IMG/VR virus record: IMGVR_UViG_3300025727_000011
Coordinates: 5,666 to 69,665 of that record
DNA length: 64,000 nt
Direction: 5' to 3' (one strand)
From: a virus
In this document: positions 1 to 64,000 of the stretch, in pieces
Position numbering within the stretch: the first letter of the stretch is position 1
Layout: each line of letters opens with the position of its first letter
Made by a program: the position numbers and the translations under genes
The notes under the pieces: model-generated
What the model was told of the DNA's origin: nothing
Databases searched by the model: none
The model's input: the letters and a program-made list of their open reading frames with translations, nothing else

Positions 1-755
1 ACGCAGATTCCGACGATGATGCGAAAGAAGCGGAGGAGGACCTTGCGGAGGAGTCCAAAAAGAAGGCATCTTCCCGTACCGAGCGTCGTTTGGCCCGGAT
101 GGAGCGTATCCTGACCAAACTCGCTGAGTCTGAGGATCCCGGTGACGACGATACCGACGATTCCGACGATGACGATGACGACGATGATGAGGAGTCCAAG
201 AAGAAGGCATCCTCCCGTACTCGCCGTACTCGCCGTACTCGCCGTGCTGAGTACATGGACGAGGTTGAGGAGATGGTGCTTGAGGAGATGATGCTTGAGG
301 AAGGCATGATGTCCAAACCTGATGAGGCTATGGACGAGGATGCCGCACTTGACGCAATGCTCATCGAAGAGGGCATGGGTCATGATGACGAAGCCGAGGC
401 GATGGATGATTTGGTGGACGAAGCCGAAGTGATCATTGATCCGATGGCGATGGCTGGCCCAGAAATGGGTGAGGACATGATGATCCTCGCCAAGCTGTTT
501 GGTGAGCGTGGTGCTGCCGATGAGAAGGAGGAAGACGCCGAGGCTGAAGCCGCCAAGACCATCCAAGAGGACAAAGAACATGCGGCTGAGGACAAGAAGG
601 AGGAATCCAAAAAGAAGGCTTCCCTCCGTCCGCAACCCAAGAAGGCCAGCCAAGGTGCCAAGACACTTGGTGGGGTCAGCAAGTCTGCTGCTTCGGAAGT
701 CAACGACCTCTCCCAGTTGTGGGAAAGTGCTCCTGATGTGAGCAAGTTCTTCTAG
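1..755 (+). CDS. Acidic capsid scaffolding-like protein, 5'-truncated by the window
   Basis: Frame is open from position 3. D/E/M-rich low-complexity protein with three EESKKKAS repeats, directly upstream of the head genes. Function inferred from position and composition. Confidence 0.6.
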   Translation, partial: ADSDDDAKEAEEDLAEESKKKASSRTERRLARMERILTKLAESEDPGDDDTDDSDDDDDDDDEESKKKASSRTRRTRRTRRAEYMDEVEEMVLEEMMLEEGMMSKPDEAMDEDAALDAMLIEEGMGHDDEAEAMDDLVDEAEVIIDPMAMAGPEMGEDMMILAKLFGERGAADEKEEDAEAEAAKTIQEDKEHAAEDKKEESKKKASLRPQPKKASQGAKTLGGVSKSAASEVNDLSQLWESAPDVSKFF

Positions 756-776
756 CTTTCCGCAGAACAAGAATAG

Positions 777-816
777 AAAACCCCCCGTCAGTTTGACTTT
801 GACGGGGGGTTTTTTC
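777..816 (+). terminator. Rho-independent terminator
   Basis: AAAACCCCCCGTCA-loop-TGACGGGGGGTTTTTT hairpin with U-tract after the stop at 755. Confidence 0.85.
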
Positions 817-858
817 TGTTCGCTGGGAGTCGAGTTTCGGTTTCTTTGGTTCTTGTTT

Positions 859-873
859 CGATAGTCGTTCTAT
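859..873 (+). promoter_or_regulatory. Putative late promoter (CGATA-N6-CTAT)
   Basis: Matches the recurrent CG[G/A/T]TA-N6-[C/T]TAT motif found upstream of structural genes. Confidence 0.6.
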
Positions 874-961
874 ACCCTACACATATATGTAGGCGGATGG
901 TCCGTCACATCATGAAATAAACCGCCCCTGTAAACAGGGAGCAACTAGGTAGGAGAAAATC

Positions 962-1573
962 ATGCCTTTGCTTGGACAGGCGAGTGGTGGCTGGACTGAA
1001 AGTTCCTCGGCCTTGCGTCTTTTGCACGCTGGGATTCGGAACACGGTTGGAGTCCTCACCGTCGATAGTTTTACCCAGACCAACCCTCCAACTGCTGTCA
1101 TCGCTACCAGCACCAGTGCTGGTATGAATACCGCGACTCTCGGAGTCCTTTCCGGGTCCGTGGCGTTCACTCGTGGTGATGCCGCTGGTGGGCCGAATGA
1201 AATCGGCGGTGTCGGCGCTACCGTCGCCGCTGCTGGCGTTACCGCGCTTGGAGTCTTCATTAACTCCGCTGCTGGTAACGATTTTGAGAACCAGCCCGCT
1301 GTTGCCAGCGGCAAGGGGCCGTATATGAGCGGTCAGGGCACTTATGCCAACAGTCTCTTTGAGACTGCTTGTGCGGCGGGTGCTTTTGCTGTCGGCTACA
1401 CCACTGGTGACGCCCTTTTCGCTTCAGTGAATGGGTACCTCATCACGGGTATTGATGCCAACGTCGTTGCAGCCAACGACTTCTACAACGGTGCGAATGA
1501 AGTTCTCATGGGCATTCTCAAGATGCCTGCGGACGCCGTGCAGCCCGAAATCGTCTACGATCAGCGTCTCTGA
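962..1573 (+). CDS. Head decoration / minor capsid protein (putative)
   Basis: A/G/T-rich 203-aa protein between scaffold and major capsid gene; AGGAG RBS. Confidence 0.55.
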   Translation: MPLLGQASGGWTESSSALRLLHAGIRNTVGVLTVDSFTQTNPPTAVIATSTSAGMNTATLGVLSGSVAFTRGDAAGGPNEIGGVGATVAAAGVTALGVFINSAAGNDFENQPAVASGKGPYMSGQGTYANSLFETACAAGAFAVGYTTGDALFASVNGYLITGIDANVVAANDFYNGANEVLMGILKMPADAVQPEIVYDQRL

Positions 1574-1609
1574 TCCCACTTCAACCTTCATCCTTCTAGG
1601 AGACAAACT

Positions 1610-2482
1610 ATGTCTGTAACCAACGCAGTGAAGGCGAAGCTGATCAGTGACTACATCGGTAGTGCCGCTGGTCGTGCAAAGCTCGCCGCTTCAATGACTC
1701 AACCCCTCCGAATGCGCCGGGATTATCTGGCTGTCGGACGACGCACGTTCCTTGTGGAACAGTTGCCAGATGGTGCTTTGCCCATCTATGACAAAGACCC
1801 GGACGTGACCGCGTTCGTGGTTGGTGAGGAAGGTGAGAATATCATCGCCGTCACCAAGCCGCGTCGTGTGATCTTCCCCTTGTTTGAGATTGCGTCGAAC
1901 CCCGAGATCCCCCTGACCCAGATAAAAGAGCGTCGATTTGATTTGATCTCCAGGGCGCAGGATTTGGCTCGTGCCCAGATTCAAGCCGCAGAGGACGAGC
2001 GTGTATTCGCTACTCTCGATGCGGTGGCGGTCAACGGCTTCGATAGCCTCGGCAACGTCAACGCCGACATCCCTGTGGTCGCTCCGATCTCCGGTGATGT
2101 TCTCGCTGATGCGTTCAGCCTGATCGAGCGCCATGACCTGCGGGTTGCCCGCGTGTTCATGAACGCCCGTGACTACGCTGACCTCCGCAAGTTCGGTCGT
2201 GACATCCTCGACATCGAGAGCCAGCGTGATCTGCTGAAGACCGGTCTGATGGCTACCCTCTGGGGTGCCTCGATCATCGTCAGCCGTCTGGTTCCGGTTG
2301 GAACCGTGTACGTTTGTTGCGAGCCTGAGAACTTCGGTCGGATGCCTGTCCGCACGGAACTCACGGTCCTCAGCGCTGACGACCCCAAGGCGCGTACCAT
2401 CGGCTTCTCGTGTTTCGAGAACCTGGGTATCGGGTGTTTCAACCCCCGTGGTCTGACTCGTCTGGTCATCACTCGTCCGTAG
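1610..2482 (+). CDS. Major capsid protein, HK97-like fold
   Basis: 290 aa with capsid-like motifs (DYxxVGRRTFLVEQLPDGALPIYD, FEIASNPEI, MNARDYADL); strong RBS; followed by a terminator. Confidence 0.85.
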   Translation: MSVTNAVKAKLISDYIGSAAGRAKLAASMTQPLRMRRDYLAVGRRTFLVEQLPDGALPIYDKDPDVTAFVVGEEGENIIAVTKPRRVIFPLFEIASNPEIPLTQIKERRFDLISRAQDLARAQIQAAEDERVFATLDAVAVNGFDSLGNVNADIPVVAPISGDVLADAFSLIERHDLRVARVFMNARDYADLRKFGRDILDIESQRDLLKTGLMATLWGASIIVSRLVPVGTVYVCCEPENFGRMPVRTELTVLSADDPKARTIGFSCFENLGIGCFNPRGLTRLVITRP

Positions 2483-2525
2483 TGCGAATACAGCAGGTAG
2501 ATCCTACATAGTAGGGTCGAACCTC

Positions 2526-2560
2526 TGAACCCCGGCATGGTAACGTGCCGGGGTTCTTTC
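2526..2560 (+). terminator. Rho-independent terminator
   Basis: GAACCCCGGCA-loop-TGCCGGGGTTC followed by TTTC. Confidence 0.75.
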
Positions 2561-2681
2561 GTTTAGGTGTGTGTATCAAGACGATGCCAACAACCCGGCG
2601 ACGTGTCTTGGGTGTGGTTGAACATTTGCAGCGGAAGTGTTTACGTTTGTGGTCATATTCTGGAGGTGGTACAATACGCCC

Positions 2682-4631
2682 ATGCCTGACCTCTCTGACC
2701 TCACGCCCGAAGTCCTCCGACGCCTCTATGCCAATGACCTTCTCCCAGAGAACGTCATTGCGGAGAGGTACGGGACGTACCAAGTCAAGATCAACCGGCT
2801 TCGGAATAAGTGGGGGATCCCGACCATCGGGAAGACAGGCCGACGCACGGCGGCGCTTCCGGCTCTAACTGGCCGACAGCGTGAACTGGTGTTGGGATCT
2901 CTTTTGGGGGATGGGTACATGAGCGCCCCGAGTCGCCACACCGCTCGTTTCAACGAGAGTCATTCGGTCAAGCAGTCTCCCTACCTTCACTGGAAAGGGG
3001 GTATCCTCGGACCCCATGTGTCCTCGTATGCTCCCACAATCAAGCGGGACGGAGACAAGGTGTTCCACGGGGAACGATTGACGGGTGTTGCCAGTACCCA
3101 CATGCGGGAGTGGTACGACCTGTTCTACCCGGCCCCTGAAAGGAAACGGGTATTCCCCTCGGACCTCTACAAGCGTCTGACTCCATTTGCTCTGGCTGTG
3201 TGGTTTATGGATGATGGGGGTGTAATGACTCATTACCATCCTCGAATTACGTTCGGCCTTGATCTGTTGAGTCTAAAGAGAGCGGTTAGGGCGCTTCGGC
3301 GGCTGGGTTTGAAGCCCAAAGTACATGAGGATAAGTGTGGTACGCACACAATTACGTTCCCTGACCAAGACCGGGAGTTCTACCGTCTGATCTCCTCGCA
3401 TGTTCCTGATTGCATGTCCTATAAACTGCCTTTAGAGGACACTTCACGTCGTAAGGCAGATAAGAATGCCAAGCAGTTGAAGCCTGACCGAGCGCGAAGG
3501 TTGTATGAGGGGGGTCTATCTTTGAATGATCTCGCCTCTCTGTACGGGGTCGGGAGGTCAACAGCCAAGCGGCGGGTGCTGGCAGGGGGTGGCACCCTCC
3601 GAAGCGCGGGCCGTAAGCCCCGCATTTACTCTCGGGAGGCTGCGGATGAGGTTCTGGCTCTATACACACCGAAGGTGTGGGCGTCACTTTCTGGTGTGGA
3701 CAAAGCTCGATGGGTGGGGGAGGTTTTTGAGGTGCTCCGAGGCACGGGGTTTCCAGCACCTAGTCTTTTGTTAGACGAGACATTTAACCGTGACGTTGAG
3801 TTGGTTCAGTTGACTCAATACCGGATTGAGAACGAGACTTTGTTTCCGTGGTCAGTGTCGGGTAATCGAGCTTGTCTTCCATATTTCCCGAACCGATACA
3901 GGGCGGTATCTCGTGGGAAACGAACGGCTTACGAGGCATGGCATGACGATAAGGTGCTTCGGTGGGCGATCCGTTTCCAGTTGGATGCGGGTGACCCTGT
4001 GTTCCCGCACAGGGTACTGCGGGCTGTTACCATGCAACACCGGACCCCGAGTGTGTTTCGTCCTACCGTAGCAAGATGGGTGTATGAGACATATTGCCCG
4101 ACTGGAGGTACGGTGTGGGATCCGTGTTCGGGTTATGGGGGCAGGCTTCTTGGGGCACACGTCGCTGGGGTCCGCTACGTCGCTACCGACGTAGAACCGG
4201 AAACGGTGGCGGGGAATCAGGCTCTTGCTGACAGGCTCGCTTTCAAAAGTGCCGAGATCCATGAGTGTCCTGCGGAGCAGTTTGATCCCGGCTTTGTTGA
4301 TCTTGTGTTCACGTCCCCTCCGTATTTTGACCGGGAGCAGTATTCTGATCGGAGCAGCCAATCGTGGGTGGCACACGGTTCCGGTTTCGACGGTTGGGTT
4401 GAGGGGTTTTTGCGTCCTGTCTTCGCAACCGCATACCGCCGAGCACCGGTCATGGTGATCAACGTGGCCGACATCCGAAGTGGGGGGAGGTTGATACCTC
4501 TTGTAGATCGAACGATTCAGACAGCATTGGAGGAAGGATATACGTTCAGGGAACGTGTGTGGATGCCTCTTGCTCGACTGAACAGGCCGCCAGAGAAGGC
4601 ACGAGAACCACTTTTGGTGTTCGTCCGATAA
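2682..4631 (+). CDS. LAGLIDADG endonuclease - HTH - amino-DNA methyltransferase fusion
   Basis: N-half has GSLLGDG and ALAVWFMDDG (LAGLIDADG_2 type). C-half has motif I VWDPCSGYGG and motif IV FTSPPY. Start taken as ATG 2682. Confidence 0.8.
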   Translation: MPDLSDLTPEVLRRLYANDLLPENVIAERYGTYQVKINRLRNKWGIPTIGKTGRRTAALPALTGRQRELVLGSLLGDGYMSAPSRHTARFNESHSVKQSPYLHWKGGILGPHVSSYAPTIKRDGDKVFHGERLTGVASTHMREWYDLFYPAPERKRVFPSDLYKRLTPFALAVWFMDDGGVMTHYHPRITFGLDLLSLKRAVRALRRLGLKPKVHEDKCGTHTITFPDQDREFYRLISSHVPDCMSYKLPLEDTSRRKADKNAKQLKPDRARRLYEGGLSLNDLASLYGVGRSTAKRRVLAGGGTLRSAGRKPRIYSREAADEVLALYTPKVWASLSGVDKARWVGEVFEVLRGTGFPAPSLLLDETFNRDVELVQLTQYRIENETLFPWSVSGNRACLPYFPNRYRAVSRGKRTAYEAWHDDKVLRWAIRFQLDAGDPVFPHRVLRAVTMQHRTPSVFRPTVARWVYETYCPTGGTVWDPCSGYGGRLLGAHVAGVRYVATDVEPETVAGNQALADRLAFKSAEIHECPAEQFDPGFVDLVFTSPPYFDREQYSDRSSQSWVAHGSGFDGWVEGFLRPVFATAYRRAPVMVINVADIRSGGRLIPLVDRTIQTALEEGYTFRERVWMPLARLNRPPEKAREPLLVFVR

Positions 4632-4711
4632 ACACCATGTATTCGCGTTTGGTGGTGGGCTTCATCAGCGGTTTTCTGGGGTATTGTACAGCCGATTAGG
4701 AGGACGGCTAT

Positions 4712-5332
4712 ATGCGGATTGCGGTGTCGGGAACTATTGGAGCGGGGAAATCCACTCTCTGCCAACAACTCTCGGAAGCTATCCAGTACGAAGTTTTCTC
4801 CGAGCCTGTCACATCAAACCCGTACCTTGATGACTTCTACCTGGACCCTCACCGATGGGCTTTCGACGCTCAGGTGTTCATGATCTCACACCGATTTCGA
4901 CGCCAGATGGAGGCGGTACACGCTGCGGAGGACAGGGGGTTCTTGCTCGACCGCTGCTTCCACGAGGACCGTGTGTTCGCGGAGATCAACCATGAGATCG
5001 GTCACATCAGCGACCGGGACTGGAACACCTACCTGCACCTGTACGAGTCCTTCTGCCGGATCGTCCCGCCACCTGATGTCGTGATCTACCTTCGCACTAG
5101 CCCCGAGGTCGCTATGATGCGGGTTCGGCAACGAGGCCGTCCCTCGGAACGCTCCATCACATGGGAGTACATGAACCGTCTCCACGATGCGTATGAACGG
5201 TGGTCGGAGGATATGTCCGGTAAGGTAAAAGTTTTTACCTTACAGTGGGACGACTTCGACAGTCCTGGTTGGAGGCATGTCCTTTCTCAGTTAGACTCTG
5301 ATATTAGGACATCCAAGCAGGGACTTCGATGA
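4712..5332 (+). CDS. Deoxynucleoside kinase (dNK family)
   Basis: P-loop GTIGAGKST, EPV, LDRCFHEDRVF and lid RVRQRGRPSE motifs. Confidence 0.9.
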   Translation: MRIAVSGTIGAGKSTLCQQLSEAIQYEVFSEPVTSNPYLDDFYLDPHRWAFDAQVFMISHRFRRQMEAVHAAEDRGFLLDRCFHEDRVFAEINHEIGHISDRDWNTYLHLYESFCRIVPPPDVVIYLRTSPEVAMMRVRQRGRPSERSITWEYMNRLHDAYERWSEDMSGKVKVFTLQWDDFDSPGWRHVLSQLDSDIRTSKQGLR

Positions 5333-5690
5333 TTTTATACACCTCGTAGAACGCCACCTTTTCCACAGGTGTTTGTTGGTTGCAGATAGGACAGTAGATG
5401 GATGCGTTTATTTCCTCTCCTGTCTTGTAGGTGGGCCACACATATTCGCATTTTGGACATTTCGCAGCAATCCACGCCTCAAATAGGTTGTGTTCTATCA
5501 AGACTTCTAGTGTTCTGGTCGCTTGGTCTTTGGATATGTTGGTCTTTTTTATGAGTTGAGTCAAAGATATGAATCTCTCACCAGTCACGCGGGAGAGGTC
5601 ACTGGGGTGAATGGGTTTTCCTGCTGTGTCGTAGTCGCTCACATGGGGGCCTAGAACACGGGTTGAATGAACGACACGGTGAACCCACAA
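5304..5690 (-). CDS. Hypothetical HTH / Zn-ribbon protein
   Basis: CPKC and CPIC pairs; true start may be GTG at 5642. Confidence 0.55.
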   Translation of the reverse strand: MWVHRVVHSTRVLGPHVSDYDTAGKPIHPSDLSRVTGERFISLTQLIKKTNISKDQATRTLEVLIEHNLFEAWIAAKCPKCEYVWPTYKTGEEINASIYCPICNQQTPVEKVAFYEVYKIIEVPAWMS

Positions 5691-6004
5691 ACCCCTGATG
5701 TCAGGTCAACTTCTTGTTGGATGACCGTTGTGTCACCGCTACCTGGATCGATCCCCCGCATGGTGCCATACACTTGCTGAGCAGGGGTTAGGGTATCCGG
5801 TAAGGTCATGGTGTAGGTGTAGCGTCCAATGTCTCCTACGACACTGTTCATGTTTGTCCCTGCTACAGCGAGGCTAACTTTGACACCATCCGAGTCAAAG
5901 TAGAACACTTCCACGGTAGGATTCGGCGGCACAAAGGGCAGACCCCCGCTGTCGAGGAACAGAGCCACGAAAGTAAAAGGCAGTCCGATCACCGCTTGAG
6001 CCAT
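5651..6004 (-). CDS. Hypothetical beta-rich (Ig-like) structural protein
   Basis: 117-aa ORF in a short minus-strand operon that follows a late-promoter motif. Confidence 0.55.
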   Translation of the reverse strand: MAQAVIGLPFTFVALFLDSGGLPFVPPNPTVEVFYFDSDGVKVSLAVAGTNMNSVVGDIGRYTYTMTLPDTLTPAQQVYGTMRGIDPGSGDTTVIQQEVDLTSGVCGFTVSFIQPVF

Positions 6005-6007
6005 TGG

Positions 6008-6166
6008 TTATCCTTTGGTCTGACGAGATTCCCATTCGGGTTTGGGAACCCACCTCAACCCATCCCAAACCTGACCGTCTTTTTCTTCGCCTATTTCCGG
6101 TTCGGTTCGGGAGATGGGTACAGCACGCGGAACGGTCACCGAGACCCCTGTTTTGCTAAACGCCAT
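6008..6166 (-). CDS. Small hypothetical protein
   Basis: MAFSKTG... with GGAGG RBS, downstream of the minus-strand promoter motif. Confidence 0.55.
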   Translation of the reverse strand: MAFSKTGVSVTVPRAVPISRTEPEIGEEKDGQVWDGLRWVPKPEWESRQTKG

Positions 6167-6193
6167 GTTGTGGCCTCCTGTCTGAGGGTAGTG

Positions 6194-6208
6194 ATAGTCG
6201 AACAACCG
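6194..6208 (-). promoter_or_regulatory. Putative late promoter (CGGTT-N6-CTAT)
   Basis: Minus-strand copy of the motif, lying upstream of the only minus-strand operon. Confidence 0.55.
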
Positions 6209-6224
6209 AGTCCTCGGAGATCCT

Positions 6225-6548
6225 GTGACACTACCCTTCGTCTTACTGGCTGCTTATGGCATGTGTTTCGGGCTGGTGAATGAGAAGCTCCCCTGCCTCA
6301 ACTGGGTGTTGTATCGTGTTCCTGTGCTTCGAGATGTGGATCAAGGGACTAATCTTTTCAGTAGGTTGTTTGAATGCTCATTTTGCACGGGTTTTCACAC
6401 GGGCTGGATGACTTGGTTTTTGTTTGCGTTTGGTGCGGGTAGATTGTCCCCGAATCACCTCGGGGAGGTTGTCTTGTTTGCTTTTGCTTCTGCGGCTTTC
6501 TGCTTCGGGTTAGATACCATCCTTCAATGGTTTGAAAAAAATACATGA
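6225..6548 (+). CDS. Membrane protein with CxxC (DUF1360-like)
   Basis: Hydrophobic helices and a CSFCTGFHTGW motif. Confidence 0.55.
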   Translation: MTLPFVLLAAYGMCFGLVNEKLPCLNWVLYRVPVLRDVDQGTNLFSRLFECSFCTGFHTGWMTWFLFAFGAGRLSPNHLGEVVLFAFASAAFCFGLDTILQWFEKNT

Positions 6549-6799
6549 GCAGCCCAACTACTCGTAATATCGCTTGTCCTGTCGAGACCCAGAACACTTA
6601 CGGCGAGTACGCCAATGCTTTCCGTGTGATGGTGGACGGGGCTGAGGTCATTCTCGATTTTTGTGTTTACTCGGAGCAGAACCATCGTGCTCAGGTAGTG
6701 TCACGGGTCCGAGTGCCTCCCACTTTTTTGCAGGTGATTTTGTCTCGTCTTCAAAATGCAGTAGAGGTGTCTGACCCCTCTACTATTTTCATTGAGTGA
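6545..6799 (+). CDS. DUF3467-like small protein
   Basis: YGEYANAFRV...EVILDF...VVSRVRVPP pattern. Confidence 0.6.
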   Translation: MSSPTTRNIACPVETQNTYGEYANAFRVMVDGAEVILDFCVYSEQNHRAQVVSRVRVPPTFLQVILSRLQNAVEVSDPSTIFIE

Positions 6800-6836
6800 G
6801 TGGCTGGGTAAAATGCGAAATAACAGGAGTCCTTCT

Positions 6837-7694
6837 ATGCAGTACACCAAAGGCGAGTTCCACACCTTCCGCACCATCACCAAAATCCATCTCGGTGCGA
6901 TTTCAGAGAATTTGATGGAAGGTGAGGAAGTTGATTTCGATGGGTTTACGATGCGGCGTGGTGGGGACACTCATTCGATGCACTCTCTTCGTGGAGCCGT
7001 CAAGGTAGGATGGTTGGTGCATCTGAACGCGGCTGAAACACAGTATGTCCCGCAACCGGCAGGGGTCGTGGTTCACAGGGCAGATGGTATGAATAACGAT
7101 GAAATCGGGTTGACGATGCTTTCCGAGGAAAACGTGAATGTCGGCACGATTCAAGAGGTTCGTCCTCAAGGTGCTCCTCCGACACATCGAGCAACGAAGG
7201 CAGGGGAGCTACATACACAGGCCAATGACGCTGAGGGTGTTGTTGTTGCTCGGTTCAAGTCTGCTGCAAAGCAGGAAGCCGTGATGGTCGGTAAGGATGA
7301 TCGAAGGGTGGTCCAGACGCTCGACAACAAATCTAAAGCCGAGGTTGAAAAGATCGCTCGTCCCGTGGCTACGGGTGATGTTCAGGAGCCTCTTGGTGGG
7401 GAGTCTTTGGAGGAGTTGTTGCCCGAAGCGGCATCTACAGGCACCCCCGATCCAGGTGTGGTCAAGGACGGGGAGCGGGTGGGGACAGCCAGTAAGACCA
7501 TCATCCAGGCATCGAGCCTCGGTTTGATTCAGCAGTTCATTCCCGGTTTTGGGTGGGATCTCAACGTCCAGTGGCGTAAGCGGGCCAAAATCGCTGTGGA
7601 TCAGTACAGTCAGATCCCCGCTGTGATCAACTACATCATGTCGGTCGAGACGGATGCTGTAAAACGTGAGATTACCAAACGTCTCAATGCTTAG
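6837..7694 (+). CDS. Hypothetical protein
   Basis: Long ORF with AGGAG RBS before ATG 6837. Confidence 0.6.
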   Translation: MQYTKGEFHTFRTITKIHLGAISENLMEGEEVDFDGFTMRRGGDTHSMHSLRGAVKVGWLVHLNAAETQYVPQPAGVVVHRADGMNNDEIGLTMLSEENVNVGTIQEVRPQGAPPTHRATKAGELHTQANDAEGVVVARFKSAAKQEAVMVGKDDRRVVQTLDNKSKAEVEKIARPVATGDVQEPLGGESLEELLPEAASTGTPDPGVVKDGERVGTASKTIIQASSLGLIQQFIPGFGWDLNVQWRKRAKIAVDQYSQIPAVINYIMSVETDAVKREITKRLNA

Positions 7695-7705
7695 TTCGTG
7701 GTTGG

Positions 7706-7720
7706 CGGTAGTCTGCCTAT
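7706..7720 (+). promoter_or_regulatory. Putative late promoter (CGGTA-N6-CTAT)
   Basis: Exact consensus copy, 30 nt before ATG 7750. Confidence 0.65.
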
Positions 7721-7749
7721 GGGCCTTGAGGGTCAAGGAGAAAAAGACT

Positions 7750-8286
7750 ATGCACTACTTCATATTTGCCCTGTGTTTGACCTTTGCTTCCCCTGTAATG
7801 GCGCAGGACGCTCCCGAGGCACCTTCCACTGAGGAAGCTGCCCCCGAAGCCACTGACGCCGCTGAAGCACCCGAGAAGGCACCCGAGAAGGCACCCGAGG
7901 CCACCGAAGCACCCGAGAAGGTCGCTGAGACGCCTACCCCAGAGGACATTGACGCCGCTGTGGATGACGTTTCGATGTTGATCGATGCTGTGCAGAACAA
8001 GAACTGGGCACTTGTGTTCGGCCTCTTGCTCGCTCTGATGGTATCCGTCGCCAACAAGTTCGGCCTGAAGGCCAAGGTGGGCAGCAAAGCCCTTCCTTGG
8101 GTGACTTCTGGCCTGGCTGTGGCTGGCGCTGTTGGAGCCGCCCTTCTGGCTGGCATCCCTGTCATGGAGGCTCTGCCACAGGGTCTACTGGCAGGTGTGG
8201 CTGCAATCGGTGGTTGGGAGATGATTCTCAAGCACTTTCTTGCCGCCAAGAAGGTCGAAGCAGACCCCGAACCTAAGACCGCGTAG
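7750..8286 (+). CDS. Membrane protein with signal peptide and PEKA-repeat linker (possibly holin-like)
   Basis: N-terminal signal peptide (ASPVMA|Q), A/P/E-rich linker, about 3 C-terminal transmembrane segments. Confidence 0.55.
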   Translation: MHYFIFALCLTFASPVMAQDAPEAPSTEEAAPEATDAAEAPEKAPEKAPEATEAPEKVAETPTPEDIDAAVDDVSMLIDAVQNKNWALVFGLLLALMVSVANKFGLKAKVGSKALPWVTSGLAVAGAVGAALLAGIPVMEALPQGLLAGVAAIGGWEMILKHFLAAKKVEADPEPKTA

Positions 8287-8301
8287 TCGGAGTACATTCA
8301 A

Positions 8302-8940
8302 ATGAGCATCAAGCAAGATCAGTTCAAACGGCCCGGTGAGTCAGCCACCTTCGGAATGCACCTTCCCCACGCTACGGTCCTGACGACCCCTGCGAAGGGA
8401 GAGTTGTTTATCGAGATGGTGGACGCATCCACTGGGGAGGTGCTCCATAAGGAGCATCGTAAGAACGTCATCACGCTTGATGCTGGTATTCTCGCTGCCA
8501 TCTTGATTCGTGATCCCGCTTCGCGGACAAACGGCTTCAACATGCTTTCCGTGGGCACCGGGGCAACAGGGGCACTTCTGTCTCCTGACGCCCCGGACCC
8601 ACGGCAACGCAAGTTGAACGCTGAGATTGCACGCAAGCCGTGGTCAAGCACTACGTTCCGAGATTCCGGGGGGAATGCAGTAGCGATTCCCACGAACATC
8701 GTGGACTTTACCTGCACCTTCGACGAGGGTGAGGCTGTGGGTCCGTTGAACGAGATGGGCATCCAGAGCACCATTTCAGCCAACCCGGCCACCCTCAACC
8801 AGAACCCCAACACGTTCCCCACACGGGACTTGACGGTGGACCTGAGTGCGCTGGATGTACTTGGAAATTACATTTCGTTGAAAGTAATTTCAAAGCCGAA
8901 TACTGCACGGCTGACGGTGACCTGGCGTATAACCTTCTAA
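8302..8940 (+). CDS. Tail/baseplate (tail-collar fibre-like) protein
   Basis: KNVITLDAG...SVGTG...EIARK...FDEGEAVGPLNEMGI...VTWRITF pattern typical of phage tail-collar proteins. Confidence 0.65.
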   Translation: MSIKQDQFKRPGESATFGMHLPHATVLTTPAKGELFIEMVDASTGEVLHKEHRKNVITLDAGILAAILIRDPASRTNGFNMLSVGTGATGALLSPDAPDPRQRKLNAEIARKPWSSTTFRDSGGNAVAIPTNIVDFTCTFDEGEAVGPLNEMGIQSTISANPATLNQNPNTFPTRDLTVDLSALDVLGNYISLKVISKPNTARLTVTWRITF

Positions 8941-8967
8941 ACGAAGATTTGCATTAGGAGGTTTCTC

Positions 8968-9282
8968 TTGGTTCGTCCTGACCCTATCCGCGTGGCTCGT
9001 CGGTACGCGGGTATTTTTTCCCCCAAGTTTGATTATGAGCAGGAGCGGATCATTGATGATTGGGTTCGCTCCAATAAATCTCGTTGGTCAAAGATGGTGG
9101 ACCAAGCTCATTGGCTCAATGACGATAAATATCGTCAGCCCAGTTTCTTTTTCTGGAAGGACTTGCCGGAAGACTTGCAGGAAGCATTGGCTCCGAGTGG
9201 TCTGTTGCGGAAGTACCGAAAACCAGATCGACCCTTTATAAAGGCTGTCATCAATTACTTGACTCTCAAGGCGATGCAGTAG
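8968..9282 (+). CDS. Hypothetical protein with N-terminal RVARRY motif
   Basis: AGGAGG RBS and TTG start. Confidence 0.55.
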   Translation: MVRPDPIRVARRYAGIFSPKFDYEQERIIDDWVRSNKSRWSKMVDQAHWLNDDKYRQPSFFFWKDLPEDLQEALAPSGLLRKYRKPDRPFIKAVINYLTLKAMQ

Positions 9283-9317
9283 TTTGGGTATGATGAGATC
9301 ATCTTAGCGGGGACAGG

Positions 9318-9698
9318 ATGCCGACATACGCTTACCACTGTGACGACTGTGATCTTGGGTTCGATAGGATCCTGCCGATTTCTAGGTATCAAGAACCACA
9401 AGATTGCCCAGAGTGTGGGCAAGGGCCAGCGAAAAAGAAGGTCACCTCTACTAATTTCATCCTTCGTGGTGATGGGTGGGCGGGTAAGAACAACCGGATC
9501 AGGGGCCAGATGCGGAAGAAAAACCAACGGCTCGATGCGAAGCAGCATGAACGTAAACGAGATCAACCTAACGTGACTCTTGCGCCCAACGTCGAGGGTC
9601 AACGAGTTGAGTCATGGTCGGAAGCGTCAAAATTGGCCAGATCGAAAGGGAAAGACACCAGTGGGTATGATACGAGGGCTGCTAAGGAAAAGAAGTGA
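9318..9698 (+). CDS. FmdB-family zinc-ribbon protein
   Basis: MPTYAYHCDDC...CPECG...FILRGDGW. Confidence 0.8.
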   Translation: MPTYAYHCDDCDLGFDRILPISRYQEPQDCPECGQGPAKKKVTSTNFILRGDGWAGKNNRIRGQMRKKNQRLDAKQHERKRDQPNVTLAPNVEGQRVESWSEASKLARSKGKDTSGYDTRAAKEKK

Positions 9699-9889
9699 TT
9701 GATCATGAGCCGGATGACTACACTCTTGTAGAGGCCGCGAAAGCTGATTTCAGTGCATCCTTTGTGAAGTCTTTTGTGCTCACCTTCATGTCCGCAGTCG
9801 TGCTCCTGCGTTTGGTTGTCGGTGTGAGACAACGCCTTGCTCAAGAACGGAACGTCATTGACGCGGGCGCGGATCCGTCTTCTCGGTAG
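9695..9889 (+). CDS. Small hypothetical membrane protein
   Basis: 64 aa, one hydrophobic stretch, overlaps the upstream stop. Confidence 0.4.
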   Translation: MIDHEPDDYTLVEAAKADFSASFVKSFVLTFMSAVVLLRLVVGVRQRLAQERNVIDAGADPSSR

Positions 9890-9898
9890 CTCGTCTAT
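9884..9898 (+). promoter_or_regulatory. Putative late promoter (CGGTA-N6-CTAT)
   Basis: Exact consensus copy, overlapping the upstream TAG. Confidence 0.65.
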
Positions 9899-9928
9899 CA
9901 GCTTACTTCGGGTGTAGGAGATCACAAG

Positions 9929-10606
9929 ATGGCTACACCACATCTGGGAGAGCGTTCTGTTGGCGTGGCACAGTTCATCTTGATGAACCGTCCCAATATC
10001 GCTCGGTACGAGTATGGTGCCGCGAACACTCTGGATGCTGCATTTGCTGGCGTGACTACCATGTTCACGATTCCGAAAGGGACGTGGTTCCGTAGTCCAA
10101 CGCTTCAATCCAATTCGGTTAGTCTGGTGGGGGGAAACTTTCGGGGTCGAACCGTCGCTCAGGTCAACTTCGACGATTACGCATCAGCTACCATTCACGG
10201 CGATTCCGGGATCAATTTCGTGCGGGTGGTTGAGATCGACCATTCTGGTGCGTCTTTACCTGTCGGACCCATCGTTGTAGTTCCACCCCCCTACTTTTTC
10301 ACATCAGCAAGCCGTACTATCTCTTTGTCGGGCACCGCTCCCGATGTGGCGGTTCTGGCTACAGGGCTACCGCCAACCGGATCGATGGTGGTTTCGTTTC
10401 CGCGAATGGTCGACAGTATTGAGGTGTCGAATAACGATGCTGGTGATGATTTGTATTTCTCGTTGGGGGCAGGGATGCCCGAGGCGGTTTTGGCTGCTGG
10501 TGCGACACAGACCTTTGCTTTTGGCGGGACCGCTGTGTACCTGCACGGGGACGGTGGGGCTGTGGACTTCTCCCTGACTGCCACCGTGGTCAGCGGACTT
10601 CGGTAA
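9929..10606 (+). CDS. Putative virion structural protein
   Basis: Beta-rich G/A/T/V composition; late promoter motif and AGGAG RBS. Confidence 0.55.
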   Translation: MATPHLGERSVGVAQFILMNRPNIARYEYGAANTLDAAFAGVTTMFTIPKGTWFRSPTLQSNSVSLVGGNFRGRTVAQVNFDDYASATIHGDSGINFVRVVEIDHSGASLPVGPIVVVPPPYFFTSASRTISLSGTAPDVAVLATGLPPTGSMVVSFPRMVDSIEVSNNDAGDDLYFSLGAGMPEAVLAAGATQTFAFGGTAVYLHGDGGAVDFSLTATVVSGLR

Positions 10607-10670
10607 TCATTCGATACGGCCCTCAATGAGTGAGGGTCCAACCTTTCATCTCACTTTCGGAGTACACATC

Positions 10671-11327
10671 ATGGCCAACGAAGCATATATCTGTCGGATT
10701 CGTACCGACCTTTCACACGGGATCGTTCAGATCACGGACCTGAAGCCCAACACCTCTCGTCGGTCCTTGACTTACGACAAGGTTTCCCAGAGCGGATACC
10801 TCGGTGATCGCGTCGAAAACGCGACCCTCGCCGCCCTAGCCGCCAACGCCACCGTTGCCGAGTACACCGGCCTCGCGGCATACCTCATTGATCACGTCAT
10901 TGATCAGGTCACTGGGGTGACCATCACCGTCACTGTCGCCAACGCTGCTGCCGTCGCTTTCATCGCTCAGGTTGACGCGGGTACGGCCATCGACATCAAT
11001 GCTGCGATGGTGGTTACCGGTGGAGCCGGTGCCGCTACGACCCTGACCAACGCTGCGGGTTCCACCGGAACCACTCTGGAGCTTCTCCAGGTGTTGTCTG
11101 GAAACACCTACACGTTGCCTTCTGGATCAGTGGTCGGTGCTCTTGCTACTCCCCTGGAAGCGGGATCTTTTGACACTGATTACCGTCAGTTGTACCAAAG
11201 CGGAGCGTTCTCGATGTCCCTCGGTGGTGGTGATCTTGCTACCCTTACCGCTGCGACCTTCACCTACGGCACGGTTGCCGGTGCCGCAGCCGTCTGCTAC
11301 GACGATACCGGCGCAATTCTCGCTTGA
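10671..11327 (+). CDS. Putative virion structural protein
   Basis: A/T/G-rich protein preceded by a variant promoter at 10601-10615. Confidence 0.55.
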   Translation: MANEAYICRIRTDLSHGIVQITDLKPNTSRRSLTYDKVSQSGYLGDRVENATLAALAANATVAEYTGLAAYLIDHVIDQVTGVTITVTVANAAAVAFIAQVDAGTAIDINAAMVVTGGAGAATTLTNAAGSTGTTLELLQVLSGNTYTLPSGSVVGALATPLEAGSFDTDYRQLYQSGAFSMSLGGGDLATLTAATFTYGTVAGAAAVCYDDTGAILA

Positions 11328-11403
11328 TTTGATTGGGGTTGGTCCCTCAACCTTTTGTTGAAGGCTCCGGGTACGATCTTTTCGTGCCCGGAGTTTTTGC
11401 GTC

Positions 11404-11667
11404 TTGACTGCGTATCGAACATCTGATCTCTATTACGCGGCGTACCTTCGGGTAGCTGGTGTCCCGTTTCTTGGTGTTGAAAGGGAGGGGAAGCGAGTCG
11501 TTTTTTTGTTTGAGTCAGAGCTTCACCCAAACACCTACTCGGATCTAAAACGGGGCTATTTTTCCGACAATGCTCGCGTTCCAGCGTTGTCTTACGTCCA
11601 GATGATCCGGGCCATGAAGGCTCTTGTCCATAAGACACCGCAAACGGGGGGCGGTGAAGTTCCGTGA
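11404..11667 (+). CDS. DUF5659-like small phage protein
   Basis: YRTSDLYYAAYL...GKRVVFLFE pattern. Confidence 0.6.
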   Translation: MTAYRTSDLYYAAYLRVAGVPFLGVEREGKRVVFLFESELHPNTYSDLKRGYFSDNARVPALSYVQMIRAMKALVHKTPQTGGGEVP

Positions 11668-11683
11668 TCGGGTATCACGAGGC

Positions 11684-12277
11684 ATGGAACCACCTCGTAC
11701 TCTTCATCACTCCTATCGGCTTCTCTTACTGGAAGGCATTTTCTCTCGAAAAGAGGGGGATATGGTCGTTTTGATGGAAGGTGTTCAACTCCGGGTTTCG
11801 GATTTGTTGGCTGAGTGGTCTGAGGTGTCGGTGGAGGCACACCTCCATCATTATCCTCCACAGCCTGTGGACAAAACCCTTCCCGGAGGAGGTTCCTGCC
11901 TATGGAATGGTCATTGTCCTCATGGGCATGAGAAACGTCCTGGGTGGTTGTTCAACCAGAATCTCACCGGAACGGTGGCTCTTGACGAGCGGGGGTGGTG
12001 TGTGGGGAGCGTTCCATTTCGGTTTGACTTGATGGAGGGTCATTACGGACGGCTGATTGTTTTGAGTCTTTCCGTTTCTGATACACCTCCTGACTCAGGG
12101 CCGCCCCGATGCGCTGCCTGCAACGACAGCGGGTACAGCGACAACCCCGGCATTCCCTGTGAAGCGGAAGGCTGCACAGCGATTCCGCCCAAGAACACAT
12201 CTTCGGAGGGGTTGCTCGATGAAGCGGGGCAGATGGTCGCCTTCCTAGAGACACTCAAAGGAATCATCAATGACTGA
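11684..12277 (+). CDS. Hypothetical protein
   Basis: ORF follows the G-run/CGGGTA motif at 11646-11674; Cys/His-rich segments. Confidence 0.5.
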   Translation: MEPPRTLHHSYRLLLLEGIFSRKEGDMVVLMEGVQLRVSDLLAEWSEVSVEAHLHHYPPQPVDKTLPGGGSCLWNGHCPHGHEKRPGWLFNQNLTGTVALDERGWCVGSVPFRFDLMEGHYGRLIVLSLSVSDTPPDSGPPRCAACNDSGYSDNPGIPCEAEGCTAIPPKNTSSEGLLDEAGQMVAFLETLKGIIND

Positions 12278-14555
12278 GCAGTCCTACAGCGGTCGAGTCG
12301 CTGCGATCATTTATCAGAATGACGATTTTCGGATCGCCAAGGTCGTTCTCGATGGTGAGGCGACCACCTCCGTCACCGTCACGGGAGCGTTCCCGGCGCA
12401 GAATATCGTGGTGGGATCATGGGTGTCCTTTGCCGCCAAGTGGGTCACCCATCGGCAATATGGGAGGCAACTGTCTGTTACTCGCAGCCCTATCGCTATT
12501 CAACGATGGACCGAGGAAAGGGCTATCTCGGCCCTCTCCGCAAACGGGATCGGACCACAGCTTCGACTCCAGTTGTTGATCCACGCGGAGAGTAGAGGCA
12601 TGAGCCTCGTAGAGATGCTTGATGCAGGTGATCTCACGGGGTCTGGCCTAGACGAGATGTCCGCTCTGTTCGTGATCACTCGTTGGCGTGCGCTCAAAGC
12701 CCATCTTGATGCAGCCTTGTTCTTGTCCGAGGCTGGGGTTCCGGCCCGTGTGATCGGCAAGGTGTGGAGCACTCTTGGGGATGAGTTGGAGGAGAAGATT
12801 ACGGAGGACCCGTGGGTTTTGGTTCGGGTGGCTGGGATCAGTTTTGCTGAAGCTGACGAGGTTGCTCGAAGGCTTAATGTCCCGCTGACTAATCCTGGTC
12901 GGCTGGGGGGTGCTGTTCTGACAGCTATACAGAATGTAGCCAAGGAAGGCCATGTGTATGCCCTTACCGGGCAGGTGATCAGTGCGGTGAACAAGATGAT
13001 CCCCGGCGCAGATATACCCCCGGTACAAATCGCTGCCGCGATCAAGCTCTTGTATGCGGAGAGGCAGGTGGTCGTGGACCGTGACAAGGAAGGTACGGTC
13101 TTGTTGTACGATCCTTGGTCCTACAGGATGGAGCTTGAGTGTGCGGAAATCCTGTCTCGACGTAACCTAGATGCAGGATCAGGACTGGTTGAGGAATATG
13201 CCAAAGAGGAATTGGATAAGTGGGCGCAAGGGCATCAGGTCACGTTGACGGAGACGCAACGGCTGGCTGCTCATCGTGCTCTGACTTCTCCGATCAGCGT
13301 GCTCACGGGTCTCCCAGGTGCAGGGAAGACTACCACGCTTCGTGCTGTGGTATCCGTTTTGAAGGATGCTAACGTGCCCTTCCTGTTGGTCGCTCCTACA
13401 GGAATCGCGGCGAAGCGTCTGGCATCCGTGACTGGAACAGATGCGGCGACGGTTCATAGAGCCTTTGGCGCAAAGGGGTGGAAAAAGGACGAGGAACGCG
13501 AATCGACCTACGTTGGCATTGTGGGGATGGAGCAGGAAAAATCGGAGGGAGACACCAAGAAGCAGCAGTGGGGTCACGGTCCCGAAAACCCACATCCAGC
13601 ACAGGTCGTCATCGTCGATGAGTCCTCGATGGTGGACCTACACATGCTGTACCGACTCCTGCAAGGAACGCTACCGACGTGTCGGTTGGTGTTTGTGGGT
13701 GACCCCTTTCAATTGCCAAGTGTGGGGGCTGGGGACGTTTTGCGGGATCTTGCCGCCTCTGATGTGTTTCCTCACACTCACCTCCATGAGATTTTCCGTC
13801 AGGAAGGGACATCTGGGATCGTGGTGGCTGCACATGATGTTCATGCCGGTAGGATGCCTGATCTGACACATTCTGACTTCAAGCTCATTGAGGCATACGA
13901 CGACAAGATAGCTTCGCTGCTTGTCATGCAGATCGCCAAGAGGCTGTATGACAAGAGCGTCAACTTCCAGGTGCTCTCACCTCGCCACGCGGGTGACGCT
14001 GGGGTCACCAACCTCAATGAGATGCTGCGCTTGGCGATCAATCCCCCAAGCGGTTCCCGAGCGGAGAGAAATCTGGCAGGGTCCGTCGTCCGCGAAGGTG
14101 ATCGGATCATGGTGGTCAAAAACGACTATGAGCGGGGGGTGTACAACGGCGATGTGGGGAAGGTGAATAGGATCAACCACAAAACCAAGGAACTCGTGAT
14201 CCATGTCTTCGCCGAGCCGGGGCAACCCCGACAAGAGATTCGGTACAATCTGAAAGACGGATCGCCCCCTATCCGGCTCGCTTACGCACAGACCATCCAC
14301 AAAAGCCAAGGGCAGGAGTACGACATTATCGTGGTGCCGATGCTCAAGTCTTTTGGGTGGCAGTTGCAGAGGAACCTCCTTTACACAGCGATTACCCGAG
14401 CGAAGCAGCGGGTGCTGATTGTGGGTGAGTCGGAGGCTGTCCGAAAGGCTGTCAAAAACGACAGAGCGAATAAACGCAACACTCATCTTTTGAGACGGTT
14501 GTGGGGGGGTCAGTCACTTGCCCTAGCGGGTACTCCGCATGTGGAGGCGTCATGA
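12270..14555 (+). CDS. recD: RecD2-like SF1B helicase
   Basis: N-terminal OB/HhH region, GLPGAGKTT, VAPTGIAAKR, IVDESSM, GDPFQLPSVG, AYAQTIHKSQGQE, LYTAITRAK. Confidence 0.95.
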   Translation: MTEQSYSGRVAAIIYQNDDFRIAKVVLDGEATTSVTVTGAFPAQNIVVGSWVSFAAKWVTHRQYGRQLSVTRSPIAIQRWTEERAISALSANGIGPQLRLQLLIHAESRGMSLVEMLDAGDLTGSGLDEMSALFVITRWRALKAHLDAALFLSEAGVPARVIGKVWSTLGDELEEKITEDPWVLVRVAGISFAEADEVARRLNVPLTNPGRLGGAVLTAIQNVAKEGHVYALTGQVISAVNKMIPGADIPPVQIAAAIKLLYAERQVVVDRDKEGTVLLYDPWSYRMELECAEILSRRNLDAGSGLVEEYAKEELDKWAQGHQVTLTETQRLAAHRALTSPISVLTGLPGAGKTTTLRAVVSVLKDANVPFLLVAPTGIAAKRLASVTGTDAATVHRAFGAKGWKKDEERESTYVGIVGMEQEKSEGDTKKQQWGHGPENPHPAQVVIVDESSMVDLHMLYRLLQGTLPTCRLVFVGDPFQLPSVGAGDVLRDLAASDVFPHTHLHEIFRQEGTSGIVVAAHDVHAGRMPDLTHSDFKLIEAYDDKIASLLVMQIAKRLYDKSVNFQVLSPRHAGDAGVTNLNEMLRLAINPPSGSRAERNLAGSVVREGDRIMVVKNDYERGVYNGDVGKVNRINHKTKELVIHVFAEPGQPRQEIRYNLKDGSPPIRLAYAQTIHKSQGQEYDIIVVPMLKSFGWQLQRNLLYTAITRAKQRVLIVGESEAVRKAVKNDRANKRNTHLLRRLWGGQSLALAGTPHVEAS
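14503..14532 (+). promoter_or_regulatory. Putative middle promoter (G-run ... CGGGTA)
   Basis: GGGGGGGT-N16-CGGGTA, 20 nt before ATG 14552. Confidence 0.5.
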
Positions 14556-15340
14556 CCGCTCATCCTGAATTGCCGGAAGTGTCTGTGGAAGTTGTTGATT
14601 CAATCTTCTCTATGCTCTCGGAGATGGCCGTCCATCTGGATGATGACCCTCTCCAGTTTGGGCCGAAACGATTGAATGGGAAGATCGCGGAAGCGCGGGG
14701 GATGCTTACCGAGTGTGAGAGCATTTTCTTGAAGGTGAGTCAATGGCTCCAAAAGTACCGTCGTACTCATCGGACGTTGAACACGGAGATGGATCTTGCC
14801 AAGAAGGATCTCTATGCGAATGATCCCGAAGTCCGGGCAGGGAGAAATGTCGCTGATCGTGATGCTCTCGCAACAATGAAGTTGCGGGATCAAGCACAGC
14901 AGCTTGCTTTGGTAGCTCAATCTCAGGCTGATCTGGAGGCCGTCCTTACGGTGATCAAGGCGAAGCGGGCTGACCTCAAAGATGTTCAAGCGCGTATCCG
15001 AGATCAGATTAAGCTCTGCCATGATGAGATTGGTCTTGGTGCTCGGTGGGGGAGCAGACCTGACCCTGGCACTCAAGCTCCTGATCTCGATGCTTCTCCC
15101 AATGTGGACAAGCAGACCCTCAAGGATCTGCATGAGATGTTCACAGGTGATCGTTCTTTGGAGCCGGATCTGGCGGTAGTCGTTGGTTCCTCTGTGGAAG
15201 CAGTACATGAGGAGCCTCCTACACTGCCAGAGACGGAGGTAGACGATTCAGCCGCAGACGACCTTTTGAATGCTCTCCCGCAACCAAAAGAGGTTGTTTC
15301 ACAGTCGATTGACGATCTTTTGGGGGATCTCGATCTTTAG
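14552..15340 (+). CDS. Coiled-coil protein, possibly a UvsY-like recombination mediator
   Basis: Helical protein with an acidic tail, located among recD, SSB and recA; function inferred. Confidence 0.45.
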   Translation: MTAHPELPEVSVEVVDSIFSMLSEMAVHLDDDPLQFGPKRLNGKIAEARGMLTECESIFLKVSQWLQKYRRTHRTLNTEMDLAKKDLYANDPEVRAGRNVADRDALATMKLRDQAQQLALVAQSQADLEAVLTVIKAKRADLKDVQARIRDQIKLCHDEIGLGARWGSRPDPGTQAPDLDASPNVDKQTLKDLHEMFTGDRSLEPDLAVVVGSSVEAVHEEPPTLPETEVDDSAADDLLNALPQPKEVVSQSIDDLLGDLDL

Positions 15341-15445
15341 GGGGGGGGAGTTTTTGTCGTGGGCCGGTAATGGTCATCGACGCACTTCATTTCACCGCTC
15401 ATGTTGAGCACTGACTTACACCTAGCGTCTTAGAGGAGCACAATA

Positions 15446-16165
15446 ATGGATGGTTTTTTGGATTTCACTTTCGGTGAAAATGACGAGAACATCGGAAAGC
15501 AGAGCAAGCGTTTCAAAGGGGAAACGGGCCGCTCGTACCGGGCCAGCTTGGTTTGGTTCACCGACTACAAAGAGGACGGCACTCCTGCCGACACCGCAAA
15601 CATCAAGTTCACGGGTTGCGAGCGAATCTATAAGGACGGGGTGGGGTATGTCATGATTGACAGCAGCAACCGCGTTGCGATGCTTGACTTGCTCAAGGAG
15701 CAGCCCAAGCAGCAGATTGCTACAGTCCTTTGTATTTGGCCTTGCGCTAAGGACGGAGAACTTGATGTTGCCTCCTACAAGAATGGCAAGGGTTGGAAGG
15801 TTCAGCCTTGGACCCACTCCCCTGACAAGTACAAGACGGTTGGCCAGAACAACAAGCGTTTCCCTCTGACCAAACATGATCTCACTATCAATTGCATTGA
15901 CGGTAAATACCAGAAGATGACCTTCACGCCCGAGGGCGAGAGTCTTTTGCTCAAATACCTGGAAGCAAAAAATGAGGATTTGCGGGCGGTTGGTAGGAAG
16001 ATCCTTGGGGAAGCCCGTCAGGTGGCAGGGGACATCCACAATGTTCTTGCACGACGGTACACCGTGGACGAGGTCCGTGAGAAGCTGGGAGGCGAGCCTT
16101 CCAGCCCGACTGGTAACCATGCGTCGAAGGATGTGGATTCGATGTTGGACGACATTGGAATCTAG
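15446..16165 (+). CDS. Putative single-stranded DNA-binding protein
   Basis: gp32-like architecture with acidic C-terminus (DVDSMLDDIGI) in a recombination cluster. Confidence 0.55.
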   Translation: MDGFLDFTFGENDENIGKQSKRFKGETGRSYRASLVWFTDYKEDGTPADTANIKFTGCERIYKDGVGYVMIDSSNRVAMLDLLKEQPKQQIATVLCIWPCAKDGELDVASYKNGKGWKVQPWTHSPDKYKTVGQNNKRFPLTKHDLTINCIDGKYQKMTFTPEGESLLLKYLEAKNEDLRAVGRKILGEARQVAGDIHNVLARRYTVDEVREKLGGEPSSPTGNHASKDVDSMLDDIGI

Positions 16166-16240
16166 TCCGATGGAGACTCAAACACCCCTGGATGATGCGC
16201 CTTTCCGGTGCCCCATTCGGGGGTGTTTCGGTAGTTTGGC

Positions 16241-16924
16241 ATGAGAGTCCTCGGATTCGACCCTTCGTTGACGAACTTCGGGTGGGCCATCCACGACAAC
16301 TCGTTCCCGGTGGGTGACCCCCGCCGATGCGAGGCTCGTGGGAGGTTTCAGACCAAGGCCAAGATGGAGTTCGTCACCCGCTACATGTTCATGCGCGACT
16401 CGCTGCGTGCTCTGATTCAAGAGCACAAACCCGACCGGGTGGGGGTCGAGTACCCGATTATGAACGCCATGTATTCGGAAGGGATGTGGGGTCTGTTCCT
16501 TTATTCATGTGAAGCCTTCCGTGCCGAGTTCATGGACGTGGTGTTCTGGTCCCCCCTGCAAGTCAAGGCCCATGCTCGTGACACCCTCGACCGCCCCAAA
16601 GGATGGCCGATGGACAAGGTGGACATGTGTGATGCAGCCAAGCTGGATGTGGGTGGTGGTCGATGGAACCACAACGAGGCTGACGCCTATTTGGTGGCCG
16701 TCCTTTCGGGGCGGTTTTGGGAGTTTTACGATGAGCGGGTTGCGGAGGGGGATTTGACTCCAACCGAAGCTCGGTATTTCACCAAGGTTCACACCTTCAT
16801 CAGAGGGAAGCGGGCCGGAAAGACAATCAAGAAGGGTGTGATCCACCGAGAGTCGGATCGCTTCTTCGTGTGGTCCCGACTTCGGGACGAGGAGATCAAC
16901 GATGGCGAGAGCGAAAAAGAGTGA
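16241..16924 (+). CDS. ruvC: RuvC-like Holliday junction resolvase
   Basis: VLGFDPSLTNFGWA, VGVE, SPLQVK, HNEADA. Confidence 0.85.
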   Translation: MRVLGFDPSLTNFGWAIHDNSFPVGDPRRCEARGRFQTKAKMEFVTRYMFMRDSLRALIQEHKPDRVGVEYPIMNAMYSEGMWGLFLYSCEAFRAEFMDVVFWSPLQVKAHARDTLDRPKGWPMDKVDMCDAAKLDVGGGRWNHNEADAYLVAVLSGRFWEFYDERVAEGDLTPTEARYFTKVHTFIRGKRAGKTIKKGVIHRESDRFFVWSRLRDEEINDGESEKE

Positions 16925-18146
16925 GGAGGGCGGCAGCGCAGCCCTTGCAGGAGCAGTCAGCCCTCTGGATGCTTGTACCGCATTCCTGAAGAAGAAGAAA
17001 GGTAAGGAGTTCACCGACATTATGGTGGCGATGGACGATGACACGGTGAAAGAATCTCTGCCTCACATCTCCAGTGGCAGCATCGTCATCGACCACCTCA
17101 TTGGAGGGGAGAAAAACACGTTCGGAGTCTCCCCCTGTCCGGGCTTCCCGCGATGCAAGGTCACACAAATCTGGGGGCATGAGTCGTCAGGCAAGACCAC
17201 CCTGTGTCTGGAAGCAGTGGTTCAGTGCTGCGCCGACGGAGGCACGGCAGTTTACATTGACTGGGAGAACGACATCGTTCCCGACTATGCCGCTGCTCTC
17301 GGCGTTCCCATCACGGACCCTTCAAAGTTCATATTGCTTCAGCCGGACACGTTGGAGGACGGGATCAAATACGCGATGGCTTACGCCACGGCGGGTGTGG
17401 ATCTCATCATCTTCGACTCCGTGGGCGCGGCTGTCCCACGTCGCATCGCAGAGCGTGACGCTCTTGAGGTCGCGGAACAAGGCAAGGTCGCTGAACTTCA
17501 GAGCGTGTGGTCACAGGAACTCCCCAATATCAAGGGCACCATCGCCCGCAGTGGAAGCGCCGTCGTTGGGATCAGTCAGATTCGTTCAACGCTGGCGACG
17601 ATGCCTGGAGCCAAAAAAACCCAACCTCAAGGCGGCAATGGCTGGAAGTTCTACTCCGCAGTGCGGCTGGAGTTGCGTCGTGTCAAGAACGAAAAGGCTC
17701 GTGAGCACAATGTCCTGACGCACAAGACAGACGAGCGCGTGGTTGGTGGGATCATCAAGGTCACAACTATGAAATGCAAGGTCAGTCGCTCACAGGGACG
17801 TGAAGAAATCTTCTACATCCGGTGGGGTGAGGGCATCGACAACGTGCGGACGATCATCGAGATCGCCAAAGCGCACGGAATCATCAAGGGGTCTAGTTGG
17901 ATGACGTGGGCGGATTGCCCGGACGGCCCTCTCAGAATCCAAGGCAATGAAAAAATGAGGAAGCACTTTCTGGAAAATAGGGAGCACTTTGAGGCGTTGT
18001 CGGCACGGGTAATGCCATTCCTTGGTGCGGGGACTACCGACCACTTCGTTGATGAAGTTGACCCCGACGACTCTGAACTCGATGCCATCTTTGATGAGCC
18101 GAAAAAGTCGAAGGTGTCTGACCTCGATGGTGATTCTGATGGGTGA
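16902..18146 (+). CDS. recA: RecA recombinase
   Basis: GHESSGKTT, YIDWEN, IIFDSVGA, QIR, GGNGWKFYSAVRLE. Confidence 0.95.
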   Translation: MARAKKSEEGGSAALAGAVSPLDACTAFLKKKKGKEFTDIMVAMDDDTVKESLPHISSGSIVIDHLIGGEKNTFGVSPCPGFPRCKVTQIWGHESSGKTTLCLEAVVQCCADGGTAVYIDWENDIVPDYAAALGVPITDPSKFILLQPDTLEDGIKYAMAYATAGVDLIIFDSVGAAVPRRIAERDALEVAEQGKVAELQSVWSQELPNIKGTIARSGSAVVGISQIRSTLATMPGAKKTQPQGGNGWKFYSAVRLELRRVKNEKAREHNVLTHKTDERVVGGIIKVTTMKCKVSRSQGREEIFYIRWGEGIDNVRTIIEIAKAHGIIKGSSWMTWADCPDGPLRIQGNEKMRKHFLENREHFEALSARVMPFLGAGTTDHFVDEVDPDDSELDAIFDEPKKSKVSDLDGDSDG

Positions 18147-18474
18147 AACGGTAGATGAACACCTCTGGCGAGAGTGCATTGATGGGCGTCGTTCGATCCG
18201 TGTCTTACGGTACGAGGAGCCAGAGATCATTGAACCTTTGGCACTGGTCCGGGGCAAGACCTCTGTTTTCGTCCATTGTCGTCTCATAAAAGGAGATGGA
18301 TTTACTTTTCGGAACTTTGGTCTTAGGTGTCAATTCAAACAGGTGGATGTGTTGGAGCCTGGCAGCCGATCCTCGCATCCGTGGGATTGGAAGGTGGGAT
18401 CTTCTCCCGCTCCCGGCGTCACCGTGTTGTATACGGGGGTCAACGATCCTCCTGTTTCCGGTACATCGGAGTGA
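18139..18474 (+). CDS. Hypothetical protein
   Basis: ORF translationally coupled to recA. Confidence 0.45.
   Translation: MGETVDEHLWRECIDGRRSIRVLRYEEPEIIEPLALVRGKTSVFVHCRLIKGDGFTFRNFGLRCQFKQVDVLEPGSRSSHPWDWKVGSSPAPGVTVLYTGVNDPPVSGTSE
18435..18463 (+). promoter_or_regulatory. Putative middle promoter
   Basis: GGGGGT-N17-CCGGTA before ATG 18483. Confidence 0.55.
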
Positions 18475-18482
18475 GGTGATCT

Positions 18483-19703
18483 ATGGCCGTCAAAGTCCGA
18501 GTACAGAATTTTCAGTCCATTGAGGACGTTACCGTGGTGATTGACGGGCTGACCGTCATCACCGGGACGAATAATAGCGGCAAGACGGCGTTTATGCGGG
18601 CTGTCCGAGGAGTGTTCACTAACTCTCCGGCTGGTCCCTTGGTGCGTCATGGCTGTGCTCACCTTACGGTGACGTTGACCTTTGCTGATGGAACAGAGAT
18701 CATTTGGGAAAAGGGTTGGGAGAAACCCGGTCAGAAAGGCAAGACTGTCAATCGCTACACCCTCAACGGCAAGCGACTTTCAGGCGTGGGTCGCGGTGTA
18801 CCTCCTGAGATTGAGTCTTTAGGTGTGCGTGAGATCCAAGCTGCTTCTGATCGTGTGTGGCCACAGATTGCAGATCAGTTTACCGGGTCGTTGTTTTTGG
18901 TGAATAGACCCGGCTCTGCGATTGCGGAGGCTCTTTCAGATGTGGAACGTGTGGGCAAGCTGTCGTCGGCGCTCAAAGCATCAGAGAAAGACCGACGATC
19001 AGCTAACGATGAACTCAAGATCCGTCGTAAGGACGTGGCGACACATGAGAAGTCAGTCGCAGTGTTTGATGGACTCGACACCGTGGCGGCCCAGGTTCGG
19101 GGTTTGGCAGACACCCGTGATGAGATCACGAAGCTGCTCCTAAAACAGAATGTCCTTACGGAGTTGAGGACTCGACTACAGACTACGAGGGACAACGCAG
19201 AAACCCTTGCAGGATTTGACCCAGATGTGATCCCAGATTCGGCCCGAGCGGAGAAGCTGGCGAAGGCAGTGGTCAAGGTCACGGGTTTTCGAGATCAATA
19301 CGGTCATGCAAAAGAGGAGGTAGCAACCCTTGCTGGGTTCACCTCTGTCTCGGTGCCTGATGCCAGTGAAGTGCAAGGCCAACAGACCCGGCTTGAGGAA
19401 ATTCGCAATCTGGATCGGAAGCGGAGGCGGCTACAAGATGCAGTGCAAACGTATTCGGGTCTGGGCGATCTTGACTTTCCCGATACCGCGAAGATTGTCA
19501 AGATTCAAGCCTGTATAGACAAGGTGAGGACTCTCCGTAGGCGGCGTCTCTCTGCCAACACGGACTTCACCACCGCCTCTACCGAGGCCAAGCACAACGC
19601 GAAGATGCTGGCCGAAGCAGAGGCAAACGTCATCCAACTCCTGGGGGACCGGGGGCTATGTCCGACCTGCAATACCATCCATGAGGGAGAAGCTCATGTC
19701 TAA
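18483..19703 (+). CDS. sbcC: SbcC/Rad50-like ATPase, N-terminal half
   Basis: VQNFQS, Walker A GTNNSGKT and Q-loop, then coiled coil ending at zinc-hook-like CPTC. No Walker B. Confidence 0.8.
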   Translation: MAVKVRVQNFQSIEDVTVVIDGLTVITGTNNSGKTAFMRAVRGVFTNSPAGPLVRHGCAHLTVTLTFADGTEIIWEKGWEKPGQKGKTVNRYTLNGKRLSGVGRGVPPEIESLGVREIQAASDRVWPQIADQFTGSLFLVNRPGSAIAEALSDVERVGKLSSALKASEKDRRSANDELKIRRKDVATHEKSVAVFDGLDTVAAQVRGLADTRDEITKLLLKQNVLTELRTRLQTTRDNAETLAGFDPDVIPDSARAEKLAKAVVKVTGFRDQYGHAKEEVATLAGFTSVSVPDASEVQGQQTRLEEIRNLDRKRRRLQDAVQTYSGLGDLDFPDTAKIVKIQACIDKVRTLRRRRLSANTDFTTASTEAKHNAKMLAEAEANVIQLLGDRGLCPTCNTIHEGEAHV

Positions 19704-20205
19704 CGACCAACCTAGCCTTTTTGATTTGTTCGGTGCTCGTGTACGGGGTCCTGTCGGCGCACCTTTCACCCCTGGATCAACAACATCTCGGGAGGCAGCC
19801 GAATCGGTGGCTGAGGTTGCGGGTCGGTTGCGGCGCAGGGTGTACGCACACATTGTGGAGTGTGGAGAGGCGGGCACCACAGATGATGCTGCCGAAGTGG
19901 TTTTGGATATGAAGCACACCACCTATACAGCACGTCGCGGTGAACTCGTGAAGCAAGGGTTGGTGCGTGACAGCGGCAACACAGCCAAGACACGCTCAGG
20001 TCGAAATGCTGTGTTGTGGGTCATGGTGCCAGGAGATGAGATTGAAGCTGCCAAGAAAGCGTATCAGGCGCAGGAATCACGGCGGACTTTGATGCGAGCG
20101 GCGATGAGCAAGATCAAGGAGATGGCTGACGATGAGTTGGAGGATTTTATCTCTTCTGATGAAACCTCCGATGAAGATGCCTTTCTTGATTTGTTCGGGG
20201 AATAG
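19696..20205 (+). CDS. Winged-HTH-like hypothetical protein
   Basis: TSREAA...TARRGELVKQGLVRDSG...TRSGRNAVLW. Confidence 0.55.
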   Translation: MSNDQPSLFDLFGARVRGPVGAPFTPGSTTSREAAESVAEVAGRLRRRVYAHIVECGEAGTTDDAAEVVLDMKHTTYTARRGELVKQGLVRDSGNTAKTRSGRNAVLWVMVPGDEIEAAKKAYQAQESRRTLMRAAMSKIKEMADDELEDFISSDETSDEDAFLDLFGE

Positions 20206-20233
20206 GGGGTCACTCCGCTACCCGTTCCCGGTA
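20205..20233 (+). promoter_or_regulatory. Putative middle promoter
   Basis: GGGGGT-N17-CCGGTA before ATG 20256. Confidence 0.55.
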
Positions 20234-20255
20234 CATAAGGGCACGGAGGCTTCAC

Positions 20256-20561
20256 ATGCTTGACCCGATCACTTGCCGGTTCTGCTCCTCGACCAACTGC
20301 GAGCACGGCGACCACTGCGAAGACTGCGGGTGCCCCAAGTGCGGGATGCCCGGTGCTCGCTTCACCGAATCCGACGGCAACGTCCGTGGCTTCTGCTACG
20401 ACTGCGAGTGGGAAGCGGTGCTCGGTGCCTACAAGGCATGGAAGGCTCGGCAGCCGGTGAAGACGACGGAGCAGATGCGCCGTCAGGTGTTGGGTTGGCT
20501 GGGTGCTGACCTGCCCCCCGACGACGAGGTTGGCCCCATGATCATCGGGGGTGTGGAATGA
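20256..20561 (+). CDS. Cys-rich hypothetical protein
   Basis: Multiple CxxC pairs; GGAGG RBS. Confidence 0.55.
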   Translation: MLDPITCRFCSSTNCEHGDHCEDCGCPKCGMPGARFTESDGNVRGFCYDCEWEAVLGAYKAWKARQPVKTTEQMRRQVLGWLGADLPPDDEVGPMIIGGVE

Positions 20562-20608
20562 AACCACAAGTGCTACTCGACTTCTGGTCGGTCACTTGGA
20601 TCAAGTGA

Positions 20609-20821
20609 ATGGCCCGGATCTACCACGATGAACACAATGACAAGGGCGAGCGGGCATTGGTCTGGATCGTCTGCGATGACTGCGGCAAGAAAGCCAAGCC
20701 CGGTGACCCGGAGATGTTGGCGAACTGGATCAAGATGGGCTTTCACAGCGGTCGCGCTGGCGATCCATCGAACCTAGACGAGTGGGTTTACTGCGGAACC
20801 TGCAAACAGGAGCACACATGA
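20609..20821 (+). CDS. Small Zn-finger hypothetical protein
   Basis: CDDC and CGTC; overlaps the next start. Confidence 0.5.
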   Translation: MARIYHDEHNDKGERALVWIVCDDCGKKAKPGDPEMLANWIKMGFHSGRAGDPSNLDEWVYCGTCKQEHT

Positions 20822-21129
20822 GCAACCAACCCCTCAACATGGTCCGACTTCGACTTGACGTGGAGTCGATGCGGCACTCGGTCGTTCACGCTCTGATTGA
20901 CCATCAGGGTGAGATTCAGAAGCAGGTCGAAGCAGAAATCACGGAACTCGTGACCAACGGCCACCTGGAGCACAAGATCAAGGAGTCGGTACGCCATCAC
21001 CTCGACATGGCTATCAGCGAAGCCGTGAAGCACGCGATGTCGTCGTGGATCCGCGAGTCGCCCACGGTCAAGCAGGCGATTCAGAACGCCGTGACGGATG
21101 CTTTGTGGCAGACGGAGAAGAAACCATGA
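20818..21129 (+). CDS. Hypothetical helical protein
   Basis: ATGA-coupled ORF with AGGAG RBS. Confidence 0.55.
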   Translation: MSNQPLNMVRLRLDVESMRHSVVHALIDHQGEIQKQVEAEITELVTNGHLEHKIKESVRHHLDMAISEAVKHAMSSWIRESPTVKQAIQNAVTDALWQTEKKP

Positions 21130-21557
21130 TGGACACGAAGGCAGAGATGGATCTGATCCGCCAGAAGATCATGGCCGGACTCGGAGTTAGTGGGGAGATG
21201 CTGAACGGCCCGACGACCTATGCCACGTCGAGCATCAGCGCGTGGATGGTCGAGGCGTCTAAGTCCAAGATGATTACTGGACAGTTGACCCGCGACGAGT
21301 ACATCAAGGCGAACCTTGCTTCGGAGATGCGGAAGCATCGGGGCAAGAAGCGGCTCCGCAAGAAGAAAGCGAAGCGTGCCCTTCGGATGCGGTGGGGCTT
21401 CATGCAGATGGGTCGCTTGCTCGCTTCACGGAGGGTCAACTACTCGGAGATCGGTCGCAAGCTGGTCGTGGTCGATCCGCCGCCCATGTCTTCGAGCATA
21501 ATCTACGACAGTGGCATCGACATTGCTGACGTGGTGACCGGGGGCAACGATGAATGA
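21126..21557 (+). CDS. Hypothetical protein containing a capsid N-terminal-like segment
   Basis: C-terminal RRVNYSEIGRKLVVVDPPPMSSSIIYDSGIDI aligns without gaps to the major capsid segment MRRDYLAVGRRTFLVEQLPDGALPIYDKDPDV. Confidence 0.6.
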   Translation: MMDTKAEMDLIRQKIMAGLGVSGEMLNGPTTYATSSISAWMVEASKSKMITGQLTRDEYIKANLASEMRKHRGKKRLRKKKAKRALRMRWGFMQMGRLLASRRVNYSEIGRKLVVVDPPPMSSSIIYDSGIDIADVVTGGNDE

Positions 21558-21575
21558 GACAACTAGGAGGCAAAC

Positions 21576-21824
21576 ATGCCCGGATTTTTCATGATCGACA
21601 AAGGCACCAACGTGGAGACGCTGAGGCGCACTCTATGCCGCCTGCCAATGGTGGGGGAGGTCGCTATCTTCCCCTGCGACGAGACCGGGCTTCAGGTCGT
21701 TGGTGGCGCTGAAGCGGAGGCGCTACTTGTGCGGTGCGATGGAAACGCTGACTTCGCCAAGTTCGCCTGCGAATCGCAGGGTTATGCGCGGGTTCTCCCT
21801 TCACCTTGGGTGGGTGATGAGTGA
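21576..21824 (+). CDS. Hypothetical protein
   Basis: AGGAGG RBS. Confidence 0.5.
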   Translation: MPGFFMIDKGTNVETLRRTLCRLPMVGEVAIFPCDETGLQVVGGAEAEALLVRCDGNADFAKFACESQGYARVLPSPWVGDE

Positions 21825-22089
21825 CCCCGCATACCTCATCCTCAACGGCCCACATCGGGGTATGAAGCAGCAGGCCATCAATGGCCCAGTGCTACGTCTG
21901 GAGAATAACGGGATCGAGGACTTGTGGGAGATGCCCCGAGTCATCACCTACACGCTTCAGACGCTTGCCGTTGCAGACGACGGCACACAGAAGTCTCACT
22001 CTTTCTGGCTGACCGAGGACACGAAGCAGAGCGCCATCACAATGGTTGACCTGCTGGTTGACCTTGCAGGGGAGGTGAACGATGGCTAA
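21817..22089 (+). CDS. Hypothetical protein
   Basis: Coupled small ORF. Confidence 0.5.
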   Translation: MSDPAYLILNGPHRGMKQQAINGPVLRLENNGIEDLWEMPRVITYTLQTLAVADDGTQKSHSFWLTEDTKQSAITMVDLLVDLAGEVNDG

Positions 22090-22339
22090 TCGACTCAACA
22101 AGTGTCCAGCGTGCGGTGCCCTCCAGTACACGGACATCGTGGTGAAGGCCCACAACCCCGACACCACGGACATGAACATGCGGGCGACCCTCCGGTGCGG
22201 CGGTCCCGTTCCTGACGTGGTTTGGAAGGGCACGGTTCTGGAAGCCGCCCACGAGGTCGAAGGCTGCGGCCACGAGTGGGAGGGCCGGGTCACGTCCCCC
22301 CATCACCGCCGAGGACGCGAAAGAGGGGAATACATCTGA
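22082..22339 (+). CDS. Zn-ribbon hypothetical protein
   Basis: CPAC...CG...CGHEW; GGAGG RBS. Confidence 0.55.
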   Translation: MANRLNKCPACGALQYTDIVVKAHNPDTTDMNMRATLRCGGPVPDVVWKGTVLEAAHEVEGCGHEWEGRVTSPHHRRGRERGEYI

Positions 22340-22527
22340 TGCGTAAGATTTTCATGAACGTCGAGGACTACCTCGACATCGTGATGTACGGCAACCCCGA
22401 ATACGAAGGTCTGTCCGAAGAAGCCCCTCGCTCCCCCGGCAGTATCGCAGAACTCCTCCGAGAGTTGGAACAGGGGGGTCATCTTCCACTCGATTCCGGT
22501 AAAGAGGGGGAGGAGGAAACACCATGA
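22339..22527 (+). CDS. Small acidic hypothetical protein
   Basis: TGATG-coupled start (MRKIFMNVEDY...). Confidence 0.45.
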   Translation: MRKIFMNVEDYLDIVMYGNPEYEGLSEEAPRSPGSIAELLRELEQGGHLPLDSGKEGEEETP

Positions 22528-22955
22528 GCATGAGCATCAACGATGACGTATTCACCTTGTTTGGTGGTGACGATGGCCTCGGTGTTGAGATTCAACCCGT
22601 CACCCCTGTGCGAATGAAGGGCAGCAAGGAACAAGGGTTTGAGGCGTTCCACCTCGCCAACCCTCACGTCTACAAGTCCGTCGTCGCTGTCTCCCTTGAC
22701 CTCAAGGAGCGAGGGTTCCGCAAGGGTGGCATGAAGATGGTCTTTGAGCGTCTGCGATGGCTCTACGCCATCCAGACGGTTGGGGAGGACTACAAACTCA
22801 ACAACAACTACACGGCCTACTACGCCCGTCTCGTGATGGAAACGGTGCCCGACCTCGATGGGTTCTTTGAGACGCGGTTGCGCCAAGGGCAGGATCCTTA
22901 CGTCCCCGATCTTGAGACGTTGGGGTTCCCATCGAAGGGAGAGGAAACACCATGA
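22524..22955 (+). CDS. Hypothetical phage protein
   Basis: FEAFHLANPHVY...FERLRW...YKLNNNYTAYYARL...FFETR; flanked by a 19-bp direct repeat. Confidence 0.65.
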   Translation: MSMSINDDVFTLFGGDDGLGVEIQPVTPVRMKGSKEQGFEAFHLANPHVYKSVVAVSLDLKERGFRKGGMKMVFERLRWLYAIQTVGEDYKLNNNYTAYYARLVMETVPDLDGFFETRLRQGQDPYVPDLETLGFPSKGEETP

Positions 22956-23917
22956 GCATCAACCTCGTCTGGCGCACAGACGTTCACCTGTCCGACCGCG
23001 CACCGTCCTCAAGAACCGACGACTGGGCTGACACCGTGTTCGACAAGCTGGGGCAGGTCCGTGATCTCGCACGCGAGGTCAACGCCGCTGCGATCCTCGA
23101 CGGCGGTGACTTCTTCCACATCAAGTCCCCGACCCGGAACAGCCACGCGCTCGTTCACCGGACGGCAGAGCACCACGCGGACTACCCGTGCCCGGTCTAC
23201 TGCACGCCGGGGAACCACGACTCCGTGTACGGCGACTACTCATTCCTGCCCCAGCAGCCGTTGGGCGTCCTGTTCTCAACAGGGGTCTACAAGCGGCTCT
23301 ACGATGAGCACGAGGCTGTGTTCACCCACGAGGGGGTCACCGTCCGCGTAGTGGGCATTCCGTACCACGGCACCACCTACGACATGGAACGGTTCACCAG
23401 CATCGTGAAGGGCGACGAAGACGTTCTGATCTGCGTTGCTCATGTTCTCGCCAGCCACAGAGGCGGCACCATGTTTGAAGGCGAGGACATCGTGAAGTAT
23501 GCCGACCTCGTGGACACAGCCCCCGACGTGTACATGTTCGGCCACTGGCACAAGAACCAAGGCGTCGAGGAGATCGGCGGCAAGCAGTTCGTGAACATCG
23601 GCTCCCTGACCCGTGGCTCGCTCTCGCAGGACAACCTCGACCGGGTGCCCGCTGCGGCGGTGCTTCGCTGCACCAGCGATGGGGTCAAGGTCGAGGTTGT
23701 GCCACTCAACGTCCGTCCCGCCGAGGACGTGTTCGACGTGGAGGGCCGCGAGCGGCAGGTCAAGCGCCAAGTGGAGATGGATTCGTTCGTCACCGCGATC
23801 CGCGATGCGCTCCAACCTCCCGAGGACGGTGAGACGCTGGCCGAAGCCGTGACGGGCATGGACAACGTGCCCAACGAGATCCGCGAGCGGGCGTTGGCCT
23901 ACTTGGAGCAGGCGTGA
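22952..23917 (+). CDS. sbcD: SbcD/Mre11-like metallophosphoesterase nuclease
   Basis: DVH, GGDFFH, GNHD, AH and FGHWH motifs. Confidence 0.85.
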   Translation: MSINLVWRTDVHLSDRAPSSRTDDWADTVFDKLGQVRDLAREVNAAAILDGGDFFHIKSPTRNSHALVHRTAEHHADYPCPVYCTPGNHDSVYGDYSFLPQQPLGVLFSTGVYKRLYDEHEAVFTHEGVTVRVVGIPYHGTTYDMERFTSIVKGDEDVLICVAHVLASHRGGTMFEGEDIVKYADLVDTAPDVYMFGHWHKNQGVEEIGGKQFVNIGSLTRGSLSQDNLDRVPAAAVLRCTSDGVKVEVVPLNVRPAEDVFDVEGRERQVKRQVEMDSFVTAIRDALQPPEDGETLAEAVTGMDNVPNEIRERALAYLEQA

Positions 23918-24012
23918 AGCTGCGTCTGTTGCGCGGCAATCAGCTATTCGATGTGGGTGCGGCGGGAGAACCGACGCCAGCGGGTACGGTGCTCCCTGCA
24001 AAGGAACGCTCG

Positions 24013-24954
24013 ATGAATAAGGACTCAACCCTCTATTGGTCGCATCTCGCGGCCTACGAGAAATGCCCGCAGATGTTCCTGTGGAACAAGGGGTGGGATG
24101 GGATTGATCTCGGATACGGTCCTGGCTATCCAATGCCCCGCCCACAGGACGACTCCAAGCACCATGCCGTCATGGGCATCGCCATTCAGTACGCGGTCGA
24201 GAAGATGTACAACGACGAGTTGTACCGCGACCCGAAGAACCTCCTTACCGTCATGCTCCAGATTGGCGAGAAGGAGTTTGCTCGTCAGGAAGCGAAGCCC
24301 CGAAACAACATCGACTACGGTAAGGCCCGCATGGCCCGCGAGGACATGCTGGACATCGTTCGTGATGGGATCACGGGCTACCTCGCCACGATGAAGGCTC
24401 ACAGATTTCTCGGACCTTATGCGAAGGCCGAGGTCAACTTGCTTGCTTGGATCGACAAGTGGAACCCCATCGGCGGTCGAGCCGACACCATCGTGCGCCG
24501 GGACGACACCGGGATCACGATCATCGACGGCAAGAACACCAAGTGGAAGATGAAGTACACCGACCCAGATCAGTTGCGCTGGTATGCGCTGCTGTTCAAG
24601 TTGGCATACCGTCAGATGCCTGATCGGCTTGCTTATGTCTGGTATCGGTTTCCCCACGGCAAGAAGTCTCACGCTGAGGACGGCTCCGAGTTCATTGAAA
24701 CCGGGGTCGAGTGGGTCGAGTTTGATGAGGATGATTTGAAGGGGTTGGCCCAGCGTGCTCTCGACGCCAAGAAGGCGATGTGGAAGGGCAAGTTCGCCCC
24801 TACGCCCAGCCCCAAGACCTGTCGGTTCTGTGATTTTGAGTCGATTTGTGATGCTCGAAAGGAGCAGAGGCAGGCGAACGCCGCGAAGCGTGGTCGGAAA
24901 AGTAAGATAGAAGCTATCACCGAAGGCGATGGCTTCGTTGATCTTACTCTTTGA
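24013..24954 (+). CDS. PD-(D/E)XK nuclease (RecB/Cas4-like)
   Basis: CP...GRAD...IIDGK...QLRWYA...CRFCDFESIC (Fe-S-type cysteines). Confidence 0.8.
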   Translation: MNKDSTLYWSHLAAYEKCPQMFLWNKGWDGIDLGYGPGYPMPRPQDDSKHHAVMGIAIQYAVEKMYNDELYRDPKNLLTVMLQIGEKEFARQEAKPRNNIDYGKARMAREDMLDIVRDGITGYLATMKAHRFLGPYAKAEVNLLAWIDKWNPIGGRADTIVRRDDTGITIIDGKNTKWKMKYTDPDQLRWYALLFKLAYRQMPDRLAYVWYRFPHGKKSHAEDGSEFIETGVEWVEFDEDDLKGLAQRALDAKKAMWKGKFAPTPSPKTCRFCDFESICDARKEQRQANAAKRGRKSKIEAITEGDGFVDLTL

Positions 24955-24962
24955 GGCTTAAC

Positions 24963-24990
24963 GGGGGGTGTTTGTTTGTTGTGTCGGGTA
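24963..24990 (+). promoter_or_regulatory. Putative middle promoter
   Basis: GGGGGGT-N15-CGGGTA before ATG 25017. Confidence 0.5.
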
Positions 24991-25016
24991 CTTCCTGACA
25001 TTGAGAGGGAGCGCAC

Positions 25017-25289
25017 ATGAGTGATTTGGATGATCGGTTGAACAAAGCTGTGATTCTCCGTGATAGATTGGCCGGGGAAGCGCAACGTATTGCGGGTCGA
25101 AAAGAAGCTGCGGAAAAGGCTCTAAAAGAGGTCGAGGACGAAATCCGTTCCAAGAACCTTGATCCTGACACCCTTGATGCAACCCTCACTACTTTGACGG
25201 AAGCCTATGAGACTTCCGTGGCGGCTTTCATTGATGAGGTCGCCAAAGCCAAAGAAGCTCTCTCACCTTTTACGGAGAACCAGCTATGA
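25017..25289 (+). CDS. Small coiled-coil protein
   Basis: 90-aa helical ORF coupled to the clamp gene. Confidence 0.6.
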   Translation: MSDLDDRLNKAVILRDRLAGEAQRIAGRKEAAEKALKEVEDEIRSKNLDPDTLDATLTTLTEAYETSVAAFIDEVAKAKEALSPFTENQL

Positions 25290-26431
25290 AAATCGAAGTC
25301 GCTAAGAGCGATCTTGAGGTCGCTCTCAAGGTCGTATCCACTACAGTCGGATCAGGGTCCGACCTGTCCGCTCATTACCTTTTTCGCATCCATGAAGATC
25401 AGACCGAGGTGCTGTCCTCTTACATGCGTGTCTTTTCTCGGAGTTCCTTTACATCTAATACCGATGGTGAGGATGGTGATGCGTTCACCGTCGAGGCATG
25501 GCGGCTGGACAAATGGATCTCCTCTGTCGGGGACGGTGTTCTCACCCTTGCATCTGACGAGAATGGGGAAGTCATTGCCAAGGGTCCGCGCAGTCGGATC
25601 AAGCTGCGGTCCTTGGACTCTTCCAGGTTCCCTTTCTGGGATGGTCTTCTCTCCAATGCCGAGTCGATGGGTGAGATCGATCCCGGTGTTCTGCACCGAG
25701 CGATTAGCTTGAGCAAAAACTTCGTTTCGACCGACGATACTCAGCGCCCCAATATCTGCCAGATCGAAGCAAACGAAGGCAATTTGATGGCCACTAACCG
25801 ACAGGTTTTGTCTAGTGTGAGGGTTTGTGATCTCAGTAATTTGAGCCTTCGCATCCCTACACTGGACATCGGCACGGTGCTCAAGTTCCTGGGAGACAAG
25901 ACTACACAGGAAGGGGTGGTTGACGTGTTGGAGGCTTCGCGCCCTGATGGGGGTGGGGAAGCGGCGTTGGTGGTAATGCGGCCTGACGGGTCGTATATCG
26001 GAGTGTCACGTCCTACATTGGCGATGCCTCGACTTCCCGTTGAAGTCGAGAGCACGGACATCACCCTCACACTGGATGTCGCTGAGTTCCGAGGAGCTAT
26101 CGACGTACTGCTTGCTTCGGCACCCAAAGGCCATGAGATCGTGAGGTTCTCATCGGTGGATGATGCGTTGGTGCTCTCAATGTCGTCCGATGCAGGAGGC
26201 GAAGACGAGTATCCGTTGATCACTTCAACAGCGACCGGTTTGGGGGATGTGACGTTTTCCTTGACTCATTCTTACATTGGTGCGATTTCAGACCATTTTG
26301 ATCTCGACACCCTTTCTTTGGGTGTTCATCAAAGAGGTCAGGGTGGGTATGTTTCCTTTGTTCATCAAGACGAAGGTGCAACGGAGGATTCCGGTAATCA
26401 TTACCATACGGTGATTGTGTGGAGAGCTTGA
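25286..26431 (+). CDS. dnaN: DNA polymerase III beta-type sliding clamp
   Basis: 381 aa; MKIEV.KSDL..AL start, STDDTQRP and LMATNRQVL resemble DnaN motifs; dnaX is nearby. Confidence 0.7.
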   Translation: MKIEVAKSDLEVALKVVSTTVGSGSDLSAHYLFRIHEDQTEVLSSYMRVFSRSSFTSNTDGEDGDAFTVEAWRLDKWISSVGDGVLTLASDENGEVIAKGPRSRIKLRSLDSSRFPFWDGLLSNAESMGEIDPGVLHRAISLSKNFVSTDDTQRPNICQIEANEGNLMATNRQVLSSVRVCDLSNLSLRIPTLDIGTVLKFLGDKTTQEGVVDVLEASRPDGGGEAALVVMRPDGSYIGVSRPTLAMPRLPVEVESTDITLTLDVAEFRGAIDVLLASAPKGHEIVRFSSVDDALVLSMSSDAGGEDEYPLITSTATGLGDVTFSLTHSYIGAISDHFDLDTLSLGVHQRGQGGYVSFVHQDEGATEDSGNHYHTVIVWRA

Positions 26432-27069
26432 CCCCCAGCTACGATGCTCTGTGCCTAGAGTTGGCACGAACGGAAGCCTTGCGCGACTCTGCTCAAAAGG
26501 CTCTGTCCGATGCTAACCGTCAGGTCATGGTCTTGGAGGTAGAGGTAGAGATACTCGACCGGGTAGCTGACCTGTTCCGCACGCTCATCGACCGGGAGGT
26601 GGTGGATAATGCCAAGACCGTCGAGAGTCTACTGACCGAGGGGTTGCAAGCTATCTTCGATGACCTCGACCTCTCTGTGCGGTCAGAGATTGACATCCAG
26701 CGAGGCAAGGTCGCCGTGGACTTGATCACGGTGCAGAAGCAAGAGGACGGCACTACGACTGAAGGGTCCAGTACGGATGCTTACGGCGGTTCTGTGACTA
26801 CGGTTCAGTCAGTCTTGCTTCGTATTGTTGTACTCAATCGACGTGGTTTGCGTCCGTTGCTCTTGCTGGACGAGTCTTTGGCGGCGGTGAGTGAGCACTA
26901 CGTTCCTCGGGTCGGGCAGTTTCTCTCAACTCTCGCAGATAGGATGGGTCTGGATGTGTTGGCTGTGAGCCACAACCCGGCGTTGGTTGAAGCTGCAACC
27001 AACGCTTATCGAATCAACAAGAAGGACGGCAAAGCCTCTTTTCGGCAAATCGGGAAGGCGCAGCATTGA
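26419..27069 (+). CDS. sbcC: SbcC/Rad50-like ATPase, C-terminal half
   Basis: Short coiled coil, signature-like YGGS, Walker B LLLLDE, H-loop AVSH. No Walker A. Confidence 0.75.
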   Translation: MESLTPSYDALCLELARTEALRDSAQKALSDANRQVMVLEVEVEILDRVADLFRTLIDREVVDNAKTVESLLTEGLQAIFDDLDLSVRSEIDIQRGKVAVDLITVQKQEDGTTTEGSSTDAYGGSVTTVQSVLLRIVVLNRRGLRPLLLLDESLAAVSEHYVPRVGQFLSTLADRMGLDVLAVSHNPALVEAATNAYRINKKDGKASFRQIGKAQH

Positions 27070-27482
27070 TGCGTGATATGGGTGCCATACGTCAGAAACT
27101 CAAACAGGCGCAGTATCGGCATCTGAAGCGGGTTCTCTGTGAGAGGTTCCCCTCCAATGAGGAGTGGCCTCGGGAAGAGGTTGAGAAAATCAAATCCGAG
27201 CACCGGACGTTTTTCGCTACTGCATCTCTTGCAGCCATTGCTAGAGACTTTCCTGATGTAGCGGCTCTGATGTGGGTGTTAGAGGACCAGCCAGATCAAC
27301 CACTGGTGATCAATGGGACGTTGGTGGGCCGGATAGGTGGCGTTATGATTTGGGCTGACACGAATGAGGATGCAGATCATGCTCGGTGTCTGATTGACCG
27401 CATTGTAGATGCCGCAACCTCCCCCACGACACTCCCCGAGCCAATTCAAAAGTCTTGGTGGCAGAGGTGGTTGTTCGGATGA
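27066..27482 (+). CDS. Hypothetical protein
   Basis: Coupled ORF. Confidence 0.5.
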   Translation: MMRDMGAIRQKLKQAQYRHLKRVLCERFPSNEEWPREEVEKIKSEHRTFFATASLAAIARDFPDVAALMWVLEDQPDQPLVINGTLVGRIGGVMIWADTNEDADHARCLIDRIVDAATSPTTLPEPIQKSWWQRWLFG

Positions 27483-28027
27483 ACCCCAACCTACTTACGG
27501 TAATTACCGTCGCAACCACTCGTATCCCCCTTATGATGGATGGGGTTGCAGTACCCCGCAAAGAGGGGCCTTTCTTGATTACGTCAAGTAAGTCGCTCTT
27601 GTGGGTTGAAGATGCGTTTGGGGATGGGTTCTTACGGTTGGCTGTGCGACAAGTGCCTCTTGTGGATTTGTTTCGGGCTTTGGTGGAATCCATCGCAGAG
27701 GTGGGTGCCAAGAGGTCTTGGGGGAATGTCCTACCTGCCACAAAAGAAGGGGTGTTGGAGGGGTTGTCTCACCTGCATTACTACGATCTCAGAGATGTGT
27801 CGCTGCTTTACGGGGCTGATTTTGACATCGGGGTGGCCGCTGATCTCCCTCGTGTTCCAGCAGATTGGCTCCCCCCCTCATGGGCGGTCCTCGTCCCTGA
27901 CAGGGACTTCGTCGGAACCGCCTTCACCTTCAATGAAGGTCGTGTGGGAGCGGTTGTTCATAATCCTTCGCGGGGTGTAGTCGTACTTCGGTGTAAAGGG
28001 GGGTTGTTGGCTGATGTGGTCGGGTAA
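27479..28027 (+). CDS. Hypothetical protein
   Basis: ATGA-coupled ORF. Confidence 0.5.
   Translation: MNPNLLTVITVATTRIPLMMDGVAVPRKEGPFLITSSKSLLWVEDAFGDGFLRLAVRQVPLVDLFRALVESIAEVGAKRSWGNVLPATKEGVLEGLSHLHYYDLRDVSLLYGADFDIGVAADLPRVPADWLPPSWAVLVPDRDFVGTAFTFNEGRVGAVVHNPSRGVVVLRCKGGLLADVVG
27998..28026 (+). promoter_or_regulatory. Putative middle promoter
   Basis: GGGGGGT-N16-CGGGTA before the primase gene. Confidence 0.5.
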
Positions 28028-28035
28028 ACCAACCC

Positions 28036-28767
28036 ATGAAAGACTGGCTTGCTTCTGCCCTGCTAGAGTCCGCTGACTCCATTCCCGAAGATGCCGAAGG
28101 GCATGTTCTGGGGCGTGGTTTGCCTTACGCTTTAGTTTCCGAGATGAGAGTGGGTGTGTGGAAGTGTCCACAAGACCCGTGCCCGGATGCTTCCTTTACC
28201 AAGAGGTATGGAGAGTTTGGTCAGCGGGTGGAGGGGTGGCTCAGCTTCCCGCTATGGTCCCCTCGGGGTCATATCATCGGTGTTGAGTTTCGGTCCTGGG
28301 AGTATGGGGATTCTCACGAACCTCAAAAGTTCTACTTGCCAGACTCCGGGTGGTTGCCGGTATTCGTCGGCATGGTTCCTTCTGCTTTCCATCGGATTTG
28401 GGACGGAGGTGATGTCTGGTTGGTCGAGGGGTGGTCTGACCTAGCGGTGGCTCATGTGATTCCAGAGGAGGCTACGGGATTAGCGAATGGAGGGGCCAAG
28501 ATCACTTCTCAGCAAGTTGCTTTTCTTTCGCGCTTCTTGTCACCGCGTGCCCGAGTACACGTCTGTTTCGATATGGATGAGACAGGTCAGAAAATGGCTC
28601 GTGGATACACTCATCCCGAGACAGGCAAACGGGTCTGGGGGGTTGTCGAACGACTTGAGCGGGCGGGAGTAAAGGCACGGGTAGTCGTTTACCGGGGAGG
28701 GAAAGACCCTGGAGAAATCTGGGAGAAATCCGGCACTCCTGCATTACGGAATGCCTTGGCCCTGTGA
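28036..28767 (+). CDS. dnaG: DnaG-type primase, catalytic/TOPRIM part
   Basis: FPL...G.IIG..FR, LVEGWSD, CFDMDETG, KDPGE. No N-terminal Zn finger. Confidence 0.75.
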   Translation: MKDWLASALLESADSIPEDAEGHVLGRGLPYALVSEMRVGVWKCPQDPCPDASFTKRYGEFGQRVEGWLSFPLWSPRGHIIGVEFRSWEYGDSHEPQKFYLPDSGWLPVFVGMVPSAFHRIWDGGDVWLVEGWSDLAVAHVIPEEATGLANGGAKITSQQVAFLSRFLSPRARVHVCFDMDETGQKMARGYTHPETGKRVWGVVERLERAGVKARVVVYRGGKDPGEIWEKSGTPALRNALAL

Positions 28768-28768
28768 A

Positions 28769-28796
28769 GGGGGGTTCTAACCGTCCTTGGCGGGTA
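28769..28796 (+). promoter_or_regulatory. Putative middle promoter
   Basis: GGGGGGT-N15-CGGGTA before ATG 28825. Confidence 0.5.
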
Positions 28797-28824
28797 TCAC
28801 ACAACACTAAAGAGAGGTTCTGAA

Positions 28825-29289
28825 ATGGCAGTCGATATTTGGAAAGCCCCCGATGATGTCCACGACAAGGTGCGAGAGTTGATTGGGCAACACCACCCTG
28901 ACCTCGCTCTCATTGTGGACGAGATCATCGTGGTGTTTCGTGGGAAGGCTGGCAAGTCTGGGGGGCAGGTTGTTCTCGGAAACAGCAAGAAGGTCGCGGC
29001 GTTGGCCAATGCTATAGGCAACACTGACTTCAAGTTTGTGTTGGAGGTCGCGGCAGATCAGTGGGATCAAGAGTTGACATCCAAGCAACGAGATGCCTTG
29101 TTGGACCATCTTCTCACTGCTTGTCGGTGTGAGGAAGACCCCAAGAGCGGCGATCTCAAGTGCTCGGTCGCAAAACCGGACATCATGGCTTTTCGTGAGA
29201 ACATTGACCGGTACGGTATGTGGTTCCCCAGAGAAGAGAGTGAAGAGGACCCTTCACCGGTCGAGGAAATGTTCGGGACGGGTGAGTGA
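28825..29289 (+). CDS. Putative phage metallopeptidase-like protein with degenerate active site
   Basis: HHPDL...VLG...DFKFVLEV...W...ALLDHLL...KPDI..F...IDRYG pattern. Confidence 0.6.
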   Translation: MAVDIWKAPDDVHDKVRELIGQHHPDLALIVDEIIVVFRGKAGKSGGQVVLGNSKKVAALANAIGNTDFKFVLEVAADQWDQELTSKQRDALLDHLLTACRCEEDPKSGDLKCSVAKPDIMAFRENIDRYGMWFPREESEEDPSPVEEMFGTGE

Positions 29290-29645
29290 TGTGGGGGTTG
29301 GATGTGATTCGCCATATCAATAGAAAAGCCGCTTCTCGGGCACAAACGCAAGAATTGGTGCCTTTTCGTGTAGTTTCGGAGAGTCAGATCCATAGTTGGC
29401 CTCCTTTCCCGTTCCCGCATCTTGGATATGCGTGCGAAGAGGTGGATTTTGACCACAAGCGTCTGGAAACGGTGTTTGTGGATTCATCCAGGTTCGGCGC
29501 AGAGGGTGAACCTGCTTTGACGGTGGATGCGTTCAAAGCACGGCTCTGTTCGTTGCTCCGTGAACACGGCCCCCTCCTCTGTGCAGTAGAGGAGCAGGGG
29601 CAATTCCAGGTGTACATTGCCGTCTGGAGATCCGGTGGCCTTTGA
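29286..29645 (+). CDS. Hypothetical protein
   Basis: FVDSSRFGAEGEPALT...EQGQFQVYI. Confidence 0.55.
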   Translation: MMWGLDVIRHINRKAASRAQTQELVPFRVVSESQIHSWPPFPFPHLGYACEEVDFDHKRLETVFVDSSRFGAEGEPALTVDAFKARLCSLLREHGPLLCAVEEQGQFQVYIAVWRSGGL

Positions 29646-30330
29646 TACCAAGTACCGACCTCAGACGTATGGAGACGTGCTTGGACAAGATGCGGCGGTT
29701 GCTGTGCTCCAGCAGTTTGTGGTTGAGGGTCGGGGTTATCACCAATCCTACGTCTTCTGCGGACAACACGGCTCTGGCAAGACCACCCTTGGGAGGATTC
29801 TTGCCAGAGCCTTGTTGTGCTCGTCTGCGGTGGACGGGGCACCTTGCGATGAATGTGAGTCGTGTCTACTCCTCCTGCGTGGGGGAACGCACGAATGTTT
29901 TGTGGAGTTGGACGCCGCGACTAAGAGCGGCAAGTCCGATATCGCCCGTATCCTCGAAGACCTGTCCTACTCCACGGTGAGCGGGAAACGGCGCATCTAT
30001 CTCTTTGATGAGTGCTTCACGGAGGACACTGTTCTCCTCACCCGCGATGGATTCCGGTCCATCCGTGATCTGGTTGAGGTGCGGTTCTCAGGTGAGGTGT
30101 TGTCCTTCGACACGGAATCCGGCCAGAGGGTCTGGCGTCCCGTGACGGACTGGTTCGACCTTGGGGATCGTGAGGTCATCACTCTGGAGTTCGACAACGG
30201 TGTGGAGATCACGGTCACCACGAATCAGGAGGTTTACACGACCAACCGAGGCTGGGTGGAAGCCTGCCGGTTGACGGAGGACGATGATGTGGAGGAGGTT
30301 TGGTTCCAGCGGTTGATGGACGGGCTTTAG
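29635..30330 (+). CDS. dnaX: DnaX (clamp loader gamma/tau) N-extein fused to the N-half of a split intein
   Basis: KYRPQTY, GQHGSGKTT, Zn-binding Cys cluster, ELDAA, YLFDE. The intein starts CFTEDT at 30013 and contains block B TVTTNQEVYT; stop at 30328. Confidence 0.9.
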   Translation: MAFDTKYRPQTYGDVLGQDAAVAVLQQFVVEGRGYHQSYVFCGQHGSGKTTLGRILARALLCSSAVDGAPCDECESCLLLLRGGTHECFVELDAATKSGKSDIARILEDLSYSTVSGKRRIYLFDECFTEDTVLLTRDGFRSIRDLVEVRFSGEVLSFDTESGQRVWRPVTDWFDLGDREVITLEFDNGVEITVTTNQEVYTTNRGWVEACRLTEDDDVEEVWFQRLMDGL

Positions 30331-30332
30331 TC

Positions 30333-31553
30333 ATGTATCATACGCCAGAACCCCAACCCGGTGTTATCATGGTCGAAGGATCTCCTGAGATGGTCGAGTG
30401 CGCGTGTGGGTGTGGCACCCTCATCACCCGAAAGGGGAAGAACGGAAAGCCTCGCAAGTATTTACGGGGGCATCAGACCAGAGGCCGCAAGAAGGTAGAC
30501 CGATCTTCTGAGGCATATTGGGAGAACCGGGTCCGGCGCATGAACACCTCTGCCCCCCTCTGCCGATGCGGTTGTGGTGACCCTGTTGCGGTCACTGTTT
30601 CTTGGCTCAGGCAGGCGTCGGAAAATGGAACTCGCCCTGTATGGCGACCGAAGTATGTGGAAGGCCACATGCCACAAGTCCCTTGCGGTTGCGGTTGTGG
30701 AACCCTTGTGGACATCCTCGATGTTCGGGGGCAACCTCGGTCCTGTGTCCCCTCACATGCGGGAAGGCTGTCAACCCCACCTGAGAAGGTAGATTGGGAA
30801 TCCCGCACCTCTGAGTGGAACCAGAACGCCCCAGACTGCGCTTGCGGGTGTGAAAAACCTCTGGTTCGTACTGTGGGCCAAATGCGAGCATACCTTTCTG
30901 ACCCTGGCTATCTGCCGGGGCATAACCAGAGGAAAGCGTGCGTCCTCCACATGACCCCAGAGGAGGAATCTTTCATCTATGGTTCCTTGCTGGGGGATGG
31001 TTGTCTGACCCGCCCTACCACAGGCACACCTCGATTCATGTTCACACACGGGGCACCACAGAAGGCGTATGCCGAACACAAGATTGAAGTCTTGTCGAGG
31101 TTTGGTGCTTCGTTGAGTCGCGTGGAGAGTGCTGGGTTTGGTGACCTTTCATACCAAGGCCGCACCAGTTGTATGCCCATCTTTGAGGGTGTTTGGGACG
31201 TGGTGCGCCACGACGGCAAGAAGCAGGTCAACTCTGAATGGTTGTCCAAGGTGGACCCCCGAGGTTTGGCCTACTGGTTCATGGACGACGGGTCGGTGCA
31301 GCGAAACCGCCACAACAAGAACCGAGGTCAGGTTTACAACGCGGCTCTCCATACGGAAGGGTTCTCGGAGCAGGAGAATCATCTCCTGTCTGATTTTCTG
31401 TTCGTTGAGTACGGGGTCGAGGCACAAGTGAAGCCGACCAGATGCTATTTCTACCTCTACATTCCCCGCAAGGGTGCTGACCGACTGCTGGAGATTGTGG
31501 GGCCTTACTTGCACGCTTCGATGGCATACAAGGGGGTCATGTGGCTCGACTGA
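30333..31553 (+). mobile_element. Free-standing LAGLIDADG homing endonuclease with CxCGC repeats
   Basis: Four CxCGC...GH-type modules, then GSLLGDG and GLAYWFMDDG; lies between the two intein halves. Confidence 0.85.
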
Positions 31554-32644
31554 TCCGAAAGTCCGAACCTTTCCGTGCTCCCGTGTACGATGTGGCCGTG
31601 GAGGGCACCCATTCCTTCTTCGCGGCGTCGGGTCCATCCCCGGATCACGGCATCCTCGCTCACAACTGTCACCGCCTCAGTAAGAACGCTCTCGATGCTC
31701 TTTTGAAGCCAATGGAGGACAGCGTTCCCGGTTCCGAGGACAAGCGGTTGGTCTGCATTTTTTGCACGACCGAGCCGGAGAAGATGGTCAGCACTATCTT
31801 CTCTCGGTGTGCTCCTGCGTTTGTGATCCGGTCGGCCCCCCTGGAAGCTATCGCCGCACGGCTTGCGTTCATCTGTGGTCAGGAAAACATCTCATACGAG
31901 GACGATGCTTTGATGTTGGCTGCGGAGCAGTCAGGGTCGCATATTCGGGATGCGATCAAGATGGTTGAAGGCGTTTCAATGATGGGGGGCGTCACCCGAG
32001 AAAACGCCTCCAAGTACCTGCATCTTGATGCCAATGACACTGTGCTTGATTTGTTGGAGGCATTGGAGTCTGATCTGCCACAGGCAGTGAGTCATGCAAT
32101 GGCATTATCTCAAAAGATGAGTCCGTCAGGTGCTTATGGTCGCTTAGCGGAAGCGGCCATGTTGATTTATCAGGTGCATCTTGGTGTCACCAAGGTTCCT
32201 ATGAAGTGGGATACGGAGCGGGTTTCAACCCTTGCGTCTGAGGGAGCTACATGGCTCAATGTCGCCCAACGGTTTGCAGCCCCTCCACATCGACCGACGC
32301 ATCAAACCTTGGTTCTGGACACAGCTACAGTTCACCATCTCTACGGAATGGGCACACTGACAGCCCCACAAGTCGTGATTTCTGCGAAAAATGCGACCAA
32401 CGGCTCCTCTTCATCAGAAGTGGGTATCATTCCGCATGTTGATCCCCAACCGAAAGCATTGGCGCAATTTCATACTCGAAGCGGAGTATACGTTGATCCT
32501 CGTGCTATTGGTCAAGGCCCTCCTGATCGGAGCATTGAAACTACCTCTACCGAAGAATCTATGTCTAACACGATTAGCCCAACAACCTTTCGTGAGTTGG
32601 TTCGTCATCATTTGCAGGGGTTGAGGAGTGGACGAACGCGATGA
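31541..32644 (+). CDS. dnaX: C-half of split intein (42 aa) fused to DnaX C-extein
   Basis: GTG start with AGGGGG RBS; VYDVAVEGTHSFFA...ILAHN|CHRLSKNALDALLK, then CTTE, TIFSRC and GSHIRDA. Confidence 0.9.
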   Translation: MARLIRKSEPFRAPVYDVAVEGTHSFFAASGPSPDHGILAHNCHRLSKNALDALLKPMEDSVPGSEDKRLVCIFCTTEPEKMVSTIFSRCAPAFVIRSAPLEAIAARLAFICGQENISYEDDALMLAAEQSGSHIRDAIKMVEGVSMMGGVTRENASKYLHLDANDTVLDLLEALESDLPQAVSHAMALSQKMSPSGAYGRLAEAAMLIYQVHLGVTKVPMKWDTERVSTLASEGATWLNVAQRFAAPPHRPTHQTLVLDTATVHHLYGMGTLTAPQVVISAKNATNGSSSSEVGIIPHVDPQPKALAQFHTRSGVYVDPRAIGQGPPDRSIETTSTEESMSNTISPTTFRELVRHHLQGLRSGRTR

Positions 32645-33164
32645 ATTGACGTGGTTAGTAATGGAGTTGACTCCGCAGGGGGAGTCCGCAGCGGAGGAGG
32701 GCGTTCTTGCTTCGCTTTTGATGAACCAAAGTAAAATCCCTTCGGACCATCCTATCTTTGTCCCATGTGTGACGTACACCCATAAAGGCTCACGCTCCGT
32801 GTTGTCAGTAATGGAGGGATATGCTTTTTTGGCTTCCGGTTTGGATGGTGCTTCTTTACGGAGTTTGAAAGGGAGTCCTTGGGTGAGGCGGCTCCTTACG
32901 CGAGGGAGTGGGATTCACCGGGCATTGGAAACGGTCCCGGATGCCAATGTTCGTGAGCTTCGTCATCGTCTTGGTCAGATGGTAGGGTCCGAAATTGAAG
33001 AAAAAATGAAAGTGCGTGTCGTTGCAGGTCCACTGCTTGGTATAGTCGGACAAGTAGTAGAGGTTGATGGTAACCAAGCCTCGGTTTTGGTTGAAATGAG
33101 ATCGCTCCACGCGATCAAGGATTTTCCTCGCTTTCTGCTCCACCCGGTAGGTGACGATGAGTAG
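32628..33164 (+). CDS. NusG-family (NGN+KOW) transcription antiterminator paralogue
   Basis: IFVP...MEGYAFL...VRVVAGPLLGIVGQVVEVD. Confidence 0.75.
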   Translation: MDERDELTWLVMELTPQGESAAEEGVLASLLMNQSKIPSDHPIFVPCVTYTHKGSRSVLSVMEGYAFLASGLDGASLRSLKGSPWVRRLLTRGSGIHRALETVPDANVRELRHRLGQMVGSEIEEKMKVRVVAGPLLGIVGQVVEVDGNQASVLVEMRSLHAIKDFPRFLLHPVGDDE

Positions 33165-33768
33165 TTTTTATTGGTCCACCCATATTGTTTTGGACCCTTC
33201 TGATATGGAGCGCATGTTCTCCAACGAGGATGGGATTTCTTTTTACCCTAGTGCCCACGAGGAGTTATCTGACGAATCAAAGGTCGAGATGGCTCATGTC
33301 AAGGGTATTTTGGACCGGATTCCGGCTCGTGAGGCTGATTTCATTGAGCTTTACTTTTTCAATCGGGTGCGGCAGACCACGATAGCGGAGCTTTTCAACA
33401 TATCTCAGCCCACTGTTTGTTATCGACTTCAGCGTGCAGCGGAGCGGCTGAAATATCTGATTGACATGCCCGTCCATGATCCCTGGCTGATGGAGCAGGA
33501 TCTTCGTGGTGTCCTAACGGATGAAAAGGACATCCACATTATGATGGGGGTGGCCCGAACCACTTGTCAGTCTGAAGTGGCTCAGGAGCTTGGCGTCACA
33601 CAGGGCTTCGTTCGACATCGGTATCTTCGCACCATTGATCGTCTCAAACAGATGAGAGATATGGAAAGGTACGTCGCAGTTTTTGAGCACGTCGCCGCGA
33701 ACTTGCAAATCCTCAAGGAGACACATCGCTCCAAGTGGTCTGATCCGGTTGTTTACGTCGTGGCTTGA
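33157..33768 (+). CDS. Sigma70 region-4-like tandem HTH regulator
   Basis: QTTIAELFNISQPTVCYRLQRA and QSEVAQELGVTQGFVRHR. Confidence 0.65.
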   Translation: MSSFYWSTHIVLDPSDMERMFSNEDGISFYPSAHEELSDESKVEMAHVKGILDRIPAREADFIELYFFNRVRQTTIAELFNISQPTVCYRLQRAAERLKYLIDMPVHDPWLMEQDLRGVLTDEKDIHIMMGVARTTCQSEVAQELGVTQGFVRHRYLRTIDRLKQMRDMERYVAVFEHVAANLQILKETHRSKWSDPVVYVVA

Positions 33769-33774
33769 GTCGGT

Positions 33775-33789
33775 CGGTAATCGGTCTAT
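33775..33789 (+). promoter_or_regulatory. Putative late promoter (CGGTA-N6-CTAT)
   Basis: Exact consensus at the replication-to-late boundary. Confidence 0.65.
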
Positions 33790-33820
33790 TGTAGATTGAG
33801 GGTAGACCGGAGACTGTTCG

Positions 33821-34138
33821 ATGAGCAAACAGAACCCATCCATCCGACGTGTTGTGATGGCTAAACGCCTTGCAGATAAATGGATTTCCGCACACTCTGC
33901 ACCAGAGTACCGGTTGACGATCTATCGGGGGTCGGCCAAATCTGCGACCAACTTGCCCGGTCTACTCCGTTCATTTCGGGACGGGAAGCTGAAAATCGCA
34001 TCGGCAGTACCGGTCCCTGATCTCGGTGTTCAACCCGAGTTCGACCATGTGGTTGTCCGGTCACGGGATTACGAAGCACTTTCGTCTCTGGACCTGGCTG
34101 TTCAGAAACTCGGGTGTGAAACGAGCGGGGTCTATTGA
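33821..34138 (+). CDS. Hypothetical late protein
   Basis: GGAG RBS; follows the promoter motif. Confidence 0.55.
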   Translation: MSKQNPSIRRVVMAKRLADKWISAHSAPEYRLTIYRGSAKSATNLPGLLRSFRDGKLKIASAVPVPDLGVQPEFDHVVVRSRDYEALSSLDLAVQKLGCETSGVY

Positions 34139-34139
34139 G

Positions 34140-34568
34140 ATGGCGGCTTCACTTGCCCAGTCGGAGTTCGTATATCGGTCGGGAACCAGCCCGGACATTT
34201 ACACGTTCACCATCGTTTCCGATTTAATGGGGAACATCTCTGTTCGAGACATTCAAGACCCCTATGGTTTTGTTCTATCTCCTTACACCCTGATCCCACA
34301 GAGCGTGACGACCGACATCGACACCGCGATGGCCCAAGTGGAGACTATTTTGGCACTTACATCTGCCGTCAACGGCACTTTGGCGTTCGCCTCAGAGACA
34401 GAGAAATCGGTCACGTTTGCCTCAGCTTTTGCTGACACTAACTATCGTGTCCAGACCACCTCTGATGTCTTTGCTCCTTTTCGCATCACCAACAAGACTG
34501 TGCTCGGGTTTACAATCCAAGCAGGGGCTACTGTGACCGGCTCTGTCGGGTACGACGTGTTCGCCTAG
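34140..34568 (+). CDS. Putative structural protein
   Basis: C-terminal SVTFASAFADTNYRV...NKTVLGFTI beta domain, reminiscent of tail-fibre/lectin-like domains. Confidence 0.55.
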   Translation: MAASLAQSEFVYRSGTSPDIYTFTIVSDLMGNISVRDIQDPYGFVLSPYTLIPQSVTTDIDTAMAQVETILALTSAVNGTLAFASETEKSVTFASAFADTNYRVQTTSDVFAPFRITNKTVLGFTIQAGATVTGSVGYDVFA

Positions 34569-34572
34569 CTCC

Positions 34573-34587
34573 CGGTATCCAGCCTAT
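34573..34587 (+). promoter_or_regulatory. Putative late promoter (CGGTA-N6-CTAT)
   Basis: Exact consensus before ATG 34620. Confidence 0.65.
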
Positions 34588-34619
34588 GCTCGGACAACGG
34601 GCAACAGGAGATTGATCTC

Positions 34620-36434
34620 ATGGACCTTCCCATCGAAACCGCCAAGATTGCTGGGTATCTCACCCTTGTTCCTGCATATGGGCGAGATTACAAATCGAAG
34701 CGTGAAGTTATAGAGGCGTGGGACGCCGGGAAGGACTTCATCATTCAAGATATGTCGTCCCGTTGGGACGGTAAGCCGATCAACAAATCGGATGCCAAGT
34801 CTTCTGGGATCCAAAACGTCAATATCCGGTACAAAGGGATGCGGAGCGTAGCGGTGATCAAAGTCGCCAAGACTGCCTTTGGCGAGAAGATGAAGTCTGC
34901 GACTGAATCCGAGTTCCACATGGCTTTGCGAAATGCCCCTCATGCTCGTAAACGCCACATTGACGGTGGCCCACGCACGATGGATGTGGAGTGGAGCGAC
35001 AGGGGCACTGTCGTAGCCAGTAAGACCATCATCTATACGAGGGGCAAGGTGTCTCAAGAGATGTACATGGCCAACTCCGAGTACCTTCCTGGTGGAAGCA
35101 TGGCACGTCAGGCGAGGTTCCCCGAAGGTGAGAAGATGACCGTCGAGGAAGTGGCCGAGGTTGTCGGTCCCGAGTTCAAGGAGATGAATGAAGACCCGCC
35201 CGAGTCGGTCAAGGATCTCCGCGAGGATATGGAAGAGGCGATGGGTGCTGATGATCATCCGTGGGACCAAGGATACGAGTCAACATCGCGTTTGGCTTCC
35301 GGTTGTCTTCCCGTTGAACGGGCTGCGCTCATGAGGGTTGCAGAGGTTCGTCCCGGTCAGAAGTTCGTCATCGTGGAGACATCCGTTCCCGGTGGTCGTT
35401 GGATGGACGACATCATCTACGACGGCACCCGCGAGGCAGATCGCGTGGCCGACAAGATCCGCAAGAGCCGTCCCAAGGCGATGTGGGCCAAGTACCCCTA
35501 CGACGCGGGGGTTCAAGTGATCGACGCCGTGTGGTTCGGACCTGCCGAGGCCAAGTTGCGGGCGTTGGGGATGCGTGCTGCTTCTGGTTTGTCTTGGGAA
35601 CGACGCGCTTCCGAGCAGCGGGCCGAGAAGTTGGAAGCTGAAGCCGAGGCCAACGAGGCACAAGCTGATGCCGACCGCGAGAAGGCTGACGCCGCTCGTA
35701 TGAAGGAGTCGGCGGGCGGTCTCTACGGCTACACGAAGGGCACCCAGCGTGATGTTGAGGTCACGATCCGCAAGGCTCAGCGTCATGCGTCCAAGTTGGC
35801 GAAGACCCTCCATGCACAGGACCATCAGGCGATTGATTTTCTCAAAATACATGCCAAACGGTCCTACAGTAAGACTGCACGGCTGCTCATCGCCTTGATG
35901 GAGGAGTGTCCCAAAGTTGATCTCCTTCCTATCGAGCAGGTCAAGCAGGCAGAGGACATCCCTATGGGGATGTATGGCTACCCAACGCACACCGCTCGGT
36001 TGGCTCTCGATGCGTGCTCTGCTTTCCGGTCGGGCATTGGTGAGGTTGCCTACAACCTCCACAGCCGCCACATGGCGAAGCACGGTCGGATCATGAGCTT
36101 CCTGAAGGAGCACAGCAAGACTACAAAGTGCGGCTATACCCGGCTCCTTCTCGACACCTACCCCGAGGCTCCCCGGCTCGCGGCCAAAAAGAAACTCCCC
36201 GAGGAATTGGAGAAGCACCAGTTCACCTCCGAAGACAACCCCAACCCGAAGGGGAACGACAAGGACGGCGACGGCGAGACTAACGAGCCGAGTCCTCTGA
36301 AGGACAAGAAGGCCGTCGATGGGGGTTTCACTTCCCCTCACCAGATGCTCCGCAAGGCGTTCGTCCCCGACTCGGTGGATGGCTGGCTGGAGTGGGGGGA
36401 CGGCACCCGCACCGCTGTTTCCAAGAACTCCTGA
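34620..36434 (+). CDS. Multi-module late protein (putative internal head polyprotein)
   Basis: Mosaic of segments joined by [KR]xA linkers; duplicated G[LM]YGY...FLK.H.K...RLL domain. Confidence 0.6.
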   Translation: MDLPIETAKIAGYLTLVPAYGRDYKSKREVIEAWDAGKDFIIQDMSSRWDGKPINKSDAKSSGIQNVNIRYKGMRSVAVIKVAKTAFGEKMKSATESEFHMALRNAPHARKRHIDGGPRTMDVEWSDRGTVVASKTIIYTRGKVSQEMYMANSEYLPGGSMARQARFPEGEKMTVEEVAEVVGPEFKEMNEDPPESVKDLREDMEEAMGADDHPWDQGYESTSRLASGCLPVERAALMRVAEVRPGQKFVIVETSVPGGRWMDDIIYDGTREADRVADKIRKSRPKAMWAKYPYDAGVQVIDAVWFGPAEAKLRALGMRAASGLSWERRASEQRAEKLEAEAEANEAQADADREKADAARMKESAGGLYGYTKGTQRDVEVTIRKAQRHASKLAKTLHAQDHQAIDFLKIHAKRSYSKTARLLIALMEECPKVDLLPIEQVKQAEDIPMGMYGYPTHTARLALDACSAFRSGIGEVAYNLHSRHMAKHGRIMSFLKEHSKTTKCGYTRLLLDTYPEAPRLAAKKKLPEELEKHQFTSEDNPNPKGNDKDGDGETNEPSPLKDKKAVDGGFTSPHQMLRKAFVPDSVDGWLEWGDGTRTAVSKNS

Positions 36435-36522
36435 CAGGAGGATGAGGAGCGGTCGCTCCCTCACACCCATCCCCACCCCGAAGACATCGACGAATGGAAT
36501 CCTGAGATTAACGAGAAGTAAA

Positions 36523-37083
36523 ATGAACAAGATCAGCAAACAAGATCGCAGCACCCTCATTCGGTTAGCTTCGTCCATGCCCGTAGGATCAGAGGAACGT
36601 CGTGCTGTACTCGTGGGGTTGAGCAAAACGTCTGGTCACCCTCTTGGTGACCGCGCTGCCGTGAATAAGGAAACCTACGAGTTGCTCGACATCGTGCTGT
36701 TTGTTGGTGTACGCGAATGGGAAAAGGCGGTAGGGAATTTCTATCTCAATGATTTGAGTAAGGCTTATGACCAACTCGGGGACTTTGAAAAGGCTCTGGG
36801 TCGGATGCGGAACGGCATCTGGGATCTTTACGGCGACTACGTTTCGCACTCGGATTACGAGGACTTCTACGACGAACTGACAGACTCCGGCTTCTATGCT
36901 TTGGAAACCGCTATCGAGGAGGCCGAGCACGATCTGACCCAGATGATCGACCGTGGTTGGGCCGACGACGGTTATGAAGACATGGTGCAAGAGGAGATCG
37001 AGGACACCATTCTCCCTGCCTTGGAGGAGACTATGCTTGATTTCAAACGGGAGTATGGCAGACCTCCTCGGATTAGGGGTTGA
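36523..37083 (+). CDS. Shared-leader protein with acidic cargo
   Basis: Starts MNKISKQDRSTLIRLASSMPVGSEERRAVLVGLSKTS, followed by a D/E-rich helical domain. Confidence 0.7.
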   Translation: MNKISKQDRSTLIRLASSMPVGSEERRAVLVGLSKTSGHPLGDRAAVNKETYELLDIVLFVGVREWEKAVGNFYLNDLSKAYDQLGDFEKALGRMRNGIWDLYGDYVSHSDYEDFYDELTDSGFYALETAIEEAEHDLTQMIDRGWADDGYEDMVQEEIEDTILPALEETMLDFKREYGRPPRIRG

Positions 37084-37084
37084 G

Positions 37085-38128
37085 ATGAGCCAACGTGACA
37101 AACAGGCGTATATGAACGCCACCCCGATGCAACGGGAAGTGGTGCGACAACGCCTATGTGACGTGTTGGCTTGTCTGCGGGCTTCATACCTCTCGTACCA
37201 GACGAGCCATTGGCAGGTTGTCGGTCAGTCTTTCTACGGCAACCACCTCCTGTTCCAACGACTTTATGAGTCGGTGCAGAAGCAGGTGGACGAGTTGGCG
37301 GAGAAGTTGGTCGGCTACCTCGGTCGTGAGGTTGTTGGCCTTGACCATCAAATGCAGCACATTTGGGGCTACACCCAGAAATGGTCACAGATCGACTGCC
37401 ACCACAAGCGGGGTTTGCAGTCAGAGATCGATCTACAAGCGGCGCTCAAGCGAGCCTACGACGGGATTAAGAAGATCAACGCCATGACCCTCGGTCTGGA
37501 TGACTGGATCATGGCGACCGCCAACGCCCATGAGGAGAACGAGTACCTGTTGCAACAGGCTCTCGCGCCGATTCCGAAGCAAGCGGCCAAGAAGGCCAGC
37601 ACTCCTATCTCTCCTTATTCTAATCGCCCCACCAAACTCCTGGCGGAAACCCCACAATATGCGTTGTGGCAGATCAAGTATGGGTCCAAGACCATGTGGG
37701 AGATCTCGGACCATTCGGGGCAGATGGTTGATCCTTATGGGACGGGTTTCCGTAAGAAGCGTGATGCGATGGAGGCATGGGAAACCGTGAGCAAAACCGC
37801 ATCCGGCGCACCGAGCGCCGAAGGGGACTTCTATAAGGCTCCCGACCAGAGTGCCGTGCTCGACTTCGCAAACTCCAACGCTATCTCTAACAGTGTTGAG
37901 GTAGTGGAAAGGGCATCACAAGAAGATCAGCTTGATATTCCCGAAGCTGAAGCAGTCGCTGAAGCAAAGGAAGCCCCTCCTACACCCTCTGAGATTGCAA
38001 AAGAGCCGGGTGGGGAAGCGGTCAGCACCTTGAATCAATACGTTATCAAATCGGAAGACCCGGTTGCCGAACAAGCGGTGAAGATGAACCGGGACCGCAT
38101 GGCGGCATGGCTCCGCGAACTCGGTTGA
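37085..38128 (+). CDS. Dps/ferritin-like domain protein with C-terminal extensions
   Basis: HWQVVGQSFYGNHLLFQRLYE...VDELAEK...HEENEYLL ferroxidase-type motif. Confidence 0.75.
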   Translation: MSQRDKQAYMNATPMQREVVRQRLCDVLACLRASYLSYQTSHWQVVGQSFYGNHLLFQRLYESVQKQVDELAEKLVGYLGREVVGLDHQMQHIWGYTQKWSQIDCHHKRGLQSEIDLQAALKRAYDGIKKINAMTLGLDDWIMATANAHEENEYLLQQALAPIPKQAAKKASTPISPYSNRPTKLLAETPQYALWQIKYGSKTMWEISDHSGQMVDPYGTGFRKKRDAMEAWETVSKTASGAPSAEGDFYKAPDQSAVLDFANSNAISNSVEVVERASQEDQLDIPEAEAVAEAKEAPPTPSEIAKEPGGEAVSTLNQYVIKSEDPVAEQAVKMNRDRMAAWLRELG

Positions 38129-38143
38129 CGGTATCTCTCCTAT
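38129..38143 (+). promoter_or_regulatory. Putative late promoter (CGGTA-N6-CTAT)
   Basis: Exact consensus immediately after the upstream stop. Confidence 0.65.
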
Positions 38144-38192
38144 CGGTCGCCCCACGGTAGAGTGACCCTCTCACTCACGGGAGGCTCCTGCC

Positions 38193-39422
38193 GTGTTCGC
38201 CAACCTTACCGAAGCCCTCAAACGGCGCATGATCCAAGAGATTCGGTACTTCTGGTCGAAAGACCCGCAGTATAAGGACACCCTGACTCCGAACATTCAA
38301 GGCCGATACTCGTTTGAGGAACGCCCTCAACAGGCGATCATCATGAAAGGGCAGTCAGCTTCCCCTTTCCAGTTGTCCGCTGATCACTTCCAAGGCACCA
38401 TCGTTTCCTACTGCTACTTGACCAAGGTGTATGGGCAGCGTGGCACCAGTATCGAGTGGGTGCGGGAGAACGGCACAGCCATCCGAGCCAACAACGGCAC
38501 CTTCCCATCCCCTCCCGGCGTCTACTACGTCGAGGTCCGAGTAGAGATAGTCGATGTTCGAGGGGTTCCCGAGGAACGGCTTGTGTTCTATGTGGATCCG
38601 TTGCTTGAGATCATTGACGAGACAGCAACCATGCTTGACCCACGGCTTTATGAGGTGGCCGCAGGTGATTTTCATCCTGGTAGTCTCCGAGTCTACGAGA
38701 TGCCGGGAAACATCCCGTATTACGAAGGGGTCAACTACTCGGCTGATCCTACGACAGGTCAGATCACTCTCGCTAACCCACTCCCCTCAAATACTTACTT
38801 GTCAGTGGATTATCGTTACACCACAGATAGTCGTGGACCTTTCCCGTTGCCCGAGAACGGGGCGAACGTCGAGGCCATTCCCGGTGTCGTGCTGGCATTC
38901 GGGCGCAGGGCTTATGACGGAGACATCATGGCGGTGGTCATAGGCGACCGGCGCGAGGATGTTGCTAGGGAATACGGCGGGCGATGGGAGATGAGCGTGG
39001 ACATGGACATCATGGCTCGTGATGTGTATGCCCAAGGTGAGATAACAGACCGGACTCTGATGTTCCTCTACACCGAGGCCCGTGAACGCCTTTCCACCGA
39101 GGGTATCGAGATCACGACCGCTAGTATGGGCGGTGAGGCAGAAGAGGTCTATGACGAGAATGGTGACGACTACTTCTACACGGCTTCGATTTCACTGTCG
39201 GTGATGACAGACTGGGCTATCCGAGTACCTATTGGTCGGACGTTGACTCGTGTGGAGACGAACACGGTGTCCGAGACTGAGATGGTGGCTGGACTCACTG
39301 ACGATCAGTTGGTCGAGATGGGTTCTCCGACCGGGTTGCAGTACACGGCTGACCTCGGACTCCGCGATCTCCGTGATCCGTGGTTCCGTGACAGGACGCG
39401 AAACTTCGATCTGATCCGGTAG
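38193..39422 (+). CDS. Putative neck / tail-completion structural protein
   Basis: Late promoter motif and GGAGG RBS; Ig-like insert (NYSADPTTGQITL); tail-terminator-like C-terminal fold inferred. Confidence 0.5.
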   Translation: MFANLTEALKRRMIQEIRYFWSKDPQYKDTLTPNIQGRYSFEERPQQAIIMKGQSASPFQLSADHFQGTIVSYCYLTKVYGQRGTSIEWVRENGTAIRANNGTFPSPPGVYYVEVRVEIVDVRGVPEERLVFYVDPLLEIIDETATMLDPRLYEVAAGDFHPGSLRVYEMPGNIPYYEGVNYSADPTTGQITLANPLPSNTYLSVDYRYTTDSRGPFPLPENGANVEAIPGVVLAFGRRAYDGDIMAVVIGDRREDVAREYGGRWEMSVDMDIMARDVYAQGEITDRTLMFLYTEARERLSTEGIEITTASMGGEAEEVYDENGDDYFYTASISLSVMTDWAIRVPIGRTLTRVETNTVSETEMVAGLTDDQLVEMGSPTGLQYTADLGLRDLRDPWFRDRTRNFDLIR

Positions 39423-39910
39423 TGCGTCTATTACTACAACTACATGTAAGTATCATTGGAGTGCTTTTATGTCCCGCTCACTTACCGCCTCTGACCGTAA
39501 AGCTCTGATTCGATTGGCCTCAACTCTCCCGAAGGGTAGCGACGAACGGAGGGCTGTACTCGCTGGGTTAATGGATTTGGGTGGCACGGGTACGACGGCA
39601 CAAGTACGGGAGGATATTGAGGAATTCCTTTCTTCTATCTTTGGTCACCAAATAAAAGTGATGAAGAGAGGGGACGTGATGGTGGTCCGTGAGGAGGGAA
39701 ACGATCATGGCACGTCCATCGAGATGGCGATGGACCTGGAAGGTCGTTGGACCATAAAGGCCCAGTTTGAAACTTCGGGAAAAGTGTCTCATATCCCTTA
39801 TGAAGACCACGATGAATATGCTCGGGATTTTGTTAGAGAGAGACTTGGGCCAATAAAGCAATGGATAGAGGTCTGACCTCGGTTTGGTCTGATCCGGTAG
39901 TGCGTCTATT
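39410..39910 (+). repeat. 23-bp perfect direct repeat (39410-39432 and 39888-39910) containing the late promoter motif
   Basis: TCTGATCCGGTAGTGCGTCTATT occurs twice, flanking ORF 39469-39876. Confidence 0.9.
39469..39876 (+). CDS. Shared-leader protein
   Basis: MSRSLTASDRKALIRLASTLPKGSDERRAVLAGL plus a ~100-aa unrelated domain. Confidence 0.75.
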   Translation: MSRSLTASDRKALIRLASTLPKGSDERRAVLAGLMDLGGTGTTAQVREDIEEFLSSIFGHQIKVMKRGDVMVVREEGNDHGTSIEMAMDLEGRWTIKAQFETSGKVSHIPYEDHDEYARDFVRERLGPIKQWIEV

Positions 39911-39946
39911 GTCCTCAACAAGCACCATGCTGTTGGGGGTTTAACG

Positions 39947-40771
39947 ATGCCATCGACCATTCGTGAAGGATCTCGCGGAAGCGATGTAATCCTCTGCCAA
40001 GACTCGCTCACGAAACATGGGTATCCATGTGACGCCGATGGGATTTTCGGATCCGGGACCGATGCAAAGGTCAAGTCCTTCCAAAAGGACAACGGTTTGG
40101 TGGTAGATGGCATCGTGGGATCAGGCACATGGGGCAAGCTCCTTGCAGATGCTCCCGAGGACGTGGGTATCGCCGCACCTGGACCTCTCCCTCCTGTAAT
40201 CGTGCAAGCTCAAGCCCTTGGGCTTGAGACGTGGGGCACCCCTTGGCGGCTCTGGTTGTTTGGTGTTCGCTCTCCGAATCGGAACGCCAACTCCTACGAC
40301 GATATGCTCGGTTGTGTTTATGTCGATGACGATGGGTTGTGGCAAGCACACTACTGGCCAGGAACCACAGACCCCGGCACATACTACTTGATCAACCCCA
40401 TGAACTCGGCGGGTTGCGCCATCCTGGTTGCGGGGCAGTACCTCGACACTTGGATGATTGATTTGCACGGAGGCAAGTACGAAGCCTTGTGTCAAAGGGC
40501 TGGGGAAGTGTCCGTGTACCGGGATGACAGCGGAGACGACAAGTTGGACCTCGATCCCCGCACCATCGCCACGGGCTACTTTGGGATCAATCTCCATGCC
40601 AGCACCCGTACCGAGGGTGCTACTTCGCAGTACGTCAATAAGTACAGCGCCGGATGCCAAGTTCACGCTTCGGCAGCGGGGTTCAAGAAAATGATGGAGT
40701 TGGCACACGCCCAGAAAAACAAGACGGGGAGAGACACGTTCTCGTATTCCTTGATGGACCAGTGGTGGTAA
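39947..40771 (+). CDS. Endolysin: peptidoglycan-binding domain plus catalytic domain
   Basis: GSRGSDV..Q...DGIFG..T...VK.FQ..NGL.VDGIVG..TW (PG_binding_1); C-terminal GINLH...SAGCQV. Confidence 0.85.
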   Translation: MPSTIREGSRGSDVILCQDSLTKHGYPCDADGIFGSGTDAKVKSFQKDNGLVVDGIVGSGTWGKLLADAPEDVGIAAPGPLPPVIVQAQALGLETWGTPWRLWLFGVRSPNRNANSYDDMLGCVYVDDDGLWQAHYWPGTTDPGTYYLINPMNSAGCAILVAGQYLDTWMIDLHGGKYEALCQRAGEVSVYRDDSGDDKLDLDPRTIATGYFGINLHASTRTEGATSQYVNKYSAGCQVHASAAGFKKMMELAHAQKNKTGRDTFSYSLMDQWW

Positions 40772-40789
40772 GTGTTCGATCTCCCCCCA

Positions 40790-41104
40790 ATGAATGTCCG
40801 TGTTGCCATGAGGCATGTGGTCCGTAAGGTCGATGACTTACGACCCCGAACGAAAACCAAACCTCGGTATATGCGGCTCATTGTCCATATGGAGCTTCCA
40901 TCAAAGGATGAATACCTACAAAAGGTATTGTCTACAGCGGCTCGGGCAACGGGATCAATCCCCTTTATCAGACGAACGGAGCTTGTTGAGACGGTTCTGG
41001 ACCTGCCTACCAGCCTTGACCAACGTAGGAAAGCGGTGAAGGCCATCAAGAACCTCCCTTTTGTGACTTCGGTTTATGCTGTGATGGGTCCACCTATCCG
41101 GTGA
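40790..41104 (+). CDS. Hypothetical protein (RVAMRH N-terminus)
   Basis: Follows a variant promoter at 40766-40780; start uncertain. Confidence 0.5.
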   Translation: MNVRVAMRHVVRKVDDLRPRTKTKPRYMRLIVHMELPSKDEYLQKVLSTAARATGSIPFIRRTELVETVLDLPTSLDQRRKAVKAIKNLPFVTSVYAVMGPPIR

Positions 41105-41108
41105 TCTT

Positions 41109-41270
41109 ATGTTGGATGCCTACATCATTGATCGCATCAGACGTGAGAGAGAGAAGGAGCGTCAACGACGCTCGGAAAAACGGCCTTCCATCCCCCTTCG
41201 GGAACCCCTTCACGAAACCCCTCCCTCTTCCCCTTCTCGGCGTGGGGGGGTGATTATAGAGTTGGAGTAG
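41109..41270 (+). CDS. 53-aa small protein (MLDAYIIDRIRRERE...RGGVIIELE), absent from the ORF track
   Basis: Hand-translated; fills the intergenic gap. Confidence 0.6.
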   Translation: MLDAYIIDRIRREREKERQRRSEKRPSIPLREPLHETPPSSPSRRGGVIIELE

Positions 41271-41298
41271 GGGGGTAGAGTGGGGGGCGGAGGTCATC

Positions 41299-41760
41299 GT
41301 GCCCATCTATGTTTTCACTTGTCAGTCGTGTGGGCTTCGGTTTGAGAAGCTGTATCGTCGTGTGTCTGACGATAGGGAGCACCCGTGTACGGAGTGTGGC
41401 GGCATAGGCACTCGACAGGTCACAGCAGCTTCCTTTTCCTTCAAACACCCGCAGAGTCAACTGAATGGGGCGCTACCTCCAAACACCGGCACATCAGATG
41501 ACTTCAATTTCGACAAAGCCATCGGGCGTGACGCCGCCAAGAAGTGGGGCAAGATCCATGAGAACAACGCCCGCAAGGACACTATCATCCGCGATGAGGC
41601 CAATCAGGGTCGTGGAATCACACGGGACCACCTCGTGAAAAAACGCGAAGGTGGCTACCGGGTCATTGAAGATTCCGAACGCAACGCCGTAAACGAACGA
41701 CGAGAGGCCGCTTTCAAGGTGTCGCAAGCGGCAACTGAACAAGCGAAAGACAAGAAATAG
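41299..41760 (+). CDS. FmdB-family zinc-ribbon protein
   Basis: MPIYVFTCQSCGLRFEKL...CTECG; GGAGG RBS. Confidence 0.8.
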   Translation: MPIYVFTCQSCGLRFEKLYRRVSDDREHPCTECGGIGTRQVTAASFSFKHPQSQLNGALPPNTGTSDDFNFDKAIGRDAAKKWGKIHENNARKDTIIRDEANQGRGITRDHLVKKREGGYRVIEDSERNAVNERREAAFKVSQAATEQAKDKK

Positions 41761-41770
41761 GGGCGGCCTT

Positions 41771-41785
41771 CGATACCTTCTTTAT
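41771..41785 (+). promoter_or_regulatory. Putative late promoter (CGATA-N6-TTAT)
   Basis: Variant motif ahead of three consecutive leader genes. Confidence 0.55.
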
Positions 41786-41817
41786 AGGACTCTTGGGGGC
41801 AAGAGCCTGGAGTGTCC

Positions 41818-42885
41818 ATGTCTACCCTTTCTGCATCTGACCTCACCCATTTGACCCGTCTGGCGTCTTCGATGCCCGAAGGTAGCGTTCAACGAAGGGC
41901 TATCCTGACCGCACTTCGGGATCACAGAGCAGAACCAAAAACTGCGGGTCTGAACAAGAAAGCCTCTCGCAACCGCATTGGGGCGATCCTCACACGGAAA
42001 CGTATGTTGATCTCCGGGCGTGGTCGAACTGCCGCAATTCGTCTTGCTTCTATGATGCCGAAAGGCTCGGAGGAGCGACAAGTTCTTTTGAACGGGTTGC
42101 GGAAACGGGCGACGGTACGAACGGCGGCTGATCCGAAAGCGGCGGCTGCAAAGTGGGTTGAGGAAGCTCTGGTTGAGTTGGCCGAAGAGGAGGGTCTTGA
42201 CGCAGATGACCTCAAGGTTCGCGGCAAGACCGGATGGGGCTATGGGGTCAATGTTGAGGGGCGAGGGCGTGGTGACTCTGGTGAGTCGGAGTGGGCGCTC
42301 TTTGAGGATTGGGATGACGCCGAAAAGGAAGCCTATGATTACGTCAGGAACATGTTGGAGGAGGAGCCAGAGATGTTCAACCAAGATTGGTTGGAGAACT
42401 ACATGAGCGTCAGTTCGACCGATGCTCGGATCATCGGCGGTGAGGAGGCTGACAATCGTATTGACGGCATGGACGATGAGGATCTCCTTCGGAACGGTGA
42501 CCTGGAAGATAAATGGCAAGACTTGGAAGACGAGAAAGATGAGATCGAGTACGGAGAAGCTCGTGATGCCGACGATGCCGACGATGCCGCCCTCGATAAG
42601 CGTGTCGCACAGATCGAAAAAGAGCAGTCCAAGTTGATCGACGAGGCTCGGGACGAGGTTCTCCTCAACTACGCGGCTGAAGTCGAAGACCAACTCAACC
42701 GCGACCCCCTTGAGTGGTACCGCGAGTTGACCGGGGAGCGCGACATCCCAGACTGGATCAGCGTAGACGTTGAGAAGGCCGCGAAGGCTGCCCTCCGAGA
42801 TGATGGTGTTGCTCACTTCCTTGACAACTATGACGGAGACTCCACCGAACTCCCGTCTGGTGCAGTCGCCTTTGGCACCAACTAG
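41818..42885 (+). CDS. Double-leader protein with highly acidic cargo
   Basis: Two leader copies (LTRLASSMPEGSVQRRAILTAL; AIRLASMMPKGSEERQVLLNGL), then a D/E-rich domain ending DGVAHFLDNYDG. Confidence 0.75.
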   Translation: MSTLSASDLTHLTRLASSMPEGSVQRRAILTALRDHRAEPKTAGLNKKASRNRIGAILTRKRMLISGRGRTAAIRLASMMPKGSEERQVLLNGLRKRATVRTAADPKAAAAKWVEEALVELAEEEGLDADDLKVRGKTGWGYGVNVEGRGRGDSGESEWALFEDWDDAEKEAYDYVRNMLEEEPEMFNQDWLENYMSVSSTDARIIGGEEADNRIDGMDDEDLLRNGDLEDKWQDLEDEKDEIEYGEARDADDADDAALDKRVAQIEKEQSKLIDEARDEVLLNYAAEVEDQLNRDPLEWYRELTGERDIPDWISVDVEKAAKAALRDDGVAHFLDNYDGDSTELPSGAVAFGTN

Positions 42886-42893
42886 AGGGAAAA

Positions 42894-43295
42894 ATGAAGA
42901 CTCTCACCACATCTGATAGAAAAGCCTTGATTCGACTAGCTTCTACAATGCCTGTAGGAAGTGCTGATCGAAAGACGATCCTCAAGGGACTGAGCCGGAG
43001 TCGGGCAGTCGCAGCAGGAACTACACTTCTTAATCTACCAGAGTATAGAGTTGATATAGGTCCAAGCGACACGACTGAAATGGTTGCTGCAAAGGCTTTG
43101 AAGGCCGCGAATCAAGGTAAACTTGTACGATTGAGTCCAATCGGGACAGGACGACACCACCGTTATGCGATTTGGGTCAAAAACTCCCACCTCGAATACC
43201 TCACGGGAGGTCGATGGGGCATTGAGCCTTTAGGCCAGGGTAACCAGAGGACCATCGAGAGGATTGTCAGAGAATGGGTCAGAGACCCCAGATAA
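42894..43295 (+). CDS. Shared-leader protein
   Basis: MKTLTTSDRKALIRLASTMPVGSADRKTILKGL plus an unrelated domain. Confidence 0.75.
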   Translation: MKTLTTSDRKALIRLASTMPVGSADRKTILKGLSRSRAVAAGTTLLNLPEYRVDIGPSDTTEMVAAKALKAANQGKLVRLSPIGTGRHHRYAIWVKNSHLEYLTGGRWGIEPLGQGNQRTIERIVREWVRDPR

Positions 43296-43400
43296 CCACG
43301 GATAATGTTATGCAACCTTCTGATCGAAAAGCCTTGATTCGACTAGCTTCTACAATGCCTGTAGGAAGTGCTGATCGAAAGACGATCCTCAAGGGACTGA
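42912..43400 (+). repeat. 82-bp direct repeat (42912-42993 and 43319-43400) encoding the leader
   Basis: 81 of 82 nt identical by direct comparison. Confidence 0.9.
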
Positions 43401-43795
43401 AGGCTTCGGCAGACCGGTATGACACACCTGAAATGGATGTCGCACTGGACGTGCTTGGTGCTGCGTCACCGGGAATCCTCCGGTGGCTGAATGCCAATAC
43501 CAATCTGGGATGGAAAGCTACATACGCGGATGGTGCTGCACGGGGAGCACATATCTCTTTTGGGTTGAAGGCGTCCCAAACCTACACCGCCCAAGTCCCT
43601 CGGTACAACGGAGGGGGCTGGTGGAAGGTTGTTGTCCATCTCGGAGCCGAAGATGGCAAAGTGAATGTAGAGGTAGGTACCCCATATGAGCCGCGTAGAG
43701 GACCGAGGACGGTTTTCCCCAAAGATATGGATGCGTCAGTCTTGCGTTCTCCCGGCAAGCTACTCGCTCGGGCAAATCTACCCCTCAAGAAATGA
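43310..43795 (+). CDS. Shared-leader protein
   Basis: MQPSDRKALIRLASTMPVGSADRKTILKGLKAS plus an unrelated domain. Confidence 0.75.
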   Translation: MQPSDRKALIRLASTMPVGSADRKTILKGLKASADRYDTPEMDVALDVLGAASPGILRWLNANTNLGWKATYADGAARGAHISFGLKASQTYTAQVPRYNGGGWWKVVVHLGAEDGKVNVEVGTPYEPRRGPRTVFPKDMDASVLRSPGKLLARANLPLKK

Positions 43796-43806
43796 GGCTG
43801 ATTTCT

Positions 43807-43821
43807 CGGTAGCTGGTTTAT
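43807..43821 (+). promoter_or_regulatory. Putative late promoter (CGGTA-N6-TTAT)
   Basis: Motif upstream of the tail sheath gene. Confidence 0.6.
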
Positions 43822-43928
43822 AGCCAGCGTCTTGTGATTACGGACGCCTTTACCGAGGCTCCGCAAAAGACACCCGCGCTTGCACCTACTCGGATTCAGT
43901 GCCGAGACAAGATCACGAGGCTTCTGAC

Positions 43929-46900
43929 ATGGCTATCATTCCCGGCTCGATTTACGCACCTCCCGGTGTCTACACCCGCACCCTCTTTGAAGATCCTCTG
44001 CAAGGACTCGCAGCGTCCGTTCGTTTGCCCCTCATCATGGGCACCGGCTCGGAGATCCTGTTCCAAGACTCTCTGGAGCTTGTCCGTGGGTCGTCCTCGT
44101 CTGTTGATCAGCGAGTGGTGCAGGAAGACGAAACCGGACGTGCCGTGGTCAGCATCAGCTTGGCTGGTGAGGTCACGCTGGGTGCCTTCGATGGTGTAAT
44201 CAATCAGGTGCAGGTCAAGCACTTCCCCATCGTGAACGGTAACGGCTCCGGTACGACCGCTACTGATGCGTCCAAGGTCAACGTCACCGTAAACGGTGAG
44301 CCGGTGGTGGTTCTCGCCATCAATGGTGCCAAGGGCATTCTGACCCTCTCTGTGACCCCCGAGGCCACCGATGAGGTCAAGGCCACCTATTTCTTCAACC
44401 GCACCGACACCCTGATCACGGACACGGTGAGCGATCAGATCAGCGGCGATGCACCAGAAATCTTTGGCGAGGTCGGCCAGAACTACACCGTCATCACAGG
44501 CGTCAACGATGAGTTGGTGTTCACTGTCGATGACGCGAGCACGGTCAATGTCACGATCTCGGCATCCCCTCCCGTTGGTTGGACCGCTGCACAGGTGGCG
44601 GCGTTCATCAACAGTGCGGCTACGGGAACTTCCCTTGTCGCAGCAACCGCCGTAAACAACCTCGGGCTGACGGTACTTCATCTGACCGCAGACCGGGACA
44701 TCACGGTAGGCAACGGGTCGGCAAACACTACCTTCGGTCTGTCAAGTGGTGCGACCACTGCTCGTAATAAGGTGTTCTACACGTTCCAGAACCCCATTGT
44801 GGACGGTTCCAACGGCGGCGTCACTACCACCGACCCCGCTGACGTGACTGTGAAGGTGAACGGCACTCAAATCATCCCGACTTCCGTGGATGGGCAGAGT
44901 GGTGCGGTGACCCTCCCCTTCGCTCCCGAGATTGGAGCCGTGGTCACCATCCAGTATTATTTCAACTCCTGGCAGGACACGTTCGACTACCTCGCCAACC
45001 GTGGTGTCACCGAAGTCACTCTCTGTGGCATCACCCCTGATCGTAACGACTACATCGACGGTGCTGACTTCGTGCTCAAGGACGACAAGATCCTATGGGG
45101 CACCGCAGTCACCATTGAGGGTGGTGAGTACACGGCGGGTGGCACCATCTTCGACGATACACAGGTCAGCGCGACTCTCGTGGACGTTCGCCAGTACCTT
45201 GCAGCTTGCTCCGCTGTGGTCAACACTGCGGTCAATCCTCCGGTCGAGGGCCGAACGCAGTTCACCCTGCCGCTTCAGCCGACGACGGGCAACGGACGTA
45301 GCACCCCACTCGGTGCCGAGACGTACTCCGAAGTGGCCAACGGTCGCATCGACCTTCCCACGGATCGGCCTGATCTTGTGTTCGCCTACTGGGGATACTC
45401 GGTAGAGGACGCTCTGGAGCGCGGTCGCGTCACTGTGACCAAGGTGGACTCCGCAACGAGCACCATTACGTTGGCCGACGTGGTTCCGGTTGGAGCCTCG
45501 GTCTACGCCACCTTCTACTACAACACGTTGGTTGACCAGGACTACTCGGTCGAGTGCATCACCGCTGGCGCTTCCGGCGTCGGCACCTACACCCTGAAGA
45601 ACGAAGCCGGGACCGTCCTCCTGACTCCACAGTTCGGAAGCAAGGGCGCTGCTCTGGCCACCGTCACGGTCGAGTTCCCCAGCGGCTCCGAGCGCACCCC
45701 TGACCTTCGGTTTGAGGCTCCGTTCGACGCTACTGGGTTTACAGGTCCCGTCGAGGAGGATGTGACCATCACCTTCGCCTCGCAAGATGCGACCCTGGCG
45801 AAGTACGCGGTTCCGGGTTCCGGCCCCTACTACACGATCAACGGGTCCAGCGACACGTTGGACATCGCGGTCAACGGTGCCACGATTTCTACGGACCTCG
45901 GTGATCCCACGGGAACGGGAACGGGTTTCTTGTCCACCCTTACCGGTGACGAGGTTGCGTACACCGCAGCGAGCGGGAACACCACCTACGTCATTGACGC
46001 CACCAACAATGCGGTAGACCTCCAGATTGACGGGTTGCTCATCCAAGCCGTCGCCAATGCTGGAGCCACCCAGGACATCACGGACTACGGTGAGGCCATC
46101 AATCGCGCTGCCTTTGGTGAGTTCGCTACAGCCCAAGCCGCCACCATTGCCGCTGAGATCACCCTCGCGGCGGCTACATCTTCGGATGTGGACGATTACT
46201 ACGTCGGCTGGGAGATCAAGATTTCGGCTGGAACCTCAGCCGGGGATAAGCGCACCATTACGGCTTACAACGGCACAACCAGGGTTGCTACAGTCAGTGT
46301 GCCCTTCGCAGCAGCCCCGGATGCCACTTCTACCTACTACCTCTATGATCCTGCTACCCGTCCACAGATCGCAGGAGCCACACGCTTCCTGTCTCCTGTA
46401 GACCTGAACGGCGGCTTCGCTACATTGAATCTGTCCTATTCGGGCAACGTGACCGCACCGACTGCGTTGGTTTGCGCGGTTGCACCAGGCCCTCACGCCT
46501 CGGCAACAGCACTCGCCATAGCGGTCCAAGCTGGAGTAGACGCAGCCATCCTTGCCGCCTTTGCGTTCAATGACCGGTTGGAGATTGATGTTTCGGCTGA
46601 CTCCAGTGGTCGCTTGGTGTTGACCCTTGGGGCACACCCGTTGGATACGACACTGGCCACCTTGGAGGTAGTCGCAGACGGAGTCCCCGCTGCGGACTTT
46701 GCGCTCCTCGCTGGATTCGACATCGCCACGACGGGCGGGGCGCAGGCCAAGCTCCAGAACCTCCCCATTGCCAGCACGTTCGCCTTCACCGGAGCGGTGA
46801 CCGGCCAGAAGGTCTACGACCGACTGATCCTCACCAACCGCATCACCCCCGGTCAATCCACGGACGGACAGTTCGTGCTTGACCAGTGCCAGTTGAAAGT

Positions 46901-49043
46901 CCTCGGAGGCACAGGTTCCGTCCAGTCTGGACTCACCGCCAACGAGGAAGCCGATGCAGGTATCCGTGCAACCGTCATGCAGCCCACCATCTTCGGTGAG
47001 GTTGGTTTGTCGGGCGGGCAGGATGCAGCGGGCAACCCGGTCGTTACCTTCTTCGCAGACGGTGGCACGACCCCACAGAACAACGTGTTCAAGTTCACGT
47101 TTGAAGGCACCCCCGTTGTGGTCGTCTTCGCCCAGAGTGATGGCACGACAGCCATCACTCTGGGCGGCTCCGCAGATGTGCCCCTCACTGATCCCAGTGG
47201 CGCGGCAGCGGGTCCGATCATTACCCAGATCAATACAGAGATGACGGCAGCCGGGATCGCTGTAACCGCGATCCAAGAGGGTGCCGGTATCCGATTCCGA
47301 GGTGCGTCGTCGGCTTCGTCCGCAACCATCGTGATCGGAGACGGCAATGCCAACACCATCCTCGGCTTCTCTACGGGCGACATCGTGTACCGCACGGTTC
47401 TCTCTGTAGAAACTCTGGTGAGCGGTCTGATGGCCGCAACAGCCTTCACGGCTGTCGCTCTCGCCAAGACCAAGCGTGATGGCGCGAACGCCGAGTACCT
47501 GTTCATTCAGAGTCTCGGTACGGCGGGTGCAGGCACCACGTCTAGCCTGGCCTTTGTGACCAGCACGGCGCTGCTTCCGGGCACTGGCCTCGGTGTCATC
47601 AACGGTGACGGCAACGTGGGCGAGACAGCGATCGATGGCTACTTCGTTACCTCGTCTGATCCTGTCAATGGTTCGGGCACCTCCGATACGTCGGTACTCA
47701 ACACGGGTACGGGACAAGACGGCATTGTCGGCCAGACCTATCGGGATCTGGTGACTGGTTTGACCTTCTCCGTTCTCCCACGCACCGGAGGCACCGCCTA
47801 CCCGGTCGGAGTCACGTCTACCGTGACGTTCACCGTGCGGGCGAATGTGACTACGGACAGCAACCTGCCAGTGAACACCGTTCCCGGCATTGAGTTGTAT
47901 GTCTCCAACACCTCTGGGGTCACGGTTGGCGATACCGCCATCGCGGCGACCTATGAGAAGGGAGGCAACCAACCGTCCGTTGGTGACGTGTACTACGCCA
48001 GCTACAACTACCTGAAGCAGGACTACACGACGCAGTTGTTCACCAAGCAGTCCTCGATTGAGGCAGCTTACGGTGCGGCTACTCCAGAAAACCCGGTCAG
48101 TCTCGCCTCCTATCTGGCGATCTTGAACGGCGCGGTCCTGCTTGCAGTTAAGCAGATCAAGAAGGACGTTGATCTGGATGCTGACGGCACGTTCGACACA
48201 GCCTCGACCAATGCGTACCTCGCAGCGATTGATGAAGTGGAAGGAGCCACCCCAGGCGGGCTGTTCCCTGACACCATCACCCCGCTCAAGGGTGATTCGC
48301 TTGAGTTGTTCCAGTACCTCGCACGGCACTGTGACATCCAGAGCAGCATCCGTTACCGCGCCGAGCGCACTGCAATCTGCGGTTACTCGGCAGGTACACA
48401 GCCGACTGATGCGGGCAACATCGCACAGGCGGTGGCTCGTAGCCGGATGCGGCTCCTGTACCCCGACATCATGACCCTCTCTCTGTCGCGGGCTGACGGC
48501 ACCACAGATACCTACCTCGTGGACGGCACCTACTTCGCCTCTGCATGGGTCGGTAACCGTGCTGCCCCGACCATCGACGTTGCGACTCCGTGGACGCGGG
48601 GCCGGGTGTTCGGCTTTGATGAGTTGGCCCGCACGCTCGATGCGGTTCAGCAGAATCAGGTTGCGGTTCGCGGTGTGTCGGTATTCGCACAGCGGCAGTC
48701 GATTATCGAGTGTCGCCACGGTCTGACCACAGACATGACCAACGTGCTGACCAAGACCCCGACCGTGACCACCATCGCAGACGAGGTGCAGCGTCAGGCC
48801 CGGTCAACACTGGATCGGTTCATCGGCAAGAAGTTCCTTTCCGCTGTCACCGGAGACATCGAAGGTCAGTTGTCCGTCACGCTCAAGAAGCTGGTCGCCG
48901 CACAGATCATCGCCGCCTTCACCGGAGTCTCGGCCAACGTGTCTCCCGATGATCCCACGGCTGCGGAAGTCGAGGCTTACTACCAGCCGATTTTTCCATT
49001 GTTATATATTATCGTGACATTCAACCTGCGTAGCAGTTTGTAG
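43929..49043 (+). CDS. Contractile tail sheath protein (~1704 aa)
   Basis: N-terminal YAPPGVYTRT; C-terminal sheath core (RHGLTTD...IADEVQRQ.R..LDRFIG...YYQPIFPLLYI.VTF); many inserted beta domains. Confidence 0.85.
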   Translation: MAIIPGSIYAPPGVYTRTLFEDPLQGLAASVRLPLIMGTGSEILFQDSLELVRGSSSSVDQRVVQEDETGRAVVSISLAGEVTLGAFDGVINQVQVKHFPIVNGNGSGTTATDASKVNVTVNGEPVVVLAINGAKGILTLSVTPEATDEVKATYFFNRTDTLITDTVSDQISGDAPEIFGEVGQNYTVITGVNDELVFTVDDASTVNVTISASPPVGWTAAQVAAFINSAATGTSLVAATAVNNLGLTVLHLTADRDITVGNGSANTTFGLSSGATTARNKVFYTFQNPIVDGSNGGVTTTDPADVTVKVNGTQIIPTSVDGQSGAVTLPFAPEIGAVVTIQYYFNSWQDTFDYLANRGVTEVTLCGITPDRNDYIDGADFVLKDDKILWGTAVTIEGGEYTAGGTIFDDTQVSATLVDVRQYLAACSAVVNTAVNPPVEGRTQFTLPLQPTTGNGRSTPLGAETYSEVANGRIDLPTDRPDLVFAYWGYSVEDALERGRVTVTKVDSATSTITLADVVPVGASVYATFYYNTLVDQDYSVECITAGASGVGTYTLKNEAGTVLLTPQFGSKGAALATVTVEFPSGSERTPDLRFEAPFDATGFTGPVEEDVTITFASQDATLAKYAVPGSGPYYTINGSSDTLDIAVNGATISTDLGDPTGTGTGFLSTLTGDEVAYTAASGNTTYVIDATNNAVDLQIDGLLIQAVANAGATQDITDYGEAINRAAFGEFATAQAATIAAEITLAAATSSDVDDYYVGWEIKISAGTSAGDKRTITAYNGTTRVATVSVPFAAAPDATSTYYLYDPATRPQIAGATRFLSPVDLNGGFATLNLSYSGNVTAPTALVCAVAPGPHASATALAIAVQAGVDAAILAAFAFNDRLEIDVSADSSGRLVLTLGAHPLDTTLATLEVVADGVPAADFALLAGFDIATTGGAQAKLQNLPIASTFAFTGAVTGQKVYDRLILTNRITPGQSTDGQFVLDQCQLKVLGGTGSVQSGLTANEEADAGIRATVMQPTIFGEVGLSGGQDAAGNPVVTFFADGGTTPQNNVFKFTFEGTPVVVVFAQSDGTTAITLGGSADVPLTDPSGAAAGPIITQINTEMTAAGIAVTAIQEGAGIRFRGASSASSATIVIGDGNANTILGFSTGDIVYRTVLSVETLVSGLMAATAFTAVALAKTKRDGANAEYLFIQSLGTAGAGTTSSLAFVTSTALLPGTGLGVINGDGNVGETAIDGYFVTSSDPVNGSGTSDTSVLNTGTGQDGIVGQTYRDLVTGLTFSVLPRTGGTAYPVGVTSTVTFTVRANVTTDSNLPVNTVPGIELYVSNTSGVTVGDTAIAATYEKGGNQPSVGDVYYASYNYLKQDYTTQLFTKQSSIEAAYGAATPENPVSLASYLAILNGAVLLAVKQIKKDVDLDADGTFDTASTNAYLAAIDEVEGATPGGLFPDTITPLKGDSLELFQYLARHCDIQSSIRYRAERTAICGYSAGTQPTDAGNIAQAVARSRMRLLYPDIMTLSLSRADGTTDTYLVDGTYFASAWVGNRAAPTIDVATPWTRGRVFGFDELARTLDAVQQNQVAVRGVSVFAQRQSIIECRHGLTTDMTNVLTKTPTVTTIADEVQRQARSTLDRFIGKKFLSAVTGDIEGQLSVTLKKLVAAQIIAAFTGVSANVSPDDPTAAEVEAYYQPIFPLLYIIVTFNLRSSL

Positions 49044-49062
49044 CCCCAAGACAATCGAGCAT

Positions 49063-49100
49063 AGAACCTACGCTTTCGACGAATCGAGGGTGTAGGTTCT
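49063..49100 (+). terminator. Long hairpin after the sheath gene (terminator-like)
   Basis: AGAACCTACGCTTTCGA-CGAA-TCGAGGGTGTAGGTTCT; weak U-tract. Confidence 0.5.
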
Positions 49101-49181
49101 AACCCTAAACGGGGCGGGTTTCACGAAAACGGTAGATAGTAGCCCTCCACTCGGGTACAGTCCGGGTGGAGGACTTCGTTT

Positions 49182-50270
49182 ATGGACTGTTCAATTTGTG
49201 GGTTCACCGTTGCCAACGTGCGCGGCCTCGCTTCTCATTTCCGGCACCAGTCGGACACCCATCCCGACTACGAGACGTGGAAGTCTGACCAGAAGTGGGC
49301 GGGCAAGATCGAGGACGAGGACTTCGTTCGTTGTCGGGAGTGCGGCTTTCGGTCTGCCAGCCTTGCACGGCACTTGAAGTCATCCCACGGATTCACGGCT
49401 GACGAGTACCGGGTCAAGCACGGGTCGGATGCCTTGACCCGCAATCGCCGCACGGAGGCAAAGCGTCGGGAGGGCATTAGGAACGCGAAGCAAGATCGGA
49501 CGGGTACGAAGCAAGTGCCTTGCTCTACCTGTGGGGTGGAGATGACAGTCCACAAGCTGTCCCAGTCGAATCTCAAATGTGGTGTGTGTAAGCAGGTGGA
49601 GAAGGAAGCACGGTGGGAGGGTCTGGAGGACGGGTTCGACTATGTGACCTGTCTCGACTGTGGTTACCGGGCTGTGAACCTGACCTCGCACATGCAGAAC
49701 GCTCACCCTGACTACCGGGAGCGTCACCCTGACGCGCAGATCAACGCGGAGGTTTCCCGCTCTCGTATCGGTGGGAGCGGGCAGAAGATCGACCTCACAG
49801 AAGCCGACCTGACCCCATACATGGACGGCAAGGGATGTGTTGAGGTGGCGAAGGCCGCAGACCATCTTGGGTGTTCGTGGCCTGTTGTCCTGCGGACCTG
49901 CCGTGCTCTCGGCATCCCGACACGGAACAAGTTGGCGACCCAGAAGCGGGTGTTGGACATGGTGGCTCAGGTGTTGGGTGAGCCATACAAGTGGGAGTGG
50001 TCACACCCGGAAATCAAGAACCCGGAGACGGGGTACACGCTGTTCTTCGATGGGTACTTCCCGAAGTCGAAGTTGATCTGCGAGTACCACGGTCGGCAGC
50101 ACTTTGAGATGATCCCCTACTGGCACAAGACGGAGGAGGTCTTTCAGCGGCGTGTGGCACTGGAAGCCTACAAGGTTCAGCGTGCTCGTGATCTTGGGTA
50201 TCGGATCATTGAAGTCCGTTTCGATGATCCGTTGACCTCGGTGGATTTCTACCGGGGCTTGCTTCGGTGA
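49182..50270 (+). CDS. Zn-finger (C2H2/MucR-like) plus Vsr/PD-(D/E)XK-type endonuclease, putative homing endonuclease
   Basis: Repeated CxxC...LxxH...H modules; C-terminal FDGYFP...ICEYHGRQH...GYRIIEVRF. Confidence 0.7.
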   Translation: MDCSICGFTVANVRGLASHFRHQSDTHPDYETWKSDQKWAGKIEDEDFVRCRECGFRSASLARHLKSSHGFTADEYRVKHGSDALTRNRRTEAKRREGIRNAKQDRTGTKQVPCSTCGVEMTVHKLSQSNLKCGVCKQVEKEARWEGLEDGFDYVTCLDCGYRAVNLTSHMQNAHPDYRERHPDAQINAEVSRSRIGGSGQKIDLTEADLTPYMDGKGCVEVAKAADHLGCSWPVVLRTCRALGIPTRNKLATQKRVLDMVAQVLGEPYKWEWSHPEIKNPETGYTLFFDGYFPKSKLICEYHGRQHFEMIPYWHKTEEVFQRRVALEAYKVQRARDLGYRIIEVRFDDPLTSVDFYRGLLR

Positions 50271-50383
50271 CTTCCCTGTGCTACCTTCTGTGGGCTGACT
50301 GATTCTGCTAGACGGAGTTGGGCAGCAGGCATCTTGGACCCTTCACCGGGTCGAGGGTGTTGGGGTGGGGTTGGTTCCTCACT

Positions 50384-50566
50384 CATCCCGCAAGGGATGC
50401 CCCGGTACAGGCAAGGCTCTGGTCTGTTCCACAGTGGCAAGGTCGGTCGGGCGCTTTACGCTCCCAAGACTGACCCGAGGCTTCGGCCTCTACAACATGC
50501 CGAAATAGTCAATCGTCCCGGTTGACTCCCAAACCCCCAGTAAGGTCTCGTCCACTGGGGGTTTGG
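50384..50566 (+). ncRNA. Candidate structured RNA (unidentified)
   Basis: Run of nested and adjacent hairpins with cGCAAg and cUUCGg tetraloops in a non-coding gap. Confidence 0.35.
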
Positions 50567-50590
50567 TCTATCTGGGGCTTGCTCCGTCGT

Positions 50591-51472
50591 CGGTAGCCTC
50601 TCTATCGCTCCGGTAAGGTCAACAGATTCGGAGAACCCTCTCATGGCTAAGACCCTTACCGCTACCGACCGATCGGCTTTGATCCGGCTTGCTTCCACTA
50701 TGGATAAGGGATCTCCCGAGCGAAAGGCGATCCTCGCTGGGTTGAAGAAGGCTTCCGGCGAATCAAACATCCCCGGCAAGCACATTCTCGACAACGCCAA
50801 GGTGTACGACGATGCCATCGTGAAAGACAAAGCCAAGGTGTCCGGCAATGCCAAGGTGTCCGGCAATGCCGAGGTGTCCGAATATGCCAAGGTTTATGGC
50901 AACGCCGTCGTGAGGGGCAATGCCCAGGTGGACGGCGATGCCTGGGTGTCCGGCAATGCCCAGGTGGACGGCGATGCCTGGGTGTTCGGCAATGCCAAGA
51001 TGTTCGACAACGCCGAGGTGTCCGGCAATGCCGTGGTGTCCAGCAATGCCATCGTGAAAGACAAAGCCCAGGTGTCCGGCAATGCCCAGGTGTCCGGCAA
51101 TGCCATCGTGAAAGACAAAGCCCAGGTGTCCGGCAATGCCCAGGTGTCCGGCAATGCCGAGGTGTCCGAATATGCCAAGGTTTATGGCAACGCCGTCGTG
51201 AGGGGCAACGCCTGGGTGTCCGGCAACGCCCAGGTGTACGACAACGCCCAGGTGTACGGCGATGCCCATGTGCTCGACAACGCCAGGGTTGAAGGCAAGG
51301 CCGAGGTGTCCGGCAAGGCCAGGGTTGAAGGCAAGGCCGTGATTGGGGGTACTGCCGTTATTCTAGGAGGGAAGTGGAACGGATCGGAAGGTCCAATCAT
51401 GGAAGGGACGTGGAAGTCCCCGACCGAGAGGATTCGTTAGCCGCAGCAAAGCGGTAGCCTTCCTATCGCTCC
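50591..51472 (+). repeat. 21-bp near-perfect direct repeat (50591-50611 and 51452-51472) containing the late promoter motif
   Basis: CGGTAGCCT[CT/TC]CTATCGCTCC flanks ORF 50643-51440. Confidence 0.75.
50643..51440 (+). CDS. Shared-leader protein with hexapeptide-repeat (left-handed beta-helix) cargo
   Basis: MAKTLTATDRSALIRLASTMDKGSPERKAILAGLKKAS plus about 30 [VI]SGNA[QKE] hexads (18-bp tandem DNA repeats). Confidence 0.8.
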   Translation: MAKTLTATDRSALIRLASTMDKGSPERKAILAGLKKASGESNIPGKHILDNAKVYDDAIVKDKAKVSGNAKVSGNAEVSEYAKVYGNAVVRGNAQVDGDAWVSGNAQVDGDAWVFGNAKMFDNAEVSGNAVVSSNAIVKDKAQVSGNAQVSGNAIVKDKAQVSGNAQVSGNAEVSEYAKVYGNAVVRGNAWVSGNAQVYDNAQVYGDAHVLDNARVEGKAEVSGKARVEGKAVIGGTAVILGGKWNGSEGPIMEGTWKSPTERIR

Positions 51473-51570
51473 CGACAGGTATCAATCGGTACGCAGATGT
51501 GGAACGAGCCGATGGGTCAGGTCGAGGAGCATGGTCGTGATGCTTGGACTCGGGAGTATTACCCCTGATC

Positions 51571-51585
51571 CGTTACTCATCCTAT
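51571..51585 (+). promoter_or_regulatory. Putative late promoter (CGTTA-N6-CTAT)
   Basis: Motif before ATG 51619. Confidence 0.6.
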
Positions 51586-51618
51586 GGCGTTCCCAAGGTG
51601 TAGACCTACAGGAGCCTC

Positions 51619-54600
51619 ATGGGCCGCAAGCCTGACATTCAGCGATTGCTGTTCCGTTATGCGGATCTGAACCCTCCGTTGGGGTATCCGGGTGGGTCTT
51701 GTCATTTACAAGACCGCATCCGACAAGAGGTATCCAACAAACGGAACCAAAACCTCTTGCTTGATCATCACTTGTCGGGTGGTGACAAGAAACCGAATGA
51801 TCGCTATGAGCGGGCCATCTACGATTCGATAGATGAAGGTCCGGTGAAGGGCACGTCATTTCGTCGTGTGTTGGTCAGTGAGCACGCGCAGTATCGAATG
51901 GATCAGCGAGGTATCACGGTACCGGATCTTCGGTCAGCGTTGCGGGCTTTTCAGAAGGATTGGGGAAAGGAACGAAGTCGGGGGATCACGTCACTGACTC
52001 GACTGCTTCAACAGCCGAATGAGTTTCATTACGACTACGACGGCATTCGTTTTTTCATGCGTCCTCTCAAGCTGTGGACACCCAAAGACAAGAAAGTAGA
52101 TGTATGGATTCGGACTTTGTACGATCCAAGTGCGAGTCCACCACGCCCTGTTGCACCTGATGAGTGTAAGAACTTCCCTGGTTGGTCGAAAGAGTACCCG
52201 GAGCACGGTTTTGATCGGCTATTTCCGAAACGGGTGGCGCAAAGGTTTGCGGATCTAGCACCGCCTCTCGGATTTCCGGGGGGTTCCTGCCATCTGATTG
52301 AACGTGTTCATGATGAGGTGAACAACCCTCGTCTTCGAGATCGATTAGTCGATTCCGTGGAGGAGGGTCAGTCTCTCTCCAATGCTGATGCGTCCAAGGT
52401 GTACTCACCGGAAAGGGAGAGAGGCGTTTCGGGCAAGCGGCTCAATAAGATCATTCTTACTTCGCATGTTCAATATCGGATGGACTTGCGAGGGATCACG
52501 GTCCCTGAGATTCGTTTAGCCCTCAAGCAGTTTGCCAAGGCGTACCTTGATGAACGGTCCCGCAAGAGCTTGCAAGCTCGTTGGTGGGATGAGGCAATGG
52601 CATGGGGCGAGGAGATCAAATGGGAAGCCCCTATGGGGCTTGTGGTTGTTTTCACGTTGCCGTCGCAGGATACTGCCAACATCATCACAGCTTATTGGCC
52701 CGGTCAGTCAGACCCTCGGCCCAGAGATGAGACGGAATGTGGGTTTCCTTCTGCGGGTCGGGTTTCTGCTTTGAAGATGGCACCGGTTCCTGGTGTTCAG
52801 ACGTTTGTTACCGAGAAGTCTCAGAAAGGCTTGCCCACGGATAGTGATCGTGAGAAACAAGTTGTTTTGCCTCCGGGATCCGCAACACCGGGCGGTGAGG
52901 GGCGTGAGATCGGGAAGTTTGAGTTCAACACTCCTGATGCTGATTCCGACATCAAGCCTCGGACATTAGGCATCCCTGGAGAGGAGTATGGGCATCCGTC
53001 GAACGATACTTACAACACGGTGAGTCGTCGAACGATGACGGCTGGAAGCCCTTTGGTTTCGGAACCTGCTTATGGGGAGTCTGATGCAGCCCTTCCTCGT
53101 GGTGAGGAGGATGAAAAGACGGCATATGCAAAAGGTGACATTCGACCTTCTGGTACCCCAGGAGGTCAGGGGGGCGTCCCTCAACGAGAACAAGAGGTTG
53201 CTGAAAAACGTAAGCGTAAGCGCCGTCATGAACAGAATCGAGGGAGGGATAATCAGAAAGCCCTCAAGCGTTACCATGCCAAGTACAAGAAAAAACGTCA
53301 GATGGTGGAGCGCAAAGATAAATATCGTCAAAATCCTCGGAGATACAGACGCAAAACTCCACAAGAGTATGAGCGCCCGGACAAGACGGCGGTGGTGCAG
53401 CGGTACGCGACCCGTCTCTGGTATCACGGCTCCCCGAAGCGGTTTGAGGGCTTCAAGACCTACGAGGGTCACACCTTCGGCAAGGGTCCGTCCGAGGTGC
53501 CTTTGTTCTTCAGTCCCTCCAAGTCCTTCGCCAAGATGTACGCCACGGGTCCAGAGGGGACGATCTACGCCGCCCGGTTGAAGTGGCGGAAGGTCTTTGA
53601 CGGTGCAGACCTGTACCGGGAATCTCGGTACTGGCCCCCGGAGTATGAAGACCTGACTCCAGAGGGCAAGGCCCTGTACGACGATCTCGCTGACGGCAAG
53701 GTGTTCCCCGGTGTAGACGAGGACGACCTGCTTGACGGCTACCCGAGCCTGTGGGCACAGGTTCTCCGCATGGACTACGACATCATCGAGGATGCAGCGT
53801 TCAAGTGGTGGCTCAAGAAAAACGGCTACGACGCCGCCTACGTCACGGGTGATGGGGTGCAGAACGTCTTTGTGGTCTCTCCGAGTCAGGTCGAGATCGT
53901 TGAGGTCGAGGGGCGCTGGGACAAGAAGGCTGGTGACGTGATGCTGTACGACCAGCACAACCCAGCGAACAACGAGATCAAGCAACCCGGTAAGGATGTG
54001 AACTACCGGGCAGAGGGTCCGACGACCTACTCCACGGAACCCGACGAGAAGCAAGGCATTGTGCCTGGGGGTCGTGTGCCGAGCCGTCAGTTGGACAACG
54101 CTCCTCCTGCATCGAGCCGTGTGATTCCAGACTCCATGAAGCAGACCTTGGAGGATAGCTACACGAAGGCGGCAGCAGCTACCATTCCGACAATCCTCGA
54201 TAACTGCGGTCCTGCTGTTACAGACCGCTCCAAGGGGATCAAAGTCAAACGTAAGCGGCTTTCTCCTAGCGGGATGTCTACATGGTCCGTTCAAGGGTCC
54301 AGTGGGGAAGTGTACACGGTTCGTGTCAAACCAATCCGCAAGAACAAACGGTATAAAATCATCTCCAAGATGCCTGTCAAGGTGTCGTGCTCGTGTCAGT
54401 TCTGGAGATGGCAAGGGCCAGAGCATTGGGGAAAGACCAACGATTTCTTGTACGGAAAGCCTCGCGGCACGGCCTCTGTTCCGGTTATTCGAGATCCCCT
54501 CGGAGAACACTGGGCCTGTAAACACCTCATAGCGGTCTTGCAGTACGTCAATAAATGGCGTTTCGCTGCCGATGCCGAGTGGTCGTATGAAGGGCCTTTC

Positions 54601-55839
54601 GCTCCTTTACCTGACGAGGGCCGGGTCGCTGCTCGGTACTTGGAGGCCAAGCGTCAACTTTGGTGGCATGGCACGTCTGGGAAGAACTTGCGAAGCGTCT
54701 TGAAGCAGGGGTTGATTCCGACCGGGGATCTGGTCTTCGATGTCGAGGTGGACCCCGACCGGGCTGGTGGGCGATCCATCAAGACCTTTGGAGGCATCTA
54801 CTTCTCGTCTCAGTGGTTCACCGCGTACTCCTCTGCGGGGGGCGCGAATCGGAAGTCATTCGGAGTCATTTCGGGTCCAACGCCGTACTCTAGGGTCATC
54901 ATTGGAGCCACGCTCGACAACCGCTCTCCCGGCATCATGCTCGATGAGGATGACATGCTGGGAGGGGTTGAGCGTCTGATGGGGCGGGCCTTCGATGACG
55001 TGTCCCGTAAGGTACGGCTTCCTGAAGATTTGGTGGATCGGTGGTCAGGGGGTGTGAAGGCAGGGTTCTACGGTAAGAGTCACCGCTTCTTGTTGGAGGA
55101 TGCTGACTACGGCGACCTGCCTGCGAAGTACCTTGATCATATGGCGTCGAAGTACCCGAAGTTGGAAGGTCGGGTGAAGCGTCAACGGGGAGCATTGGAG
55201 TCCGCTATTCGGGATATGTTGGCGGGCTACTCGGTTCATCTTCTTGAGGTTTGGTATCACCGCTACAAGGATGACCAGACCAAGAAGATTCAGGGGTACA
55301 TCGAAAGTGCTGGTCGTAGGGGTTCACCGGATCTGGTTCGTCAGCATGAAGACGAGTTGAAGCAGCACTTGGCCGACGAGCGGGAGGTCAAAGGGTCATT
55401 CCAGTTGCTCCAGAAGGCTACCAACCGTGTTGGCCAGATGATGCGTGAAGCGACCGAGATGCCCGAGGGTGCTTGGAGGCACAACATTCGAGTCATGCGT
55501 CCGGTGACCTACCGAGGCAAGGACCGAATTCTGATGGTTGCTTCTATCACGGATAGGGACTCACAGGTCTGGAAGGATGCGGGTCACTTCTCATCCACCG
55601 CTGACATCATCTTCCACTACGGGGCGCAGCAGCGTAAGCCGTTCATCGACAAGTACGAGGATCGGGTGGGCGGCATCGCTCGTGTGCTCGATGCTTCGGG
55701 CAAGGTGCTGGAGATCATCGACAAGCGGGGACAGTTGGAGGAGCGTGGTTGGCCTACGGACCTCTGGGGTCCTGCTCCACAAGCCTACCGGGACGTTGCG
55801 GCTTCTGCTCTCACAACGGATTCTCCCTTCCGCCGTTAG
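51619..55839 (+). CDS. Polyvalent protein: two RelE/DUF4258-like domains, two ADP-ribosyltransferase-like domains and a SWIM Zn finger
   Basis: Duplicated DLxPPLGxPGGSCHL...H[AV]QYRMDxRGITVP; LWYHGS...LFFSPS...GYDA; CSCQFW...CKH; LWWHGTS..NLRSVLKQGL...GGIYFS. Confidence 0.7.
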   Translation: MGRKPDIQRLLFRYADLNPPLGYPGGSCHLQDRIRQEVSNKRNQNLLLDHHLSGGDKKPNDRYERAIYDSIDEGPVKGTSFRRVLVSEHAQYRMDQRGITVPDLRSALRAFQKDWGKERSRGITSLTRLLQQPNEFHYDYDGIRFFMRPLKLWTPKDKKVDVWIRTLYDPSASPPRPVAPDECKNFPGWSKEYPEHGFDRLFPKRVAQRFADLAPPLGFPGGSCHLIERVHDEVNNPRLRDRLVDSVEEGQSLSNADASKVYSPERERGVSGKRLNKIILTSHVQYRMDLRGITVPEIRLALKQFAKAYLDERSRKSLQARWWDEAMAWGEEIKWEAPMGLVVVFTLPSQDTANIITAYWPGQSDPRPRDETECGFPSAGRVSALKMAPVPGVQTFVTEKSQKGLPTDSDREKQVVLPPGSATPGGEGREIGKFEFNTPDADSDIKPRTLGIPGEEYGHPSNDTYNTVSRRTMTAGSPLVSEPAYGESDAALPRGEEDEKTAYAKGDIRPSGTPGGQGGVPQREQEVAEKRKRKRRHEQNRGRDNQKALKRYHAKYKKKRQMVERKDKYRQNPRRYRRKTPQEYERPDKTAVVQRYATRLWYHGSPKRFEGFKTYEGHTFGKGPSEVPLFFSPSKSFAKMYATGPEGTIYAARLKWRKVFDGADLYRESRYWPPEYEDLTPEGKALYDDLADGKVFPGVDEDDLLDGYPSLWAQVLRMDYDIIEDAAFKWWLKKNGYDAAYVTGDGVQNVFVVSPSQVEIVEVEGRWDKKAGDVMLYDQHNPANNEIKQPGKDVNYRAEGPTTYSTEPDEKQGIVPGGRVPSRQLDNAPPASSRVIPDSMKQTLEDSYTKAAAATIPTILDNCGPAVTDRSKGIKVKRKRLSPSGMSTWSVQGSSGEVYTVRVKPIRKNKRYKIISKMPVKVSCSCQFWRWQGPEHWGKTNDFLYGKPRGTASVPVIRDPLGEHWACKHLIAVLQYVNKWRFAADAEWSYEGPFAPLPDEGRVAARYLEAKRQLWWHGTSGKNLRSVLKQGLIPTGDLVFDVEVDPDRAGGRSIKTFGGIYFSSQWFTAYSSAGGANRKSFGVISGPTPYSRVIIGATLDNRSPGIMLDEDDMLGGVERLMGRAFDDVSRKVRLPEDLVDRWSGGVKAGFYGKSHRFLLEDADYGDLPAKYLDHMASKYPKLEGRVKRQRGALESAIRDMLAGYSVHLLEVWYHRYKDDQTKKIQGYIESAGRRGSPDLVRQHEDELKQHLADEREVKGSFQLLQKATNRVGQMMREATEMPEGAWRHNIRVMRPVTYRGKDRILMVASITDRDSQVWKDAGHFSSTADIIFHYGAQQRKPFIDKYEDRVGGIARVLDASGKVLEIIDKRGQLEERGWPTDLWGPAPQAYRDVAASALTTDSPFRR

Positions 55840-55848
55840 CCTGCCTAT
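55834..55848 (+). promoter_or_regulatory. Putative late promoter (CGTTA-N6-CTAT)
   Basis: Motif overlapping the upstream TAG. Confidence 0.6.
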
Positions 55849-55896
55849 GACCCTTTGGTGGGTAGGGCGTACCCGCACCCTCGGAGGAGCCTTCGC

Positions 55897-57780
55897 ATGG
55901 CAGCACAGATCCGAAGCAGCATCCCCGCAAAACCCACGGTGGATAATGCTAGTCGCGATGACCTCACCATCGGTGATGTCATCACCTTGGAAGCGGTGCC
56001 TCCCGCAGTCGGGGCGACTTTTCAGTGGACTCTTGTTTTCGTGCCAGAGGGTAGCGCGGCAGTTCTGACGCCTCCGGCGGCAGCGACCACTTCTGGCCCG
56101 GTAGATTTCACTGCCGATCTTGTTGGGCCTTATTTGGCTCGGCTTGTAGTGGATGCGGGTCTACCTACTGAGAGCACTCAGTACGTTCGACTCCGTGCGC
56201 TGACGACGTTGCTCAATCTCAAGCTGGTCGCAGCCGGTGAGCGTCGAGATTCCACAGGTATCATCCCGGTCGATGTGGACATTGAGGGGTGGGCCAACGA
56301 ACAGAATGAGAACCTGTTGGCGTTGGAGGCTGCTATAGGGGCGGCTACGGCACCCTTGTCGATTGTGTTGACGGTTGGTAACACTACGGGCGGCACAGAC
56401 ATCGAGGTCACTACGGGTGACTCTATCGTGGGTCAGACGAGCCTGACGATGAGTGCTTCGGCGGGCAACGTAGACCTCACCGCTACGGGCGCGGGAGCAG
56501 ACATTGTGCTCAACCCTGACGCTGCCGGTGCGGTAGTAGTCAACGGCAAGCTGACCGTTACGGGACTCATCGATCCTACGGGACTCATTCTCACTGAGGC
56601 TGGGATCCCTGCAACGACCTCTAGCGAAGGTTCGTTGTTCGTGGCCAACGGGTCTACGACTGGATTGGAAGACAACGACCTTTATTATGTGAAGGGTTCA
56701 CAGGTCTTGTCGGGTATCGGGGCGTATATCAACTTGAGTGCCACGACTGGGATTTCGCAGATGCTTCTGATCCCGGAGCAGTTGGAGGGCGATGGTATAG
56801 GTAACATCACTGGGGCAACAATCTTTTTGTTCGACCCGAATAACCTTGTGAGCATACCTTCGGATGGCGCTGCTCTGGTTCTAAACAGCGGCTCTCTTAC
56901 CGAAACGTATACCTTCCGCACAGTTCCAACCGTGGCCTTCGATGTTGAGATCGGCACGAATGTGCGAGAGACCTCTGAAAACCTTGCGGCTGCGATAAAT
57001 ACCGACAGTGATCCCTCAGACGGGTGGGTTGCTCGCTATTCGTTTGGGGCGTTTACGCGCCTTCACACCAGCAACATCAATCGAGGCTGTGTTGTTTTGA
57101 TTGCGGCTCGGAAAAGCGTCGGAACACACCGGATGTACGGTGATGAGGCTGGCGGTTCTTTTGGTGCGTCCAAACCAGAACGGGCGCAGTTTACCCCGAC
57201 GGATTGGGGGTATCAATTCGGCATTGCTACGAACGCAGCGCCCTTGCCTTTAGCTGATCCAGGGACCGATAACTTCGGCTATCGACAGACAGGTTTGCTC
57301 CAGCTTGGGGATGGTCAGCTTCGGTGTACTTTGTCTCCTCCAGGGACTTACTTGTTTCGGGCATTTATCCCGACAAATTCAAGTCGTTGGTATCGAATCG
57401 CCCCCACTTGTCAGAGTTACCAAGTGGATGTGCCTCCTGGTCCCAACACGACAGTTACTCAACGAGGATGGGCACCGTGTGGTGGTCGTATCTCCGTAAT
57501 CCGGGTGTTCATGCAGACGGTGAACACACAAGGAAACTACACCGTGGTCTTCTCCAAGGTCACGGGCACGTCTCCCGGCACTCTCCTGACTACCGCTAAC
57601 TTCGACATGAACACGTTGGTTGCAGCGACAGTTACCGATCTTCCCGTGACAACTTTCATCACGCGGCAATACTTCGATCAAGGAGATCAGTGGTCAGTGG
57701 AGTTCACTTCTGATGATCTCAATTTTGATGGTGAGAGCATTTACTTTGAGATTCTGTTCGATCCCGAGGAGATTCAGTGA
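55897..57780 (+). CDS. Tail fibre / appendage protein
   Basis: PKD/Ig-like N-terminus shared with the next gene; G/T/A-rich; GGAGG RBS. Confidence 0.65.
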   Translation: MAAQIRSSIPAKPTVDNASRDDLTIGDVITLEAVPPAVGATFQWTLVFVPEGSAAVLTPPAAATTSGPVDFTADLVGPYLARLVVDAGLPTESTQYVRLRALTTLLNLKLVAAGERRDSTGIIPVDVDIEGWANEQNENLLALEAAIGAATAPLSIVLTVGNTTGGTDIEVTTGDSIVGQTSLTMSASAGNVDLTATGAGADIVLNPDAAGAVVVNGKLTVTGLIDPTGLILTEAGIPATTSSEGSLFVANGSTTGLEDNDLYYVKGSQVLSGIGAYINLSATTGISQMLLIPEQLEGDGIGNITGATIFLFDPNNLVSIPSDGAALVLNSGSLTETYTFRTVPTVAFDVEIGTNVRETSENLAAAINTDSDPSDGWVARYSFGAFTRLHTSNINRGCVVLIAARKSVGTHRMYGDEAGGSFGASKPERAQFTPTDWGYQFGIATNAAPLPLADPGTDNFGYRQTGLLQLGDGQLRCTLSPPGTYLFRAFIPTNSSRWYRIAPTCQSYQVDVPPGPNTTVTQRGWAPCGGRISVIRVFMQTVNTQGNYTVVFSKVTGTSPGTLLTTANFDMNTLVAATVTDLPVTTFITRQYFDQGDQWSVEFTSDDLNFDGESIYFEILFDPEEIQ

Positions 57781-57829
57781 TGGATGCCCTTACTTTGTCT
57801 ATCCGGCCTTTTAGGTGGGAGTCTAACTG

Positions 57830-60800
57830 ATGGCGACGGCAAGTATTCTCAGTCGGGTCACCGCACCTGTTGTCAAGATCGACCGCATCGGGATCAGCCG
57901 TGATGATCTTACGATCAACGATGTTGTCGAACTTGAGTCGGTAAACGTCGGCACGGCTTATCAGTGGAATATCGCTTTCAAGCCCGAGGACCAGTTAGGC
58001 ACCCCTTCAACGGCGGTGTTCACCTCGACGGGCACAGAACAGGCGATCATCCAGAACCCCGGCACGTTCACTGTTGACCTTGATGGGCCTTACCTGCTTC
58101 GGTTGGCTTACACGACTCCCCAGATCACGCTGAACACGGTCCTCACGGCGGGCGTCACGTTCACCATCAATGGGATCCTCCTGACGGCGGTGGCGGGCGC
58201 TCGGACTCCAGGTAGCGATGATTTCTCCGTTGCCAGCGGAACCGCTGCGGGCATCGTCGCGGACATCGTGGCTGCGATCAACGACCCGCTCAATAGTTTT
58301 GTTGCCGCGAACCTCGCAGGAACGGATTCTTCTCCCAGCGTGGTCATCAGCCCGACGCTGGCGACCGTTCCTACGGGCGAGACGATTGGCATCTTTTATT
58401 CAGGAACCGCCTCAGATGTGACTATCGGGGATCTCGTCACAGAGCAGTACGTCCGACTCCGTGCCTTGACGGCCTTCGGTGATCTCAAGCTGGTCGCAGC
58501 CGGTGAGCGGTACGACACTCTTCGGGTTCCGGTAGACGCGGAGCCTGACGGTTGGGCCGACAACCAGAATTACAACCTCAATCAGCTTCTTTCTCTCATT
58601 AGTTCCAACACACTCTCGACTGGAGTGGTCACTGTTGACCCGATCAACGGTGACTTCCAGACCATCCAAGCGGCGATGGATTACGCCAACGCACAGACAC
58701 CCACGCTGGCCCAACAGTGGGTTGTGTTGGTTCGCCCCGGCATCTATGTCGAGGATTTGACCTTCTACCCGTGGGTTCATCTGTTCGGTTGGCCCGGTGG
58801 AGAGAAAACTCCGTTGGTCAAAGTGCAGAACGACACGGTGGCATCGCACAGTATTGCGTTGCCGGGTGTAGGCACCTCGTTGGTGCTCTGTGACATCTAC
58901 TTTGAGCAGCCGGTCGTTTCCCCTAACCCAGCCTTTCTACAGGTTGGTGTGGGGGATGTGCAGGTGTTCCGTTGCACTTTGGAGGCACAGGGCAACACAG
59001 GTGAGGTTTGGTCTACCTCTGGTCCTACCACCTTCACGCGGTGTACGATCAATGGGAACGGTGTCAACCCAACTGACTATGCCCTTCGAGTCTCCTCTGG
59101 GTCGTTCACGATCTTGGACCACACTACAGTCTTGGGTCAATCATGCTTGATTTTGGAGGAGGGTGCGGGGATCTATGTGAGAGATTCCCGGTTCTCTGCC
59201 AGCGGCACATATGCGTTAAACAGCCTTGGTTACAACGCATCGCTTAACTACACCCTCGTTACAGGGTTGATTGCGGGCAACCCTGCTGGAACCGGAACGG
59301 CAGGCGATTTGATCTTCACGATCAAATGGTGCGAGATTGGTAATCTGGCCATTGATGGTCAGAACGTGGTTGGTTCAGCGCGGGCCGATCTCGGAGCGAC
59401 CTCTCATGGCACGCTTACTAATATCAATGGTGCTCTACTTTCTGCTACGGTTCCAGCAGACACCATTTTGTATGATCCTACGGTTTCGGGCCTCTCAGCG
59501 ACCAATGTGCAGGATGCCATTGACGAGGTGTACGCTTACGCACAGCTTGTTCGCACGTTGGATGATGCGTATGACGGCGGCATCGTCGGTACGGGTTCGG
59601 GTCGGACCATCATCGCTGACCAAGGCGCTGTTCAGATCGTAGATGCTGCGGCTCCCTCTGACCCTATTCCTCCAGGGAACACTGACGGGAACTTGGAAGT
59701 CGTGGGGTCCGTCAAGCTAGGGGCTTTGACCAAACCTGAGATCACGGTTGATCCCAACCCGTTTGACAACGGGCCAACGATCCTCCTCGGCAAAGAAATC
59801 TGGGCCAATGACGCCCCGTTCGGGAGCACCGCGCTGATCCTCGGTGACGCGAGCGGGAACCCCACCTTTCACAACTACAACCTCCGTGTCGGGACCAAGG
59901 AAGCAGACGGAGGGAATCAAGTCGGTTCCGTATTCGTGCGGGCAGGTGACTCGCTCACCACTATCGACGCTGGAGCGGTGTACCTCCAAGGCGGCACGGC
60001 TACAGATGCAGGCGGTGGTGTAGGCGGTGACATCATCGTGGTCCCTGGTGAGACAGCGGCGGGTGGCGCACGGGCAATGGTCCTGGCCAATCCTCTTACG
60101 GCAACGTCCGCCACATTGACGGCGGCGGGAGCCTTCTCGGGTGCGGCGGTCGCAGGCACGCTCACTCTAGGCACAGAGACAGGTGCTATCACCGTCACCT
60201 TTGTTGGCGGCGAAGTTCTGGCAGCGGTCCATGCACTGTTTGACGCGACAGGCATCGTCACGGCAGCCGGTGATCCCATCGTCCTCACGACGGTGATGAA
60301 GGGTGGCACAGCCGAAGCATTCTTTCTGAATGAAACCCCGGCAGGAGTGGACGCCGCTCTCGGCACCTTCTCCGGGCAAGCGATGGTATCAGGCACTTGG
60401 CCGGATACTGTAGAGCTTGGAGCTTCCGCGCCGGGGACTTTTATCGTTGGCGTGAACGCTGCGAACCCGATGCTGTACGACACAGCCACAGGCAAACTCA
60501 CCGTCCCTGGTCTGATTGATCCCACAGGCGTCATATTCGACGAGGCGGGACAGCCTGCCACGGGAGCCGCCAAGGGAGCGGTCTTCGTTTCAGATGGTTC
60601 GGTTGGAGTCCAAAACGACCTCTACTACACGGATCAGGCAGGGGCGCTGGTCAACCTCTCTGCGGCAGCGGCGGGCGTGACGAATCATGCAGCCCTCACC
60701 AACCTCTCTTGGCTACTCTCGGCACACATCGGTGCCAATGGCTCCCTTGCGACCTTTGACGGAGCCACGGGAGCCGCGACCCTGCTTACAGGTGTCGCGC

Positions 60801-63800
60801 AAGGCGATCTGGCCTATTTCGACGGGACCGACTGGACACGTCTCGCTCCGGGTGCGGCGGGTCAACTTCTCCAAACCCAAGGCATAGGCGCGGATCCGAT
60901 TTGGGCAGCGGGTGTTGGCACTGATGAACTGGTGAAAGTCACCGCGAATGACACGACCCCTGGCTATCTCCTCGACAAGCTCATTACAGCCACCACTGGA
61001 GTCGCCTGGACCGAGATCAATAACGGAGCGGACGAAGACCTACGGTTGGACGTGTCCACCGCTTCCACGGCGGGTCAAGGGCTGATCGAGATCGCGACCC
61101 AAGCAGAGGTAGACGGGGGCGCGGACACCACACGGGCGGTGACTCCAGCGGCACTTGCCTCGGCTACCACAGTAATCAAGCCAGGGGATGCTCCGACAGG
61201 CGACCTCGGTGGAACGTATCCCAATCCGATGGTCACCGATTTCACCATTGCAGGGGAGTCGCAGGGCAGCGTCCTCTACTTTAATGGTGTCAACTGGTCA
61301 CAGCTTTCCCCCGGCGTAGTGGGTCAAGTGCTTCAAACCCAAGGGGTAGGCGCAAACCCCCTCTGGGCAGCGGGTGGTGCGGGGTCTTCTGATCATGCGA
61401 CCCTGAGCAATATCCTTTGGACGGCTTCGGCTCATACAGGCACAGCGTCACGCATCGCAGCCTTCGATGGTGGTGGAGCCGCGTCCTACGTCCAAGTGGG
61501 AGTGGATGTACAGGCGTGGGACACAGACCTTGATGCTCTTGCGGCCCTCGCAACTACCGGACTTCTTGTTCGCACGGGAGCCGGAACCGCAACGACCCGA
61601 AGCATCGTTCAACCAGCGGCAGGTATCACCGTCACGAATGCGAACGGTGTAGCAGGTGATCCCACATTGGCTCTTGCTGATGATCTCGCTGCTCTGGAAG
61701 CCCTTGCAGGTACAGGCATCGCAGTACGAACGGCGGCAAACACTTGGGCGGAGCGGACCCTCACAGGCACGCTCAACCGAATCACGGTCACGAATGGAGA
61801 CGGCGTTGCAGGCAACCCGACTCTTGATGTGGGTTCCAACGTCCTTGTCAGCGGTGACGCCGCAGGGGGTGACCTTAGCGGAACCTTCCCCAACCCCACG
61901 GTCACTGATCTCACGCTCACGAGTGAAGCCCAAGGCACACTCGTGTACTTCAGTGGCACAAACTGGGTGGTGTTGCCCGTAGGCATCAACGGCCAGCTTC
62001 TCCAGACTCAGGGGGCTGGAGCCAATCCACAGTGGGTGACGAGCAGCGCGACGGATGAACTGGTCAAGGTCACGGCCAACGACACAACTCCTGGCTACCT
62101 CTTCGACAAACTGACGACAGCCACGACCGGGATCGCCTGGACCGAGATCAATGACGGGGCTGACGAAGACCTTCGCCTCGACATTGACTCCGCGACGGCG
62201 GGCGGTCAAGGTCTGATAGAGCTTGCCACCCAACTAGAGGTGGACACCGGCACGGACACCACTCGTGCGATCGTGCCCTCGACCCTCGCTGGGTCTGTTC
62301 TTGCGGGCGATGTAACTGCGAACAACGCCAAGGTCACCAACGCGACTCACACGGGCGATGTGATCGGGGCCACCGTCCTGACCATTGACGCCAACAAAGT
62401 CCTGAACACCATGCTGGTCGATATGGCATCGGCCCGGTTCAAAGGCCGTGTCACAGCAGGCGTGGGGGATCCCGAAGACCTGACTGGCACGCAGGCGACA
62501 ACACTACTCGACACCTTCACCTCGGCCCTCCAGGGCGTCGTACCTGCGAGCGGGGGTGTCGCTACGGACTTCTTGAGTGCAGATGGCACCTGGGCCGTAC
62601 CAGCGGGCAGCGGCGGCGTCACGAATACCGTAGTCGGCAGCCTTGGCATCACGAATGTCGGGACCAATACCAATGCCGACCTCGCTCCTACCTACGGCGC
62701 GGTCGCCAGCACGATCACCGAAGGCAACGACGCACGGCTGTCCGATGCGCGGGTACCCACGGGCGCAGCGGGCGGTGACCTGGGAGGCACCTACCCGAAT
62801 CCAACGGTGGACGATGGCGCTGACGGCACGGCCATCCACGACAACATCGCGGGGGAGATCCTAGCGGTCACCCTGAAGGCGGTCCCGGTTAGTGCTGACG
62901 TGCTGTTGATCGAGGACTCGGCAGACGCGAACAACAAGAAGCGAATCACGGTCGGCACACTCCCCACGGGCGGTGGTGGCGAGGCGAATACAGCCTCCAA
63001 CGTAGGCACGGCTGGCGTTGGTCTATTCAAGCAGAAGACAGGAATAGACCTAGAGTTCAAGAAGGTCAACGCAGGGTCTACCAAGGTCACGATCACCGAC
63101 GACGTTGGCAATGACGAGGTTGATGTCGATGTAGTCGATGCCTCGCTTACACAAGCGGGGGCCATTGAGCTTGCCACCCAACTAGAGGTGGACACCGGCA
63201 CCGACACTACGCGGGCCATTGTCCCTTCGACACTGGCGGGAAGCACTCTCGCAAGCAACGTAACGGCCAATAACGCCAAGATCACGAATGCCACTCATAC
63301 GGGCGACGTGACGGGAGCTACGGCGCTGACCATCACCGCTGACGCGGTGACCAACGCCATGTTGGCCAACGTAGCTACGGCTACCATCAAGGGTCGAGTG
63401 ACAGCGGCGACCGGCGACCCCGAAGACCTGACCGGCACACAGGCCACCACGCTGCTTGATACCTTCACGAGCGCCTTGCAAGGCGTCGTACCAGCCAGCG
63501 GCGGTGTGGCCACTGACTTCCTAAGTGCAGATGGTACTTGGAGTGTCCCCCCTGGAGGCGGTGGTCAGACGAATACCGTAGTCGGCACCCTCGGCATCAC
63601 GAATGTCGGCACCAACGTAGACGCTGACCTTGCGCCCACCTATGGCACGACGGCGAGCACCATTACCGAAGGCAACGACGCGAGGTTGTCGGACGCAAGA
63701 ACTCCAACGGCTCACGCAGCCTCGCACCAGGACGGCGGAAGCGACGAGATCGCTACCGCAACCCCCGCAGCCGCAGCTATCCCGAAGGCTGACGTAAGCG

Positions 63801-64000
63801 GCACCCTGGACGCTTGGATTTCTGCGGCCTCCGCTACGACGGCTGGGATCATGGAGACGGCAACAGCCGTCGAGGTAGACACCGGCACCGATGCAACTCG
63901 CGCTGTGTCTCCCCTCTCTCTGGCAGGCTCCACCCTAGCGGGCGACGTAACGGCCAATAACGCCAAGATCACGAATGCCACGCACACGGGCGCCGTGACG
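57830..64000 (+). CDS. Giant tail fibre / adhesin-like protein (>2050 aa), runs off the window; absent from the ORF track
   Basis: MATASILSRVTAPVVKIDRIGISRDDLTINDVVELE...; same frame confirmed at spot checks (60923, 63851); DFQTIQAAMDYA beta-helix cap; ATQxEVDxGxDTTRA and GDLGGTYPNP fibre repeats. Confidence 0.85.
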   Translation, partial: MATASILSRVTAPVVKIDRIGISRDDLTINDVVELESVNVGTAYQWNIAFKPEDQLGTPSTAVFTSTGTEQAIIQNPGTFTVDLDGPYLLRLAYTTPQITLNTVLTAGVTFTINGILLTAVAGARTPGSDDFSVASGTAAGIVADIVAAINDPLNSFVAANLAGTDSSPSVVISPTLATVPTGETIGIFYSGTASDVTIGDLVTEQYVRLRALTAFGDLKLVAAGERYDTLRVPVDAEPDGWADNQNYNLNQLLSLISSNTLSTGVVTVDPINGDFQTIQAAMDYANAQTPTLAQQWVVLVRPGIYVEDLTFYPWVHLFGWPGGEKTPLVKVQNDTVASHSIALPGVGTSLVLCDIYFEQPVVSPNPAFLQVGVGDVQVFRCTLEAQGNTGEVWSTSGPTTFTRCTINGNGVNPTDYALRVSSGSFTILDHTTVLGQSCLILEEGAGIYVRDSRFSASGTYALNSLGYNASLNYTLVTGLIAGNPAGTGTAGDLIFTIKWCEIGNLAIDGQNVVGSARADLGATSHGTLTNINGALLSATVPADTILYDPTVSGLSATNVQDAIDEVYAYAQLVRTLDDAYDGGIVGTGSGRTIIADQGAVQIVDAAAPSDPIPPGNTDGNLEVVGSVKLGALTKPEITVDPNPFDNGPTILLGKEIWANDAPFGSTALILGDASGNPTFHNYNLRVGTKEADGGNQVGSVFVRAGDSLTTIDAGAVYLQGGTATDAGGGVGGDIIVVPGETAAGGARAMVLANPLTATSATLTAAGAFSGAAVAGTLTLGTETGAITVTFVGGEVLAAVHALFDATGIVTAAGDPIVLTTVMKGGTAEAFFLNETPAGVDAALGTFSGQAMVSGTWPDTVELGASAPGTFIVGVNAANPMLYDTATGKLTVPGLIDPTGVIFDEAGQPATGAAKGAVFVSDGSVGVQNDLYYTDQAGALVNLSAAAAGVTNHAALTNLSWLLSAHIGANGSLATFDGATGAATLLTGVAQGDLAYFDGTDWTRLAPGAAGQLLQTQGIGADPIWAAGVGTDELVKVTANDTTPGYLLDKLITATTGVAWTEINNGADEDLRLDVSTASTAGQGLIEIATQAEVDGGADTTRAVTPAALASATTVIKPGDAPTGDLGGTYPNPMVTDFTIAGESQGSVLYFNGVNWSQLSPGVVGQVLQTQGVGANPLWAAGGAGSSDHATLSNILWTASAHTGTASRIAAFDGGGAASYVQVGVDVQAWDTDLDALAALATTGLLVRTGAGTATTRSIVQPAAGITVTNANGVAGDPTLALADDLAALEALAGTGIAVRTAANTWAERTLTGTLNRITVTNGDGVAGNPTLDVGSNVLVSGDAAGGDLSGTFPNPTVTDLTLTSEAQGTLVYFSGTNWVVLPVGINGQLLQTQGAGANPQWVTSSATDELVKVTANDTTPGYLFDKLTTATTGIAWTEINDGADEDLRLDIDSATAGGQGLIELATQLEVDTGTDTTRAIVPSTLAGSVLAGDVTANNAKVTNATHTGDVIGATVLTIDANKVLNTMLVDMASARFKGRVTAGVGDPEDLTGTQATTLLDTFTSALQGVVPASGGVATDFLSADGTWAVPAGSGGVTNTVVGSLGITNVGTNTNADLAPTYGAVASTITEGNDARLSDARVPTGAAGGDLGGTYPNPTVDDGADGTAIHDNIAGEILAVTLKAVPVSADVLLIEDSADANNKKRITVGTLPTGGGGEANTASNVGTAGVGLFKQKTGIDLEFKKVNAGSTKVTITDDVGNDEVDVDVVDASLTQAGAIELATQLEVDTGTDTTRAIVPSTLAGSTLASNVTANNAKITNATHTGDVTGATALTITADAVTNAMLANVATATIKGRVTAATGDPEDLTGTQATTLLDTFTSALQGVVPASGGVATDFLSADGTWSVPPGGGGQTNTVVGTLGITNVGTNVDADLAPTYGTTASTITEGNDARLSDARTPTAHAASHQDGGSDEIATATPAAAAIPKADVSGTLDAWISAASATTAGIMETATAVEVDTGTDATRAVSPLSLAGSTLAGDVTANNAKITNATHTGAVT

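What the first reader, a model, noticed from the sequence alone, without database searches (positions are those of the whole stretch)
21126..21557. Small non-structural ORF carrying a fragment of the phage's own capsid protein (and possibly a portal-like segment): candidate decoy
Seen: RRVNYSEIGRKLVVVDPPPMSSSIIYDSGIDI aligns without gaps to the capsid segment MRRDYLAVGRRTFLVEQLPDGALPIYDKDPDV (10/32 identical, plus N/D, I/V, K/R and D/E substitutions). Less certain, from memory: the N-terminal IRQKIMAGLGVSGEMLNGPTTYATSS resembles the AGLGVP...G..Y segment of phage portal proteins. The two parts are joined by a very basic linker, and the gene sits among small middle-type accessory ORFs. Established: bacterial defences sense capsid (e.g. 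CapRel) and portal (e.g. Avs) proteins. Inference: a mimic that titrates such sensors, or an assembly modulator or inhibitor of competing phages.
Basis: partly seen in the sequence, partly recalled or inferred. Interest (0 to 1): 0.7.

Follow-up and report, generated by a model that had tools for sequence, protein, structure and literature searches.

The report
Portal-capsid chimeric mini-protein, jumbo phage
A giant marine phage carries a small optional gene whose protein joins a copy of a short piece of the head portal to a copy of a short piece of the main capsid protein through an invariant positively charged helix, which most likely makes it a mimic of those two head proteins, although its target is untested.

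Summary
Both parts of the observation hold. ORF 21126-21557 (143 aa) has three parts.

- **Capsid-like end.** Residues 92-143 are homologous to residues 26-78 of the phage's own capsid protein (window 1610-2482). Profile-profile E is 1.4e-8, and 6.1e-15 with wider alignments. Reversed-template controls give E 0.17-0.71.
- **Portal-like end.** Residues 3-45 match the inner stem helix and tunnel loop of portals of related phages (E 4e-7).
- **Centre.** A polybasic helix, invariant across the family.

In 16 of 16 related records the family profile hits only the capsid gene (16) and the portal gene (15). None of these records has a true homologue.

The gene is under purifying selection. It lies in a hypervariable island between sbcC and sbcD. 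The capsid-like module also ends at least five other unrelated small-protein architectures.

No Pfam or PHROG family and none of the papers my searches listed describes it. This scan found the same kind of chimera earlier on another genome (e1-6098096).

The function is untested. I read it as an arm mimic that engages partners of unassembled head proteins. Head-assembly interference is slightly ahead of an immune decoy.

The parts
21126..21557 (+). Whole gene of the chimeric mini-protein (143 aa plus stop)
   Evidence: ORF list and translation. GGAG at 21114-21117, and the ATG overlaps the upstream stop. There are 52 homologues at E<=0.01 among 66 candidates. dN/dS is 0.26-0.45 over the whole gene against three relatives.
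21132..21260 (+). Portal-like segment, residues 3-45: end of the inner stem helix, the tunnel loop, and the start of the long wing helix. Weaker similarity runs on to about residue 73 (nt 21344).
   Evidence: hhalign against portals gives E 3.5e-6 and 4e-7. BLASTP alignments of 70-86 aa for many members end at the same portal residue. Mapping comes from the portal profile against YonE, PDB 9pha, and from domain limits in passages of PMC12847820.
21237..21293 (+). Variable middle cassette, residues 38-56, replaced by unrelated sequence in close relatives
   Evidence: The family alignment shows at least three alternative forms. Against L002 the flanks are nearly identical (dS 0.05 and 0) while the middle has dS 1.1 and dN 1.27. 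Contigs of runs X6 and X8 span the stretch, with their insertions and deletions clustered at 21238-21285.
21294..21428 (+). Conserved core, residues 57-101: a short helix followed by the invariant polybasic helix
   Evidence: Invariant columns L64 E67 G73 K75 R76 R78 K79 K80 A82 K83 L86 W90. AlphaFold2 predicts helix 75-101, with mean pLDDT 87-89 for the 10-residue blocks covering residues 61-90 and 69 for 91-100. Residues 69-103 have 17 K/R and 0 D/E. dN/dS is 0.13-0.18. This is the part present in most of the wider family.
21399..21554 (+). Capsid-like module, residues 92-143. It overlaps the end of the core helix. It is homologous to capsid protein residues 26-78 and ends at the C-terminus.
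   Evidence: hhalign gives E 1.4e-8 and 6.1e-15. A module HMM built only from 32 non-capsid proteins hits the contig's capsid protein at E 2.6e-16, with the next ORF at 0.54.
1610..2482 (+). Major capsid protein gene of the phage (290 aa). The segment copied in the mini-protein is residues 26-78 (nt 1685-1843).
   Evidence: phrog_2522 at E 1.3e-50. PDB 6wkk, phage G gp27, at E 4.3e-61. 2016 homologues.
19704..22951 (+). Hypervariable accessory island between the SbcC-like gene (18483-19703) and the SbcD-like gene (22952-23917). It holds about ten small ORFs, including the mini-protein.
   Evidence: PHROG hits identify the two flanking genes. The same interval is 14 bp in G018, about 0.3 kb in G007, about 1.15 kb in G006 and about 3 kb with different cargo in G016 and LR745208.1. 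No CGGTA-N6-CTAT motif lies between 9884 and 33775.

Best explanation
The gene encodes a real, selected, optional mini-protein with three parts.

- **Residues 3-45 (weakly to about 73).** These copy the portal's inner stem helix, tunnel loop and the start of the long wing helix.
- **Residues 57-101.** These form an invariant polybasic helix.
- **Residues 92-143.** These copy the capsid protein from the end of its N-terminal arm to the rising strand of the E-loop.

Both copied pieces are arms by which unassembled head subunits contact neighbours and assembly partners. I read the protein as an arm mimic that plugs into the head-assembly network of this phage lineage. Its likely partners are free capsid subunits, the very acidic putative scaffold encoded just upstream of the capsid gene, or portal subunits. 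It would compete with the real arms.

The gene is optional and lies among replication and recombination genes. The most likely outcome is therefore interference with, or timing of, head assembly, either its own or that of a co-infecting relative. This would resemble the small dominant-negative 'microProteins' of eukaryotes. Passive loading into the head is less likely.

Shown here: the homologies, the conservation, the modular reuse of the capsid-like piece, and the optional, island-borne status of the gene. Inferred: every binding step and the outcome.
For: - **Homology to exactly two head proteins.** In 13 of 13 related viral records the family profile hits the capsid gene and the portal gene and nothing else. 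In three whole phage records it hits the capsid gene in 3 of 3 and the portal gene in 2 of 3, including the annotated gp27 and gp14 of phage G. Among 5663 ORFs of 16 loci, only 13 capsid and 10 portal ORFs score E<=1.
- **Conservation of the module.** It keeps the residues shared by divergent capsid clades, in the pattern RR.(D/N)Y..(I/V)(G/A)R..F.VE.LP...P.Y..D.D. This holds across remote members, as expected if the partner is conserved in the phage lineage.
- **Portability.** The module sits at the C-terminus, with the same end point, on unrelated carriers: P0245/P0255/P0259, P0257 and P0253. phrog_2522 independently hits that part in P0238, P0248 and P0253.
- **Selection.** All three parts are under purifying selection, with dN/dS 0.13-0.50 where substitutions suffice.
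- **Fold.** AlphaFold2 gives a confident central helix and unstructured ends, which fits ends that fold on a partner.
- **Charge.** The putative scaffold has 99 D/E in 378 aa, and the first 50 residues of the capsid protein have 9 K/R and 3 D/E.
Against: - No binding was shown by any tool.
- The gene is not near late genes or the late-promoter-like motif. It was not found in any of 16 related records. An assembly function therefore cannot be essential.
- In this window the module is only 13/41 identical to the phage's own capsid segment, so it is not a close copy of the resident protein.
- The same facts (optional, island-borne, mimicking the two head proteins that host defences are known to sense) fit an immune decoy about as well.
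- The role of the invariant basic helix is unexplained in detail.
- The portal-like part is present in only 14 of 100 representative hits, so it is not needed for the family's core function.
Confidence: 0.4

Rival explanations
1. Immune decoy or bait. The capsid-like and portal-like ends are recognised by host sensors of newly made capsid and portal proteins. The mini-protein is made before the real head proteins. It occupies or jams those sensors without switching them on. The basic helix, or in other carriers other N-terminal domains, acts as the blocking part.
For: - The gene is optional. It lies in a hypervariable island whose cargo in relatives includes methyltransferase-like genes, read by eye from the translations. 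It lies outside the late-gene region.
- Capsid and portal proteins are documented triggers. CapRel binds a capsid protein, and its modelled contact is with the P-domain (passages of PMC9712102). [quoted passage not shown]
- Modular reuse of the capsid-like piece on other carriers fits a bait-plus-warhead design.
Against: - No decoy made of a phage's own head-protein fragments appears in the papers that my searches listed or that I read in passages.
- The sensors cited grip folded domains. SpbK grips the clip, which the mini-protein lacks.
- The one peptide-sized capsid trigger I recall (T4 Gol with Lit) activates its sensor.
- Conservation of capsid-consensus residues across about 100 divergent clusters is easier to explain by a phage-encoded partner than by patchily distributed host sensors.
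Confidence: 0.27
2. Capsid-docking tag. The C-terminal module docks its carrier onto the inner face of the assembling shell or onto the scaffold. The basic helix, which would bind DNA, is then packaged in the head as an internal protein.
For: - A terminal position, a sharp boundary and presence on unrelated carriers are what targeting peptides look like.
- The basic helix suits DNA binding.
Against: - The gene is among replication and recombination genes with no late-promoter-like motif nearby.
- It is optional.
- An earlier, untested note of this scan already assigns head targeting in this phage to an N-terminal leader on late proteins (e1-6180381).
Confidence: 0.13
3. Nucleic-acid-binding or ribosome-binding regulator. 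The invariant polybasic helix is the working part. The head-protein-like ends are leftovers of the recombination events that created the gene and are kept only for folding or stability.
For: - The basic core is the most conserved part (dN/dS 0.13-0.18; invariant columns).
- It is the part found in most of the wider family: 71 of 100 representative hits begin in the middle of the profile.
- The N-terminal portal-like part is dispensable in most members.
Against: - The capsid-like module is also under purifying selection (dN/dS 0.28-0.50). In remote members it stays at or near the capsid consensus.
- The module recurs without the basic core on other proteins, so it has a function of its own.
Confidence: 0.15
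4. A gene remnant or annotation artefact with no function.
For: It is small, matches no family library, and no RNA evidence was available.
Against: - 52 close homologues and 100 representative clusters.
- An intact frame in independent metagenome contigs.
- dN/dS well below 1.
- A ribosome-binding site and a coupled start.
Confidence: 0.03

Closest known systems
Portal proteins of phage-G-like jumbo phages (phrog_16240; phage G gp14; SPbeta YonE, PDB 9pha)
   Same: Residues 3-45 align to the stretch just after the clip: the second stem helix and the tunnel loop, with an AGLGV...LNG...Y motif. phrog_16240 hits member P0011 at E 0.0086.
   Different: Only 43-73 of some 560-650 portal residues are represented. 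There is no clip, wing or crown, so it cannot form a portal ring.
HK97-fold major capsid protein of phage G type (phrog_2522; gp27, PDB 6wkk)
   Same: The last 52 residues are homologous to capsid residues 26-78.
   Different: There is no spine helix, A-domain, rest of the P-domain or returning E-loop strand. It cannot be a shell subunit.
T4 Gol peptide of gp23, which activates the Lit protease (recalled, not from any call)
   Same: A short stretch from the N-terminal part of a capsid protein that acts on its own as a ligand for another protein.
   Different: Gol is part of the capsid protein itself, not a separate gene. Its equivalence of position with this module is my inference and was not tested.
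Capsid-targeting peptides: the T4 CTS and encapsulin cargo-loading peptides (recalled), and the N-terminal leader noted in this same phage (e1-6180381)
   Same: A discrete terminal module found on unrelated carrier proteins.
   Different: As I recall them, those peptides are about 10-30 residues long and are not copies of the shell protein. This module is a 50-residue copy of the shell protein's own arm, on non-late, optional genes.
Eukaryotic microProteins, small dominant-negative copies of an interaction domain (recalled)
   Same: A small protein derived from the interaction part of a larger one, expected to titrate its partners.
   Different: This one is in a different domain of life, copies two different parent proteins at once, and has had no interference demonstrated.
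Phage anti-defence mimics and inhibitors (review PMC13728456, passages read)
   Same: A small, optional phage protein that could act by mimicry.
   Different: The passages shown for my four search terms describe an antitoxin mimic and direct inhibitors of defence enzymes. They describe no copy of the phage's own structural proteins.

Membership tests
Portal protein (phrog_16240 type) | Full-length match covering the clip, stem, wing and crown domains | tested here: not met
   The match covers 36-43 columns, and at most about 73-86 residues by BLASTP, of portals 560-602 aa long. P0001 itself has no PHROG or Pfam hit.
Portal protein (phrog_16240 type) | Conserved stem-helix and tunnel-loop motif | tested here: met
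   hhalign E 4e-7. The same stretch aligns in YonE residues 314-384, which the paper places within the stem, clip and tunnel-loop region 249-368.
HK97-fold major capsid protein (phrog_2522 / 6wkk) | Complete fold: N-arm, E-loop hairpin, P-domain with spine helix, A-domain | tested here: not met
   Only capsid residues 26-78 are matched, and the protein ends there.
HK97-fold major capsid protein (phrog_2522 / 6wkk) | N-terminal arm motif shared by divergent capsid clades | tested here: met
   E 6.1e-15 against 10 diverse capsid proteins. The motif is listed side by side.
Capsid-targeting or cargo-loading peptides | Discrete terminal tag on unrelated carrier proteins | tested here: met
   Of 15 module-only hits among 100, 5 are capsid fragments and 10 are not. 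I read three of the 10 as pieces of the mini-protein family or as fragments: P0217, P0247, and P0260 at 39 aa. The other 7 proteins, in 5 architectures, carry the module at or near the C-terminus. Two of them (P0238, P0248) lie on contigs of only 805 and 1200 bases.
Capsid-targeting or cargo-loading peptides | Carrier is present in virions, or is co-expressed with head genes | tested here: inconclusive
   There is no late-promoter-like motif between 9884 and 33775, and the gene sits in the recombination gene cluster. Virion content is not testable with these tools.
Anti-defence decoy or sensor inhibitor | Binds a host defence sensor and prevents its activation | not testable with these tools
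   The host is unknown and no defence protein was available to pair it with.
Anti-defence decoy or sensor inhibitor | Optional gene in a variable region, outside the late module | tested here: met
   No homologue in 16 of 16 related records. The sbcC-sbcD interval varies from 14 bp to 3.25 kb.
Dominant-negative microProtein | Derived from the interaction part of a larger protein | tested here: met
   The homologies above establish the derivation. That the N-arm, the E-loop and the stem and tunnel-loop helices are inter-subunit contacts is established knowledge of HK97-fold shells and portals. It was not measured here.
Dominant-negative microProtein | Forms non-productive complexes with the parent protein or its partners | not testable with these tools
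   It needs binding and assembly assays.

The most novel reading that the evidence does not exclude
Jumbo phages of the phage-G lineage carry a family of 'head-arm mimics'. These are small optional proteins that display a copy of the capsid protein's N-terminal arm and, in one branch, also the portal's tunnel-loop region. The copies sit on an invariant polybasic helix or on other carrier domains. They would serve as weapons in conflicts: to blind host sensors of newly made head proteins, or to poison head assembly of co-infecting rival phages. That would be a new class of phage conflict protein, built from fragments of the phage's own virion genes.
Probability: 0.45. Interest if true: 0.85.

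Novelty: new variant of a known kind. Interest (0 to 1): 0.62.

Why it matters
Capsid and portal proteins are the phage parts that many bacterial defences watch for, and they are the two proteins that start head assembly. A conserved phage gene built from short copies of exactly those two proteins would be a new way for a virus to manipulate either host sensing or head assembly.

It also gives two ready-made peptides of about 45-50 residues each. These peptides mark which surfaces of unassembled capsid and portal subunits matter to a binding partner.

The family is widespread in marine metagenomes, with 100 clusters at 50% identity and DNA holders in 17 studies. It could be tested with cloned genes, without culturing the phage.

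Tried and rejected
**Complex prediction.** I ran the capsid protein with residues 60-143 of the mini-protein. The verdict was 'no answer'. I do not count it for or against binding.

**Structure of the capsid protein.** The prediction from alignment A2 failed, with mean pLDDT 32.6. The reason is that the 20 rows are more than 85% identical. I therefore could not map the module on a model. The mapping to N-arm and E-loop rests on fold order and on that weak model's strand positions, and is an inference. I ran no fold search on the mini-protein model, because its pLDDT of 63 is too low.

**RNA evidence.** No RNA holder was listed.

**Contigs of other runs.** These are contigs, not reads, so they say nothing about expression.

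**Second homology to the capsid N-terminal helices.** I tested whether the short helix at residues 57-68 plus the basic helix is a copy of the capsid protein's N-terminal helices. hhalign with alternative alignments found no second match; the best was E 0.59. Rejected.

**Ribosomal-protein look of the basic core.** I considered that it resembles a ribosomal protein, from recall. Pfam gave nothing for P0001, P0011 or P0009, so I dropped the idea.

**Repair template.** I considered that the DNA serves as a repair template for homing-endonuclease cuts in the portal or capsid genes. I rejected this because the protein-level identity to the resident capsid gene is only 13/41.

**Other look-ups that gave nothing.**
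- megablast of window 20000-24000, the stretch around the gene, against 50,697 phage records: no match.
- tblastn of P0001 against the same records: no match.
- PF04860 in five related records: no match.
- P0245 in viral contigs: no relative.
- ESM Atlas: the nearest clusters are portal fragments at scores 0.75-0.78, below the level that counts, so a lead only.
- The moraphage paper PMC12619734 concerns another lineage.

**Limits.** Supplementary files of papers were not consulted.

Full report
**What is there.**
The window is bases 5666-69665 of a 69,665-base viral metagenome contig. CheckV estimates it at 15% complete. Its GC content is 56%. The ORF at 21126-21557 on the + strand encodes 143 residues. 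It has GGAG 8 nt upstream of the start, and its ATG overlaps the stop of the preceding ORF. Neither Pfam nor PHROGs matches it. That ORF is the major capsid protein: phrog_2522 at E 1.3e-50, and phage G gp27 (PDB 6wkk) at E 4.3e-61. Its closest relatives in the phage collection are:
- an uncultured 485-kb phage (84% identity)
- Tunturiibacter phage Tunturi_5 (50%)
- Bacillus phage G (38.5%)

**The capsid-like end is real homology.**
- BLASTP of the two proteins gives 13/41 identities, E 8e-4.
- The mini-protein has 52 homologues at E<=0.01 among 66 candidates. An alignment of 24 of them (A1) shows that the consensus is closer to the capsid segment than this window's copy is.
- hhalign of A1 against 20 capsid proteins gives 95.5% probability, E 1.4e-8, over 49 columns.
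- With 44 family members and 10 diverse capsid proteins it gives 98.4%, E 6.1e-15, over 53 columns. This places residues 92-143 against capsid residues 26-78.
- Controls: reversed templates give E 0.17-0.71. Of 63 plus-strand ORFs of 150 aa or more in the contig, the capsid protein scores 1.1e-7 and the next best 0.03.
- The family HMM against all 1282 six-frame ORFs of the contig finds only the capsid protein (4e-7), with the next at 1.4.
- An HMM of the module built from 32 proteins that are not capsid proteins finds the capsid protein at 2.6e-16, with the next at 0.54. It also finds 13 of 13 capsid genes in related loci.

**The portal-like end is also real.**
The contig begins downstream of the portal gene, so I took portals from relatives.
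- In a 232-kb relative the portal is the 560-aa ORF next to the large terminase (phrog_16240, E 2e-47).
- Closer relatives carry a portal with the motif AGLGVTE..LSGESSY. The mini-protein has AGLGVSGEMLNGPTTY.
- hhalign gives E 3.5e-6 over 36 columns, and E 4e-7 over 43 columns against a 13-portal alignment. The reversed control gives 0.71.
- 19 of 24 family members align by BLASTP at E<=1e-3 to the same portal stretch, many over 70-86 residues ending just before the basic run. This used a small database with composition correction off, so it is supportive only.
- The portal profile reaches one solved structure, SPbeta YonE (9pha, E 0.0046). There the motif falls at about residues 325-350.
- Passages of PMC12847820 place the clip at 270-325, and the stem, clip and tunnel loop together at 249-368. 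The copied piece is therefore the stem helix after the clip plus the tunnel loop. That last step is my inference.

**Specificity across genomes.**
- In 13 of 13 related viral records the family profile gives exactly two matches each. One is the capsid gene (E 4.8e-9 to 7.8e-7). The other is the portal gene (E 2.2e-4 to 8.8e-3).
- In three whole phage records it hits the capsid gene in 3 of 3 and the portal gene in 2 of 3. In phage G these are the annotated gp27 and gp14.
- Among 5663 ORFs of 16 loci, nothing else scores E<=1.
- None of these 16 records holds a true homologue. tblastn finds none in 50,697 phage records either. The gene is therefore optional.

**The family.**
A profile search of 1.84 billion representatives finds 100 proteins at E<=1e-3.
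- 14 include the portal-like start.
- 71 begin in the middle. One of these, P0230, is a repeat protein and probably spurious.
- 15 match only the capsid-like module.

The invariant heart is RG.KR(L/I)RKKKA followed by RR.NY..GR..F.VEPLP. I read all 15 module-only hits:
- 5 are capsid fragments.
- 3 look like pieces of the family or fragments.
- 7 are other proteins, in five architectures, that carry the module at or near their C-terminus with the same end point. Two of these lie on very short contigs.

PHROG's capsid profile hits that part in three of these proteins.

**Shape and selection.**
- AlphaFold2 (mean pLDDT 63) predicts a confident helix at 75-101 and low-confidence ends.
- Residues 69-103 have 17 K/R and no D/E.
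- dN/dS against three relatives is 0.30-0.33 for the portal-like part, 0.13-0.18 for the core and 0.28-0.50 for the module, wherever there are enough changes.
- Against the closest relative the two ends are almost identical in DNA, while residues 38-56 are replaced outright. The gene is therefore mosaic. Contigs of other seawater runs show the same cassette difference.

**Setting.**
- The gene lies between an SbcC-like and an SbcD-like gene.
- That interval is 3.25 kb here. It is 14 bp in G018, about 0.3 kb in G007 and 1.15 kb in G006. It is about 3 kb with quite different cargo in G016 and LR745208.1, including genes that I read by eye as methyltransferase-like.
That it is a promoter is untested.

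**Reading.**
The homologies, the conservation, the portability and the optional status are shown. What the protein binds is not. I favour an arm mimic that engages partners within the phage's own head-assembly network (0.40), most likely to interfere with or time assembly. The reason is that the module keeps the capsid consensus over the whole family. An immune decoy is close behind (0.27). A docking tag for packaging (0.13) and a basic-helix regulator with relic ends (0.15) remain possible.

**Prior work.**
The papers listed by my searches for capsid or portal decoys and mimics, and the passages I read in the 2026 review, describe no such protein. This scan reported the same kind of chimera on another genome (e1-6098096). 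My tests here were made independently on this window.

Noticed in passing
L088, L090, L092, L093, L094 (portal loci of related viral contigs): 5 of 80 portal ORFs are 745-803 aa instead of about 560-600. They carry an insertion ending ...HGN immediately before the conserved TYASSS of the tunnel loop. This looks like an intein at exactly the stretch copied in the mini-protein. It was not checked against intein profiles.
   Followed up: no
L105:3295-6594 and L106:4179-7469: Portal ORFs of 1100 and 1097 aa. The match to a normal portal is split between about residues 276 and 283, suggesting a second large insertion site, probably another intein.
   Followed up: no
window 19704-22951, compared with L147-L150: The sbcC-sbcD interval is a hot spot for optional genes. 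Its length ranges from 14 bp to 3.25 kb. Its cargo differs between relatives: duplicated homologues of window ORF 19681-20205, genes I read by eye as methyltransferase-like, and a Zn-finger ORF.
   Followed up: partly
proteins P0245, P0255, P0259, P0257, P0253 (metagenome proteins): Unrelated small proteins end in the same 45-50-residue copy of the capsid N-terminal arm. P0253 also has a partial second copy at its N-terminus.
   Followed up: partly
proteins P0238 and P0248: Two proteins have a twin-arginine-signal-like start followed by capsid residues from about 12 to 75. They lie on contigs of 805 and 1200 bases, so they may be incomplete genes.
   Followed up: no
window 20200-22500, run X20: One run labelled with a named (coded) organism rather than 'metagenome' holds 63% of the sampled words of this stretch, on contigs at low depth. 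It could point to a culture or host association.
   Followed up: no
contig bases 5284-6420 (upstream of the window's start, into window 1-755): A 378-aa protein with 99 D/E residues (pI 4.35) lies between the head protease (phrog_18299) and the capsid gene. It is probably the scaffolding protein. It has no family match.
   Followed up: partly

What the first reader, a model, noticed from the sequence alone, without database searches (positions are those of the whole stretch)
36523..51440. A shared ~30-aa N-terminal leader on six unrelated late proteins: candidate capsid-targeting / cargo-loading system
Seen in sequence: ORFs starting at 36523, 39469, 41818 (two copies), 42894, 43310 and 50643 begin with the same motif, consensus (L)[TS]xxDRxALIRLASx[ML]PxGSxERx[AT][IV]LxGL. 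It is often followed by KTS, KAS, KKAS, KTA or RTA, and then by dissimilar domains (acidic helical, small alpha/beta, hexapeptide beta-helix). All lie in operons with the late promoter motif. Established analogy: T4 internal proteins carry an N-terminal capsid-targeting sequence removed by the prohead protease, and encapsulins load cargo through short peptides. Inference: this is a portable helical-hairpin address label that routes diverse effectors into the procapsid for co-injection with the DNA. I know of no named family for it.
Basis: partly seen in the sequence, partly recalled or inferred. Interest (0 to 1): 0.9.

Follow-up and report, generated by a model that had tools for sequence, protein, structure and literature searches.

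The report
Shared N-terminal tag in marine megaphages
Six late genes of a giant marine phage start with the same ~30-residue helical hairpin, an unnamed tag found on over a thousand unrelated phage proteins, which most likely sends them into the phage head, though this is untested.

Summary
Seven copies of a ~31-aa motif (SDRxALIRLASxLPxGSxERKAILxGL) sit in six + strand ORFs (HMM E 1e-19 to 1e-35; next best hit E 0.4).

The contig is a ~15%-complete fragment of a marine megaphage with a Bacillus-phage-G-type capsid protein. The motif has no Pfam, PHROG, NCBIfam or PDB match. It still hits 1,604 protein clusters, almost all unnamed.
- It starts within the first 12 residues in 91 of 94 single-copy proteins.
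- 88 downstream parts fall into 75 unrelated groups.
- Related megaphage contigs carry 7-24 copies each.
- A close relative (LR745208.1) has none, but has 11 copies of a divergent variant tag. The two tag types are mutually exclusive.

AlphaFold predicts a confident helix-loop-helix. The tag is basic and the scaffold is very acidic. Tag genes share a promoter-like motif with the head-assembly operon.

My best reading, at about 45%, is a procapsid-loading tag analogous to the T4 capsid targeting sequence. Nothing here shows packaging, cleavage or injection. Within this scan the motif was noted only on this same window, not on other DNA.

The parts
36523..37083 (+). Tag-bearing ORF 1 (186 aa). 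The tag covers 36523-36654. The downstream part is acidic (net -22).
39469..39876 (+). Tag-bearing ORF 2 (135 aa). The tag covers about 39475-39603. AF2 gives H7-19, a loop and H25-36, then a low-confidence alpha/beta domain.
41818..42885 (+). Tag-bearing ORF 3 (355 aa) with two tag copies (41818-41952 and 42001-42129), followed by an acidic helical part (net -50).
42894..43295 (+). Tag-bearing ORF 4 (133 aa). The tag covers 42894-43025.
43310..43795 (+). Tag-bearing ORF 5 (161 aa from ATG 43310; an alternative ATG lies at 43274). Tag DNA at 43319-43400 is 81/82 identical to 42912-42993.
50643..51440 (+). Tag-bearing ORF 6 (265 aa). The tag covers 50649-50777. The downstream part is a YdcK/hexapeptide beta-solenoid built of 18-bp tandem repeats.
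34620..36434 (+). 604-aa protein just upstream of the first tag gene. It shares a ~45-aa module (residues about 518-565) with 22 of the 216 tag-search hits. It carries only a degenerate tag-like stretch near 35289.
34573..34587 (+). Promoter-like motif CGGTA-N6-CTAT before the 604-aa gene and tag ORF 1 operon.
39417..39431 (+). Promoter-like motif before tag ORF 2. A near-identical 28-nt repeat lies at 39883-39910 before the endolysin gene.
39895..39909 (+). Promoter-like motif before the endolysin gene. Tag ORFs 3-5 lie downstream in the same gene row.
50591..50605 (+). Promoter-like motif before tag ORF 6.
1..755 (+). 3' part of the acidic scaffold-like gene (contig 5284-6420, net charge -48). 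Its conserved CIRLASAML stretch lies just upstream of the window.
1610..2482 (+). Major capsid protein (phage-G type, phrog_2522). The prohead protease gene lies upstream of the window at contig 3832-5268.

Best explanation
The motif is a self-contained, basic helix-loop-helix tag of about 30 residues. A clade of marine megaphages with a phage-G-type capsid puts it at the start of dozens of otherwise unrelated late proteins.

Proposed mechanism (inferred, not shown):
1. The tag docks its bearer onto the internal assembly core of the procapsid. The likeliest partners are the very acidic scaffold and/or the C-terminal extension of the prohead protease.
2. The proteins are thereby enclosed before DNA is packaged.
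3. The prohead protease may then trim them.
4. They leave the head with the DNA at infection.

Proteins with several tags, and polyprotein-like chains of tag and cargo units, would load several units at once or bridge several docking sites.

Shown here: the module exists, is portable, is N-terminal, folds as a predicted hairpin, is phage-restricted, is present in many copies, and comes in lineage-specific variants.

Inferred: the partner, packaging, cleavage and injection.
For: 1. The module is portable.
- It hits 1,604 clusters at E<=1e-3.
- It starts at or before residue 12 in 91 of 94 single-copy proteins.
- 88 downstream parts form 75 BLAST groups.
- 46 of 47 strong hits in 26 viral loci lie 6 residues or fewer after a Met.

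2. It is present in many copies per genome. Counts are 7, 9, 24, 7 and 12 in records that are 15-79% complete. In G002 the 24 copies lie in 19 ORFs.

3. It is phage-restricted.
- It has no Pfam, PHROG, NCBIfam or PDB family.
- Only one true hit was found among the genomes of 185,579 species. That hit is a contig with homologues of two window genes.

4. It goes with one capsid lineage. The same capsid protein (87-92% identical) is present in all 5 tag-bearing records whose sequence shows a capsid gene.

5. There are lineage-specific tag variants that do not mix.
- LR745208.1 (capsid protein 84% identical) has 0 canonical and 11 variant tags.
- G000, G002, G004 and G007 have 0 variant tags.
- The variant aligns to the canonical tag in the same N-terminal register (hhalign 66%, P 5.6e-5).
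- One variant-tag gene sits between the scaffold and decoration genes.

6. AF2 predicts the hairpin at pLDDT 88-98, followed by a low-confidence linker.

7. The charges are complementary. The tag has a median net charge of +4 whatever the charge of the cargo, and the scaffold is -48.

8. The promoter-like motif (9 observed, 0.09 expected) heads the head-assembly operon, the endolysin gene and the tag genes.

9. A prohead protease and a scaffold are present. The protease carries a ~170-aa C-terminal extension that Tunturi_5 and phage G lack, and those two phages also lack the tag.

10. A tag-like 7-residue pattern occurs outside tag ORFs only in the scaffold and the protease extension (2 observed, 0.034 expected; the pattern was chosen after seeing them). 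The scaffold stretch is conserved in 5 of 5 genomes.

11. Tag and cargo units are fused in frame to a homologue of the window's 1406-aa polyvalent protein (P0018).

12. Cargo includes an RNA ligase, DUF2958 and L5 gp82-like domains.

13. The precedent is T4, where diverse internal proteins share only a capsid targeting sequence that places them in the scaffolding core (PMC3012670, passages read).
Against: - There are no virion proteomics, no structure of a complex and no expression data.
- The resemblance to the scaffold is not significant. hhalign aligns only 9 columns at probability 2.8%. HMM E-values are 0.4-0.6, although the scaffold is the top non-tag hit.
- The protease does not appear among the top 30 hits of a neutral helix-1 HMM. 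Its resemblance rests on a pattern chosen post hoc.
- Internal and C-terminal tag copies are common among high-scoring proteins: 170 of 360 domains start after residue 12, although some of those are miscalled starts. This does not fit a simple removable N-terminal propeptide.
- A strict K/R-K/R/T-A/T-S 'cleavage' motif follows only 13 of 360 tags.
- Tag genes in G002 are scattered over the genome on both strands. What lies next to them was not examined.
- Most cargo has no recognisable function. Only 2 of 17 G002 proteins have any Pfam family. 'Effector' is therefore unproven.
Confidence: 0.45

Rival explanations
1. It is a general docking or co-assembly tag for a structure that is not the capsid interior. 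The hairpins would bundle with each other or with multi-tag hub proteins. This would gather many client proteins into one intracellular phage complex or compartment.
For: - Proteins with 2-4 tags, including copies at both ends, are frequent among the best hits.
- Tandem tags exist, for example w41818.
- The tag is a small amphipathic hairpin that is unlikely to be stable alone.
- Cargo such as an RNA ligase is not a classical virion protein.
- Tag genes are dispersed in G002.
Against: - No such linear localisation tag is known for phage compartments (from my own knowledge).
- Tag genes share the promoter-like motif with the head operon and the endolysin gene.
- A variant-tag gene lies inside the head module of LR745208.1.
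- Tags are fused to a polyvalent-type protein.
Confidence: 0.2
2. It is an anchor that displays variable domains on the outside of the virion, on the capsid surface or the tail, like decoration or fibre adaptor modules.
For: - One cargo is a beta-solenoid that matches PHROG tail-fibre and baseplate families.
- Tag genes lie among very large fibre-like genes.
- The capsid lineage is shared.
Against: - Cargo is mostly small (median 105 aa) and belongs to 75 unrelated groups.
- Cargo includes enzymes such as RNA ligase.
- 7-24 copies per partial genome is far more than known decoration systems have.
- Internal tags occur in polyprotein-like chains.
Confidence: 0.08
3. It is a small nucleic-acid-binding hairpin. 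It would tether its bearers to phage DNA, or act as a common DNA-binding head on many small regulators.
For: - The conserved exposed residues are basic (R9, R14, R26, K/R27, then K-K) and the median net charge is +4.
- 1 of 17 G002 tag proteins matches the Fusellovirus VP2 family. From my own knowledge, VP2 is a virion DNA-binding protein.
Against: - There is no match to any Pfam, NCBIfam or PDB DNA-binding family.
- The 5-6-residue Pro/Gly loop is unlike a classical helix-turn-helix turn.
- Dozens of paralogues with an almost invariant 'recognition' surface would all bind the same target.
- DNA-bound proteins cannot pass the portal with the DNA during packaging (general knowledge).
Confidence: 0.08
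4. It is a regulatory tag recognised by a protease or chaperone, for timed degradation or folding, and has no role in localisation.
For: It is N-terminal, conserved and independent of the cargo. T4 propeptides also recruit chaperonins (passage in PMC10052503).
Against: - A structured, near-invariant 30-aa hairpin is more than known degrons need.
- Multi-copy and C-terminal tags are unexplained by this idea.
- Mutually exclusive lineage-specific variants argue for a phage-encoded partner.
Confidence: 0.05

Closest known systems
T4 capsid targeting sequence (CTS) of internal proteins IPI-III and Alt
   Same: A short N-terminal peptide is the only thing shared by a diverse set of proteins. A prohead protease and a scaffolding core are present. 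[quoted passage not shown]
   Different: - The tag is about three times longer and is predicted to be a folded helix-loop-helix.
- It goes with a different capsid and protease lineage (phage-G type).
- There are tens of cargo genes per genome rather than a handful.
- Internal and C-terminal copies exist.
- There are lineage-specific variants.
- Packaging and cleavage are unproven.
- Sequence relatedness to the T4 CTS was not tested, because no T4 sequence was fetched.
N-terminal propeptides of head and ejection proteins in giant phiKZ-like phages (SPN3US, phiKZ, 201phi2-1)
   Same: These are giant phages whose heads carry many internal proteins. N-terminal propeptides of 20-254 residues are removed by the prohead protease. 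The protease itself loses a C-terminal propeptide (PMC10052503, passages).
   Different: - Those propeptides are not one shared near-invariant motif.
- The phage lineage is different.
- No cleavage data exist here.
Encapsulin cargo-loading peptides
   Same: A short portable peptide directs unrelated cargo into an HK97-fold shell. A ferritin/Dps-like gene sits next to a tag gene.
   Different: - The shell here is a phage major capsid protein (phrog_2522, weak PF05065). No encapsulin family came up in the Pfam scan.
- The tag is a longer N-terminal hairpin.
- The ferritin-like protein carries no tag.
- Features of encapsulin peptides are recalled from memory, not tested.
Coat-binding helix-turn-helix of phage scaffolding proteins (P22 type)
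   Same: It is a small basic helical hairpin that could dock on capsid-assembly proteins. The hairpin is predicted by AF2.
   Different: - In P22 it is the C-terminal end of the scaffold itself (recalled from memory).
- Here the hairpin is on cargo proteins.
- The partner is unknown.
Polyvalent proteins of phages and conjugative elements
   Same: These are modular chains of unrelated domains thought to travel with the DNA. The window has one such protein (ART-PolyVal, DUF4258). A homologue carries tag and cargo units in frame.
   Different: The tag is not one of the Pfam families reported for these proteins in the scans run here. Most tag proteins are small single-cargo proteins.

Membership tests
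T4-type capsid targeting sequence system | One short N-terminal peptide shared by otherwise unrelated proteins of one phage | tested here: met
   There are 7 copies in 6 ORFs. The motif is N-terminal in 91 of 94 single-copy proteins, and 88 cargos form 75 groups.
T4-type capsid targeting sequence system | The peptide is necessary and sufficient to place proteins in the scaffolding core of the prohead | not testable with these tools
   This needs fusion and packaging experiments or virion proteomics.
T4-type capsid targeting sequence system | The peptide is removed by the prohead protease at a defined site | tested here: inconclusive
   A protease gene is present. The candidate basic-Ala-Ser site is enriched in the scaffold, with 4 observed and 0.19 expected. 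It follows only 13 of 360 tags.
T4-type capsid targeting sequence system | Sequence homology to the T4 CTS | not tested
   No T4 sequence was fetched. The PHROG and Pfam scans gave no T4 family.
Encapsulin cargo system | The shell protein belongs to the encapsulin family and is not part of a tailed virion | tested here: not met
   The shell protein matches phage major head families (phrog_2522 at 1.3e-50; PF05065 weakly). It sits with a protease, a scaffold and fibre-like genes.
Encapsulin cargo system | A short terminal peptide on the cargo binds the inner face of the shell | not testable with these tools
   No complex prediction tool was available.
Any named protein family (Pfam, PHROGs, NCBIfam, PDB sequences) | A significant profile match over the tag | tested here: not met
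   There is no family over residues 1-40 in any of the 6 proteins. The best PDB sequence hit has E 0.76.
Helix-turn-helix DNA-binding domains | A match to a DNA-binding HTH family | tested here: not met
   No HTH family was found at E<=1 in Pfam or E<=0.1 in NCBIfam.
Scaffold-derived motif (homology of the tag to the phage's own scaffold) | A significant profile-profile match | tested here: not met
   hhalign aligns 9 columns at probability 2.8%. The HMM E-value is 0.4-0.6.
Variant tag of LR745208.1 as a member of the same tag family | A profile-profile match in the same N-terminal register and the same multi-copy use | tested here: met
   hhalign gives 66%, P 5.6e-5 over 26 columns. There are 11 copies, at residues 1-30 of the four ORFs read through. 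Homology is probable, not certain.

The most novel reading that the evidence does not exclude
Marine megaphages use a structured, portable 30-residue address tag. It comes in lineage-specific versions that do not mix. It loads dozens of unrelated proteins, including enzymes and polyprotein-like chains, into the head for delivery with the DNA. The tag docks on the acidic scaffold or the protease tail. This would be a new class of capsid-loading signal and by far the largest cargo set known for any virus. A rarer and bolder alternative, which is not excluded, is that the tag addresses proteins to a non-capsid phage compartment.
Probability: 0.4. Interest if true: 0.85.

Novelty: new variant of a known kind. 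Interest (0 to 1): 0.72.

Why it matters
How giant phages fill their very large heads with proteins, and what those proteins do on arrival in the host, is largely unknown outside T4 and the phiKZ group.

This near-invariant tag gives three things:
- a simple sequence handle to list candidate head cargo in uncultured megaphages, with over a thousand unannotated protein clusters;
- a testable docking hypothesis, tag against scaffold or protease tail;
- possibly a compact tag for loading foreign proteins into phage capsids.

If the tag is not a capsid signal, it is still a large unnamed protein module. It deserves a family entry and an experiment.

Tried and rejected
- Named families: the Pfam, PHROG, NCBIfam and PDB-sequence searches found nothing over the tag.
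- Literature: a search for the six-letter core LIRLAS gave 7 papers, none of them on phages judging by their titles and abstract openings; I did not open them. Searches on capsid targeting sequence, huge phages, phage G proteomics and Tunturi phages gave no description of this tag in the listings. I read passages only of PMC3012670 and PMC10052503. Supplements were not opened.
- Isolated phages: tblastn of the tag against 50,697 phage records found nothing. Megablast of the region found nothing.
- Homology of the tag to the scaffold is rejected as unproven.
- The idea that K-K-A-S marks the protease site is kept only as a weak lead. It is striking in the scaffold, and KKAS occurs only in the scaffold, two tag proteins and the ferritin-like protein. 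It follows only 13 of 360 tags and precedes 23 of 170 internal tags. Outside tags it is about 2-fold enriched, in non-independent homologues.
- Signal peptide, RiPP leader and RNA-level element were considered and dropped. There is no hydrophobic stretch. The cargos are 45-317-aa proteins. DNA identity between copies is only 61-65%.
- The ESM Atlas gave no usable lead for w42894.
- No fold search was run. The w39469 model is of low confidence and a 30-aa hairpin is too small to search with.
- I could not inspect 3-D contacts between the two tags of w41818. Only per-residue confidence and secondary structure are returned.
- Analogous shared N-termini were not seen in the ~25-kb stretches around the capsid genes of Tunturi_5 and phage G. 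The rest of those genomes was searched only with the canonical profile.
- Sequencing runs: no RNA holder was listed.
- The metagenome-contig scan was not used.

Full report
**What is in the window.**
- The ORF list shows six + strand ORFs that begin with the same stretch. They start at 36523, 39469, 41818 (two copies), 42894, 43310 and 50643.
- A scan of all six frames of the whole contig for the four-residue core found 18 occurrences. Seven of them lie in the full motif, all on the + strand.
- A 31-column HMM of the seven copies, run with all filters off on 1,494 six-frame segments, recovers exactly these six ORFs (E 1.1e-34 to 3.1e-19). The next hit has E 0.4.
- The copies share 61-65% of their DNA. 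The exception is 42912-42993 and 43319-43400, which are 81 of 82 identical. The motif is therefore kept at the protein level, with one recent duplication or conversion.
- Observation: confirmed.

**What the contig is.**
- The 'genome' is a single 69,665-bp IMG/VR virus record with an estimated completeness of 15%.
- Just upstream of and at the start of the window lies a head module. It holds a prohead protease (phrog_18299), an acidic scaffold-like protein (net charge -48), a small protein and the major capsid protein (phrog_2522).
- The capsid protein is 84% identical to that of the 485-kb uncultured phage LR745208.1. It is 50% identical to Tunturiibacter phage Tunturi_5 (309 kb) and 38% to Bacillus phage G (498 kb).
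- Near-identical DNA stands in marine or seawater metagenome runs of at least two studies beyond the possible source.
- The window is therefore part of a marine megaphage of the phage-G capsid lineage.

**How wide the motif is.**
- No family covers it in Pfam, PHROGs or NCBIfam. The best PDB sequence hit has E 0.76.
- A profile of the seven copies nevertheless finds 1,604 representative proteins at E<=1e-3 and 666 at E<=1e-10, among 1.84 billion.
- It finds 1,034 proteins in the 90%-identity collection. Of the 120 listed, the only names are 'hypothetical protein' or unrelated automatic labels, and 11 have any precomputed Pfam domain.
- Of 94 hit proteins with a single copy, 91 have the motif starting at residue 12 or earlier. 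The 88 downstream parts of at least 40 aa (median 105 aa) fall into 75 BLAST groups.
- In 26 IMG/VR loci, 46 of 47 strong hits lie no more than 6 residues after a Met.
- Cargo with a recognisable domain includes RNA ligase, DUF2958, L5 gp82-like and beta-solenoid repeats.
- Among the genomes of 185,579 prokaryote species, the two search patterns found one true tag. It is on an 18-kb MAG contig that also encodes homologues of the window's 1714-aa and 362-aa proteins, so it is a phage fragment. Three other hits matched half the motif only.

**Copies per genome and capsid lineage.**
- With the window contig as positive control (7 hits), related records give 9 hits (113 kb, 25% complete), 24 (297 kb, 67%), 7 (141 kb, 31%) and 12 (288 kb, 79%).
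- In the 297-kb record the 24 copies lie in 19 ORFs. In 16 of them the first copy directly follows a Met. Only 2 of the 17 ORFs scanned have any Pfam family and 4 of 17 any PHROG.
- The same capsid protein (87-92% identical) is present in 5 of 10 tag-bearing records searched. The other five are 12-46% fragments in which no capsid gene was found. I did not look for other capsid types in them.

**A variant tag in a close relative.**
- LR745208.1 has no canonical tag. The same tool does find things in that record.
- Four ORFs in ~90 kb of it share another N-terminal stretch (consensus MTTLRSKLIRLAHxNPxLRPxLLPLLKEA).
- The whole record holds 11 copies of this variant.
- The variant is absent from the window contig and from three canonical-tag records.
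- The variant aligns to the canonical profile in the same register (hhalign probability 66%, P 5.6e-5, 26 columns).
- One variant-tag gene lies between the scaffold and decoration genes.
- Tunturi_5 and phage G have neither the canonical tag nor an obvious shared N-terminus near their capsid genes.

**Shape and chemistry.**
- AF2 models residues 6-18 and 24-38 of w41818 as two helices joined by a 5-residue loop, at pLDDT 88-98. The second copy has the same form.
- w39469 gives H7-19 and H25-36, a low-confidence linker and a weakly modelled alpha/beta domain.
- Invariant or nearly invariant positions are the hydrophobic core, two Ser helix caps, the Pro-x-Gly loop and several Arg/Lys residues.
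- The median net charge of the tag is +4, whether the cargo is acidic (-50, -22) or basic (+5).

**Links to head assembly. All of these are circumstantial.**
- The motif CGGTA-N6-CTAT occurs 9 times in the window (0.09 expected) and 10 times in the contig.
- It lies 44-63 nt upstream of the first gene of the head operon, the 604-aa gene that heads the operon of tag ORF 1, the 409-aa conserved gene, tag ORF 2, the endolysin gene (with tag ORFs 3-5 downstream) and tag ORF 6.
- The scaffold carries a stretch (CIR-L/I-A-S/T-A/S-ML) that is conserved in 5 of 5 genomes. It is the best non-tag hit of both tag HMMs, but it is not significant (E 0.4-0.6; hhalign 9 columns, 2.8%).
- A residue-class pattern written after seeing these stretches occurs outside tag ORFs only in the scaffold and in the protease's C-terminal extension (2 observed, 0.034 expected).
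- That extension of about 170 aa is present in all five tag-bearing genomes compared. It is missing from the proteases of Tunturi_5 and phage G.
- The protease is not among the top 30 hits of the neutral helix-1 HMM.

**Multi-tag proteins.**
- Among the best-scoring hits many proteins have 2-4 tags, at the N-terminus, inside and at the very C-terminus.
- Some read like chains of tag and cargo units (P0003, P0151).
- P0018 is a homologue of the window's 1406-aa polyvalent protein with two tag units added in frame.
- The window's 604-aa protein shares a ~45-aa module with 22 of the 216 proteins in hand. In relatives, a C-terminal tag often follows that module.
- These facts fit a binding module better than a simple removable propeptide.

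**Verdict.**
- The sequence observation is solid. It reveals a large, unnamed, phage-restricted module.
- The capsid-loading reading is the best available at about 45%. It rests on analogy with the T4 capsid targeting sequence (PMC3012670, passages) and with giant-phage propeptides (PMC10052503, passages), and on the circumstantial links above.
- A non-capsid docking role, surface display and nucleic-acid binding remain open.
- No paper found in the searches run describes the tag.

Noticed in passing
whole contig (window 1-64000 plus 5,665 bp upstream): The record is only about 15% of a megaphage genome by CheckV. Its capsid protein is of the Bacillus phage G / Tunturi_5 / LR745208.1 type. Near-identical DNA occurs in marine metagenome runs of several studies.
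   Followed up: partly
L028:18713-19117, L028:26340-27395, L032:39466-40537 (LR745208.1): LR745208.1 uses a divergent N-terminal tag (11 copies) in place of the canonical one. One such gene lies between its scaffold and decoration genes.
   Followed up: yes
window 36170-36315 (residues about 518-565 of the 604-aa protein): A second short conserved module, containing an acidic D-x-D-G-D-G-type loop, is shared with 22 of the 216 proteins returned by the tag searches. A C-terminal tag often follows it. Its function is unknown.
   Followed up: partly
contig 3832-5268 (upstream of the window); L043, L044, L045, L028: The prohead protease has a ~170-aa C-terminal extension that the Tunturi_5 and phage G proteases lack. 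Its extreme C-terminus carries a tag-like helix, and the LR745208.1 copy even contains the tag's six-residue core.
   Followed up: partly
window 37088-38128: A ferritin/Dps-like protein (PF00210, phrog_3636) is encoded directly after the first tag gene in a late operon. It has no tag but holds one of the seven KKAS sites of the proteome, at a likely domain boundary.
   Followed up: partly
L046:319-1332 (G002): A tag protein whose cargo repeats the tag's end motif (G-L-K-T-A-S) three times, away from any hairpin. This may point to a separate functional site, such as a cleavage site.
   Followed up: no
G002 tag proteins (alignment A9): One of 17 matches the Fusellovirus VP2 capsid family (E 1.1e-7). 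One matches phrog_2774, the same PHROG that the window phage's prohead protease hits. I could not identify which members these are.
   Followed up: partly
L039 (MAG contig labelled Actinomycetota): This 18-kb binned contig encodes homologues of the window's 1714-aa and 362-aa proteins plus a tag gene. It looks like a megaphage fragment binned with a bacterial genome.
   Followed up: partly
window 50735-51374: The beta-solenoid cargo of tag ORF 6 is built of 18-bp tandem units. 22 registers of a 262-nt repeat were found.
   Followed up: no
window 38193-39422: This is an acidic 409-aa protein with no family. It is strongly conserved in relatives (79%, 64% and 44% identity) and has its own promoter-like motif. 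It is probably a core virion or assembly protein.
   Followed up: partly
contig 45-2786 (upstream of the window): A 913-aa protein with a eukaryotic-type topoisomerase IB catalytic core at its start. It occupies the position that an annotated 'DNA ejection protein' holds in Tunturi_5.
   Followed up: no
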